A stretch of 64,000 nucleotides of DNA. Origin: Amoebophrya sp. A120. Taxonomy: Eukaryota; Protista; Dinoflagellata. Position numbers and translations under genes: made by a program. The notes under the pieces are model-generated. The model did no database searches, was not told the DNA's origin, and saw only the letters and a list, made by a program, of their open reading frames with translations. Where the stretch lies: contig CAJINV010000012.1 of the NCBI GenBank assembly GCA_905178155.1, forward strand, positions 1,554,492 through 1,618,491, given 5' to 3'. The stretch's first letter is position 1, and the number at the start of each line of letters is the position of its first letter. This document shows positions 1 to 64,000 of this stretch, piece after piece.

Positions 1-28
1 ACCAGGGGCAAGAGTCGCGCCTTTTTCC

Positions 29-288
29 GTGAAAGCCCGAACTCATGACCTTTTTTTTTTAGTTGGGCGCCCGAGCTAGCTGACAGCCCCCGGCCGTGTG
101 ACCGGGGGCGGAGCGTGACGAAGAGAGGCAGTTCTTCAGTGAAGTGCCGAGCTCATGACCTTTTTTTTTTTTTTTAGTTGCCCGGGCGCGCGGTCCACAG
201 CGGCCACCACCTCCTAGCGCCACGACCGACCCCCGGTCACGTGCCGTCCGTCCGGCCGGCCGGACGGACGTGACCCCCCCGGTCACGT
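29..288. repeat. Imperfect direct repeat GTGAA..CCGA(A/G)CTCATGACC(T)nAGTTG (29-65, 139-180) plus GTGACCGGGG/CCCCGGTCAC inverted motifs; probably the end of a repeat element
   Basis: Repeats read directly; element cut by the window edge. Confidence 0.5.
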
Positions 289-533
289 CTAGGCTCCTTG
301 TTACCTTGTTCTAAACTACATCTTGAAATTTAAAGACTTTCACTAAGGTAAAAACAGTAAGTACGGAAAAAATACGATACGTCGGAAGTTCAGTCTTCGT
401 TTTACGAAGTTGTCGCGCAAGTTGGTCTTTGTGGAAAAATCGTTTGATCTGTAACGCATCAAGACCTCCGGTCTTTTCTTGAAGTCGGTAGTATCGCCAA
501 ACCTGCAAAAACAAACCCCAAAAATGCGGACTG

Positions 534-788
534 TATCAAATGCAAATATGTCTGGGCGGTCTGGAAACTTGTGATGCTGGCTTGGGAATGGCAATGGTGG
601 ACACACTGTAATACGCAGCCGAGCATGCCGAGTTCTTGAGCTGCTATGTGTTTCGAGTTCTGCATGGCAAACTGCGCTTTTGCATAACAGGCAAGAGATT
701 CTCATCCCGCTCATCCATCACAGACTTGGGAGTCATGAGAGACAAGCATGACAAACTTCCACTCTTCCAGACCTATTTGCAATGCATA
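534..788. mobile_element. TIR introner, family A (TATCAAATGCAAAnATGTCTGGG...CCAGAC...TTTGCAATGCATA)
   Basis: TSD gactg/ggctg; host gene not resolved. Confidence 0.85.
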
Positions 789-2158
789 GGCTGCTTGTTC
801 CAGTTCCACCAAGCTGAAGAAGTTTCTCCTTCTGTGGTTCTACGTGCCTACCCAGTGCAAACTACTTGCTACGTTTTTCATGGTCCTTGGACAGCACGAC
901 TGTGCGCCAAAATCTTTGTCATGTATGTCTATGCAGCTTTTCGCACGAATGGATACAGAGCAGACACATGCGAAAAGAAAACGCTGAATTTGAGGGACAG
1001 GAGATCATCATCAGCACGGGCGACAGGGTTATTTCCTAGTCCTGGTCCTGCCACATGGCTTTGGGCAATAAATTCTCCGGAGTCGTGTATCGCTCCGGTG
1101 TTCTTGCCAGCATTCTTCTCGGAGTGTTGGCCCGCATTCTTCTCATCTGCAAGGGACTTTGAAGCATGACGTAGTTTGCACTGCATACCGGCGCTGGTGG
1201 CGCTTGAGTTTACCATGTGGTCGAACATCGGGACTTTTTGTCACTATGAAGACGCAACCCGTCTTCAACTTCGTCCCCACTTCTGACGAAGCGTCTTTCT
1301 CAGAGTAATGATAAAAACACTCAGCATGTTGGCAATGAATGACCGAGAATCTATCGTGAACAAGCGCTTATTTGTATTTCTGCATGACAGTAGATGTACA
1401 AGGGGCGCTCACCCCAGTTCGCAGTCTTTCAACATGGCAGATTCGCGTGTCGTCTTTTGGTGCAGGAGAAATAAAGAATCTCATCGTGGGGACAATTTTG
1501 CACCCAATACCTTCGGCCACAAGCTGCTCCTGAAGAAGAAGAACAAGGAAAACGTTGCCACGGAGAAGAAGCTTCCTCTACTTTCCGGGAAGAAAATGCA
1601 GCTTGCTGCTTTATCGGAAGGAAAAGTAAGTCGCCGCGAGCTACTTCCTCGACACTCAAAGAAACTCCTATTTCAGTATTTGTTTTACGCGACAGCTACC
1701 ACATGTAACCCAATAAATGTATGTGGGTCGCAATGTATTTTGTAAACTTCTAACAACTGATGATGTCGCTGCAGGGACGGGGACGAAGAATGAACAAGAA
1801 CGCAGGGCGATATAATATTGAGGACGGCCGAGCAAGGCCCAACGCGGATCAGCATCATATTCAAATCTATCGTATCATCACTTGGAATCTTGCGGCCACT
1901 GAGCGATGGTGTAGTTAGTTGCATACATTTATATCTTCAGCATTCTCGATGGGCTTTTAGTGATTTTATTCTTGCGCCTGCTGTCGGCTTGAGTTCGCTT
2001 CGCCTTCGGGCACTCGTCGCATAGATGCTAATCAATGTAGAAGAAGTCCTGCTGTTACTCGTACTTACCTTTCTACTGCTCCTTCACGTGGAAATGGGAA
2101 GAGTGTAGTTTCCGCGCGTCTTTTTTTTTTCCTAGCATAAGGGGGCGCTGCTGCAGCT

Positions 2159-3010
2159 GTGGGGGCCCTTGGCGTTGGCGGTGGGGCGGTGTTGACGAGC
2201 AGAATCTCCGAGCTGGATCAAAGAATCTCCACACTGCAATCCACGCTGGAAGGAAAAATGGCTTCCGTGCTGAATGAAAAAATCTCCGCGCTGGAATCCA
2301 CGCTTGATAAAAAAATCTCCGATCTGGTGGAATCCACGCTGGAAAAAAAACTCTCCGCGCTGGAATCCAGGCCGGGAGCCTCCAAAGGCAACGCCTTGGA
2401 GAACCCGGCGACTTCGATCGACGAGAAAATCCGTGTTGCGGTGGACGCGAAAACGTCCGAGCTGCAAAGCAGAGTCAGCGAGTTGGAGACCGGAGCGAAC
2501 GAACCCAAACGACACGGAAATCTAATCAGTGTCGCGGTGAATGGGAAAATCAATCCGCTGGAAACCGTCATTCACCAGCTCGTCAACAATGAAGATACAA
2601 TTTTCGAGACCATGAATCGACTGGAGTCCAAGCTGCAAGAAGGAAAAATCAACGTGCTGCAAGGAAAAATCAACACGCTGGAAGGAAAAATGCCCGAGCT
2701 GGAAGGAAAAATCCCCGAGCTGGAAGGACAAATCACCGCGCTGGAATCCACGCTGGACGGAAAAATCTCGGAGATGAAATCCACGCTGGAAAAAAAAATC
2801 ACCGAGGTGGAAGGAAATGTCCCTGCTGCGCTGCAACAAACGCTCGTCGGGTTGATCCAACAGCAACAGGCGGAATAAAACAACAAGAACTTCCATGCCG
2901 CGGTGCAATCTATTCGGGAAGTGGAGCGAGAGGCGCGCGAAAATGTTTCGAAAGCGGAGCGACGCATGCAGCAAGCTGTTGACCAAGTGCATCTGTTAGT
3001 TGCTGAATAG
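2159..3010 (+). CDS. Coiled-coil repeat protein (KISALESTLDK-type and KIxxLEG repeats); internal TAA at 2876-2878, frame stays open to TAG at 3008-3010; possible pseudogene or read-through
   Basis: 239-aa ORF with internal peptide repeats; continuation NNKNFHAAVQSIREVEREARENVSKAERRMQQAVDQVHLLVAE; start uncertain. Confidence 0.6.
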
Positions 3011-3060
3011 CCGAGCGCGCTTCTCGATGCAGAAGCGCGTTCGGCTATTCAGCAACTAAC
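2995..3060. other. Near-perfect hairpin, 30-bp stem, 6-nt loop
   Basis: gttagttgctgaatagccgagcgcgcttct-cgatgc-agaagcgcgttcggctattcagcaactaac; one G-T pair. Confidence 0.9.
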
Positions 3061-4838
3061 TGTGTAAATCATTCACTCATTCACTTCAACCACCAGAGCC
3101 AGCAATTCCACGGCTGGGGTTCGTTGAATGTAAACCATGTCGCGAACCATGACGCCAATTTTTATTAGCGGGAGAAGAAATGCAAATGGTCAAGATCATT
3201 GAGCAGGTGGACAAGGAGAAACCGACAACCAACACTAACACGACATCTTATCGTCCATGATCCTATGCAAAAGTCACGCAGCACAAGTTAGTTTGGGTTT
3301 TCAACTGTTCCCAGGGAACAGCTCAAACACCACGTACGCACTTACACTAAGCTGAAGAGCACTAACAACATTCATCTTGTCGATTTATTTTTACCGTTTT
3401 CTAAGACTCTTGTTCTTTCCTACGAATTGAGTATGAGTAAATTCAAAATTTAAATTGTTTGGCGAGTCTAATCAGAAGAACATGAGAGGAGCTGCGCATC
3501 TATCTTGACCTTATGGCTCTGGACTCGCCTGCAGAAAAAGCAGGAGGCTTTTCGCAATTCGTTTCGTAAATGAAATAAATACAACTCCGCACTTATTTTA
3601 CAACAAGAGCTCCGAGCCCGAGGTAAGTAGACGAAGACGCACCTTTGGTGCGGCTGTACATACTTTTCTGTAAATTAATTGAGTCGCTTTTCGCTTTTCG
3701 TCAACCGAGAAAATTAATGGAGGACCTACACTAATATCATTATCAAATTCGAAACGCTGCATTTCTCTTCATGCCGAAAATAAAGTAGTTTCAGTTCTTC
3801 GGAGGCTGAGTACATGATAGATTAGAAGGGCTCTCCTTTTGACCGCGCGGTTTGGATCAAAAGCAAAACTACGGCGATATCCGAAGGGCCACGAATCAAT
3901 TACGAATATAATTTGATGACAGTAGAAAATATATATTGTCGTCTTGGGAAGCTGCATAGGTTGACCTCTCAGGAGAGACAAAAGCCGCGAGTAGACTCTT
4001 CTGGCCGCGTTGTTGTTCATTCACGTTGTTGCTCCTTCGTGTCGCTTTTTTTGCCACACACTGCGCACGACTCGTCCGGAAGTTTTTTTTTGTTGCTTAC
4101 AGCGGAGATCTGCTTGCTCTGCCCTGCTTGCTTCGAGTAGAACCCTGGACTTGCTTCTTTATCCCTTTTTGCTGTCTGACGCGTCCTCGTCTCGTCTTGT
4201 GTCAGGGGATGATCTTCTTCTACCTCGCGCGTTTTATCTTTCACACGGACGCGGAAAAAGATGAGATCCTCTGCTATACGCAGATGAAAAAAAAAATCGT
4301 AGCCCACGACTATTTCCTGATCCGTGGTACTAGATCCGTTACTGCTTCCGTCCGTGGATTTTCTTTTGCGTTGTCGAGCGAGAACAGGATGTTGAACAAG
4401 ATCTATGAAGATCAAATCAGTTGTGCACGACAGTTGGTCGATTCGAACAGCGGCGCAGGCTAGCACTTGGTCGTGCTCATAATTGCGTCTGTTTTTTTCA
4501 GTTCTATTAACCTCCTGTCCCTTGTTACTTCATGGTCTGCGAGACGGGTTTTGAGTTTCACAATCAAGTATACTCTTTTTTTTTTGCGTCCGCCGAGACG
4601 GGACCCTCACGGGCGAATTTGCCTATACCCAGCGTGGGAAGAAAAGGTTCCCGGGTACCCCAAAAACATACAAAAAATGCAGAAAATGCGCTAGAACTTG
4701 TTGTGCGTGCGCTCGCTAGAACTTGTTGTGCGTTATACTCAACTACACTAAGAAGCGGCAATACATATCTTCTTCATTTGCATTTGGAAAAAAATATACC
4801 AAGTAGTTGATCTTAATTCTCCCGAACTACAAGGCAGA

Positions 4839-7800
4839 ATGTCATCTTTGTCTCTTGACTACACCACGGACCGCAACCTTGCCACAGGTGAGGTCTTTCG
4901 AATTTCTTACCCAAAAACTTCTGCAGCACCTCCAAATTTTGCCTCACAGAGAACTACACAGAAGTCCGCTCCTTTGTCTACTCAACGATATGCAGATCGT
5001 GGTCCGGAGACCGACGGGGCGTTCGAAGCGGAGACGAGTACTTTGAATGATAAAAAGCATAAAATGCGAATGGTTGGGTTATTTGCTGTAATGGCACCTA
5101 GGTACAGTTTTTTCTCTCCTTTTTTATCGATGCATTAATTGAAAAAAAAACAAAAGCACAGCACTTCGACAAGGACAGCAACTTCTCATCGACACCGGAT
5201 CTCGCTCCCTCTCGCTCGATGTTTGTGTGCGTTGTTGAGTGTGCGTGAAGATCATAATTGCGATCCATCGGTACTTGACTATTGACCTATATCTCACTTG
5301 TATATTTCAATCGCCTCGCTCGTACATGATTTCGACTCGTCCGTTCTTGCATTTTGATTTACGGTTCGTCTACGTCGCCTACTCTCATGTATACCTCGCT
5401 CGCACTTGGATATTTGTCGTTTACATATTCTAAGACCTATCGTAAATTCGTACTCTCTCGTAGCTCGTACGGGTCGTAGCGTATCGTCATTGCTCGATCG
5501 GGTCTTCGTTTTTTGCCTTCGGTCATCTTCGGTCTCTACGATCTAACTTTCTTGATCCCGGTTTGTGTGCGTGTTGTGGTTTTGCTTTCTTCCTCCGACC
5601 TTTTTCCTTCCAACACGTTAAAGCGGTGAGTGCATGGATGGTGGAGCCGGCGCCTGTAACCGCCATGTACACTGGGATCACCGTTTTAAGCGAGCACCAA
5701 AGTTTTTCCTGCCACTTAGGGCTACTTTTCCCAAAGCAGCGTGGTTTCGAATTCTTTGGACGTTACAGGCAGAAGTGTTGTCCCCTCCTTCATCTCTCCG
5801 TTGCGTTGTTACTTCATGTTCTTCCGTCTCTGCATCTAAGATCTAGAACCAACCAAACTCAACAAGGCCCAGATCGTGGTCCGGAGACCGACGGGGCGTT
5901 CGAAGCGGAGAGTAATAAAGACCTCCACGAGCAAGAGCAGTTGCGAGACCCTGTATTACACATATGCTCGTCCGAGGACGAGAACCAGAAGTACAATCTG
6001 CGCACCAGCCGGACAAATCTCCTAGCTCGGGTTTATGTCCGAATAAAAACCCGGTTGCAACTTGTCGGAAGGAAGCTGAACTCGCTGAAAAAAACCCTGC
6101 GAGAGAAGTTCTACCTGACCTTCCTGCCGATAGACTACCCGCACTCGGTCGGGGAGGAGTACTTGGAATTTCAGGTTTACGACTCCCTGCAGGGCTTATG
6201 CAGCTACCTACGCGGGGTCTTGTGCACCAAGGCGTTGCTGGAAGGCGCGGGCGTTGGAGGCGAAAAGGGTGGTGGTTCCAACAAGCAAACCACCGCCCTC
6301 GCCGCGACGCTGATGTGGGTGGCGCGGGATATGGTGGGCATGGTCACGTCCGTGATCTTCGGCTCCCGGTTTTCTGCGTCGTTCTCCGCGTTCATCAAGG
6401 ATATCATTTGTAAAAACGTCCCCACCCCAGAGTTGCAATGCAAATCTGCATGCTGAGCATGTTTCTCATGCGGAGACCCATGAGAAGCAGTTTCTAGTCG
6501 CGTTTTGGGATTCGTGATGCTAGAAGCAGCATGATATGCTAGATCTGTGATGCTGCTGAGCAAGCTAAACTAACAGGATTACACTACGAGGCCAAACTTG
6601 TCATGCGCAACAGCAACAGCTGACAGATTTGTCTAGCAGACTTCCCAGCTTGAGTCTGGTGTGGGGACGTTTTTACTCAGGATAAAGGAGTGGAGGTTCT
6701 TCGCGGATGTTGCGAACGACGTAGGGCTATCAAATGCAAAAATGTCTAGGTCTCGAAGAATGCAAGATTTGTCGTGCATATTTCTCATGACTCATACTAG
6801 TCTGTGATGTATGCCCTAGCATTACAGATTTTTAGAACCCTTCCTGATGCACCTTCCGCATGGGAAATGGCCCGTCCGTGTAGCACAAATTGTACCCCTC
6901 TTGCTGGTCATGCAATACAAATTTTTTTAGAGTCCAAAAACAGCATGATAAGTTGCAATCTTCCAGAGGACCCAGACACTTTTGCAGTTGATAGGGGCAG
7001 TTTCTGGACATGCTGTCCCCAATCGCGCAGAGCCTCTCCGACACGAGCACACTGTGGGTCCCGCTCCCAGTTGTGTTTTCGCTGCAACGAGTCGTGCAGG
7101 TTTTACTTGGTGCCTCGGAGAGCAGTACTAGTTCACTCCCCGGGGTGGACCACGACGACGAAGGTCGCAGCAGTTTTTTCCGTCTGCATTGGGTTGACAC
7201 GGAAGTGTATGGATTGCAAAAGTGTCTGGGTCTGGAAGGATGTAACTTGTCATGCTGGTCTTGCATTCCTGTGAAATCTGTACTATTGCGTGACCAACAA
7301 AAGTTGTAGCCTCTCATGTCATTACAAAAACGCAGTTTCTCATGCGGACCTCGGATGGGAAAGCGTTCTGCAAACTTGTCATGCTTTTCTGCATAAGGAA
7401 GTGTTTTCCTATTGCACATTTTAGCATTACAAGTTTCCAGACCCAGACATTTTTGCATTTGATAAAGTGAGTCTGTATTTGCTCCTGCTCACGCTGTCGG
7501 CCATTTGCAAGTCCACCTGCGGTGTCGCGGCCGGAGCCGCAAAACTGTGCACCACGTACCACTTTTCAACGTCGCGGCCGCCCTTTTCACCCTCATCGAG
7601 GGTTGTAGAAGAGGAAAACAGTACAACTGGTGCTGTCGTGCATGAGCAACAACTTAACGCACCCTCCGGGTGGTCGTCGGTAAAATCCGCTTCCAAACAT
7701 CCAAGAGCGGTAACCACCGACCCGGGCGACATCGCGACTAAGGAAGGTACGCAAGAGACCGCGGTGACTTTATTGGGAGGAAAAGTCCCGCCTCCTCCCC

Positions 7801-9973
7801 ATATTGAAAACGCATCCGTCTGAAAATTTGTGATGTATTTTTGTGACCACCAATCCTGTCTGTCTTGCGAGATGAAGGCAAATCTAGAGAGTCAGCCACA
7901 TTATGCAGGCGGTTTGTGATGCAGGATGTTTGCCGTGCTAGTCACCTACCTCAAAACTTCTCGACTCAGGAATGGCATACGCCTGCAGCCCTTTAATACT
8001 GCAAGACGAATCTGATTTGTGTACGGAAATCCAGCATAAGAAGCATCGTTTTGAAATGGGGATGCTTCGCTTTGATAGATTTTCCTCGGCCTTCTGCTTG
8101 GCATGCTGTTCGCGTCGGTAACGGAGAAAATCGAAAACAGCTTCGTTTTTTCCTGTATCAAGTGCAAATATGTCTGGGTCTGGAACAGGAATGCGAGTTT
8201 GTCATGCTTGGTCGACAATACAGAAAAGTCTGTCATGCTTGTTGAGGTACAGTGGTGCTTGTTTGCCATGTAAAAAGGCCATGGATATAGTCGCTCAGAA
8301 ACTTGTCATGCGCGGCTCCGCAATACTGTATTGCGTGTGATTCGGACATTAGCATGACAACTTTCCAGATGACCCAGACATGTTTCCAATGCATATCCTG
8401 GCTGCTGTTCCTCTTTCTCACGGTTCTGCACGTGGTGTTCAACTACCGAGCGGTCCGGTGCCTTATCCTGTGCAAAAGTATCGTACTCGTATTGTAGTCA
8501 TGCATTTACAAATCTTCCTCTCAAGGTAAATCAGCATTACAAATTTTTTTTCTCATGCTGAGGAAAGTTGTAATGCATTTGTACGAGGACGATACTTTTG
8601 CAATGCATATGCCTGCATTTGCGAACGCTGAACCGAACGAGGTTTTGCCTTTTGGTGGAAGCGTACGTGCGTGACGTTGTGAGTAGAGGCCCCCGTGATG
8701 AACAAACATCAAAATTGGTGGGAACTAGCTGCCCTCTATCCATCCGCAGTATTAACGCGCGCGAAACGCTGAGAAAGTGTTGGGAGGTGAATCTGAGCAA
8801 AACGCGACCTAGACTGGCGGAGCTGCCCCTCGGAAAAGTTGTACCCGCGGCACATGGTATTGGTGGCGAGTTGTACTATGCGCACATCACGGTTCCGAAC
8901 AGATGCGTCGTAAAACACGTACAGGAGGTGGTGGAAAGCAAAAGAAGTGCGGGTAGTTGTACGCTCGTTGCGTCTCTTCTTGCGGTTCTTTATTTTCGGT
9001 CCGGGGGCAGTAAGACCCTCGGAGGACGAGTAAAGAACCAGGACCAGCAAACCTGCAAGCACGGCCCTCCCATCGTCGCGGCGTTTTTGTGTGAGGAGGA
9101 GGAGGAGGACGAATTAGGCAGGACCGTCGAGAACAACTTCTCTCGGTCCCCACTCAACTCCACAGCGGGTTCCGCGGGCGCGGCTGCTGCAATTCCACGG
9201 CCTGCTTCCAGCGTCGTCTTAGGCGGATCCAGGGAAAGTTTCAAAACGAAAGAAGAAGATGAACCCACAAGAAATACCACAACTTCTAGCGCAAAAGAAG
9301 TAGAACAATCCAGCACAACTACAAGTACCTCCCGATCGAGAACATGTTTGCCTTTAAGAACGTCTACACCTGCCGAGATGGAGGCCTTTTTCCATGCGTG
9401 CTGCCTGCACTTCGCGTTGAGTCACAAGTTTTACGACAGTGCACAACTCCCCCTCCCCCTCATTTGTATAGCATGAACGGCAATAAAATCACCAGCACAG
9501 AAGGAGCCAATGCATGACGAATTCATGCGCCTATTGTAGTACTGTTTGGGCTCCTTCCGGAATCTGTCATGCAAACAGTGCCACAGGGAAGCGCTTCGAT
9601 TTGGGGTTTTGCATGATAAATAGGGGGAGTGGGAGTTGTGCACTGTCACAAGTTCGCAACCGTCGACGAGTTCCAGACCGCAGTGGCGAAACAGGATTTT
9701 GTATCCTGAGGAAAAACGTTAACGCGCGTACCCCAGAATTATCATGCAAATTTGCGTTACTTACAACACAGCGAGGAAGGTGGCTTGCGAAATATGTTTC
9801 TTGACCTGTGTTTGTGTTGCTAGATTCCCAACACGACAACTCTGGGGTCGTGGGGACGTTTCCGCGGAGGATATTGTGAACGGTTTTTGGTGCTGCTCGA
9901 AACGTACGGCTGGGACACGGATCCCACCACGATGAAGCTGCAGCCAGGCCCCTGGCGGGTGGCCAAAGGATAA
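4839..9973 (+). CDS. RUS1/DUF647 (root UVB sensitive-like) family protein; 8 introners plus one long direct-repeat insert
   Basis: Spliced motifs FLPIDYPHSVGEEYLEFQVYDSLQ, KEWRFFADVANDVGQFLDM, GVAAGAAKLCTTYHF, DIATKEGTQETAVTFLG, HVVFNYRAVRCLHLRTLNRTR, FERFLVLLETYGWDT...PWRVAKG*; start at 4839 assumes removal of 5035-5911. Confidence 0.85.
4993..5911. repeat. Long direct-repeat insertion locus E: exact 42-bp repeat (4993-5034, 5870-5911) flanking an 835-bp insert
   Basis: cagatcgtggtccggagaccgacggggcgttcgaagcggaga twice, both read DRGPETDGAFEAE. Confidence 0.85.
6402..6684. mobile_element. TIR introner, family C (TATCnTnnnnAAAAACGTCCCCAC)
   Basis: TSD aagga/aagga; restores FIKEWRF. Confidence 0.92.
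6728..6993. mobile_element. TIR introner, family A
   Basis: TSD agggc/ggggc; restores DVGQFLD. Confidence 0.9.
7208..7464. mobile_element. TIR introner, family A
   Basis: TSD aagtg/aagtg. Confidence 0.92.
7771..8077. mobile_element. TIR introner, family E (degenerate)
   Basis: TSD gactt/gattt; restores ETAVTFLG. Confidence 0.8.
8156..8395. mobile_element. TIR introner, family A
   Basis: TSD tcctg/tcctg. Confidence 0.92.
8464..8609. mobile_element. TIR introner, family B (TATCCTGTGCAAAAGTATCGTACTCG)
   Basis: TSD tgcct/tgcct. Confidence 0.92.
9432..9650. mobile_element. TIR introner, family D (TAyGACAGTGCACAACTCCCCCTCCCCCTC)
   Basis: TSD agttt/agttc. Confidence 0.88.
9702..9873. mobile_element. 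TIR introner, family C
   Basis: TSD ttttg/ttgtg; restores DFERFL. Confidence 0.88.
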
Positions 9974-10715
9974 GTATGAGTACTAAAGTAAGTATGTAAT
10001 CGTCCACCTAGCTGCAACATTCGGATGAAGCATAGTCAACATAGAGGAGAAGTTGTAGTGCAGTAGGTAGTACAAATAAAAGAGCAAAAATTTCTACGCT
10101 GTTCATCTTGAACATAATTTCTCCGGACGAAAACAACTCCGGCTGTGAGGGGACAAATCAGGGTGCACAGTAAAGAATACACGTGGGCCGCCGGCAACGC
10201 CACGAAGCAGGAAAATTATCTGCACATCAAAAGGAAGACACACAGACACAGGCACGTGAAAGAGCGAGAAATGCTCCACTTACAACACCTTTTCCTTTGT
10301 TGCTTGTTTTTTCTTCCTCTGGCGGTTCCTTCGGATGGGGGATCTTTTTACTGCCACGTGTCAAGCAAGAGATCCAGATTTTTGTCTGCGGCTGAGGTTG
10401 ATGTAGACTGGGTTCCGCTATCCTTTTTCAAAATTATGTACGAGCAGATCTTTCCTCTACTTATCATATCATCTGCAAGTTTCGTGTTCTTGGGGTCCGA
10501 CCCTGACAAAAAGAAAAACCAAGCGCGATCGCACACGACTGATTTCCGGAGACGATAATCTAAAATTGGTGTTTAAGATTTTCAAAGATGTGATAAAGCG
10601 GAATGCTTCTCCTTGCAAAGTTACAAGATAAAAAATAACTTTGCAAAAGTATTTAACTATTCGACGTCTTGCGCCACCAGTGGAGTGGTCCGCATTAGCT
10701 TGATCTTTCAATTTC

Positions 10716-13700
10716 ATGTTTTGCAGCAGTCCCAGCAGCCTTGCTACTTTTCATCTGCTTGCTTTACTGAAGCGCTTGCTTTTCCTTGCAGCAGCATTAT
10801 CATCAACCGAGCTTTACGAAGATTACGATACTCACCCCTACGTAGCATTCGGATTGAGTATTACGACCACTAGGTTGCAAGTACGCAGCAGTGGCCGTCC
10901 ATCCACGACAACAACTGGGGCACGACTTACAGCAAGTAGTTGCAGTGACAATCGCGATCAGACCGTGCCTGTTTCAGCGTCGGGCAGAACAAGCGTTCCC
11001 TTGTGTAGTAACGCTGCAGCAGGTGGTGGACAAGGACAAAGCACAAGTAGACAATTTCTACTCGCAGGAGGACCCGCCTCGCAAGTAGAAGAACCACGAC
11101 GTGTAGCAGCGGTTAAGAAGAATCCTGCTCCTGCTGCACCAAGCGGACTACTTTCGCCGCCTACTTTTTCCTGCTCTTTTTCTTTCGACGGAGTTAGTAA
11201 TATCCTCGGTGCTCCTTCTTGTCGCTGCGACCTGGCTTGCGGGAACCTTGGCGTGAACACAACTAATAACATGACGGTAGCTGCGCCGGAGCATGAAGAC
11301 GTAGTTCCGAAAACGACACCAGGTGCGTAGTTCCGAAAACGACACCAGGTGCGTAGTTCCGAAAACGACACAAGGCCGTGAGAGGCCTTGGCCTTCTTGC
11401 ACCAGGACGCATCTGTTATTATTCAGGGGACCCTTGCGGGGTTGGTTTCCGGTGAGGGATAGTCCAACGCATCGGCAGGTGGTTGCCCAGGGCTGCTGCC
11501 CGCTTCCTCAGGTCAGCCTAGTGGCTGGAAGACCCGCTGTCTGGGTGCTTACAACTAGGCTTCTCGCCTTCTAGCTGTCGGAGTAGGTTCCGCGCCGGGT
11601 GCGCCTTGCGGTAGATGCGGTTGACGCGGATTTTCCCGTGCGGGAGGTGGTTTGCCAGCTCGGCTTGCCTGGGTTGATATCGGAAGATGGTACTACTTCT
11701 ACGGGAGGAGACGCGTGGTTTCTCGGCCTGCAGGATTTCTTTTCCTCCCTGGTGTCGGCGGACGGGTCTTGGCTGTAGAGTCGGTGGCCTGGGGTGTGCA
11801 CTCTAACAGCTTCGACTGGCTCGCTGGGGCGCAATACTAGTTGAGTTCACCGCGCTCACAAGCGGTGAGAAGTTAGTCGCGTTGCTTTTCCAACTACGTT
11901 CCGTAGACTGACGCAGGCACGCAGGGCGCGCGCTTGGCCCAGTGAAGCGCCTCGACGACTATGTTGACGGGCGGCCTTCGAGGTTGTCCCCCTTCTCTGT
12001 CTCTCGTTTACTTTTCGGCCGCTCGGGGACCGTGTGAGGCTTCGATGCCACTGTAGGGGGCTTGGTCAGTCTCCGTTTGGTCTAGTCACGACTGCGCGTC
12101 GCTTTTTCCTTTCTCTCGCGGTTTGCCGCCTCCCTTGTCTTCGTAGAAGGAGGGATGAGGTTTACAGTTTGCAGGCCCGCTGCGCCGCCCTCGTCGATCA
12201 TGGTTAGGCTGCTGTCTCGCTGCCCCGGATACAGCCTCACCCGGACTGCCAAGCACTATGATATCCTGGGTAGTTGCGTTTGCGCTCTGCTGGTTGCAGT
12301 GCATTCTCCACGGGATGGCTTGCACGCCGGTGCATTCTTCGGCTGCTGGGGCCCGTTCTGCATGAGCGACCTGCGCTAGCTGTCTGCTCCTGGCGGGAGC
12401 CGTAACAGTTTCGCCTTGCTGGTGTTCGGGGTTGAAGCGCATGCTCGGTGCCCGCCGCTCATCATCTCATTTTCGAGGTGGTGCTTCGGGGTAGATCATT
12501 TTCGAGGAGTGACTGGAGGGAGTATTCCCCCGTGACTGTTTGTATATGGGCTGGCAGATCCCTAGAAGCTAATGCCTGTAGTTGTTGGTCTTCCGCCCCT
12601 TTGAGTGGGGTCGTTGGAAGGAGCCAACGCAGACGCTGTCTGCCGTTTGCGTATTTGGATTTCGCTGTGAAGGATGCACTTCTTTTCCCCCTCCCTCCCA
12701 CACAAGTGGCCGCTCACGTCGTGCCGGTTCGCCCGGACAGACGTGTTGGTGATGGAGTGGGCCGTTCCCCGCTACGGAAGCTAGGTCCGGCCTGCTTCGC
12801 CCAGCCCCTTCAGGCTCGTTCCAACGGGCCGCTTGGGCGGTGTTGGCTCTGTCTGGATAACACTCGGAAGGAACGCAGCGAAAATGACGGTAGCTGCGCC
12901 GGAGCAACAAGACGTCGTTCCGAAAACGACACCAGGTGCGGAGTTATTAGTGACGGATGCACCCCGGTGCATCGTTTTCGAGTAAGTGACGGCAAGTGCG
13001 CTCGCACATCTGAAAGGGCTGGCAGATCCCTGGTAAGCAAATGCAAGGGGTACGACTGGACCCGCTCTCCATGCGGGGGTCGTGCCAACAATTTTTCTCT
13101 CAGCTGGACCCAGTTAAGAGTGACTGGGGGCTGTGGTTTGCCGAGGTGGTCGCAGTGTTTGCGCCTCGATGACATGACTGTGGGGTGCATGATGGTAGGA
13201 TGCCAGAATAGGTTTTTGCGTCTCGATGGCATGACTTCGGTTTGCCGAGATGAAAGTGGCGCGAGTTTTTCGCCTCTCGATGACATGACTGTTGCGGACC
13301 CAGCGGGCGGGGTGAGTTTTGCCTTTCGTTTGGGTGCATGGCTGTGTCTGCCTCTTTCTGGGCAGGGCTGGGGCTTTCTTGATCTCAGAGGGGCTGTTGC
13401 CGGGTCTCATGGCGATGCCGCGATTTAGGCCGGCTTGTGGCCGCTGGCGGTCAAATTTTGGTTTGGGATATTTCGGCGGCTTTTCTCTCGATGGCACGGC
13501 TTTGGGGTGCTATAATAGTTGTGACGTTTGATATCCGGCTAACTTCCGCTACTCATTCTGGTATTGGTTTGGCTTCGCGATGCTTGCACGGTTAGAGTAT
13601 TCTTGGGTACTCACTCGAGTCAGGTAGCTGGTGATGGGGAAAGGAGTTCGAGTGTTTGGGGCCATTTTCGCGGATGTTTTGATTTGGTGTCCGAATTTAG

Positions 13701-16700
13701 GGGGGTTTTGAGGCTGTGCGTTGTAACGCAGAGGGGTTTTCAGTTGGTCGCTTCCCTATTTCGCGGGCATTTGTGTTGAGGAAGTAGCCGCGGGGCTGTT
13801 TTTCCCCAGGATATGGCTGTGGCATACCGAGGCAGTCAGGCCTCGCCGGCATGTTTGTGGATCGCCAGGGGCGGGCCGTCGGTTAGTTTCGGGCTTGTTG
13901 ATGAAGGGCGGGTTCTTGTGGAATATATTCCCTAGGGTATTGTTCGTTGGCCTTACACCTCTCGCTTGGCTCTGGGCACTGGCGGTTCAAACCCGTTCAT
14001 CCTATGACCTCGTGGGGGCTGTTGGTCAGTAACATGCCTAGTTCCAGGGCCAGGCGAGCAGTCAGGTGTAAGGTCAAAATCATGCACGGAGGTGGACCTT
14101 TTGCCCGCTCCTACTTCTTAAGGTGATCGCCATGGAACTTTCACAGCACCGGGCGGCAGCGAGGTAGTCTCGGGGGTAGTTCGGTCTCGGGTGTCCAAGG
14201 CAGCCTCCTCTTGGTTGTGGCTGGATGGGGTTTTTCGGCTCTTTGTTTTTGCGATGGGAAGTAGGTTTTCAGCTGAATCGCATCGGTTCTGCTCAGTTGC
14301 TCCAGGGCGGCTCTCTGTCCACTTGGAGTGAATGCCTGCGCACTCTTTTCGAGCAACAAGACGTAGTTCCGAAAACGACACCAGCTGCGGAGTTATTTTT
14401 GACATATCCACCCCGGTAGAACATTTTCGTGGAGTGACTGGAGGGAGTTTCCCCCCCTTCCGTTCTTGTATATGGGCTGGCAGATCCCTAGAAGCTAATG
14501 CCTGGAGTTTGTTGGTCTTCCGCCCCTCTGAGTGGGGTCGGGGAAGGAGCCAACGCGGACGTAGTCCGCAAGATTCGCTGGATAGTTTGCTTTGTGATGA
14601 ATTCACTTCGTTCTCGCGTTCTAATGAATGGTAGCTCATGTGCTCAGAGTGCACCGCAGTGCCATTCCGCCACTGAGGGCGCTTCCCAGCGGGGAAGGGT
14701 GTTTTAGGATGTTTGGATCTAATGGATGGTAGCTCATGTGCTCAGAGTGCACCGTAGTGCCATTCCGCCACTGAGGGCGCGTCCCAGCGGGGACGGGTGA
14801 TTTAGGATGGTTGTGCTCTAATGGATGGTAGCTCATGTGCTCAGAGTGCACCGTAGTGCCATTCCGCCACTGAGGGCGCTTCCCAGCGGGGAAGGTGGAT
14901 TCCGGATTGTTTTGCGGTTTTTGGACTAGTTGTAGTGGCGCTGGAGCAGATCGAGATGCGAGCAAGATGCTTATTGCTATTCCCTATTTTCGAGCCCTTG
15001 TAAATGTGGGCCCTTCTCTGTTTTCGCCTCTCATTCGAGCTGGATACTTCCGTACGGGCTCTGGCAAGATTCTCAAACTCGGGGTCCTAGATGGGCTGGC
15101 TGGAGATTGCTTTTGTTCGCGTGTCCAAGGTTTATAGAGTTGTGCCGGAGAGCCTTATGGTGCTGGATCAGGGTGCTTGGCGATGGCCTTGCGCGGGTTG
15201 GTCTTGCTGACGGATGGTTTGTTTCGGAGGGTTGGTTTCGGATGCGCGTATAGCTCGCATCCCGTTGGGGGCGCGGATCAATTGTCTGCTCTGTCCTGCC
15301 TGTTGGCCGTTCCAATTTTAGGCGGGGGCCGAGGTCTTTCTACACATTGCCCACGCAAGGACTCTTCCTGGAGGCGGACACGTCTTTCAGCGTGTCGTAG
15401 GACTAAGTACTCACTGCTTCGCTTTGTTGATGTTGCGGTCTGGCGCGCCTAGTACCGCGTTGAAACCTCCCTGACCTGAGGCACTTCTGTTTTCGGGAGG
15501 CTAGGCGCCTCGCAGCGCTGGCACTACACTTATCTCGGGGGCTGCCTTTTCTTTTTCGGATTCGCTTTGCCGCTTCATCTGCACCAGGGGAGCTCCGCTC
15601 TGTCCTCGGTCTCGCCTGGCTTTGGGAACAGGGGTCGTTTGGCACTGGCGGTACCCAATCCGTTACCCTTGCGAACTTGTTCCCAGGCTGGGGCTGGTGG
15701 TTCGGTGTCTCCTTCGTTTGCCCTCTGTTCCCATTGCGGGGCGAGGCCGGGGCTTTGTCTCTTGGATGCTTGCCCGCGCCAAAATATGCCTGTGGCGCGT
15801 GCGTTGCTATTGTGGGAAGGCCCAGCTGGGCCGGGGTCGAGCAACGAGCCGTAGCAACAAGACGTAGTTCCGAAAACGACACCAGCTGCGGAGTTATTAG
15901 TAGTAGCCTCCAAGAACGATAAGCAAGACGCTGCTGTACAAGTGGGCAGTGCACCGGGAACGGCAGGACCAGGAGTGGCGCCGGTTGAAAACAAAGGCGT
16001 GAACAACAAAATGCGGAGCCCAGCGCAGCATAAAGCTATCTACTGCATCCGGCACGGGACCAGCTGGCACAATGTCGCGTTTGTGAACAATCACTTCTCC
16101 AAAGATGTTTTTTTCTCGCCGAGACTTCACGACAGTCCTCTGATGAAGCAAGGCCACTTATCAGAATGAAAAATGCCCCCACCCCCGAACTTGAAAGCAT
16201 TTGTATTGCAAACCTTTCCAAATGAAACATTCGCCCTCTTGCACCTATCAGCATCACAGGTTTCCAACCGTGAATAGCGAAAATTTGTATTGCAAAAGAC
16301 CCCAGCAAGAGCGGCGCTTGTCATGCAAGCGATGCGATACACGCCTAGACTCCGCATCAGAAAGATTCATACTCGTTTCATGCATGACAAAAAGTTTTCA
16401 TTTGGAAACTCCGCATCACAAATTTTTGCAATTTGAGGGGTGGGGGGCACTTTTCACTGTAATACCACTTAGAAGCGCAGGAGTTCGGGTTGAAAAGTGA
16501 CTTTGCCAAGAACGTGAAGGACAAACAGAAGATTGATTTGGTGCTGGTGTCTCCCCTCTCCCGGGCCATCCAAACCCTGTCAAACATCTGGAAGGACCAG
16601 ATTCTGGAATTTTTCCCGGAAAATTTTCCAGCGGACAAGTGGGGCGTTGCGGATGCGGAAGACGAAGAGATTTGGGCCTGGACCTCAGATATCAAGTGCA

Positions 16701-19224
16701 AAAATGTCTGGGTCTGGAAGAGTCATGCAGTTTTTGCATGACACAGAAGGTCTGGCATGGAAGCTCTAGCATCACAGGTTTCGAGAAGCTTTCGCAATGC
16801 CGAATCCGCATGGCAAGTCCTCCACTTTGGTGACAGAAAGTGGGCAGCTTTTGCTACCTATGCAAGAGAGATTTTTCTGTGTTCTGAAATGCGCATGACA
16901 GTTTTGCACTCTTCCAGACCCGGACATCTTTGCAGTGCATACCAGAAAAGACGAGGATGACTGTGTCTTTGGATGAGTTGAAAAAGCAGCGGCTGCAGTT
17001 TGAAGAGAAGAACAAGATCCGGTTTGTCGCGACCGAAACGCTGCTGGAGTACGCCATTGGGATGACCCCGAACGTGCGCCAGGAAACAGCAACGCTGAAG
17101 AAGTGGTATCCGTGGGTGGATTTCGAGACATTGGTAGAACAAGAGGAATATCCTGTGCAAAAGGTTTTTATCGTACTCATACTAATTCAATTCTTGCATT
17201 CATGCATGAGAAGCAGAAGTCTAGAACCTTCATCAATACCTGATCCAGCATGACAAGTTGCATTCTTATTTTCCCTGTATTGCGAAAATTTTCTATGCGA
17301 TTTTTCCATCATTCTAGTACGATCATGCTGTTGCAATGCATAAGGAAAAGCACGAGGTCAACGTGTACGACTTGGCCAAGACAGCCTCGCACGTGAACCT
17401 ACGCACGGCAAATGCGTCTGGGTCATCTGGATTTGTGATGCGAAATTTGAAGGACAGTGAGCATTTGTGATGCATGATTTCGATTGGGTACTTTTTTTTT
17501 GTGATGCTGTGAGACCCACTTTGTCATGCAAAACACGGTAGTAGAGCAAGAACTCCCAATAGATCATACCACCGGAGATGAAATTTGTGATGCGTGGATA
17601 CCGTCGTGCAAAAGATCGGGCTGTCGTGCAATTATACTCAGCAACGCAAATTCGCCGCGTCCTGCGAGACCACAGATTTTTGCATTCGATAGCGCCCTGA
17701 ATTTGTCGAAACCTACCACCTATCAAATGTAAAAATGTCTGGGTCTGGAAGATTCTGAGACTTGTCATGCATGTTTTGCATGACCCAGGATGTCTGCAAT
17801 GCACGACCGCGCATCACAGATTTTGCGAGAGCTTCCTGATGCCTACTCCGCATGACAAACGCCCTCCCCTCGTAGCACAAACTAGACTCCTCTTGCTGGT
17901 CATGCAATACAGATTTTTCTAGAGTCCAAAGTTAGCATCACAAGTTCCAATCTTCCAGACCCATACACTTTTACATTTGATACCACCTGGACGGAAACGC
18001 GGTCGCCTTCGACTATGAACTGCAAAAGTATCGTATTCGTATAAATGCATCACAAATTTCTTCAGCATGAGAAATTTGTAATGCGGATTTATCGCAATAA
18101 AGAGATTTGTAATGCATGACTGCAATTAATACTACGAACGAGTGCGATACTTTTGCAGTTCACATCGACCCGAAGCTAACCAAGGGAGTCTCCTTCCCCC
18201 AAGAGACGAAAAGCGCATTGCAGCACCGGATCCAGCTATCGCAAGAAAAAACTGTTTCACTGTGAACCTGTAATGCAGAAAATGGAACACAGAACTATTT
18301 GTCTTGCTACACCTGCAAGACATTGGATTTTCAAGCGTGTTTTCCCTTGGGCAACGCGCATGGAAAATTTTCGGTGTCATGTGTGTCAAACTTGTGATGC
18401 AAATCTTGCAAAACCATCACAGTGAAATAGTTTTTTTTGGGATACCAGCAGTTCAAAAAGCTGGTGTTGACGAACGAGCTTACCCAACAGGCGAAGCAGA
18501 TCGCCGTGGTGGCGCACAGTGGTATTCTGCAACTGATGATGTTTGGCGAGTTTTTATCCTGAGCAAAAACGTCCCCGCCCCAGAGCCAAGATGAGGAATC
18601 TGCTAGACAAATCAACCAGATTTGGTTGCTGCGCATGACAAGTTTGGCCTTGTACTGTAATCCTGTTTGACTAGCTCAGAAGCATAACAGATCTAGCATA
18701 GCATGCTGATTGGAGCATCACAAAGCCCAGAACACGACTAGAAAATGCTTCTCATGGGTCTGCGCATGAGAAACATGTGAGGCATGCAGATTTGCATGAC
18801 AACTCTGGGGCGGGGACGTTTTTATACAGGATTTCTTGGGGAGCGGTTCCACAAGGACCCGTTGAAGTATGAGAACGCCGAACTCCCCCTCCCCCTCATT
18901 TGTCATGCGAGCACCCAAATCCAGTTGCTGCTTTGTGGCACTGTTTGCATAATACAAATTTGGGGAGCCCATCAAACAGTACTACGTACACTGAGCGCAT
19001 GAACTACTTGTCATGCGCAGCTAACACGTGTGGTGGTTTTCGTATTGCTGTTCATGCAATACAAATGAGGGGGAGACAGGGGAGTTGTGCACTCTCATAT
19101 GAAGCACGTGTTTCCCTACGAGTATCTCGTGGACACCGAGGAAACATTCGAAGTGGAAGATCATGCGGAGGGTATCCAGTCAGGTAAAATAATCTTCACC
19201 CTTAAAAATCTCTTTTGTGCATAA
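10716..19224 (+). CDS. Histidine phosphatase superfamily (phosphoglycerate mutase-like) protein; N-terminal exon separated by a 4.5-kb insertion array; 9 introners
   Basis: IYCIRHGTSWHN (RHG), DSPLMKQGHLEA, IDLVLVSPLSRAIQT, ETKSALQHRI, IAVVAHSGIL; ORF 10716 joins in frame to 15853 through the repeat DVVPKTTP; both ends approximate. Confidence 0.85.
12488..12883. mobile_element. ~400-bp GC-rich repeat module, also partly at 12952-13050, 14401-14560, 44430-44810 and 45770-45825
   Basis: Shared blocks ggctggcagatcc(c/g)tagaagc(t/a)aatgcc, ccggacagacgt, ccccgctacggaagc..ccggcctgcttcgcccagcccc, ccaacgggccgct, ggaaggaacg..cgaaa. Confidence 0.7.
14620..14895. repeat. Tandem repeat, 98-99 bp unit x ~2.8
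   Basis: tctaatgratggtagctcatgtgctcagagtgcaccg... at 14620, 14718, 14817. Confidence 0.9.
16159..16464. mobile_element. TIR introner, family E (TATCAGAATGAAAAATGCCCCCACCCCC)
   Basis: TSD ccact/ccact. Confidence 0.92.
16690..16941. mobile_element. TIR introner, family A
   Basis: TSD tcaga/ccaga. Confidence 0.9.
17149..17342. mobile_element. TIR introner, family B
   Basis: TSD aggaa/aggaa. Confidence 0.88.
17400..17691. mobile_element. TIR introner, family A (degenerate)
   Basis: TSD gaacc/gcgcc; frame restored. Confidence 0.75.
17721..17982. mobile_element. TIR introner, family A
   Basis: TSD ccacc/ccacc. Confidence 0.92.
18014..18164. mobile_element. TIR introner, family B
   Basis: TSD tcgac/tcgac. 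Confidence 0.9.
18237..18444. mobile_element. TIR introner, family F (TATCGCAAGAAAAAACTGTTTCAC)
   Basis: TSD ccagc/ccagc. Confidence 0.92.
18555..18833. mobile_element. TIR introner, family C
   Basis: TIRs clear; TSD degraded. Confidence 0.8.
18868..19099. mobile_element. TIR introner, family D
   Basis: TSD tgaag/tgaag. Confidence 0.9.
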
Positions 19225-20141
19225 TGTGGAGATGAAGGATGTGAAGCACATTCATCTTGATGTTGCGCCCGTGTTGAGAATAAATACTGGGCTGACCCAC
19301 CTTTAGAGTGCAAAAATGTTCATGATAAATTCATATACTACTCTGATATTGAAGTAGATGGGGGTGGTGATGATTTTTTTGCTTTGGATGCAGGGGGACG
19401 GTGAATGTAAGCGCGTGGACCGGGATCGGAAAATCATTGGCGTTCTTTCCTGAGGACCAGGACATCAACTTCTTGATGCAACTCCAAACTTTCAAGGAGC
19501 CGTTGATAACGAAGTGAAGATAAGGGAAGTTTGCGGGGACAGACTGGTGAAACAACCGAAGTTGTTTGTGTTTCCATGAAGACCACGAACGATGTTATGG
19601 AAAGTCTAAAGTTGGTGGTCGACATGCACACAAACACAATGACAATACAACTAGTTGACCTGGTCTTTGAAGAGCTTGCACTTTCGGGGTCCTCGCGGAG
19701 AATTTTCTGCACCCATGGAAACGGCGCTGCCGCAAACGCACCCATATTCGAAACGGCGCTGCCGCGAATTGCGAGGCGTATTTGCGGCGCCACTAAAACA
19801 AAGGATCTCGCTGTTCTTCTTGTTCGAGAAACAATCGATCATGACTCTTGTTGACCCCCAGCTATCTTCGGTCGTGTTGATCTTGTTTGGCTTCCAGAAT
19901 GCTCGTGGTTCTTGTTGCGATTGCAATTGCAACTTTATCGGTGCTTACGCCTCTACTACCATTTTCGGTACTTGTATATGCCTCTGGCTGAGGAAGAAAA
20001 AGCAGAGCTGTCGCTGTGCTGATCTTCCTCCCAATAGTCACTTTTCGATGGAAATAGTGCACGAAGACTGATTACTTGTCGGCGTTTTTTGCGGCCCGAG
20101 CCCCCTATAAGCTCTTGTGTTATAAATAACCGTCGAGGATA

Positions 20142-23049
20142 ATGAAGATGACCAGCAGTACCTCTGCGCCAGAAAAAAACTCTTCTGCAGAAGATCCGGG
20201 TTTGCAGGCAGCAGAACAACACGACCCTGGTGCAACTATTTTATCCCACGAAAAAACTGTTTCATCACTGTGATGACTTTGCAAGATCTGCATCGCAAGT
20301 TTCTGACACATGACGCAGAAAATTTGGCATGCGCGCTTCCAAATAAGGGAAAACGCCCTTAAAGAGTCACGCTCTTGCAGGTGTAGCAGGACAAATAGTT
20401 CTGTGTTCCATTCTATGCATCACAAGTTCACTGTGAAGTAGTTTTTTCTTGCGATATATTTCCTCTCCCGCCTACTACCGGGTCGATTGGCCGGGCGGTT
20501 TGCTGTTTCGAAAAACCTGCGACGAATTTTTCCAAAGTGCACACGACGAGATTAGAACTCTAGCCACGACCGGGGTTCGAGCAGCTGCCTCGGCATTGCC
20601 GGCCCAGCCACAGAAGCTGCACAAAGCAGCCGAAAACGAGATTATCCACGCGGCACTGACCCTGGATGGACGGTGTCTACAGGAACTGTGTAGTGCGGGA
20701 GCCCCCGGGTCATCAACTGATATAGTTAGTGGCTCAAAAGTTCAAAATCATGTAGAGACCACCGCTGGCCGCGGTTTCCTCCCAGCGGACTTTCGTTTGG
20801 TGCAGACGGACGCGAGGCCGCAGCCAAAAGCCAAATTTGGGGACTGGACAAGGACGAAGTTTGTGAATTTCAAAAACCGCTGCTCGCGAATGCTCACCTT
20901 CGGAGAAACAAAGGACAACAACATCGAAGATCCAGTGAACCAGAAGAACAGCAGCGCTTCATTGGAGGTGCCAGATGAAACAAGCTCTACTAGTACCAAG
21001 GGAACAACAAGTAGTACAGGTGAAAACAAGATGGACGACAACAGTGCGACGAGTGTTGCTATCGCTCCAGCGGCAGCCGTGCTCGCAGCGGGCACGAGTT
21101 TTGCGTCAACATCGTCCTCTTCGAGATCATCTCAGCCCGAATATACAACTACATCGCAGAACTACATTGATTCAAATGCAAGTTGTCTGGAGGTGACAAC
21201 TTTGAGCGGCGACGCGACGAGCTCCACCACTGGAAAAAATGTAGCTTTACGCGTGAACAACAACAGCCAGCGAAGATACCACTACCCGCCCTGCTTAGCT
21301 TTGGCTTTTTTTAAAGGGTTTATCCAAACTGGCTGCTTGCTTTTCTGCGCGACGTATGCATTGCAAAAATGTCTGGGTCTGGAAACTTGTATTGCTGGGG
21401 GGCGTAATATTATGAGGAGGCCCCAAGTGCTAGGTCAGCATGACAAGTTTCTGAGCCTCTAAGTGTTGCCTATTCATCTGCATGATACACAGCGTTTCTG
21501 CATCAAAGAAAAATGGAGCTCTTGGGTAACGTGCATGACATATTTGAGAGTTATTCCAGACAAGCATGACAAACATGCACTCTTCCAGACCTAGACATGT
21601 TTGCACTTGATACGACGTATTTACAGCTGAGAAAAGCCTATCCTGTGCAAAAGTATCGTACTCGTATTGCAATCATGCGTTACAAATCTTTTCCTTAAGG
21701 TAAATCCGCATTACAAATTTTCTTTCTCATGCTGGGGATGGGGAAATTTGTAATGCATTTACAACACGAGTCACTCGTGTTGTAAAAAGCCGGGTTTGGG
21801 ATACTTTTGCAGTTCATAAAGCCGGGTTTGGGATCCGGAATTTACACTTCCAAAACGAATTGAGACGGAATATCCTGAGAAAAAACGTCCCCACGACCCC
21901 AGAGTTGTCATGCAGATTTGCAATGACAGGAACATTTGTAATGCGCATTTACATGAGAGGCATTTTCAAGTGTGTTTTGGCATTTGTAATGCTGTACTTA
22001 AACAGGATAAGGAGACGGGTTTGTGATGCGACTGTCCTTGCTAACCTGCACTACACCACAGTAGAGACGAACTTGTCATGCGTGGCTCCCAAAACTTCTG
22101 GATTTGTGTTGCTAAGTTCCCAACTTGACTACAGGGTGGGGATGTTTTTACACAGGATCCGGAATTGCGGCGATTGGTTCAAACCAGTGTTCGCGTCTAT
22201 CAGCTTCACGCAGTGCTTAATTTGCCCCATGGAACACTGGAACAATGGGGAGAAGTCTGCGCTGCACGACTTATGACCTGCTCAGGTGTTTTGACAATCT
22301 AAACAACCGTTATTTCGACTGAAGACGAAATATTAAACTTGTGATGCAAAAAGAAAACGTGCCTGCTGGTCTGGCGCATTCTCACAGGAAAACAGCGTAT
22401 GACAAGTTCTGGATCCTCCCAAATAAATCTCGCCCTGCAAAAATCCGGCGAGTTTCGTACTATTGGGAAAAGCGCGAGGCTCTGTATCGATTTCTCATGC
22501 TGTAGTTCACGCATTAACAGTTGAGAATGTAACACCTGAGCGAATCTTCATACGACTTCGTCGCAGTTTCTGCTTTCGTCTCAGCGTTATTACACAGCCG
22601 AATTTTCTACCCTGTGCAAAAAGTTCTTGTGTCGTGCTTGCATTAATTGCAGTTTTGGCGTATATACAAATCTTCTTCCTCGGCTAGTAAATCAGCATGG
22701 CAAAGTCCATGCATTTGTAATGCTATAAGCATGTAGTTTGTATTGTGCACTATCTACTACTACTTCCCACTTCTAGTACGACGCGTGAATTTTTGCAATT
22801 CACATTTTCGTGATCCCTGCCGCCGTGGAAGCCAGTCCTCTCGTCGCGGCGCTTGGCGTGCCCAGTTCGCTATTGCCTTTCATCCCGGCGTTTGGGTTGG
22901 GAGGGTTGTCCGCTTTCCGGAAATTTTGTGAACTGAAAATCGACGCGTATGGGGAAGCGGAGCGGGAAATCGAGGCCTTTTGCGCCGTCGTGCGGGAGCA
23001 GAGGGGCTGGATGTGGGAGAAGCTCGCAGGGCAGATTGGGCGTTCTTAA
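20142..23049 (+). CDS. Hypothetical membrane protein; Ser/Thr-rich middle and several C-terminal hydrophobic segments (weak resemblance to Tim17/22/23 family); 6 introners
   Basis: Continuous frame MKMTSSTS...ATISSPAYYRVDWPGG...CATYLQLRKAGFGIRN...LHDFVAVSAFVSALLHSRIFVIPAAVEA...GRS* after element+5 nt removal. Confidence 0.75.
20242..20456. mobile_element. TIR introner, family F (reverse orientation to 18237)
   Basis: TSD tattt/tattt. Confidence 0.9.
21355..21612. mobile_element. TIR introner, family A
   Basis: TSD cgacg/cgacg. Confidence 0.92.
21639..21818. mobile_element. TIR introner, family B, with internal rearrangement
   Basis: TSD aagcc/aagcc. Confidence 0.9.
21871..22159. mobile_element. 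TIR introner, family C
   Basis: TSD cggaa/cggaa. Confidence 0.9.
22272..22552. mobile_element. TIR introner, family H (TATGACCTGCTCAGGTGTT...AACACCTGAGCG..CATA)
   Basis: TSD cgact/cgact. Confidence 0.9.
22608..22804. mobile_element. TIR introner, family B (degenerate)
   Basis: TSD ttttc/ttttc. Confidence 0.82.
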
Positions 23050-23748
23050 ACAAAACGGAAAGAAATGATGTTCATCATATTTAGCTGGAGGACTTGTACC
23101 TTACCTACGGGAAAAATAAATATTGTCTTCCTGCTTTTTACCCTCACACGGTTGCGTTGTGAGACGGGGCTTGTCGTCCTCACAATCTACAATGGTTTTC
23201 GATTTTCTCGATGCTTCTCCGCTTCCCGATGCGGCGGGGAGCTCCTCATAGGACGTGTTGACTTTGCACCGTTAATATTCCGTGCGTGTTGTAAGGAACA
23301 CTACTACAACTTATGTACGCGGCGGCCTCGACGAGATCATTGCACGAATGTTTCTTCTTGTTTTTTCAGTTTTCCTTTTCCTTTTCTCAGCTTTCAGTTT
23401 TTTGCTTTTTCTTCAGTTTTCTTTGGGGTCACTGTTGAAAGCAGAGGAAGCTCCCGATACGGGGACTCCCTGCCGGATCAGCAAAGCGATCATTTTTTGT
23501 ACAAACAGTTTCGAGCAGCTGCAGATGGATCTCTGTTGTTTGTCGTGTTGAGCACAGCGATCTTGATGAGGAAGTGATCGGAGTAGAAGTTGATCACTGG
23601 TCATCCGTACGTTCCTCGGAGCTCCGGCATATTATATGCGAATAGAGACATCACAATTTTTTTCGTTCAGTAAGTACTTACAAGTAGTAGATTTTTGTTT
23701 CAAATTTGAGTAGTACGTCTACATTTCACAGAACAACAAGCTGTAAAG

Positions 23749-26700
23749 ATGTTGTTGGCTGCCCGCCTTTGGTTCTGGTTGTGGTTCGGGGGCGTAGAAG
23801 TATTTCTTTTCCAAGTCCGATCCCCCAGTACTTCTGCCACTGCGTCAGCAGCAGGGTCTACGACTGCTGCGCCGGTCGGTGTAGTTGCAGCCACAACCTC
23901 CAGACTTGCTCCCAACGTCCCTTTAGTGATTGAAAGCGACGGGGAGGTCGAGTATACAAGGACAACGACCTCTCTGTACAGAAGTTCAACTACTGGCACA
24001 AGCTCGAAGAACGTGGAACAAGATCGCGGTAGGGAGAGAACAGCGCCACGGCTTATTTCCAGTGACGAGGAGGACCATGTCGCCAGTAGAAGAAGCGGTT
24101 CAACCCAAGAAGAACTCCTGACAAGAACGGTTCCACCCTCTGTTCATAATTCTGCCTCCTCCTCGCCTGCGCATCCAGAACTCCCGCTTTTGACCTGCAG
24201 CTACAATGAAGAGTGGAATGCGTTCCGCAAGCTTCTTCTCAACAACGAGGATGATAATGACGCCGAAATTATAAACGAGCACGCTGGGTTCGGCAAATTT
24301 ATCAAATGCAAAAATGTCTGGGTCTGGAAGATTCTGAGACTTGTCATGTACGGTTTGCATGAGCCATGACGCTTGTGACGCATGCCCTAGCATCACAGGT
24401 TTTTTTGAGGGATTCTTGATGCTTATTCCGCATGACACAAAAATTAGAATCTTTTGTTGCTCATGCAACACAAATTTTTTAGACATCCAAATGCAGCATC
24501 ACAAGTTGCATTCTTCCAGACCCAGACATTTTTGCATTTGATAAAATTCAACGAGGAACTATACGCCCACGCGGACTACCTGGTCGGGAAGCATTTTAAG
24601 GCGTTCATGGAGTTCAAACTATGGATTGCAAATATCCCTGGATGTCTGGAAGCGTGGAGCTTGTAATGCTGTCTGCGGATTCTAAAAATGTCTGTGTTGC
24701 ATGAGCAGCATCAAGAGGAGTCAGTTCTTGGCACGCGGAGAGCACGGCATTTCTCATGCGTAATTAGCATCAAGAAGCTCCCAAAAAATCTGTGATGCTA
24801 GCACTAGTATCACAGACCTCACGGGTCATGCAAAATGTGCATGACAAGCCTAGCCCCGACTCTTCCAGACATCCAGGGATTTTTGCAGTTGATACAACCA
24901 GTCGAAAAGCAACGAGTTTTTCTTCGACTGCAGCCGGAAGGAAATTTATCAAAGAAAAAAAGTTCGTCACGACTCAACATGCGCATTCTTGCAATACAAA
25001 ATTGTTTGTCATGCGTAAAAATGCATCACAGCCAAACTTCATTAGGGATTTCCATGGTGTTTCTGCAATACAAGGAAAGTTTGTGATGCTGAGAAAATTT
25101 GTAATGCAAAACCTGCAAGTTAGTGACATGACTGTGACAAAATTTTTTCTCTCCATAAAATTGTGGGGAAAATCTGTTACTTTGGCATGCTAAACGCGTT
25201 TGCGATACAGTACAGATATTTGAAGATGAAGGTCCTGCTGGCGGAATGGACAAACCAGGATTGGGTCGTCGAGCAGAAGGAGGAGGACGAGGGCCGTCGT
25301 GAAATTATTAAATCTGCGGAAGGGAGGACAACCACCGCCACGACGCTAACACAAACCGCACCGCTATGGATCTGTCAGGTTCGAAATCGACAAAGTTGAA
25401 ATAATTTGCCATGCATAAAATGGATGCCAGTTGGAGCCCAGTTTCCAAGCGGCGCATGACAAATTTTCGTAGAGCCTAAATCCAGTTTGTCATGCTGTTT
25501 GGGTAAGGGCGACGCCTTTAGTCATGCTACTTTAGCAGCTCTATTTCTCCTCTTCAGCAGGCTTACAATCTGCCTCCCTTGCGTCCTCTGCAATAGAGGC
25601 AATTTTTGCGTTGCATTTTATGCATGACAAAGTATTTCAACTTTGACGATTTCGATCCTGACACATCCATAACCGCCATCGGCTGCCACGGCGACCAGCA
25701 CCCGAGGAGAGAGGCAGATTATGGAGGAAGTGAGAAGCTTTTTGCAGCTTCTACTGATGAACAAGAACAACTTATCATTTGTAAAAACGTCGGTCCCCAC
25801 CTCAGAGTCAAGATGGGGATTTTGCAACACAAACCTTAAAGCTTTGGGAGCCACGCATGACAAGTTCTTGCAGACTGTGGTGTAATGCAGTTTAGCAAGG
25901 GAAGCCGCATAACAAATCCATCTCCTTATCCTGTTCACAGCATTACAAGTTTCAAAACACAAAAATGGGAAATGCCTCTCATGGAGATGCGCATTACAAA
26001 TGCTCTTGTGCTTGCAGATCTGCATGACAACTCTGGGGATGTTTTTGCACAGCATACAATTGCTTGGATTTTCTCGACGAGTCCGGGTGGCCGACAATCG
26101 CGATCAAGTCGCTGTTTGAGGAGGTCCGACCGGAAGTAGAGTCACGGCAAAAATTTCTCGTGCCGGGCGCGGAGCACGACGAGAAAGAGCGAACCTCTGC
26201 GGACGGCCACAACTTATCAAATGCAAAAATGTCTGGGTCTGGAGGATTGCCAGGTTTGTCATGCATATTTTGCATGACCCAGGATGTCTGTAATGCGGGA
26301 CCCAGTATCACAGATTTTTAGAGGGCTTCCTGATGCCTACTCCGCATGACAAACGCCCTCCCCGCGGAGCACAGACTAGATTCCTCTTGCTGGTCATACA
26401 ATACAGATTTGTTTAGAGTCCAAAGTTAGCATCACAAGTTCCAACCTTCCAGACTCAGACACTTTTACATTTGATACAACTTCTCGCAGCACGACAACTT
26501 CTCGCACAGAAGAAGTAAGTGGCAAAAAGTCGAGGAGCTGTTTCCCGTGCAGACCGCCAAGACTTTAGCATCCGAGTTTTACTACAGTCAGGACCTGTTC
26601 TACTCAAACTCGGACCGGGTTGCGTCTTACACCTTCAGGCAGACGCGTCAAGAGAGGATGCGGGAGGTGGTGATCTACGCAACAGGTATCGTCTATAGTG

Positions 26701-29700
26701 CTGCAAATAGAAAAAGAAATACTAAAGCGGTTATTTTTTTTTTCTTGTTTGTGATACAAAATAAACAAATTTGATGCAGCTGACACATTATTTGTGCATG
26801 CTACAAGTACAACAGCATGCTAAGCGCTCCCTTTGTGCTTCCCACATGAAGCTCGGTTTCTTCCAATTTTCGCGAAAATAAACCAATCCAAAAGAGGGAC
26901 CCACTCGAGCCTAGCGCAAGAGCCGATGATATCCCACGAAAAAAGTGTTACAGTTACACATTTGTTGTCAATTCAGCAACACAAATTTCTCTGCATGAGA
27001 GAGAAAACTTGTAATGCAGAAATCCTACGGGAATGGGAAAACACCTATGAAACAGCGCTCCTATGCATATCCGGCATGACAGAGCTTGTCTGTCTTGCTT
27101 GGCCTGCATAGACTATGTGTGTAACTGTCACACTTTTTTCTCACGATAGATGACTATGCTATCCGAGTACGTGTCGGACAATTTGAACTTCGGAAGTTCT
27201 GTATTACAGTGCACAACTCCCCCTCCCCCTCATTTGTATAGCATAAACGGCAATAAAAGCATCAGCAAGAATGCCGGTTTTGCATGACAGATTATTTGCG
27301 CTGGAGTGTAGTGCTATTTGGGCTACCAGAACTTGTCATGCAACCAGTGCCAAGAAGCAAGCGGTGGATTGGGTATTTTGCATGACAAATGAGGAGGAGG
27401 GGGAGTTGTGCACTGTTATATTCTGATGCGTCGTCGTCCTCCAGCATGGGTAAAAATTCTGGTGGCGGTGAAGATCATCATCATGGGTTCTTGCGGCCCA
27501 GCATGACAAGTGAAGTCCGCATTCGACCGATTTACGAAATCATCGACTCCACGCACTGTCAGTTCTTCTCCAATACACAGGAATGCGAACAGAAGAGTGG
27601 GCGGCCACAGTCCTCGTCGTCAAAAACGACCTCTTCGCACTACATCGGCTTTCAGGAGGTTTCTACGAAATACTTCACCTTATGAACTGCAAAAGTATCG
27701 TACTAGTATCTTTCAATTGCATTACAAATTAGCCCAGCATTACAATATTGAATTTGTAATGTTGATTTTCCTTGAGAGCGAGATTTGTAATGCATAAATG
27801 CAATTCCTACGAGGACGATACTTTTGCACAGGATACATCTCTGTGTGGGGCAATCTGCTGATCGAAAACTACCTGGAGTTTGAGAGAGAGATCCAGGAAA
27901 GATTCGAGGCGAAGTATCGTAAGGAAAAATCTCCCCTCCCCATATCAAAAGGAAGTTTCTGATGCTGGATTTGCGTACACAAATCAGATCTGTCTTTCAG
28001 AAAGTGCTTCGCGGCATTTTCTAAGCCAGTTTGGATATGCAGAAGGCTAGCAATTGGGCATAACAAACAGGTTTGCAGTAGTCACAAGCGCATGACAGAC
28101 TGGCTGTGGAATGCGCCACTTTGCTCCCATTACCCAAGAGGCAAGACAGAGGGCATTTGTGACCACAAATCGGCATCACAAATTTCCTTTTTGATATGCA
28201 TGGGGAGGGGGGATTTTTCCTTTTAATGCGAAGTATTCATCATCATCTTCTACTTCCGGAAGGACGAGGACTATTAGCGGCAGCGCAGAAATACCAAGGG
28301 ACGAGATCATTGAAAACAACGACAACTACCCGGACATTATCCTGTGCAGCAGCCCGGCCATTATGTGCAATATTTTCGCAAAGTATTTAGACAAGATCCC
28401 TTATGCAAGTGTCAGAATCGAAATTGACAAAGTCGAAAAATTTGTGATGCACAAAATCGATGCCAGTCGGAGCCTCAGTGCCCAAATCCAGTCTGTCATG
28501 CTGTTTGGGCAAAGAAGACTACTCCTGTCATGCTACTCTGGCAGCACATTGCATACTCCTAAACAGGCTTACGCTTACAATCGGTCTCATTTGCCAGCTC
28601 CCCAATGCAGGCCTTCAGTGCCCTACATTCTATGCATCGCAAATTATTCGACTTTGTCGATTTCGATCCTGACACGCCCATATCCCTCTCCTTGGCTACA
28701 TCGGCGAGCCGCTTCTTCTCGCTGTGGAAAAGAGTCTGCATGATTTTTGGTTCAAGCAGTTCGAGCGGCTGGTCATATGCATTGCAAAAGCATAGTACTA
28801 GTGGAAATCGCATTACAAATTCGGTCAGCATAGGAAATAGAATTTGCCATGCTGTTTCACCTTGGGATGGAGATTTGTAATGCATGACTGCGATTACTAC
28901 GAGTGCGATACTTTTTCACAGGATAGGTCAACAGGAAAAGCAACACGTTTTTCGCCGTCTACAACCCGTTTTTGAAGCACTATCAAATGTAAAAATGTCT
29001 GGGTCTGGAAGGGTTGGAACTTGTGATGCAAACTCTGGAACACACAAAAATTTGTGTTGCATGAGCGCCAAAAGCTGTCCATTTCTTGGCACGCAAGTAG
29101 GAAGTTTCTCATGCGGGACAGGCATCATGAGGCGTGCTCAAAACCTGTGATGCTTTTGCCTGCATCAGACGCCATTTGCGTGATCCGAAATATGCATGAG
29201 AAATCTCGCAATCTTCCAGACCCAGACATTTTTACATTTGATAAGCACATATCAAATGCAAATATCGATCTCAGTCTGGTGGAAAGTTGGAACTTGTAAT
29301 GCCAGCCCTACACTAGTACTACTCCGGTAATAAAATCTGATGTATTGCCTGACCAACAAAAGAGGCCGCCCTCTTTTGTCATACAAAAGCGCAGTTTCTC
29401 ATGTTGCGGATTGCGCATGAGAAACAAGTGTTTCGCAGACCTGTCATGCTTGGCTGCATTGGGAAGCATTTTGATCCTCCACAATTCAGCATCACAAGGT
29501 TCCATACCAAGATGTCATATTTGCATTTGATAGAACATGATTCGGTACCAAACCGGATTGGATCTTCCGGCGATTCGGGTGAGCGGGAAATACACCGGAA
29601 TGCAGTATGGTTGGAAGGAAACGCAAGTCGGAACTACAACCGCGAAGAAGAACCAATTTGACATCCTCGTTGCGAAAGGGCCAAACATTTGCGTGGACCC

Positions 29701-31273
29701 GATTTGCTTGCTGAAAAAGACCGCCGACGAGACTAGGAAAGTACAACATTCATCGTGGAAGAACGACAAAGCATCAAACAACGAAGAAGATGGGCGGTAC
29801 TACGGTTCAACTTACACGATGAAGAAAATGCACACCTCTACTAACTCGACCTCCACTCATATGACAGTGCACAACCCCCCCTCCCCCTCATTTGTGCTGA
29901 AAAATACCCAATCCACCACCTGCGAAGAAGCACTGTTTGCATGACAAATTCCGGAACCTGAAACAGCACTACAGTCTGTGTGTAGATTTGTCATGCGGTT
30001 GGCCCATCTCTGTCGTTGCTTGTGTTGCCGTTCATGCATTGCCAATGAGGGGGAGGGGGAATTGTGCATTTTTATAGCTCATCTCGCTGAGGACGATGAC
30101 TACGACGTACTGAACGGTAATCCAGTCGTATCGCAAGAAAGAAGTGTTACAGTTACACACATAGTCTATGCAGGCCAAGCAAGACAGACAAGCTCCGTCA
30201 TGCCGGATACGCATAGAAGCCTCGTTTCATAGGTGTTTTCTCGTAGGATTTCTGCATTACAAGTTTTCTGTCTCATGCAGAGAAATTTGTGTTGCTGAAT
30301 TGACTACAAGTGTGTATACTGTAACACTTTTTTCTCAGGATAAGTCGCTTTCGCCGTCACGGAAGAACAGGAGACGATGGTCCAGCAAGAATTTTTAACT
30401 GCAGCTCATCAAGAAGAAGCTGGTGCCTCGTCGGAAGTAGAAGTTGCGGGCTCTATCACAACGACTACTTCACACGACGACGGTATTAAAAATGTTGCAG
30501 ATGAAGATGAAATAAAGCTTTCTACTGCACAACCTCCCACAGCAAGAATTGCTTCAGAAACTCCTCCTGCGGCTAGAAGTACTTTATCCGACACAGTAAA
30601 AATTATGCCAAGAACTACACCAGAGGATGTGTCCTCGCGAGGAGGGCTTGTGTCCAAGAAGACCTTCCGTTTCTTTGGCCTCGACGAGTTCGGCCCACAA
30701 CACGGGAGCAAGCGCTTGTCTCACAGCGACATGGCAAGTCGGTTTTACGCGGTAGTGATGTATCCCTACGACGTTTCTCTTATGCTCTTTTACGAACTGT
30801 ACTCTGCCGCGGTTCCGATTTTCCTACCTGATCGCGAGTACCTGAAATTCTTCGTCTTTCGCGGGTTACACGCATACAGGCAGCACCACGTGGTTTATGA
30901 TTCATCTTCCGGAGTAGAAAATGAAAATCTAAATCACAATCATGTCGGGGACGACATGAAAAAACCAGGCACTTCCTCCTCTTCCTCCTCTAACGCTGCA
31001 GCAAGAATCAGAAAAGGGGACTACTTGAACGTTTCCCCGTTTTTCGCGTCTTTGGAAGCGGCGCAGTTTTTTGAAGGGAGCGACTTCTGGGCAAAATTTA
31101 CGGACTTTTACCAGTTCAGGCATTTAGGTAGGTTCCGTAACGTCCGGGAGTTGTTGTGGAAATTGGAAAACTTTGACAACTACGGAACTTCGCGAAAAAT
31201 GCGAAAAATGGCCGATAAAATCTTCGCAAGGAGCGTCTTTTCCTGGGCACAGGTACTACAAAGGTTTTTGTAG
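23749..31273 (+). CDS. Large secreted or membrane-anchored protein with C-terminal GT-B glycosyltransferase-like region; 17 introns
   Basis: Hydrophobic N-terminus; continuous frame after removals (YATGTHSSLAQEPM, DIILCSSPAIMC, IPLLGYIGEPLL, YNPFLKHMIRYQTG); FYAVVMYPYDVSLMLFYELYSAAVPIFLP resembles a GT-B donor-binding motif; function inferred. Confidence 0.75.
24300..24543. mobile_element. TIR introner, family A
   Basis: TSD aaatt/aaatt. Confidence 0.92.
24620..24894. mobile_element. TIR introner, family A variant
   Basis: TSD caaac/caacc. Confidence 0.9.
24947..25157. mobile_element. TIR introner, family F-like
   Basis: TSD aaatt/aaatt. Confidence 0.85.
25365..25671. mobile_element. TIR introner, family G (TATGGAnnTGTCAGGwTCGAAATCGACAAAG)
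   Basis: TSD accgc/accgc. Confidence 0.92.
25773..26056. mobile_element. TIR introner, family C
   Basis: TSD caact/caatt. Confidence 0.88.
26215..26476. mobile_element. TIR introner, family A
   Basis: TSD caact/caact. Confidence 0.92.
26686..26896 (+). other. GT-AG intron, probably a decayed introner
   Basis: ACAG|GTATC...AGAG|GGACC restores YATGTH; relic TSD acagg/agagg; TIRs lost. Confidence 0.7.
26930..27148. mobile_element. TIR introner, family F2 (AAAAAGTGTTACAGTTACAC)
   Basis: TSD gatga/gatga. Confidence 0.92.
27202..27420. mobile_element. TIR introner, family D
   Basis: TSD ttctg/ttctg. Confidence 0.92.
27681..27835. mobile_element. TIR introner, family B
   Basis: TSD cacct/catct. 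Confidence 0.9.
27915..28228. mobile_element. TIR introner, family E2 (AAAAATCTCCCCTCCCCATATC)
   Basis: TSD cgaag/cgaag. Confidence 0.9.
28402..28682. mobile_element. TIR introner, family G
   Basis: TSD tccct/tccct. Confidence 0.92.
28776..28925. mobile_element. TIR introner, family B
   Basis: TSD ggtca/ggtca. Confidence 0.9.
28981..29243. mobile_element. TIR introner, family A
   Basis: TSD agcac/agcac. Confidence 0.92.
29250..29532. mobile_element. TIR introner, family A
   Basis: TSD gcaca/gaaca; 6 bp from the previous element. Confidence 0.88.
29860..30076. mobile_element. TIR introner, family D
   Basis: TSD actca/gctca. Confidence 0.88.
30129..30342. mobile_element. TIR introner, family F2 (reverse orientation to 26930)
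   Basis: TSD agtcg/agtcg. Confidence 0.92.
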
Positions 31274-32460
31274 AGTAAGTTGTACTTGCAGCTCTTGGAC
31301 TGGATGGATAGGAAGAGCTGAACTCATGACATGCGTTTTTATTTCGGCAGCATATTGTTTGAAAATGATAATGAATGTGAATTTTATTCCCCAGCAGCAC
31401 AAAGGACCAGCTGGCAGAACAAAAGCAAAACTTTATTCGTTGTGCTGATGCGAGTGAACTCTTGTTCCGTTCACCTTTTCTTCGACTTGCACATACTAGA
31501 CCTTCGAACTAACAATCAAGAATGACGAAATGGCCTATGTCTGTGTCGACACCATACGATGAGGATGATGGTGACTAGGACACTGCTTTGAGTGGATGTG
31601 AAAGAGACCTGCGTTCAGAGGATGTGGTCTGTCGCTCGTGCATTTACAAATACTAGAGCGGTACTATTGTGAAAAACAAGAGTAAAAGCTGTAGTTGCGT
31701 ATATAGAAAATCATAATCTTTTAGGCTACAAAGGGGGGGAGCGTGGGCCAGCATTTTTCGCAAATACTGCCAATGAATCAGAGCGAGGAGTGCGGTGAGC
31801 GATTTCTTCATTCTTAGTAAAAGATTCACAGGATAATTGTACTTAATTCTGAATGGACTTCTACGTTGTAGAAGCTGTCAACTAGTAACGTCGCAAGTGT
31901 AGTCCGTGTTGTAGTGTGGGAGGACAAGTAGGTAAAGGTTCAGGTAGGAGTGCTCTGCACTCCTACATTATTTCGGCCGTGTCGTCCTAGCATTATTTCG
32001 GCCGTTTTAGGTGCATGGGAGTCCTACACTATTTTTTTAAGACTGTCCTTGTCCTACACTCAGGGATCCTACTTATACTCACGGCTCGAGACCTTAGACC
32101 CAGCCTCTCCTGCGCTGGCTCCGGCGCGCGTGTTGTCGCACACGCGCTGCGTGACAGGGCGATGCGGTGGGCCGGGGGCTGGCGCGCCGTTCCGTTGCAT
32201 GTCGAACACGCGCTGCGTGACACGGCGAGGCGGTCGCTGGCCGGGGATGGGGGCGACGTTCCGTTGCATATCTTGGATTCTAGATTTAAATAAAAACAAC
32301 CTATTCCGGGGGGGAGGTTGTTTTTATGTGTGGAGAAATTTACAATCACGGCCACAGTGCAAGATCCTGAATTTCGTCGCACATAAAAACAACCTATGCC
32401 CGGGCATAGGTTGATCTTTTGCAAATCTAGAATCCAGGATATGGGATCGAACGTCGGGCG

Positions 32461-33115
32461 AGGAGAGGTCGATTTTATGGCCGCGGAATTTTCGCGAAAA
32501 CCGACTCAACCTGTTGGAAGCAGAGGTTGATTTTACCGTCACGAAATTTCGCAGCCATAAAATCGACCTCTTGGAAGCATAGGTTGATTTTATCGTCGCG
32601 AAATTTCGTGGCCATAAAATCGACCTCTTGGAAGCAGAGGTTGATTTTATCGTCGTGAAATTTCGCGCCCATAAAATCGACCTCTTGGAAGCAGAGGTTG
32701 ATTTTATCGTCGCGAAATTTCGCGCCCATAAAATCGACCTCTTGGAAGCAGAGGTTGATTTTATCGTCGCGAAATTTCGCGCCCATAAAATCGACCTCTT
32801 GGAAGCAGAGGTTGATTTTATCGTCGCGAAATTTCGCGCCCATAAAATCGACCTCTTGGAAGCAGAGGTTGATTTTATCGTCGCGAAATTTTGCACCCAT
32901 AAAATCGACCTCTTGGAAGAAAAGGTTGACTTTATCGTCGCGAAATTTCCGGAGCCATCGAATCGACCTCCTGGAAGCAGAGGTTGATTTGATTGCTCCG
33001 AAATTTTCGCAGGCACAGAGTCAACCTTTTGGAAGCAGAGGTTGATTTTATGGTCGCGAAATTTCCGGAGGCATAGAATCGACCTCCTGGAAGCAGAGGC
33101 TGACTCTATGGCCAC
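32461..33115. repeat. 57-bp tandem satellite (~11 units), each unit largely palindromic
   Basis: gaggttgattttat-cgtcgcgaaatttcgcgccc-ataaaatcgacctc-ttggaagca; 19-aa periodic ORFs in the track. Confidence 0.92.
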
Positions 33116-34403
33116 GAAGTTTTATTTTGTACAGCCATTGGCTGGAGAAGACGCGGCCCAAAATGCGCATGCTTTGCCAATTTTAGTTCAGGCCCTATGC
33201 CAGCTTAAGGAAGCGCAATGGACGAGACCGGGATTTCCGCAAAGAAAGCAGGACTGCCGCTTATTTCAGTATAGAGAGTAGTCCACGTTGTAGTGTGGGA
33301 GGACAAGTAGGTAAAGGTTCAGGTAGGAGTGCTCTATGGCGAACGCAGAGACTTTTTTTCAAGAAACTTTTTTTTTTTCGCCCATGTCCTCGGCCTGTGC
33401 ATGATAGGCCTTTCAACTTTTTGTAACGGGTCTACGAAGGGAGTAGCAAGGCCTGCCACGGCTCATACGAAGCCAATCGCGTAAGCACTTGCGAAGACGC
33501 TTCAGCAGCAGCAGGTGCTGTGGGCTTTCGGTGTGCCGCTAGTCCTGGGCCCGTGCCCCTTTCACTCCCGCACACCAGCGCCCGTCTGAATCGGGCTTGA
33601 TGCTACCGGGGCACGCGCCTTCTTGCGCAGCACACGCTGTGCGGAGGCCAGCTTCTGTGTTTCACCGAAGGGGCTGACAAGTGCGCCGCCTGAGGTCGCC
33701 ATCCCCCTTCGATCATATTCTAACGACCCCTGGGGAGGGCAAAAGACGGCCCAGATAGAGTTCTCGAGCCCGGGAAGGCTTCTACACAGTTTCCGGAAGC
33801 AACGTCGCGGAAAAGGGCGCTGCCGGCCCTTGGCCAATCTGCCAGAAACCAGCGCGACGCCGGGGACCGTGCGCATAGACGCACCAACCTGTATGAACCG
33901 CGCCTCCCGCGCAAATTTGCCTCATAGCTCGAAGGTGTCCGACCTCCTCTTGAGGAGACACGCCGAAAACAACAAGAGGGAGGCCCCTCGGAGGGGGGTT
34001 GGGGGGGTGGGTTGCGCGACCCCCGCCCCTGCCTCCATCATACCATGCGGGCTAGCAAAAAAAGGGATCCCGAAGGGGGGGGGTTACCCCCCCCCCCTCC
34101 GGGGCCCCTCGAGCCGGCATTTTTGCGCTGCCCAAAAAGATTTCCCGTTGTCTCCGATGCCACCAGGCCGGGCAAAAGACCTTGGGGCTTAGGGCAATGT
34201 GGGGAAGCCCGGCGGAAGAAAGCCCACTGCACGCGGGGCTCTGCGAGGTTTTTCTCGCTCTGACCTAGAGTGCCTCCACGCCGCTAAACCTCGGCGGGGC
34301 CCCGCAGCCCAGCAGCAGAGAAGATTCAAAGAGGACAAGTAGGTAAAGGTTCAGGTAGGAGTGCTCTGCACTCCAGATCAGGTAGGAGTGCTCTTTGAAA
34401 TTG

Positions 34404-34498
34404 GATCAGAACAGGGGATCAGAACAGGGGATCAAAACAGGGGACCAGAACAGGGGACCAGAACAGGGCATCAGAACAGGGGACCCGAACAGGGGATC
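34404..34498. repeat. ~13-bp minisatellite (A(T/C)CAGAACAGGGG) x ~7
   Basis: Read directly. Confidence 0.85.
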
Positions 34499-35916
34499 CG
34501 GAACCGGCTTGGGAAACGGACAGCAAAATAGCACATCCGTGTCGCGGTTTCAGATTTGGTTCTTTGGCGGCTTGCTGGCCAGCCGCGGAGCCTGGCCTGG
34601 CTGATTCCGGCCCGGGGGCCTTCAGCTCGGGCTTCTCGTGTTTTGGTAATTGCCAGCAATCTGCCATAGCAATAGCGGCTAAGTAATCTGGTAGGGATCA
34701 TGTTGCTGAAACATGTGCGCCACTGCCGCCGCGCTTTACATACGGGCGCTGCGGCAGCTCGCCGCCGACCGCATTCGGCGGCTTTTTCCAGAAGGCGTTC
34801 GCGGGCTTGCATCGGGCTCGATGCTCTTGCATGTGAGTGAAGCGAAGCTGCGTGAAGAGCTTTTCATTGCATAGGACAGGGCACTAAGAGGATGTTTTGT
34901 GTGTGATGATCAGAGCTGACACATGTTGGCGCCTAGGCCTCACCCAAGTGCTCTGCTCTTCGTCCAAGAGCCGAAGACGAGCACAAACTCCGCCGGGCAT
35001 TCTCGTGGCTCGGCGCTAATCCTCCGCTTCGCCCACCGAGCAATCTTTCTTTTTGTCTCGGCAAGTTTGCCCTCTCAAAAAAATTTCAAAAATAAAAAAA
35101 TCCAATCATTTTTGAACGTTTTTGAACACTGGTCATGCGCTAGACCCCTGCCCAACTTGACCTGTTGTAGTGTGGGAGGACAAGTAGGTAAAGGTTCAGG
35201 TAGGAGTGCTCCTCTGCACTCACTGTATTGTCATACAACCTCTCGTCTCGTAGCTGGAACAAGAAGTAGTCCTGAATAGCAAATAAGAAGACAAAGGCCG
35301 ACGATGATTTTGACCCTCCGGTCCTTGCTGAAGCGCCCGGCGGTTTTAGTGGTAAGTATTTACTTTTCTTATTTGAAATACGACTGCGACTCTACGTCCA
35401 CTCGACTCTACCTTGTTCCGCAATAAAATACGTTTTCCCTGCGGATAGTACATTTGTTTGTTTGATGATGTGTGTCATCTTGTTCTACTCTTTCCGTCGA
35501 TTCGAAAGTCTCTCACTCAATGACCGCTCGCACACAGGTCGCAGCCGAGCTATTTATCCTGTTTCTCTGGGCGGTGCTGGTCAGTTATCCTCCAGAAAAG
35601 TAAGGATGGCGTAGTGGTGCCATGATTGGAAAGTAATTGCCTATGCAGTTTTTTTTTTAGCATGGCAAAGAGTTGTTGGCTGTTCAGCATGTTGACAATT
35701 TTTTTGGCCGCCTCTGGTCCCGTCGGTCTCCACGACTTAGTGTGACAGGAAAATGATGCGTCTCATCTTTTGGTCGTCGTTTATTTGCAAACGTTTTGAT
35801 GTTTACAGGAAACGAAAAGAAACAAGAACTGAAATTGAAAAAATCAATTTTTTTCAATCATCTTGTGTGACTGTACTTCTACTTTTCTGTGTGATATTAG
35901 TTTCGCGTTTCTCGAC

Positions 35917-36917
35917 ATGATGGCGACAGAGGACAGCAGTGCTGCTGGGGGCCGATCCGAAGGGAGGAAGCACGAGAAAACGTCGTACGAAGGAAGTCCA
36001 ATAACAGATCCGCAAGGTCATGAAATGATCGTGAATTTGCAAATCCAGGAACCACAACCAGCTGCCACGGACGCTTATGAAGAACAGCAGAAGTATCGCA
36101 CTAGCGTATAAAAACGCATGACAAATTTTCTCAGCATGAGGAATGGAATTTGTAAATGCGGATTTACCTCTTACAAAAGAGATTTGTAATGCGTGACGAC
36201 TGCAATTAGTTTTAGTATGAGCGCGATGCTTTTTCAGTGGATAACGCTGTTGACCAGATTTTTCTCCCGACGAACATGTGGTCGGTAATCGCGGAAGCGG
36301 TGAGGATATCCAAATGTGTTTGGGTCTGGAAAAGTAGAGCTTGTATTGCGTATCTAGCATTCCTGAAAAATTTGTGTTGCATAGCCAGCAGAAGTTTTTT
36401 TTGGCCTTTTTGTCATGTAAGGACGCAGGAGTTTGTCATGCGTGCTACGCATGATCACACGGCGTCAAATAAACTTGTCAAGCTTGGCTGCCCTTGAAAA
36501 CACCAGGCTCATCCATGCTTTAGCATCACAAGTTTCCAGACCCAGACATATTTGGATTTGATGGAGGAGAACGTGGTCAGGACTCCATTACGACTACGTC
36601 GCCAGCTATCGTATAGAAGAAACTGTTTCATTGATGGAAACTTGTGATGTATAGAGTGTATCAACACAGAACAAGCATTTTTCTTGCTACATACGCATGC
36701 AAGACAGTGGATATCATTTAGGCGTGCTTCCCTTCAGGAAAATGAATCTCGCATGGCAAGTTTTCTATCTCGTGTGTGACGATCGAACTTGTGATGCAAA
36801 ACTCGCAGAATGATCCGTACAGAGATTGCAGTTTTTTCATGCGATAGCAGCGAGGCAAGCGGCGTTGCTTGTTCCGGCTCTACTGCGCTAGAAAGGACGT
36901 TGCTGAATAAAACCTAG
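35917..36917 (+). CDS. Short hypothetical protein with 3 introners
   Basis: MMATEDSSAAGG...ATDAVDQIFLPTNMWSVIAEAVRRTWSGLHYDYVASEASG...NKT* after removals; no recognisable domain. Confidence 0.45.
36076..36243. mobile_element. TIR introner, family B-like
   Basis: TSD acgct/acgct. Confidence 0.85.
36307..36563. mobile_element. TIR introner, family A
   Basis: TSD gagga/gagga. Confidence 0.9.
36607..36846. mobile_element. TIR introner, family F
   Basis: TSD ccagc/gcagc. Confidence 0.85.
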
Positions 36918-36925
36918 TATGCGGC

Positions 36926-37134
36926 TATCGAAGAAAAAAACATCGTTAGTGTAACTTTGTGATGCGCAACCTGCAAAGTGATTGCGGCTGTCATGCTGGG
37001 CATGCATTAAAAGGTCCACTCAAGCCCGTTTTCACGTACCATCTGCGCATGCAGGGTTTTTGCTCTCATGCAAGACAGATTTGTCATGCTGTTCCTCCAA
37101 AAAAGTTACACCTACAAACTTTTTTTCTCGGATA
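36926..37134. mobile_element. TIR introner, family F-like
   Basis: TSD gcggc/gggac (degraded). Confidence 0.7.
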
Positions 37135-37199
37135 GGGACGCGCTCTGCTCCAGCTCCAGTTTCGTGACCGTGCTGAAACAAGAAAAGCTGGTGTGGGCC

Positions 37200-38502
37200 G
37201 TGCAACGTTTGACTTTTTGTTGTAAGTACTTACGCACTTATGTAATACTAGTAACCACCTCCCGATAACCAAAAAATCACTAGGAGCTCCACAACCTCGA
37301 CAAACACCACACAAATTCAAAACCCCCGGGGGACCCTTGTTGGCGCGAACCGGCGCGCAAGCCCAAGCAGGCACTCGGGCGCCTTTTTCTTGTGGCGTTC
37401 TTACTTCCCTCACCCTCCCTGGGCGCGGCAGGCTAGGGGCGCTCCTAGTGCGGCCGGCCATGAGCTTTCCAGGTTTGCAGGCTTCTAGCGCCAGCCGCGC
37501 GCGCCATTTGGGGGCGACAAGGCCGACAAGGTTGCCTACTACCCTGCGTCGCAGGCGGCTACCGGTAGGTGGCTTGCTAATTGTGTGCGCGGAGGGGCTT
37601 GGTTTGTCCTAAGGAAAGGTCTGCCACTGGCTGGTCGGCCACTGACTGGTGGTCCGCCATGGCAGGTCTTCCACAGCTGGCCCGCTGCCTGTGGTTGGTC
37701 CGCCGTGGTTGGTCCGTCATGGCAGGTCTGCCGCAGCTGGTCCGCTGTGGCTGGTCCGCCGTGGCTTGTCTGCCATCGCCATGATAGGTCTGCCACACCT
37801 GCTGGCCCGCCCGCCGTGCCCGGTCTGCCACAGTTGGCCCGCCGTGGAAGGTCGGCAACGGCCGCTGTTCCGCCGTGGCTGGTCTGCCACATCTGCTGGG
37901 CTGCCGCTGCTGGTCCGCCGGGCGTGGCAGGTTGTCCGCAGCTGCTGATCCGCCGTGGCTGGTCTGCCATACATTGCTGGCCCCCCGTGCCCGTGGCAGG
38001 TCTGGTCGATGCCACCGTTGGCCCGCCATGGCACTTTTGCCGCAGCTGCTGTTCCGCCGTGGCTGGTCCGCCCTGGAAGGTCTTCAATCCCGCGCGCTTT
38101 TCTTTGGGAGTTGGCCCCGAGCCCTTTCCGAGCTGGGTCGCTTCCGTTGTGTTTGCCTTGGGAAATGCGCGGAAGCCTTCCCCCGATTTTCGCAAAGCCC
38201 TTCGCCACATGCACATGGAGGCTGGGCTGCCGCGGCTGGTCTGCCACTGCTGGGCGGCCCGCCGTGGCAAGTCTGCCGCTGCTGGTCCACCGGGCGTGGC
38301 AAGTTGCCCACCGCTGCTGATCCGCCGTGGCTGGTCTGCTATTGCTGGCCCGCCGTGTTTGTGGCAGATCTGGCGCCACCGCTGGTCCGCCATGGCACTT
38401 CTGCTGCAGCTGCTGGTCCGCCCTGGAAGGTTTGCCAAGGCTGCTGGCCTGCAGGTGCAACGTTTGACTTTTTGTTGTAAGTACTTACGCTCTTATGTAA
38501 TA
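37200..38502. repeat. Long direct-repeat insertion locus D: 48-bp repeat (37200-37247, 38455-38502; 1 mismatch) flanking a 1207-bp insert
   Basis: gtgcaacgtttgactttttgttgtaagtacttacgc(a/t)cttatgtaata. Confidence 0.88.
37615..38454. repeat. GC-rich degenerate minisatellite (GCTGGTCCGCCGTGGC(A/T)GGTCTGCC modules)
   Basis: Recurrent short modules; ORFs in all frames. Confidence 0.85.
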
Positions 38503-39324
38503 TTCTCACCACTGTAGTTGTACTAAGTACCACTTGAATAATGATAATCGCCAATCATAATTTTTGTAATTGCGACTTCCTTTTCTTTTCAATTTTTTGT
38601 TTCTCCGTTTCGTCTACACATAATTGATAAAGAAGCTGCGGGGAAGTAAAAATCCGCTCTACACCTACACTTGTTTGAGCAACATAGAAAAATTTGTCAT
38701 CCCTGGAACAATATTGAAGGACACCAAAAAAAGAAAAATCGTGGAACAATTTCGCTGCAGTTGCTTCTTCTAGTGAGGTGCCGCCCGTTTTGGAAATCAA
38801 TCTCGACTACGTTATACGCAAATATTGATTTGTAGTCCGGCTTAAATACCATGAAAAGCGCGTCTGAAATTTCAATTTTTATCAACAAAAGGAGCACGCC
38901 CTATGACTATATTGAAATTTAAATTTTTGTAAGTTTCCATCCTGATTGTCTATTTTTACGGACACTCGAGGAAGTCGCAATGTGAAATTTGAATAAAACC
39001 TCCAAGCTCATCAACTGAAGGTCACATGTAGTTTGTCAAGATTTTTAGGTCTTCACTTTTTGAATACAGACTAAAAATCAACATCGAACCAAGGGGAAAT
39101 TAAGTAATAGAAGACAGAGCGGTAGTAGTAGTTCAAGTTCTTTTATTCAAGAGAACCAACTAGGCAAAGAACCTTGACCTTTATCCTGCACAGAAACTTA
39201 TTCGCGCATGCGGTTGCTATCATGCTTACTTATTTCCCTTCTGGCAATCTTCAGTTAAGAATACTAGAAGCCGTTCCCTAGGGCGGCGCCGGCGGCCAAC
39301 ATCTCGAGGACATCGTGCATGCTG

Positions 39325-39648
39325 TATCAGAATGAAAAATCTCCCCTCCCCATATCAAAACGAAGTTGCTAATGCTGGATTTGCGTACACAAATCAGATT
39401 TGTCTTCCTGGCGAGAACTGCAGGCCCATACTAAGCCTGAGTAGACAGGTTTTATTGGCCTAGGCGCTTTGCATGATAGACGTCTACGCTGTAGGTGCAA
39501 CAGCATGACAAACCGCCTGTAGAATGCGGCGGACCTTGTGGGGTTGCCTTCATGCAACACAGAGACACTTTGTGGTCACAAATCAGCAACGCAAATTTTC
39601 GAAAACGTGCCTTGTCAATATGGAGAGGGGGGATCTTTCTTTTTGATA
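39325..39648. mobile_element. TIR introner, family E2
   Basis: TSD tgctg/tgctg; host gene not resolved. Confidence 0.88.
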
Positions 39649-40671
39649 TGCTGCTGGTCTTCCTCTGCCTCGGTTCGCGGTTGTGACAGAACAAAACCTG
39701 GGATAAGTATTAGTTATTACTTTCATAAAGTGGTCGTGTAAAATAAAATTAAATAAAGGCCCCATAGATGTTGGCGGAGCAACACAACAATATTAAATGA
39801 ACACTGTTGCACTTCTTGCAGCTGGTGCAAGAGCAAGAGCCACCTCCTCGTCCCCTTTCTTGCTACTCCTGCAGTGCCGTAGTTAATCCTCTGAAAAATG
39901 CATTCCTGTCGGCATCTGTGCAAAAGGTAGCGTCTCGGATTCCCGAAGCGCTTGAAAGTACGCACGGCTGGCACTTCAATGTTGCGGTTGTTTTCGGACC
40001 TCCGGGACCTTGGCTTCAAGAAATCCCCGGCCCTGGTGGTCCGTAGCTTCGAGTGCTTAGACGCCAATTTCTCAGCGGGCATGGTACTCACGCCGTCGCC
40101 CGACCGGGTGCGAGGGTGTTTCTGCAGGGGTTGTTGCAGGCCAATTTGCAATGTTTTTTGTGGCGCGTCTCGGACGGCTGACCGCAAGACACCTCAACCG
40201 GCCTGAGTCTAGCGCTGTGGCCGGCATTGCTGGCCTTCGCGGTTAGGCGCCAGAATTAGAGCGCATCACGCTGGGCTGTGTTTTACCCTGGCCCCGGTTT
40301 TTCTCTTACGCTTGGTTTCAGTGTGTTTTGCCCCAGTGCCTCTCTGACATTCTCCGCCCGGCCCTCTTTCTGGGGGCGGCGCTTTCATTCTGCTTGGAGC
40401 CTCACGCGCCGTTTGAGTGCGGCGAGCCCCGATGCGTTGACGGCCAGCCAAAGGTCTTGGATTTGCATCCGAGCAACCATGAGGGCAAGTGCCGGCCTCC
40501 CGGGAAATAGCCTCTGCGGGTAGTCCTTGGGGGTTCAAGAATGGGGTATCCGACATTTTGCTCCGATGCATTTTTCTCCATCGTGATTCGCTTCAGAAAA
40601 AAACGCATCGGAGCAGTTTTTGTCGAGGTTCTTGTTAGATGTATTACACAACATTGGATCTCGTCCAATCT

Positions 40672-40871
40672 GCTCCGATGGAGACAGCGATGCGTTTTTC
40701 GGATCGAAGCCCTGGGCCTTGAGTGCCTTTGGACCGCTAACGAACCTGAAGAGGTCCATCAGGGCAACTCACGCGAGCCTGGGGGCATTGCTCTCAGCTT
40801 TGGTGACGAAATCGAGGAAAACAATTCCCAGATCCCTGATCCGGAAAACGCATCCGTGTCTCCATCCGAGC
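40672..40871. repeat. Imperfect ~34-bp inverted repeat (gctccgatggagacagcgatgcgtttttcggatc / gatccggaaaacgcatccgtgtctccatccgagc) among related short repeats
   Basis: Read directly. Confidence 0.6.
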
Positions 40872-42261
40872 AAAATGCATCACCAGCAAACTTGCTCCGC
40901 TGCGGTTTTCTTTTACGGAGGCACGGGTGTGCTTTTCGGATCAGGGATTCGAGCAAGCAAAGTAGCGAACTTGCTCTAGTGCCTTCTTTACTGCTTCGCT
41001 CTTTGTAAGACGGCTTGGTCTCTCTCCAGATGCATCAGAGCAACCTCGTGTCTGATTACAATGCGCGCGCCAATGTCTTCAGGGCGCGTAGCTTTTTCGC
41101 ACTGTGTGGCCCTGATGAAGAGCAAGAGCCACCTCCTCGTCCCCTTTCTTGCTACTCCTGTATTGCGCAGCAACCAGTCTCGGACTAGAGCTGTTGCTAG
41201 CATGCTCCTCAGATCAATGAGATCCATGAACTAGGTCACAGAACACCAGTAGGTGTAGGATGTAAATACAGGGGTCACACTAGTAGGATCACAGGGATCA
41301 CACAGACAGGTGCGATCACACTAGTAGTCGCTTGAACCACGGAGGAGAGCTTGCTGCATTTGCTGGGTTTTGGAAAATGTCTGCTCAGGACCCTACCGGA
41401 AATTTTCGCGCGATGCTGACGAACCCTTTTTATGGTTCTAGCAGTTTCTGGGTAGTGGTTTCATTCCGCTTTGAAGCGAAGGACTCAGACTTATTTTCAG
41501 ACTTTGGGAGCATTAGAGGCTATATTTCTCCTTTTCTGATTTGTCTTGTGCGCTGGGGCGTATTTCCTCGACCGAGTAGTCTGGTAGCCGTATCTGCAGA
41601 ATTTCGGTTCGCGAGTGCTAGCGTCAGCATGCGAATATTTTGAAAAAAGGGCACCAGAGGCAGTTGCTTGAGGATTCTCGATGTTGCGCATGACAACCAG
41701 GGCTAGAAGAGATTTCGAGTTTACATATTGATATTGCACGCAACCACTGGCAGTGGATATAGCCGCCTAAATTAAAACCGTTCTGACGATGGGAACATCG
41801 TTCGTGGTGAAGCCACCGCAGGGGAGTGGGAGTCTAAAAAGTAGAAAACGTCTCTGCCGCCCCAGAGATGGGAGCGCGGTTGACATTTACTAGCCTAAGA
41901 ATAGGGAGCGATCATGGCCTCAGTGCTATTGGTTTCGCTGTTTTCCCTATTAGCCTTCACGCCTTGCTGTATTCAGATTACAGCCGATGTCGAGAAGTGC
42001 GATGGTAGCACTTCGGCCAAGTGGTATTCTTAGCCTGGTAAAAGCACAGCCGTAAGCTTAAGCAAGAAAAGTTTCTGACGTTCATCTGAGAGCAAGAGCC
42101 ACCTCCTCGTCCCCTTTCTTGCTACCCTCTAATAGAATTGATAGCCGGAAAACTTCCCCGGAGACCTTCGGGGGACAGAAGCGCGATAATTTGGCAAACG
42201 AAGAGCCTCTGAAAAGTATTTTTCGAAAAGTGCATCTGAGGCGCATCTGAGAGCTAGGTAG

Positions 42262-42966
42262 CGTTTGAAAAGTGAAAAATCAGTGATTTTTCACTTTTTC
42301 AAAATTTTCTGAAGTCGACGGAGCGTGCAACTCTTTCCAGGTTGACAAGTTTCGAAAAGTGGAAATCATTTAGAAGTGAAAAAGCACTGACTTTATTCTA
42401 CTTATCAATGATTTTCATTCTGGAAGAGTGAACGCGGCCTCGACTCGCGAAAATTTTCAAAAAGTGAAAAATCACTGATTTTTCACTTTTTGAAAAGTTT
42501 CACACACTCTGAGAAACGCGGCTACGACTCCAGAGTGAAAATTTTCAAAAAGTGAAAAATCAGTGATTTTCACTTTTGAAAAATTTTCATTTTGGAGTTC
42601 AAGCCGCGCTCACCCTTCTCAGAGTGAAAATTTTCAAAAAGTGAAAAATCACTGATTTTTCACTACTCTTCTCGAAGGTACCCGTGGTCTCGAAGGCCTC
42701 CGTGGCCACGGGTACCTTCGAGAAAAGTAGTGAAAAATCAGTGACTTTTCACTTTTGAAAAATTTTCACTTTTGAGGCGAAGCCGCGTTTCTCAGAGTGT
42801 ATGAAAATTTTCAAAAAGTGAAAAATCACTGATTTTCCACTTTTGAAAAAATTTCACTTTGGGGCCTCGACTCCAGAAAATTTTCAAAAAGTGAAAAATC
42901 ACTGACTTTTCACTTTTGAAAGATTCCCACTCTGGAGACGAAGTCGCGTTCACTCTTCCCAGAGTG
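42262..42966. repeat. AT-rich foldback-like element of palindromic units (TTTTCAAAAAGTGAAAAATCA(C/G)TGATTTTTCACTTTTGAAAA) around a central hairpin at ~42670-42724
   Basis: ttctcgaaggtacccgtgg...ccacgggtaccttcgagaa; mirrored ggaagagtgaacgcg / cgcgttcactcttcc. Confidence 0.85.
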
Positions 42967-45900
42967 AAGCAAGGCCGTCGGGCCGGTGGGCAAGTTTGTG
43001 AAAGCGCCTCACGCTGCTCTTCCGCGATTTCTTAACTACTTATGAGCGAGCTGTAGGAGGCCTTGAGTTAATTTGGGCAGCGGCTCCTGTTCATGCGAGC
43101 AAGCTGCAGACTTGCAGTGTCCCTCCGATCCTCGCACTGTTGGAAAGGCTTTCTGAGTCTCAGACGAACGAAAAAGCGCGCGCAAACTATCGAATTTACG
43201 CGATTTTTGTCCCTCGAAGGCGTCCGGAGAAATTTTCCGGCGAAAAGGGGGGGGCTTTTGCGAGTCATGCACTGTTGCACTTCTTGCAGCTGGTGCAAGA
43301 GCAAGAGCCACCTCCTCGTCCCCTTTCTTGCTACTCCTGCACAATCCGTTACCAATGCACTGGCGGTACCCAATCCGTTACCCTTGCGAACTTGTTCCCA
43401 TGCTTTGGCTGGGGTTCTTGGTGTCCAATTTGTTCGCCCTCTGTTCCCTTAGCAGGGCGGGGTCGAGGATCCTCCTCCTCAATAATATTTGGTGGCGCTG
43501 TGTAAGTGTATTGTTATTGCATCTTGTGGGGCGATGGCTCTTCGGGATGCTTCCCTCGTGCAGGTGGTGGCTCCGTCTATGACAGCGAGTCTCTATAATG
43601 GGCACGGTGTGCTCTCGTTATCGCGTCGATACAATCGTAGGCGCGCGGATTCTTACCGGCGGTAAGGGGCTCGCGTGCTAGCCTATAATCTGCCCTGGGG
43701 GCTACGATAGCGATATCGTTCGCCACGCGCTTCTCCGGGGTGGCTTTGCTTGTCGCCAGCCATGGTAGGCATTGTTAGGTCGAGTGCCTCTAGTGAGACT
43801 TAGGTGCCCGTGGAGGCGGAAGGGGGCCGCGAAGGGGCGGCTGTTCTTGCTCGGTCTTCTGTTGTTTGGCAGTATCGGGGAGTAAGTAGTGACCTTGTTG
43901 CGGGCTTCTTTGGGTTACTGGTTGGCTTGACTCGCTGGGGACGCACTACCGGGGATGGTCCCCTGCGTGCTCTTTCAGTTTTTGCGCCGCTGCGTCCAGG
44001 TGCAACAGCTTCTACCTTTGGTCCGTTACACGGGGCAGTCCCGCCCCGCCGGTAGGGACGTTCTCGTAGATGTTACTCACGTTTGCTGGCTGGCGCTCGG
44101 ACGCTTTTGGATTTGTGTCACGAAGACCTCTGTAGGCGCCGGGGCGGTTTGTGCCCAGGGCAGCTACGTTTCGAGTGATGCGGGCTTTAAGGCTTTGCTG
44201 TGTTTACTATGGCGGAATTGGTGTCTTCGCTATATTGCCGGTTCCGGATGTAGATGTAGTCGTGATCTTCTTTTCCGCGGTTTCATGGAGCTCGCCTTCC
44301 GTCCGGGCGATGGATTGCTCCGGAGTGGTGGCTCTGGGGCAAGTGGGGCTGGGCTGGCGCTCCTCTCCCCCCATTCAACCACCTGCGGTGGGGTTCTGGG
44401 GGGTCTTGCCTGTTGGCCTGGTGGTGGTGGAGTGGGTCGCTCCCTGCTGCGGGAGCGAGGGTTCGACCCGCTTTACCCAGCCCCAACGGCGCGGTCCAAC
44501 GGGCCGCTCGGGTGGTGGATACCAGATGGAAGGAACGAAACGAAAGACACATCTACCCCGGTAGATTCTTTTCGTGTAGTGACTGGGATTTGGGGTCCCC
44601 CGTTCGCACTGTGTCGGCTGGCAGATCCGTAGAAGCAAATGCCCGTTTGCGTACTCCCCCCCTAGAGTGGGGGGGAGGGATGTAGAGTCATCGATCAGTG
44701 CGTCTGGGGGACGGGAAGTAGGAAGTTTTTGCCCCCCCTCCCTCCCGAGTGGCCGCATACGTCGAGCCGGCTAGTCCGGACAGACGTTTGGTGGTGAGGT
44801 GGGCTGGGCCTTCAGTGGCGGGTACTAGGCCCAGCCCGCTTTACCCAGCCCCAACGGCGCGGTCCCGGGTCGCTCCCTGCTGCGGGAGCGAGGGTTCGAC
44901 CCGCTCGACCCAGCCCCAGGTGCAAGAGCAAGAGCCACCTCCTCGTCCCCTTTCTTGCTACTCCTGCAGCCGGGGTTCCCTATAGCCCCTTTGCCGGGGT
45001 TCCCTATAGGGGAATGGAGGTTCCGGCACAAATGCACGGCATTAGCTATTGGTATTACCTTGCTCGGGCTTGGAGGGCTTGTGCCGTCTTGCCGGTTCGC
45101 TGAAATCGAAAGCGTTTCGTTGCCAGGTTGTGTCCGTTTTGCGCTCTGTTTTACGCCGCGCGGGGACGTCATGCCGGCGCTTTCAACGAGAGCGCTCTCT
45201 TTTCAAGATTTCGGTCTGGGGGACCACGGTGGCACGCTCCATTCTTGATGTCTTTGGGCTGACTGTCAGTTGTTCCAGTTGCGGCTTGCGGCCGTGCCGG
45301 CAGTGGCCTACCTTGCGGGGGGTTGTTAGTTTGTATACCCGGGCCAAGGTCGTAGACCTTTCCGTGTGGATGTTTGGAGCTGGCTTACAGCACGTTGCGC
45401 ACGTATAGAGTGGCGCCCTCCTTCCTGTGCGAGGGTTTTGCTTTTTCGGGAACTCGCTTACACGGCTCCTGCTCGAAGAGCAGGCGCTCCCGCTTCTCGT
45501 TCACGCTGTTTTTGGCTGATAGTGGGCTGCTTGCGCTTTTTTCCGGGGTGGCTATTTTGGGGCCGGAACTAGCGACGTGCAGGTGCTCCTGGTGCGGCGT
45601 TCTCTGTCTTGGTGCTGCCGCTTGGCGTACTTTGCTTGCAGGATTGCTTCGGTCGTTTGCCTGTCTTCCCCTTGGGGGCAAGTGGGGCTGGGGCTGGCGC
45701 GTTTCCCCCCATTCAACCACCGGAGGTGGGGTTCTGGGGGGTCTTGCCCTGGGGGCCAGGTGGTGGTGGAGTGGGCCGGTCCCCGCTACGGAAGCAGGGC
45801 CCGGCCTGCTTCGCCCAGCCCCATCAGGCGTTCTTGCAGCTGGTGCAAGAGCAAGAGCCACCTCCTCGTCCCCTTTCTTGCTACTCCTGCAGTGCCGTAG

Positions 45901-46994
45901 CAGCTGAAGCCTCGTGCTGGAAGTTGAGTAGCTGCAGTAGGTGAATAATTTTGAACAAGTTGAAGTTGTACTTCTATGGACCTCCACACGAGCGAGGAGC
46001 AACGCCAACACGAATTTTTACATAGTGACAGCCGGATTTAAAAACTCCATTCCCGCCGATCATGATCTTGGCATCATGGCCCGCCTCAAAATCAAATGGC
46101 ACGCCGGCAGCCGCCCTCGTGCAAGTAGTTGCTGCTGCGCGATGTTGATACTTCTGAGCATAAATAAAAGTTGATGCATTCTTCGATACTGAAGGAGCTA
46201 CATCAACAAGATCAACGCCTGCAGAAACTACATCTTTGTTGTTGTAAGAAGTACTTAAAAACCTCGGTTTTATGGCTGATGCTTATCGAGGTGCAGAAAA
46301 AGTTGAAAAGTTGTATTTTTCGGTGCTTGATGTAGTTAAAACAACTCGGTCGTGAAGGACAACATCATGAAGGAAACAAGGTGATACCGATCTGGTTCTT
46401 GCGCATGAAGATGATCATTCGACTGCTCGGTTGATATTTTTTATTGCACGACCCGTCGTGCGATCTACTTCGGCTTGTAATTGTATTCTGTGATCGGTTA
46501 ATATTAATCTAGTATTGTTGATACTTACCAGGGAACTACAACGGTCCTGGTTGTAAGTATATTTCTTCTTGGCGGTAATTTTTATATTACACGAGGACAA
46601 TTTGATTATTCTGAACAGGAGCTGCTGCTGCCCAAGTTGTACACGCTCTGTTCTTTTAGTGCAACTCAGTTTGATAAATCTTTATTCAGAAATTCGTCTA
46701 CTACCTCCCTAGACGTCTCAAGTAGATCTTCGGAGAACCGATATATAAAAAGTTAAATTTTCTACTTTCTACAACATTCCTGCTACAACGTCGGCATTCC
46801 TGCTACGACAGGAGCTGTTACGACTATATTGAACCGAAGATAGTACAACCTTTCGTTTACTAGATTTGCCACGTGAAGGAGAGGACGACACCAACAAACT
46901 TCGGGCGAGGCTGCGTGGCCCACTGAACCGCCGGGGAAATATCTTCACAAGTATCCGTCTGAAAAATAAAAGAGCAAAACTGCTTTTCAAATAA

Positions 46995-49900
46995 ATGCCC
47001 TGCAAGATCATGAAGGGCAGTGGTGGAAATAAAAGCACGCGAGGACCGGGGTCGTGGGCGCAAGTTGTAGTACTCAGCGGGCTACTTTTCCTGTGCAGCG
47101 CGCCATCCGGGGTCCAGGCCAAATTGCTTGAAAATTTAGCCGAAGGCAGCGAAGTAGAATATGAGGCTCAGCCGAAAAATCTATTTCGCCGCAAGCTGGA
47201 CAAGGTTCGTGACAAGCTGCGCGGGTTCCGAAAGTGGCTGCGCTCTATTTCGGGGATGAAGAAAAAGGTTGAGGAGGAGAATACTGGCTTGACATTTGCG
47301 GAGCACAAAAAGGAGCAGGTATCAAATGCAAAAATGTAGTCTGGGTCTGGAAGACGAAGATTGCGAGATTTGTCATGCTTGTCTGGCTACTTGACAAAAA
47401 AGTTTGTGATGCGTGTCCAAGAAGAGTTCCTTTTGCCTGTCATGCAACAACGCTGTTTCTCATGCGAAAAACGCAACACGAAGAACCGCAGATATTTCTC
47501 ATGCTTGGCTGTGCACTTTTACAGAGCATTTTTCACTATTCCCAACACAGTATTACAAGTTTGCAGACCCAGACATTTTTGCGTTTGATAGCAGGCTGGG
47601 CCGATCGATCCCGCGATGACCGACGGTATCAAATGTAAAAATGTCTGGGTCTGGAAGAATCCAACTTGTCATGCTGATTTTGGATTCTAAAAAAATCTGT
47701 ATTGCATGAGCAGCAAAGAGAGTCCAAGTTTTGCTACACGGAAAACGCATTTGTCATGCGGTATAGGCATCAGGGAGCCGTCACAAAATCTGTGATGCTA
47801 GGGCATGCATCACCGACATCAGGAGTCATGAAAAATGTGCATGACAAACATGCACTCTTCCAGACCCAGACATTTTTACATTTGATAGACGGACAGGTGG
47901 AAGCACTGACGGAGGGCATGCAGGGGGAGAAACTACCGGCGCAAAACCCGGAATACCTGAAGCAGATGCAAAACCTGGATGCGCGCGGCTGTAACACGTG
48001 TTATCGGATTCGGAAGGTGTTCGAGGGCACGGTTTTCGCCGGAGGGGGCATGAAATACTTCATGTATGTGGCGCTGTTTCTGGCCCTGTATGTGGGGTCC
48101 ACCGTGGGTACCATGGGACTGATTTGGATATCCAGTGTAAATATGTCTGGGTCTGGAGCAATGCAATATGTGACGCTACCTTTGGATTTCAAAAAAATCT
48201 GTATTGCATGATTACTAGCAAAGGGAATGGAATTTTCGCTACGGGGGAAGGGTGTTTGTCATGCGGAATAGGTCGTATCAAGTTCAAGGAGCCTTCAACA
48301 AATCTGTGATGCCAGGGCATGCATCACAGATCGATCATGACTCATGCAAAACGTGCATGACAGATTCTCCCAGACCCAGACATATTTGCATTTGATATCG
48401 GACCACCATTCCGGCGGTGTGGGGTAGCGTGAGTGCCTATGGAAGCGTTAGGACCGAAATCGACAAAGTTTCTATATGCATAAAATCAATACCAGTTGGG
48501 CCCACAGTTTATAGTCGGCGCATGACAAATCTTCCCCGCGCGGGCAGCGAATCTGTCGCGCTGTTTAGGGCAACGGAGCTCCCTTCTGTCATGCTAGTCA
48601 GCAGCCCAATCCTTGCCCCTGAAGAATAGCACTACATATATAATTATGAATCTGCCTCCCTGGCGTCTTCATCTTCTGCAATAAGGTCACTTTGTGCGTC
48701 GACGTCGCATTTTATGCGTGACAGACTAGTGCAACTTTGTCGATTTCATCGATCCTGACACTCTGATAAGGCCAGTATCCAAGCAGGGGCGACCTTCGGG
48801 GCTGCTTTGAAGGCCGTGCTGTTGACGCCTACGATTATACAGCCGGCGCTGCACAGCTTTTTCCTCATGCTTAGCTGCTCTGTGGCGAGAATATCCGACT
48901 GCACATCAACTTGCCCTTCGTCCCCTCATTTGCATGTTGGCATAAACAGCAATACAAACTCCACCGGCACACGCACACGTGTTGAGGCCTGGTGTCGCGC
49001 ATGACACCTTCGCAGGAGGCCGAGTGTAGTATTCTAATTCGATTTGCGCTACCGGAATTTGTCATGCGAACAGTGCCACCAGGCAGCAGTTGGATTTGGG
49101 ATTTTGCATGACAAGTGAGCGGGACCACGAGGGGGAGTTGTGCACTCTCACAGAGAACAAGGCTGGTGGACAAGTTTACGAATTTGTTGCAGGACCAGCT
49201 GTATCCAGTGCAGGTATTTGTCTGGGTCTGGATGAAGTCAGACACTTGTCATCGACAGTTTTTGCAGCTTCACAAAGGTGATGTGGAAAAATGCACACAG
49301 AGCATGACAAATGAATGGGATCATACCGATTCATGCCTAAGAACCCGCATGAGAAATACTGTCTTGATGTCCCGAGACAAAAATCTGGCATCTTTTGCTG
49401 ACCATGCAGCACAGATTTTTTGCCTGTTCCAAAATTTGATGCATCACAAGTTTGCATCCTTCCAGATGACCCCGATCGATATTTGCAGTGCATAAGCTGC
49501 AGCAAAAAGCGAACGAGATCGCTGTGTCGGGCGCTAGATCAGGCAGAGGGATGACGACAAAGTATCAAAAGGAAAAATCCCCCCTCCCCATATCGAAAAG
49601 GAGATCCGTGATGCTGGATTTGCGTACACAAATCTAATCAGATTTGTCTTGCAGTAGAGGACTGCACGCAGATCGCAGGGCTAGATAGGGGCCTTTTGGT
49701 GTAGGCGCCTAGCATGGTACTAGACTGCTGCCCTGTAGTCCTTACAGCATTTGTACAAATCGCCTGCGTAGCGTGTCGGAGAGCCTGGATCTGCCTTTTA
49801 GCAAGACAGGCAGGATTTGTGGCCACAAATCTGCAGCACAAATTTTTAGGAGTTACGTTTTTAATTTGGTGAGGGGGGATTTTTCCTTGCAATACAAAGG

Positions 49901-52900
49901 AAGCCGCCATGGGCCGTCAGCAAGCGTTCACCTTTACGAAGCTGATGACGCAAGCGCTTCCCACGGCGATTGCCGGCGGGGCCTCGACGCTGGGGACTTT
50001 GGCGTACGCTGTTCCTATGGTCGGTTTGGGAAATTGGATCTTTCTGGTTCCCATTTTCACGGCACTTGCTCCTGGTATGGCGACGTGGAACATGCCCGCT
50101 CTTGATAGCCAGATCGCCGCGCAGGAGAAGGAATTGGAACGTCTCCAGGAAGAAGTGCTCCGGACGCGGTCCGCGTTGCAGAGCCCGGACGAACTGCAAA
50201 CGCTTCGGGAAAATGCGCACCTGGGTTACAGCCTGGCGGACAAGAGCCTTCCGGCGGAGAAAAAGGAAGCCGAGGCCAAAGTAAAACTGGAGTCGCTGAA
50301 AAAAACCAAGGCAAGCATTGTCAATTTCATTTCGTCAGTGTCCTCAGTTCTTCAGCTTTTTCTGATGTATTTTGGAATTATTAATGCAGAGCTGGGCCCT
50401 GGAAATCCGCTGGAGAAAGAGCTGCCTCAGTGGATCTTGCCAAAAAATCCGTTGACTCCCACAAAGGCCGTGACCATCAGAGCCAGCACCAGCATTGTTG
50501 GGAGCAAGAGCATGGACTTTGCTCAGTCGCTTTTCAGTTTGAAAACGGAGGGTTACAACAGTATCAAATGCAAATATCGATCTGGGTCTGGAAGAGTCAT
50601 GCTGCTTTTGCATGACACAGAAGGAGGTCTAGCATGGAAGCTCTAGCGTCACAGGTTCTTTCGAGAAGCTTATTCCGCAATGCCGAATCCGCATGACGAG
50701 TGCCTCATTTTGGTGGCAGAAAGTTGGCAACTTATGCTGCCTAGGCTTGAGAGATTCTTATGTGTTGTGCAATGTGCAATACAAGTTTGCATTCTTCCCC
50801 GGACCCAGACATATTTGCGATGCATAAACAGCAAGCAGATGCAAAAGTACCTGGACCTCTTTTCCCGCGCCCCGGTGGCCCTATCAAATGCAAAAATGTC
50901 TGGGTCTGGAAGGTTGGAACTTGTGCTGCTAACTTTGGACTCTAAAAAGATCTGTATTGCATGACCAGCAAGAGGAGCCACATTTGTGCTGCGCGAGGAG
51001 GGCATTTGTCATGCGGAAATGGCATCAGGAAGCCTTCCAAAAATCTGTGATGCTGGGTCATGAATACATACAAGCATCATGGGTTATGCCAGACAAGCAT
51101 GACAAGCCTTGCATTCTTCCAGACCCAGACATATTGTCACTTGATAGGACCATCTCTTTGACAAGAACCAGACGAGCGGCACGCTTGACCGCGTGGGCTA
51201 TCGGATGGAAATATTACAATGAAAAATGCCCCCACCCCCAAAGTTGCGAAAATTTGTGATGCATAAGGTTTTCAAATGAAGAACTTTTTATCTATGCGTG
51301 AAAGGAGTATGAACCTTTCTGCTGCAAAATCTAGGTGTATATCGCATCGCTTGCATGACAAGCGCCGGTCTTGTCGGGGTCTCTTGCAATACAAAGTTTT
51401 GCTCTTCACGGTTGGAAATCTGTGATGCAAATGGATGCAAGATTGCGAATGTTTCATTTGGAAAGGTTTGCAATACAACAAATGCTCCCAAGTTCGGGGG
51501 TGGGGGCACTTTTCATTGTAAGAGGAAAGCGTGAACGTTCGCTTCAAGATTTGGCCCGAACGCGGACAGCCGACGGTATGGCGTTCTCAAATGTTACATT
51601 CGCAGCTGTTACGTGATTTGTCATGCAAAATTGCAATCAGAATCGACACGATCAAGCTGCTTCGCATGACAAATTCCCGAAGTAGAGCCCAACAGGCTGA
51701 GAATCTGTGCCAAATCTGTCGTCGTGCAAGACGCGCAACAAGGTCCCCTATTTCACTGTTGCAGTTCTTGCACCACATCAAACCCACGTAACAGTTGAGG
51801 ACGTAACGGTGGAGAACGCCATAGACGGTCGACGTGCCTGGCGGTTCCTTTTTCTACTTGAGAGCGCCCTCGGGCGGTGGGAAGAGCGTGCTGCTGAGCA
51901 TGATGTTTGGCAGTTTGGTATCAGAAGGAAAAATGCTCACTCCCCATATTGAACAGGTATGTTTCCGAAAATTTGCGTTGCTGATTTGACGTCACAAATC
52001 ACATCTGTATTGGAAGAAGACAAGGGCAGAAGCTTGCGCCCCATTATGGGAGCGATTTGCCATGCTGTTGGACCTAAAGGGGAGCCGTTTGACATGCTGA
52101 ACAACTAGACGTATACGCCCCTACCTAGCCTTGGGACCTGGCCGCACGCAGTGCCTCTCTGCAATACAAAGCTGACTTGTGTACACAAATCCAGCAGCAG
52201 AAATTCCGTTTTGATATGGGGAGGGGGTATTTTTTCATTCGATATTTGGACCCCGAGTTCGGCACGCGCGAAATTTTGTGGAACGGGGTGGACCTGGGCC
52301 GCGCGAATATCAAATGTAAAAATGTCTGGGTCTGGAAGAGTGCGCGACTTGTCATGCTGCTCTTCCATGACCCATGAGGTCTGGAATGCAGGATCTAGCA
52401 TGACAGATTCTGCGAGACCTTTCTCATGCCTATCCTGCATGAGAAACTCCCTCCCGACTTTCTTCAAAACTGGACGACTTCTGGTAATCATGCAACACAG
52501 ATTTTTCCATGCTGCAGATTTAGCATGACAAGTTGCAATCTTCCAGACCCAGACATTTTTACATTTGATAGCGAAAGGCACCGAACAACAGGGCCGGGAG
52601 ATGGACAAAGAAAACGACCGCGAAATGTATAACGTGCTCAGCTGTTTCAATCTCAAACGTGATTTGTCTTGCATGATCTCAATAGAATCTGAGATTTGTC
52701 TTGCATGATGAGCATGACAGACTCGCAGAGCCGCGCTCCACTCAATAAGTACAAACTTCGCCAGATGATTGTAGTGGGGTTTGGGGCTCCGGAACTTGTC
52801 ATGCGCAATCCTAGGAGAGTTGGCTAGGTCATGCGCTCTTGCATCACAGATTTTTGTAACACCTGAGCGGGTTATAAAGTGGCGCTGTCCCGGATGTTGT

Positions 52901-55868
52901 ACCACCAGGTCGTGGCCTATGAGAGTGCACAACCCCCCCTCCCCCTCATTTGTCATGCGAAATACCAAATCCAAGCTCTGCGTCTGCCTCTGTCTCTTGT
53001 CGTGTAGTTTGCATGACAACTTCTGGTAGCCCTGCCCTTAGCCTTCCAACATGACAACTTCTGGTAGCCCTGCCCTTAGCCTTCCAACATGACAACTTCT
53101 GGTAGCCCTGCCCTTAGCCTTCCAACATGACAACTTCTGGTAGCCCAAATAGCACTACAATCCAGTGCAAATAATTTGTCATGCAAAACCGGCATTCTTT
53201 TTCTTGCTGACGCTTGTATTTTTGCCGTTCATGCTATACAAATGAGGGGGAACAAAGGGGAGCTGTGCACTCCCATAGTGCCAGTCAAAAGATCAGCATT
53301 CACCAGATGACGGGGACCGTGCGTGACCAGGTGCTCCAGGCAAACCCGTACAGCCTTGGTGCGAAGTATGGAAGCGTCAGGATTGTTGAAATCGTCAAAG
53401 TTGAAATACTAGTTTGTGATGCATAAAATGCAACGACAAAGTGCCTGTCTTGCTGAGTACTTAGGCAAGGGAGGCAGATTGTAAGCCTGTTGAGGGGTAA
53501 GTACTAGAAATAGAGCTGCTAAACTAGCATGACAAAGAGTGTCTTTCTTACCCAAACAGCATTACAAAGTGGATTTCGGTTCTACTCAAATTTGTCATGC
53601 GCCACTTGAAAACTACGCATCAAGTGGCGCCCGTTTTATGCATCTCAAATTTCTCTCAACTTTGTCGATTTCGATCCTGACACTAGCATACGAAGGAGGT
53701 TGTCGAGGCCGCGAAGCTCGCGAAGATTTGGCCCAAGCTGGCGCTATCCTGTGCAAAAGTATCGTACTCGTACAAATGCATTACAAATTTCCTAAGCATG
53801 AGAAATAAAATTTGTAATGCGCTTTTACCTTGAGAGCAAGATTTGTAATGCATGTTTGCGATTACTACGAGTACGATACTTTTGCACAGGATAGGCGCAG
53901 TACGCGCGGACGACACTCGTGTTTGGGGAACAAACGACCGATGAGCTGCGAAAGAAAAAAAGCGGCAGCGGGCTTTTCTCTTTTTTTCGGCGCAAGAATA
54001 ACCAGAAACTTGATGTGTCGCGGCGGAACACCATGACGGCGGAAGCAGTGGAAGCGCTGAGTGACGTCGATCTGGCGGAAAAGCTGCTCGACATGCAAGG
54101 GTATGAACTGCAAAAGTATCGTACTCGTATAAATGCATTACAAATTTTCTCAGCATGAGACATAAAATTTGTCATGCTGATTTGCATTGACAAAGAAATT
54201 TGTAATGCAAGACTTGCATTTGTACGAGGACGATACTTTTGCACAGGATAAAGGACTTCGTGGTCAAATGTCGCGCGGGGAATATCGCACGAAAAAACTG
54301 TAGTTTCACTGTGAACTTGTGATGCATAGAATGGAGTACACAACTATTTGTCTTGCTACACACGCAAGACATTGGGATTTTCAACGTGCTTTGCCTTAGG
54401 AAGCACGCATGGCAAGTTTTCTTGGTCATGTGTAAGAACGAACTTGTAATGCAAAACTTGCAAGACCAAAATCTTTACAGTGAAGCAGTTTTTTCGTACG
54501 ATAGAGAAGGGAATCGGTACAATCTGGTGTGGGCCTTGCTGATGCGTCCGCGCGTTTTGTTTATGGACGAGGCAACGGATGGTTTGGATGAGCCTACGCA
54601 GCTGGAGGTGGTGCGCAACATCTTTTGTTTTGCGGCCACACGGGGAACCACGGTGATCTTCACCACGCATGAGGTGCAACTCTACGCCAGAGCCCTGTTC
54701 GGCGACGCCCACCGGGACATTCTGGATCAGAAGGTGGGCAACCCGGGATGCCGCGCGGACTTGAGCGCTTTTGGCAGCCTGCAAACGTTTACCAAGTGCA
54801 AAAATGTCTGGGTCTGGAAGACTGCAACTACTTGTGATGCTGCGTTTGGATTTTTCCAAAAAAATCTGTATTGCATCAGTAGCAAAGATGAAAATGCAAC
54901 TTTTTCTACGCTGAGAAGGCATTTGTCATGCGGAATAGGCATCAAGAAGCCCCCAAAAAATCTGTATTGCTAGGGTATGCATCACAGACGTCATGGCTCA
55001 TGCAAAACGTGCATTGCATCTTGTCAGAACCTTCCAGACCCAGACACTTTTACAGTTGATAACGTTGGGGCAACTGTGCGCCACCGCCCGCGAAAACGCG
55101 GGGTACGATTTTCCGGCAGACCACCCCACGATATCAAGTGCAAAAATGTCTGGGTCTCCTGGAAGATTGGTAGGTTTGTGATGCAGGTTTTCCATGACTC
55201 ACGCGGTCTGCCATGCACAGCCTGGCATGACAGGCTCTGTGAGATCTCTATCATGCCGCTCCTGCATGAGAAACTGCCTCTAAACTTGTTCAAAAGTGGA
55301 CCTCTTTTGGTAATCATGCAACACAAATTTGTCCCAGTTCCAGATGTAGCATGACAAGTTACACTCTTCCAGACCCTCTAGCCTAGGCATATTTGCAATG
55401 CATACACGAAAAACTGGAACGATCCTTTGCCGGAAAGGTTTCAGCACAAGCTGGTCACCCGTTTCGACCCGGACCCCGCGCTGCCCTGCTATGTATTGGA
55501 AATATGTTGTCTGGGTCTGGAAGAATGGAACTTGCAATGCTGTCTGCGGATTCTAGAAATATCTGTGTTGCATGAGCAGCAAGAGGTGTCAGTTCTTGGT
55601 ACGCGGAGAGGGCATTTCTCATGTGTAATAAGCATCAAGAAGCTTTCAAAAAATCTGTGATGCTAGAACCAGCATCACAGACCTCATGGGTCATGCAAAA
55701 TGTGCATGACAAGCCCCGACTCTTCCAGACCCAGACATATTTGCAATGCATACCTGCGCTGTGGAACCCACCGAGAAGGGGGTCGTGGGCGGCGAAGAGG
55801 ACGAGGACCTCTCCGCTCTCGACGAAGATGACGTTGAAAAGGACGATGCTAGTACCGCGGCCGGGTGA
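46995..55868 (+). CDS. ABC transporter-like protein (N-terminal signal/TM segments plus one nucleotide-binding domain); 22 introners
   Basis: Spliced Walker A FFYLRAPSGGGKSVLL, Q-loop VVASQK..GTVRDQV, EVVEAAKLAKI, signature MSRGEGNR, Walker B/D-loop RVLFMDEATDGLDE, H-loop TTVIFTTHE; stop TGA at 55866-55868. Confidence 0.88.
47320..47590. mobile_element. TIR introner, family A
   Basis: TSD gcagg/gcagg. Confidence 0.92.
47627..47887. mobile_element. TIR introner, family A
   Basis: TSD gacgg/gacgg. Confidence 0.92.
48129..48397. mobile_element. TIR introner, family A
   Basis: TSD ttgga/tcgga. Confidence 0.9.
48438..48768. mobile_element. TIR introner, family G
   Basis: TSD gtgcc/aggcc. Confidence 0.85.
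48892..49152. mobile_element. TIR introner, family D
   Basis: TSD gagaa/gagaa. Confidence 0.88.
49202..49494. mobile_element. TIR introner, family A
   Basis: TSD agctg/agctg. Confidence 0.9.
49563..49894. mobile_element. TIR introner, family E2
   Basis: TSD caaag/caaag. Confidence 0.92.
50562..50826. mobile_element. TIR introner, family A
   Basis: TSD aacag/aacag. Confidence 0.92.
50882..51146. mobile_element. TIR introner, family A
   Basis: TSD ggccc/ggacc. Confidence 0.9.
51212..51523. mobile_element. TIR introner, family E (reverse orientation to 16159)
   Basis: TSD ggaaa/ggaaa. Confidence 0.9.
51577..51823. mobile_element. TIR introner, family I (TATGGCGTTCTC...GAGAACGCCATA)
   Basis: TSD gacgg/gacgg. 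Confidence 0.92.
51919..52244. mobile_element. TIR introner, family E2
   Basis: TSD tttgg/tttgg. Confidence 0.92.
52308..52570. mobile_element. TIR introner, family A
   Basis: TSD gcgaa/gcgaa. Confidence 0.92.
52628..52876. mobile_element. TIR introner, family H
   Basis: TSD aaatg/aagtg. Confidence 0.88.
52918..53277. mobile_element. TIR introner, family D, containing a 38-bp tandem repeat x3.5 (53012-53146)
   Basis: TSD tggcc/gtgcc; unit catgacaacttctggtagccctgcccttagccttccaa. Confidence 0.88.
53367..53690. mobile_element. TIR introner, family G
   Basis: TSD cgaag/cgaag. Confidence 0.92.
53745..53893. mobile_element. TIR introner, family B
   Basis: TSD ggcgc/ggcgc. Confidence 0.92.
54102..54250. 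mobile_element. TIR introner, family B
   Basis: TSD aaggg/aagga. Confidence 0.9.
54283..54503. mobile_element. TIR introner, family F
   Basis: TSD gggaa/gagaa; interrupts the ABC signature region. Confidence 0.9.
54790..55061. mobile_element. TIR introner, family A
   Basis: TSD acgtt/acgtt. Confidence 0.9.
55132..55404. mobile_element. TIR introner, family A
   Basis: TSD cacga/cacga. Confidence 0.9.
55490..55752. mobile_element. TIR introner, family A
   Basis: TSD cctgc/cctgc. Confidence 0.92.
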
Positions 55869-57756
55869 AGGGAAAGCCGAGTGCTGTCATGTTCTTCGAT
55901 TGCAAAATACTCTACCATGAACAATATGAGCGCTTTCAGTTCAGTATACTTATTTCAATAATTTATATACGCATTTAAGAACTTTGAAAGAAAGTCGGGG
56001 GGATCAACAGAAGGGGGCTGAGGGAGTCATCGGAGTGAGATAAATCTTAATCTATAAATAAGTAAGTAACAAATAGGCTTCCGCCCCCTGTACAAGAACT
56101 GCCTATCATACTATATCACACGCTGCAATGCATGTTATTGTTCTTTCCGTACTTCCTCTCCGGGTTGTTTCTATCATACTACCGCACCAAATGGCGCTTG
56201 CTGCTCGAAAGAAACAGCCGCAACTAGTACCAACAAGCCAGACGAAATTTATCTTCTTCTGTACTTCGGCCCGAGCTACGCGGGGGGGCTCGGGTAAAAA
56301 TATTGAAAAGGGCCGGCCCCCCCTTTATTCCTCTTGCTCATGCTACGATGGATCGATGAAGCATGGAGTTCCTATGCTTCATCGACCATGAGTCGATGAT
56401 TGAAGTCAGGAAAGAACTGTAAATGAACAATTTTATTTTCAAAGAACCACGTGAGAAAACTCGAACAAGTATTATAGCACTTCTGAGTCGAACGATCGTT
56501 CACGGGTAGTTTGAATGACCCGTACAAGAACTACTAGCGCATATTTTTACTGTACAATTTTGCACATCGACGCTACGTTCGGGACCTCCCTCCAGATTGA
56601 TTAAGTAAACGAATAGGGGACCGCCCTTGCGACCGCCCTGCAGTCGTATCGTGGGTTTGTGGTAGCGAGCGATTTTTGATTTTATCAGCATCAGCACGAC
56701 ACTTCCATCTGCCCGATCTGCCTCGCGTAGTTTGAAAACTTCTACCCGGGCTGAGGTTCTACTTGTCTGTGCACGAGGTCCTCGCGGCTATACTGGCTGT
56801 TCCTGACTTCTTTCCCGTCCAGCTTCGTACTTCTTCTTGTTCTTACATCGGAAGTTTATCCCTGCGTCGTAGTTTATTGTTCCGCTTTATTCACTGACGC
56901 TCGTTACGTGATATGCATGTGAGCAGATTCAAAAAATCCTAGTATTAAAATAGAACAAAATTTTCTTCGTACACCTTGTTCTAAGTAGGGGTAATGAAAA
57001 TAATATCGGCAAGGGCCTGTAGTACTACGTCTCTTTTTCTACAGTGATGAATGTCGTCAAACAAAAATATGTTCTTGCATGAGGACGAGGACCAGCACAG
57101 TGCAGATCATCTGCATCAAGAATTATACGCCTCAGGGGGTGTCGTGGTGCAAGAAGATCAGGATCAAAGCAAACCAAATCAGAATCAAAAAGAGTGTCCA
57201 AAATGGAAGATCAGTACGACCTTCAAGTGATAGAAGTAGCAGTCGGCCTTTCGATCTTTCATGATCCAGAAGTCGTTAACACCAGCACGACCTGCTAAGG
57301 CTGCAATAGTAGAAGGCAGTCCGGAACAAGGGGAAGCAGCTCTAGCTCGTCCCAGGATATATGATTCAAATTCTTGATGGCCATTTCTCTAACGTTAAAT
57401 AAAGGAGCTCCACAAAGAATTGTCGACCACCGTTGCTGGGGCAGGGACGCCGATTTTTGGGTGGAACCAGCCACGGCCGCCGGAGGAACAAGCTCCTGGT
57501 GCCACGACATTGTGCTAAAAACGGCACTTGGAGGTCCTCCTCAACAAGGGCAGCAGCTTCGGTTGTGTGCCTCTGCTGCACAAAAGAGGGGCCCAGGCGT
57601 AGGACTTTTCGGAGAGCAGTAGAACTAGTTGGAGGGCGACGTCAATCGCGAAGAAGGTCATGGTCGCGGTCGTGGACCTTCAGCAGTGCTACAACAACGC
57701 AAGCACGACCTGGTCGTGCTTGACTAAACACGATTGCCTGGTGCAGCCTGGTCAAC

Positions 57757-60700
57757 ATGATATTCGTATTAGCATGGAACTACTTCGCCAGCCAGGTGTT
57801 TTTTCCTCTGCTTTTCGTCCCGTGGTTAGCACTCCCTCGGTTTTTTCATCCGGTGCTAGAAATTGTACCAGCCTGCTCCCGCCCCCTCCAGATGTTGACT
57901 CTTGTCACTGCCGAGCGCGACGTAGTCCTCAAAGCTGATGCAAGGCGGGAATCATCCATTTTAACGCAAGATGATTCACCCCCGAGCACCAGCACCTCCA
58001 GTAGCAGTACGTGCGACCCGAATTTCACTCAGTACCGGAAAGAGGCCTTGGAATTTGCGGAAAAATTGTTGCCGAAAAAGCGGTACTATCAAATGCAAAA
58101 ATGTCTGGGTCTGGAAGGGTCATGCTGTTTTTGCATGACACAGAAGGTCTGGCATGGAAGCGCTAGCATCACAGATTTCCGGGAGCTTCCACAATGCCGA
58201 ACCCGCATGACAAATCCTCCATTTTGGTGACAGAAAGTGGGCAGCTTTTGCTACCTATGCATGAGAGATTTTTCTGTGTTCTGAAATGCGCATAACAAGT
58301 TTGCATTCTTCCAGACATCCAGGGATATTTGCAATCCATAGGTACCCGGTCATTCAAGACCACGGCATTCCCGACCCTCTCCCGATTCATGCGAAGCCGC
58401 GAACGCCGACAAATTTCACATTCGGGGGGATTCTGCCGAGCGAAGCGCACGCCTTAGTGTCCGTGATCGAACAGTATATCCTGTGTAGATGATATGGATG
58501 TGTCAGGATCGAGATCGACAAAATCGAAATTATTTGTAATGCATAAAATGCTACGCAAAAAGCGACTCTATTGCAGAGGATGCAAGGAAGGCGGATTGTA
58601 GTCCTGGTAAGGGTTAAGTATTGGGCTGCTGACTAGCATGACAGAAGGCAGCTCCTTTTCCCTAAACCGCATGACAGATTCGCCTCCAGGATGCGGAGAA
58701 TTTGTCATGCGCCGACTACAAACTGTGGGTCTAACTGGCATCGATTTTGTGCATCACAAGTTTTTCGATTTTGTCAATTTCGATTCTGACACTTTCATAG
58801 ATGAAACGTCCCCACCCGATACTTGTCGTTGTCATGCAAATCTGCAGACCTAGTTAGAATAACGCTTCTCATGCGCAGCTCCATAAGCAGGAGCCGTTTT
58901 GAACGCTATCTTGCATCTGCGAGTAGTTTGTCCTGCAGAAATTAGGACGAGGCGACGTGATCGTGATCGATTTCTGATGCGGCTGCGGCTCTAGCTAAGT
59001 ACCCACGACGAAGCTGCAAGCTCAAATTTGTCGCGCGCAGCAGCCAAATCTTGTTGATTTGTGTAGCAAGGTGGTCGTCATCATCTTGACCATTATGGGA
59101 GGAGGACGTTTTATTTCCTGAGGATCCAGTATGGAGTCGATTTTGTGGTGGAATCCGGCACGGGTTTTGGCGTCAGCGCGGAAATGGTCGTCACAAATGC
59201 TTATGTGGACCGCAATAAAAACGACGACCTGGCAGATTACATCGAAAACGAAGATCAGATGGAAGAACAGCAGGAAAATAAGAAAAGTACGGAAAATATT
59301 TTTAAAGGCACGACTGTGAGGACTGAATCAAGCCCGGCGCCCTCCAGCACCTTTGTTTTTCATTCGTTCGAGCTCGAAGCCGATTGCAAGATGGATGGGA
59401 AAATAAACCACACAACTGGAGATCCAACTACGCTTGCAGCGGGTGGTGCCGGAACAGGACCACGCCAGAGTGCTGCTCCCTTAACTACCACTTCTGCTTC
59501 TACTGACGGTCCTGCTGCTGCAGCTGCTAACGCTAAGACCACTGCGAAAGAACAAAGCAATCGCAAAGCAAATGCTGGCGCAACATCTACTTCACAGAAC
59601 ATCAAGTACAGCGAGGACGAGATCAGCGCCGCTCTGGTTTTCGAGGAGGACTACAGCAGGCAGGATGCAAAACTCACGTCAAACACTACCTCTACATCAA
59701 CCCCAGTCGTGGCCGCCACCCGTTCTTGCACAACCTCCGCACACACCTGGAACGCGACCGTTGCGCGAATCTTTCGCCTATCAACTTCAAAAATGTCTGG
59801 GTCTGGAAGATTGCCAAGTTTGTCATGCATATTCTGAATGACCCACGATATCTGTGATGCATGCCCTAGCATCACAGATTTTTAGAGGGCTTTGCGATGC
59901 CTCTACCGCATGAGAAGTGCCGTCACTGCGTTGCACAAAGTGGAGTCCTCTTGTTGGTCATGCAAGACTGATTTTTTTTACCTTCCAAAGACAGCATCAC
60001 AAGTTGCAACCTTCCAGACCCAGACATATTTGCATTCCATATCGCCGAACAAGCGCGATTCTGCACGACCGGGATGGGGGACGGCTGTACCAGAAGGAAT
60101 TTCTCAAATTGCCCTTCTCCACCTACTTGCACAAAACCGGAAAAGGCGACAACCTTCACAAAGCGACATCAGGAGCTCCGCCTGCATCAAAAACTTCGAG
60201 GAGGAACCCATGGTTCTCCCCTTCCTCTACTTCTGATCCCTCCATTTCTATGTGCAGCGACGACGCAGAAAACAAAATCTCTCCCCGCCTCGGCGCCGAC
60301 CGGTTTCAGGGTGAAAATTTGATTATCCTGTGCAAAATTAAGAGTGTCGTATTTGATCATGTCGTACTGAGCGCACGACCGCAGTGATGCAATAAAACAA
60401 ATTATCCCCTTGCTTTCCGAGCTAGATCAGCTGCATGAAGAAGTCGAATTTGTGCTGCACTTTGCATTTGCTCATTTGTATTATTCCGCAAAAATAAGTA
60501 CTGTCAGTACTACGATACTTTTGCATATCCATATCACTGACGCTCTACGAGGAGGATACTGTCCGACCGTATGGGCAGAACCTGCACAAGAACGGACTCC
60601 AGGGGTTTTGCAAGGACGAAGTGTCACGAAAATTGGGCCAAATCCCAGAGAACATCGTCAGTGGGGTGCTCGTATGCACTGCAAACAAATATGTCTGGGA

Positions 60701-63277
60701 AAAGAAGAATGCGACATTTGTCATGCTAGTCTGGCAACATGACACTGAGCCCTGTATTGCGTGGCCACGAACAGCTCCTCTTTTGTGTCATGCAAAGTGC
60801 TGGCTGCTTCTCATGCGGAATACGCAACACAGAGCGACGGAAGAATCAATCTGTCATGCGTGGCGGTGCATTGCAGTGTACTTTCTTTTCACCGACATGC
60901 ATCATAAGTTTCCAGACCCGGACATATTTGCAATGCATAGCTCGGGGGCTGGGGCCCGATTTTGGTTCGCGGGGTCCGGGACGTCGTGTCTCGCTGGAAA
61001 CTATCCTGTGCAAAAGTATCGCACTCGTAGTAATCGCAATCCTGCATTACAAATCTTGCTCTTAAGGTAAAACTGCATTACAAATTTTATTTCTCACGCT
61101 GAGGAAATTTTTTTATACGAGTACAATGCTTTTGCAATGCATAGAAACAAGTAAAGCCGGAATCGGGTGAGAAAAACAAAATGCAGAAAGACCGGGAAGG
61201 AGATGAAAATACTGAATCGATGCCGACTACAACAGCGGGGCGAATATTTTGGACCTCCTCCGAGAACGACGACCTTCTGCGAAAGAGAGGTCGTGCACGG
61301 TCAGACAACAAGCCTGCATCGCAAGAACGACCAAATGGTGAAGATCTTCTTCAGGTGAAGAAGTCGACTGAAGATGTTCTAGAAGGTGGTCTTGCAGCCG
61401 AGGATAAAAGGGTAGTTGCTCAGGACGAAGACGTAGTGGGTGATGACGCGGAGCTCAGCATTCACAGTAGATACCTGTATGACGAGGAGGACATAAATGC
61501 TGAGGACAAAACTGCTCCCGATGATTCAGTTGATCCGGCCCCGGCGCTCCTCACCTACACGACCCCTCGGACGAGGAACAAGCGTAAAACAATCCTCCGC
61601 TTCACGGCCAATCGCAACTCGAAGTTTTTCTTCCGCTCCCTGATTGGGCGCAATCCGGACAAAAGGGTGGGGGTCTTCATTGACGGGCCCAAGGGCAACG
61701 AGGCGTACCAATTCGGGCGGGAATTGTTTGACGAGTTTGACAATGTCGTCTTTTTTGCCCTGCACGACACCAATCCGAACATTGGCAGCAAAAACTTCAT
61801 ATCAAATGCAAAAATGTCTGGGTCAGGATGAAAGTTGGAACTTGTAATGCTGGTCTTACATTCCTGAACAATCTGTATTGCATGACCAGCAAAAGACGTG
61901 GCGTCCTCTGTCGTACAAAATAAACGCAGTTTCTCATGCAGACAGCGTATGAGAAACCGTTCTGCAAATTTGTCATGCTTGGCTGCATTCGGAAGCGCTT
62001 TCATCATGAACAGTTCAGCATCACAGGTTTCCAGACCCAGACATGTTTGCAATGCATACTTCACGGACACGAAGTTCTACCGGACAAAAGACCCGCCAAC
62101 AAAAACCGTGTTCCCCCTGAATAAGGGGAAGAAAATTTATGCATTGCAAATATGTCTGGGTCTCGTCTGGAAGATTTGGGGAGTTTGTCATGCAAGTTGT
62201 ACATGCCTTTGCCTGCCCATGTTGCCTCTGATGCATGCTATAGCATCACAGCTTTCGGCGCAAAGGTTTTCACATGTCTAAACTGCATGAGAAATGCCCT
62301 CTCCGGGAGGTGGCAACAATCTGAGTGTCTTTTGCCTCTCTTGCAATAGAGATTTTTGTGTGATCGACGGCTGGCATCACAAATCCCATTCTTTCCAGAG
62401 GACCCAGACTTATTTGCAGTTGATAGAATTGCTCTGTCGACGACTACATCCGCATCGTCCGAGCGAAACTACTCTGTAGACATTCGACCGGAGAGGGATG
62501 ACGGCAGTAGTACCGACGGAAAGACAGAGAGGTGCTGGATGCTGGATCCAAGATTTGGCTCCTGCAACCGCTTTATGACAGTTCACAACTCTTCCTCCCC
62601 CCCATTTGTCTTTGTCATGCAAAATCCCCAATCCAGTCGCTGCCCTGTGGCGCTGTTTGCATGACAGGTTCTGGCAGCCCAAATAGTACTACACTCCAGT
62701 GCAGATTTGTCATGCAAATGCTGATGCAGATGCGTGTAAGTTTATTGCCGTTCATGCTATAATACAAATGAGGGGGACGAGGGGAAGTTGTGCACTGTCA
62801 TACGCTTAAGTTTGTCGACGGATGTGTGGTTTCCAACGTCGAGAGCGGAGAGCTACGATTTCTGGTATGCCCTCCGCATGGAACAAAACTGCTGATCATT
62901 TCTTGCGCCGATACTTTCCTATTCCTTGCGTTTGCTGAAATCTTCCAAACAACGTTCTACTAGTAAGCATAAGCATAAGTAAATGTAAATGATGAAAGAT
63001 GAAAACCCCACATCGCAGGTGGCTCCCCTCCTGTAGGCGGCCCTACGTGATTGAGACCTTCCAGCCCTATTACCGCTCGAAGTTTGCGCACCTGGACCAA
63101 GATTCAGTTGCGGAGTTGCGGCACCGCTGGCTGGACGAGTTCGACATTCATCCCTCCGAAACCTGGGCCCGGGACATGCCCAAAGACGATCGGTGGAAGC
63201 GGTTGTTTGAAATCAAACGAGGAGGGCACGGGCTCACGCTGTTTGTGCGAAGGGGGGCCGAGAAGGTCGCGGGATAA
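57757..63277 (+). CDS. Class I SAM-dependent methyltransferase-like protein (Methyltransf_24-like) with long low-complexity insertions; 9 introner introns (one containing a nested element) and one GT-AG intron
   Basis: GGILPSEAHALVSVIEQYGVDFVVESGTGFGVSAEM (motif I-like), VGVFIDGPKG, VVFFALHDT; start uncertain. Confidence 0.75.
58087..58340. mobile_element. TIR introner, family A
   Basis: TSD ggtac/ggtac. Confidence 0.92.
58477..59126. mobile_element. TIR introner, family C (outer element of a nested pair)
   Basis: TSD cagta/cagta; restores EQYGVDF. Confidence 0.88.
58493..58799. mobile_element. TIR introner, family G, nested in the left TIR of the outer element
   Basis: TSD gatga/gatga. 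Confidence 0.9.
59779..60041. mobile_element. TIR introner, family A
   Basis: TSD tcgcc/tcgcc. Confidence 0.92.
60324..60533. mobile_element. TIR introner, family B (degenerate)
   Basis: TSD degraded (ttgat/tcact), but element+5 nt removal keeps frame. Confidence 0.75.
60673..60939. mobile_element. TIR introner, family A
   Basis: TSD gctcg/gctcg. Confidence 0.9.
61002..61143. mobile_element. TIR introner, family B
   Basis: TSD gaaac/gaaac. Confidence 0.92.
61800..62058. mobile_element. TIR introner, family A
   Basis: TSD cttca/cttca. Confidence 0.92.
62138..62425. mobile_element. TIR introner, family A
   Basis: TSD aaatt/gaatt. Confidence 0.9.
62574..62802. mobile_element. TIR introner, family D
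   Basis: TSD cgctt/cgctt. Confidence 0.92.
62865..63018 (+). other. Canonical GT-AG spliceosomal intron
   Basis: TTCTG|GTATGC...TCGCAG|GTGGCTC joins YDFW to WLPSCRRPY in frame. Confidence 0.75.
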
Positions 63278-64000
63278 CAAACTAGAAGTATTCGGCGGGG
63301 ATGTAAATGTTGCACATGCATTTTCAGGTCGTTTGGCCACTTTGTGTGAAGAGAGCTTGTCTTTGTGTTTGATGAAGAACCACGATGTTGAACTTGAAAG
63401 CAAAGCTTTATAGAATATGACCACGTTTTTAAGAACCCTACAAAAATGAAGAAAAAGAACCAGAGGAAAGTGTAAACTCAAGCACGGAGAAGTTTCAATT
63501 ATTCGCGTTGACATCATTTGACAAAGAACCACTTTTCAGTCTGCGAAGTGAAGATACTCAAAGTACGAGAGCAAGGCACAACAAAATGTAGGATGCGGGC
63601 GCTGGCTCTTTGTTTCGCAATCGTGTGCCAAACTTTAGCACCCAACTTTCTGTTCGTGTTACAGCTGCTCGTCGAGGGAAGCAGGAAGTAATGAAGTGCA
63701 TCTACTACAACGGAAAGTAAGTGGCGGAATCTCAAAGAAGTGTTTCTATCGTCAACTTGATTCGTGTCGTATAAAGAACATGTTGCAACTTTTAGGGCGG
63801 GGCCAACATCATCGTCAATTACCAGGATCCGTCTCTTCGTGAAGTAGTTTCACTTTCTCTTCATATTTCCCGAAAGGGAAAACCGGGTAGTAGAACAGCG
63901 TCGAATTGTAGCCGATGCTTTTCCTTGTCGTACTCAGTAGCCTAATTTATCGTAGATAAAGAGCAAAGGCGATTCACTTCTTCACTTCGTTCCTCGTGTA

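Follow-up and report, generated by a model that had tools for sequence, protein, structure and literature searches.

Five loci in a 64,000-nucleotide stretch of the genome of Amoebophrya sp. A120 (the window; contig CAJINV010000012.1, positions 1,554,492 to 1,618,491) are organized as arrays, in which copies of a short, local host sequence alternate with non-coding inserts of about a kilobase. We tentatively favor the view that these arrays arose by target-primed retro-insertion in trans, by an enzyme of the non-LTR or Penelope type, with the long target duplications rebuilding the site for re-use, and we read them as selfish or accidental genome growth rather than immune memory.

The loci (E, A, C, D, and B) contain 1, 3, 3, 1, and 5 inserts, respectively, and 2, 4, 4, 2, and 6 copies of the repeat (Table 1), confirming the layout of host repeat, insert, and host repeat proposed in an earlier note on this DNA. 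The 13 inserts make up 24% of the window. The narrow size range given in that note also holds, although with the boundaries as redrawn here the limits become 788-1577 bp rather than 768-1577 bp. Every insert (13/13) lies between copies of a duplication that is specific to its locus and about 38-69 bp long, and within the window the anchor motif of each locus is confined to that locus. As the note had described, the copies share a core and have ragged ends, neither boundary of the duplication being fixed. With boundaries placed by hand (±2 bp, so that lengths are approximate), the duplications per insertion were 42 bp at E; 58, 50, and 46 bp at A; 69, 38, and 58 bp at C; 48 bp at D; and 54, 42, 65, 50, and 62 bp at B.

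When the window was simulated 30 times with an order-5 Markov model, no local repeat of >19 bp arose by chance. When the window was scanned for further locus-specific, insert-flanking pairs of at least 19 bp spaced by up to 9 kb, none was found outside the five loci. By inspection, the remaining pairs were repeats of introners or of coding sequence, together with two tandem duplications that hold no insert (a 38-bp unit present 3.6 times, and one of 25 bp), which indicate that duplications of such a kind can form without an insert.

Table 1. Target copies and inserts of the five arrays, in window positions
Feature	Position	Strand	Remarks
Locus E left target copy	4993..5034	+	42 bp, N-terminal coding part of RUS1/UVB_sens_prot gene
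Insert E1	5035..5869	.	835 bp, T-rich on +
Locus E right target copy	5870..5911	+	identical to left copy
Locus A copy 1	11270..11371	+	ends with 26-bp target piece x2.9 (slippage, left junction)
Insert A1	11372..12883	.	1512 bp; end is exact right terminus of shared family
Locus A copy 2	12884..12951	+	
Insert A2	12952..14350	.	1399 bp; start is exact left terminus of shared family
Locus A copy 3	14351..14397	+	identical to copy 4 across overlap
Insert A3	14398..15854	.	1457 bp; left terminus of shared family at +4
Locus A copy 4	15855..15901	+	spanned by contigs from two RNA-like runs
Locus C	31896..35221	.	copies 31896-31963, 33278-33335, 34331-34374, 35163-35221
Insert C1	31964-33277	.	palindromic 57-bp satellite
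Insert C2	33336-34330	.	
Insert C3	34375-35162	.	target echo, 13-bp satellite
Locus D	37200..38502	.	copies 37200-37247, 38455-38502; 1 mismatch between them
Insert D1	37248-38454	.	GC-rich minisatellite
Locus B	39802..45900	.	five inserts, six identical copies
Locus B copies	39802-39882, 41118-41160, 42089-42125, 43270-43341, 44919-44969, 45831-45900		
Insert B3	42126..43269	.	foldback element
Insert B4	43342..44918	.	shared family, with internal terminus fusion
Insert B5	44970..45830	.	shared family; left junction with 17-bp local duplication

Five inserts (A1, A2, A3, B4, and B5) belong to one sequence family, all in the same orientation. B4 contains an internal junction (44545/44546), the two sides of which match, to the exact base, A1 at its right end and A2 at its left end; here the right and left termini of the family are fused head-to-tail with no target DNA between them. 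A3 starts 3 bases off the left terminus, and the ends of B4 and B5 lie about 7 bases apart or less in family coordinates; the left end is common to two members and the right-end region to three. The terminal unit of A1 (about 12478-12883, about 410 bp) has the form A-spacer-B, block A opens A2 and A3, and B4 has the order B, A, and then a partial B, its two B blocks having only 31 identical bases in common. No insert carries both family ends. A3 also contains a 98-bp tandem repeat and has a 111-bp block in common with B4. A terminal inverted repeat was found in one of the 13 inserts, i.e., B3, where it measures 49 bp (76%) and lies near both insert ends. The earlier claim that the inserts have no common termini is therefore overturned. 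Nor are they all truncated copies of one known element, the family being common to 5 of 13 only. Strong A/T skew was present in eight inserts, all of them T-rich on the + strand.

Outside the shared blocks, the insert bodies displayed no mutual homology (two borderline matches, z <4). None of 84 matches to the introner-end motif fell within the arrays, where 20.6 would be expected if they were uniform, in agreement with the failure of the earlier reading to find introners there. The outer 40 bases of the inserts contained no terminal A or T run of >8, the longest (8) being in C2. Among 98 stop-free insert frames of at least 75 amino acids, none carried a reverse transcriptase (RT), endonuclease, recombinase, tyrosine recombinase (YR), or Rep domain, or a restriction-modification gene. 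Pattern scans for the shared family gave no match in metagenome or viral contigs, and those for the 57-bp satellite none in viral contigs. Rfam scans returned no family at gathering score (25 weak hits in one scan, 2 in another) and no ribozyme family, the hammerhead motif included; comparison of the left-end block of the shared family with the hammerhead, HDV-like, and twister motifs, by eye and by folding, did not support a ribozyme either (z-scores −1.1 to 0.4, eight folds). Covariation in the hairpins of the family was not significant, being equalled by 50 of 500 shuffles. No target motif or fold was common to the loci, and an apparent common motif near the right-hand cut failed a randomization test (P ≥0.19). 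The window contained no spliced-leader relic.

Of the 13 left junctions, five (C1, B4, B5, A1, and C3) displayed local re-copying of at least 12 bases, compared with none of the 13 right junctions and a background of 2.2%. The left boundary was also less scattered than the right in all three arrays with several inserts (11 versus 21, 7 versus 24, and 16 versus 28 bp). The left-right asymmetry is weak taken alone (three loci; sign test, p = 0.06). The evidence on orientation comes from four loci. At locus A the order of inserts is compatible with sequential nesting, as 2 of the 6 possible orders would be; substitutions in the copies agree with the nested order, in which the middle insert was placed first, so that there is no one-sided addition at this locus; locus C gives no indication either way. 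The copies there differ by 1-3 bases (copies 3 and 4 excepted), which suggests separate rounds. By contrast, the order at locus B lies outside the 8 of 120 orders permitted by nested insertion, whereas the rotated order (3,4,5,1,2) is nested; all 14 copy pairs compared at this locus were identical.

Inserts break coding sequence at loci E and A. Downstream of locus E is a match to Pfam PF04884 (RUS1/UVB_sens_prot; E 9.7e-24), and deletion in silico of E1 together with one target copy yielded a stop-free stretch of 227 codons. For the upstream RUS1 exon there was no significant match to the relative P0001, so that the restored frame is the sole basis for the empty-site reading at E. A motif downstream of locus A, which we take to resemble histidine phosphatase, was not confirmed by Pfam. 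Runs X3 and X4 are presumed to be RNA; in each, a single contig covers three non-adjacent parts of the stretch, which is what spliced RNA would give. Contigs of these RNA-like runs contain E1, with coverage of 7-12 for the insert versus 13-15.5 for the exon contig, while at locus A coverage of the inserts fell to 1-3 in places versus 31-50 upstream. Introner joints took up the rows listed in the table of joints, with 934 more rows beyond them. Because 114 in-frame canonical splice options exist across E1, the mere existence of one is uninformative. A new transcription start in A3 was considered and dropped, as contig depth was flat and the break at 15619 was a graph branch.

The arrays might conceivably be assembly artefacts, with alternative alleles or repeat contigs chained via the short repeat, or the order at locus B scrambled. 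That the order at B becomes nested on rotation would fit such an error, and no contig among those listed covers an entire array, the public read contigs having been examined at loci E and A. However, insert DNA at these two loci is at single-copy depth and some junctions are crossed by read contigs. In run X1, unique contigs in A1, A2, and A3 had depths of 24.3, 24, and 34.5, compared with 22.8-30.1 for five host contigs, which argues against three alleles splitting one depth. Read contigs end at 5022 and 5882, as expected at k = 31 of two genuine copies of a 42-mer. The right junction of A2 was crossed by 31 bases in X1, and that of A3 was fully crossed in two runs of a second study. We therefore consider an artefact very unlikely. 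The 3′ half of E1 has related copies in X1, whereas about 1.2 kb of the bodies of A1 and A2 has no second copy there at 90% identity, so that a donor is missing. The earlier description of the inserts as foreign is supported only in part.

Under the reading that we favor, target-primed retro-insertion, an enzyme encoded elsewhere and unseen in the window would nick the two strands about 38-69 bases apart and copy into the gap between the nicks an RNA of about 1 kb from a non-coding repeat. Nicking would start, and the copy be primed, at the left junction on the + strand, and one enzyme may serve, in trans, several non-autonomous repeat families that are unrelated to one another. The duplication would restore a cuttable site, so that the same spot could be struck again, yielding the repeat-insert-repeat array. 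Template jumps between RNAs and the target overhang could account for the fused termini in B4 and might have built locus B in its entirety during a single burst. Long, variable duplications are already known for non-LTR elements, and left-only re-copying, the steadier left boundary, the T-rich + strand, and the uniform orientation of the family all point the same way, as do the exact element termini at junctions and the nested order at locus A with its matching substitutions. Counting against it are the missing RT, endonuclease, or recombinase frame, tail, and target motif or fold; the non-nested order at B and the lack of a fixed boundary on either side; the resemblance of B3 to a DNA-type foldback element; the missing donor for A1 and A2; the non-significant hairpin covariation; and the insert-free tandem duplications. 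It does not account for the narrow range of insert sizes.

The arrays might instead be made by host break repair, which seems to us possible but rather unlikely. Nicks 40-70 bases apart would generate a break with long overhangs, to which synthesis-dependent end joining or template switching adds repeat DNA (from excised elements, cDNA, or flaps) before returning to the target; re-use would come from renewed cutting of the duplicated site or from several cycles in one event. Breaks with 46-nt overhangs are indeed reported to give tandem duplications, to be cut a second and a third time, and occasionally to acquire templated inserts (passages of PMC5730883), and the window contains insert-free duplications. 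The mixed cargo, with a terminal-inverted-repeat element (B3) among it, the lack of both tails and a target motif, and the identical copies in non-nested order at B, as from one cycling event, also fit. However, end-joining capture in yeast is biased to pieces of 45-300 bp (excerpts of PMC11372161), unlike the inserts here, the smallest of which is 788 bp, and the one-sided slippage, the single orientation, and the exact element termini at several junctions also count against repair; the differences between copies at locus A suggest separate rounds. The mechanism envisaged in the earlier note, a wide-stagger cut at a re-used site or repeated switching of templates, with repeat fragments of limited size as the filling, survives and lies close to these two leading explanations.

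The shared family could also be a non-autonomous YR retroelement with split direct repeats (VIPER/SIRE, Ngaro, or PAT) or an HUH-type element (Helitron or Replitron) that brings its own ends, the long duplication being added by host repair. Pieces from A1, A2, A3, and B4 match the VIPER layout A1...B1-A2-B2, and variable duplications occur in Replitron-1 and some Chlamydomonas Helitrons (as given in parts of PMC10288648). This appears unlikely, however, as none of the inserts bears both ends, the B blocks of B4 have so little in common, the insert frames lack YR, RT, and Rep domains, and only 5 of 13 inserts would be accounted for. Also unlikely is a reiterating capture specific to this intracellular parasite, in which a nick-pair site is re-duplicated at each round, or within one polymerase cycle, and is loaded with size-selected kilobase pieces, part of them from outside the genome; this would account for insert bodies without a donor copy and, if true, would mean that horizontal transfer is being observed as it happens and has built a quarter of the window. 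The cargo would come from repeat nucleic acid of mixed origin, with an outside source such as the dinoflagellate host within which the parasite grows. We regard as extremely improbable a functional system, CRISPR-like or a trap, that stores samples of mobile DNA for silencing. Its appeal lies in the layout, the narrow size range, and the repeats as cargo, but CRISPR arrays have one conserved repeat with fixed ends, whereas the five repeats here are unrelated and ragged; locus A was filled middle first, two open reading frames are interrupted, and Rfam yielded no family at gathering score. The likeness to CRISPR or a transposon trap drawn previously is thus not upheld.

Long variable target duplications as such are already known. 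Those of R9 in Adineta vaga measure 126 bp and those of Dualen-4b_cRei >50 bp, with a median of 900 bp (extracts of PMC9977147), and all known CRE and R4 elements are stated to make duplications (sections of PMC3636483). As with these non-LTR elements, the inserts lie between long variable duplications of unique target DNA, ascribed to widely spaced nicks. However, ours are non-coding, belong to several unrelated families, remain within 0.8-1.6 kb, lack the RT and endonuclease frame and the poly(A) or simple-repeat 3′ tail, and are stacked up to five per site, at sites without a common motif. Bacterial restriction-modification insertions with long target duplication, in the portions of PMC2853133 available, likewise have duplications of >30 bp (46-47 bp in several cases) that are unique to the site (here, within the window) and an insert without a mobility gene, but are single and gene-bearing, whereas the present ones are eukaryotic, non-coding, and multiple per site. 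In studies of paired nicks and templated insertions (PMC5730883, PMC11724301, PMC11372161), overhangs are duplicated, cutting is repeated, and retroelement cDNA or several fragments are captured, but these are experimental, with mostly short inserts, and the portions of these papers available do not describe kilobase inserts each with its own target copy. Penelope-like elements, including Chlamys, also display truncated copies, partial head-to-tail tandems, and internal tandem repeats (parts of PMC8557442); our inserts differ in having no RT, GIY-YIG, or hammerhead match and no microsatellite target, although Chlamys and Naiad likewise lack a hammerhead ribozyme motif.

The fusion in B4 (one case) is compatible both with a Penelope pseudo-LTR and with split direct repeats. 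We know of no long target duplications as a feature of VIPER/SIRE-type YR retroelements. In the accessible text on that group (PMC6681497, PMC7192593), the VIPER layout resembles the blocks of the shared family and SIRE is an A2-B2 unit of about 185+30+220 bp (PMC6681497), but here there is no complete copy or coding region and the layout exists only across separate inserts. Amoebophrya introners, which insert within and near genes in the same kind of genome, have inverted repeats of 8-20 nt and direct repeats of 3-5 nt (extracts of PMC7789003, PMC12130899); in the supplementary rows seen for one strain (22 of 58), 14 had a duplication, all of 2-5 bp (PMC12130899). The array inserts differ in lacking introner ends and in having target duplications of about 38-69 bp.

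At locus E the genome has been altered within a gene, the RUS1 reading frame being broken by an insert that is present in RNA-like contigs. The anatomy of the arrays lends itself to direct tests of whether long duplications are made by the element or by the host, and of why sites are re-used. Arrays of this type would be overlooked by repeat finders geared to one family and a short duplication. If general, they would give Amoebophrya genomes another route of invasion besides introners, and could explain part of the repeat fraction of these genomes, which is 13-24% and mostly unclassified (according to parts of PMC7789003).

Self-comparison of the window recovered, as an earlier note had described them, five loci (E, A, C, D and B) at which inserts stand between copies of a target sequence that differs from locus to locus, with 2, 4, 4, 2 and 6 target copies, respectively. 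The 13 inserts, numbered from left to right within each locus, measure 788-1577 bp each and sum to 15,252 bp (24% of the window), and each goes with a target duplication of about 38-69 bp, a length taken from the end of the left copy and the start of the right copy with boundaries placed by hand. Local repeats longer than 19 bp arose in none of 30 Markov simulations. When the insert and one copy were removed at E, 227 codons without a stop remained in one of three frames, and at A one frame has a single stop in 112 codons; the repeat is local host DNA, as the earlier note had claimed. Under a log-uniform size null of 150-7000 bp, i.e., one of our own choosing, so narrow a size range has a chance of 1e-8 if all 13 inserts are separate draws, and of 0.005-0.03 when the five loci alone are the independent units.

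Four read runs were mapped onto 4400-16600 (loci E and A), among them X1, which is probably DNA and possibly from the source sample, and X3 and X4, which are RNA-like and come from one sample of a second study. In X1, unique contigs inside A1, A2 and A3 had depths of 24.3, 24 and 34.5, and five host contigs had depths of 22.8-30.1. With bridging defined as at least 31 bases on either side, the right junction of A2 was bridged in X1 (31 bases) and that of A3 in X3 and X4; only 30 bases crossed the right junction of E and the left junction of A1, which were not counted. At locus E the read contigs end at 5022 and resume at 5882, the very points at which a 31-mer graph is broken by two copies of a 42-mer, and no contig among those listed for 4400-16600 spans a whole array. 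At the two loci checked against reads, E and A, the inserts are real. As a rough guide only, summed depth hints that two blocks of the repeat family described below have about 27 and about 70 relatives, and the 3' half of the E insert 2-5. Bins 11726-12132 and 13354-14167 are at single-contig depth, so that these bodies of A1 and A2 show no second copy at 90% identity in X1.

The inserts are non-coding, and a mobile-element domain was found in none of the 98 stop-free frames of at least 75 aa inside them; the few domain matches among these frames were low-complexity, from satellites. As had been claimed, the inserts lack introners (TAT...ATA introns), in that none of 84 introner-end motif matches falls within the arrays. 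The accompanying claim that there are no common termini did not survive: some inserts have defined ends. A1, A2, A3, B4 and B5 have common blocks of a shared family (68-91% identity, single orientation), and inside B4 the right end of the family is joined directly to its left end, between 44545 and 44546. A1 finishes (12883) and A2 begins (12952) in exact alignment with the two sides of this point. A3 starts 3 bases off the left end, and B4 and B5 end near each other, close to the right end. In likeness only, these blocks resemble equally the A1...B1-A2-B2 layout of VIPER and its SIRE unit (part of PMC6681497) and a Penelope-type partial tandem (part of PMC8557442). Alone among the 13 inserts, the foldback element B3 has a terminal inverted repeat of its own; C1, C3, D1 and B1 have satellites or palindromes inside. 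No ribozyme or any other Rfam family reached the gathering score, and hairpins of the left-end block of the shared family showed no significant covariation.

Features of the window beside the arrays and within them
Feature	Position	Strand	Observation
GC-rich palindromic DNA	1-300		24-bp repeat closing with a run of T; possibly the right-hand end of a sixth insert, with its left target copy beyond the window
Intron-free coiled-coil ORF	2141-2878	+	245 aa, made of 21-57 bp repeats; Pfam coiled-coil matches sub-threshold only, Atlas match weak (0.78); either a host gene or an ORF1-like piece of a retroelement would be conceivable
Tandem duplication	4689-4733		25-bp period, 20 identical bases; insert-free; upstream of RUS1 gene
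RUS1-family exon	5870-6400		top match among 9 is an Amoebophrya protein (51% identity)
Introner families	6402-62300		several TAT...ATA families, very high summed depth in X1; two neighbours, at 53752 and 54109, belong to one family
Exon downstream of locus A	15861-16168	+	reached by RNA-like contigs from inside A3; RHG motif resembling that of histidine phosphatases, a likeness that Pfam did not confirm
End region of C3	35079-35126		resembles B3 foldback unit 42450-42494 (79% over 48 bp)
Right end of B4	44835-44918		re-copies 44434-44485, which lies about 400 bases to the left within B4; a template-switch signature
38-bp repeat	53012-53146		perfect unit, 3.6 copies, insert-free, in introner-like sequence; length class of the target duplications

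Of the 13 left junctions, 5 have a short re-copied piece of at least 12 bases, as against none of the 13 right junctions (background 2.2%); the pieces of A1 and C3 lie beyond the 90-base span of the test and were taken from other repeat comparisons. Boundary scatter was smaller on the left in each of the three arrays with several inserts. On the + strand, eight inserts have a strong excess of T and none is A-rich; the inserts have no terminal tails, and no target motif is common to the loci. All orders of inserts in each array were tested against nested, sequential staggered cuts. At A, two of six orders pass, including the assembled one, and the substitutions set copies 1 and 2 apart from copies 3 and 4, which is the grouping that the passing order requires, so that A looks like separate insertion rounds. 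All six orders pass at C. At B, where 8 of 120 orders pass, the assembled order fails even with 12 bases of slack and none of the 14 aligned pairs of target copies shows a difference; this looks like a single burst, a rearrangement at a later time or an incorrect order.

Our best reading, which we hold tentatively, is that a non-LTR or Penelope-type enzyme acting in trans would nick the two strands far apart and then carry out target-primed copying of an RNA template; enzyme, template and strand are all inferred. End-to-end template jumping is known for such enzymes. Long variable duplications are made by R9 and Dualen (part of PMC9977147). Polarity, the single orientation, the exact ends and the kilobase size of the inserts are more in keeping with an RNA template than with passive capture, for which yeast shows a bias to 45-300 bp (part of PMC11372161). 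A serious rival, which we rate as rather unlikely, is that the host repairs paired nicks: overhangs of 46 nt lead to duplications and to repeated cutting (part of PMC5730883), insert-free 38-bp and 25-bp duplications are present in the window, and the cargo is mixed. YR or HUH elements, with duplications made by the host, are improbable. An assembly artefact is very improbable; A1-A3 lie at or near host-contig depth, which argues against alleles chained by the assembler, since alleles would share one depth. Least probable of all is a CRISPR-like function.

The component parts are known: non-LTR elements make long duplications, breaks that are cut again become duplicated repeatedly, and bacteria have insertion with long target duplication (part of PMC2853133). 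Stacked, mixed, size-limited inserts of this kind in Amoebophrya have no description in the full text searched, a scope that leaves out most subscription papers and figure S4 of PMC7789003 and takes in, from PMC12130899, 22 supplement rows out of the 58 for one strain; material beyond it may bear on novelty.

A eukaryotic + strand gene cluster fills the window, with many inverted-repeat introns that start with TAT and end with ATA. Because the TAT motif matches that of Amoebophrya introners (part of PMC7789003) and the RUS1-family exon has its best match in Amoebophrya, the organism is judged Amoebophrya-like. At A, coverage was 1-3 in insert parts, 31-50 upstream and 70-101 downstream, a dip that fits splicing or a split transcript alike. 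The E insert seems to be largely retained in RNA, since its coverage in the RNA-like runs was 7-12 versus 13-15.5 for the exon contig, and from 5464, within the insert, an open frame extends into the conserved domain.
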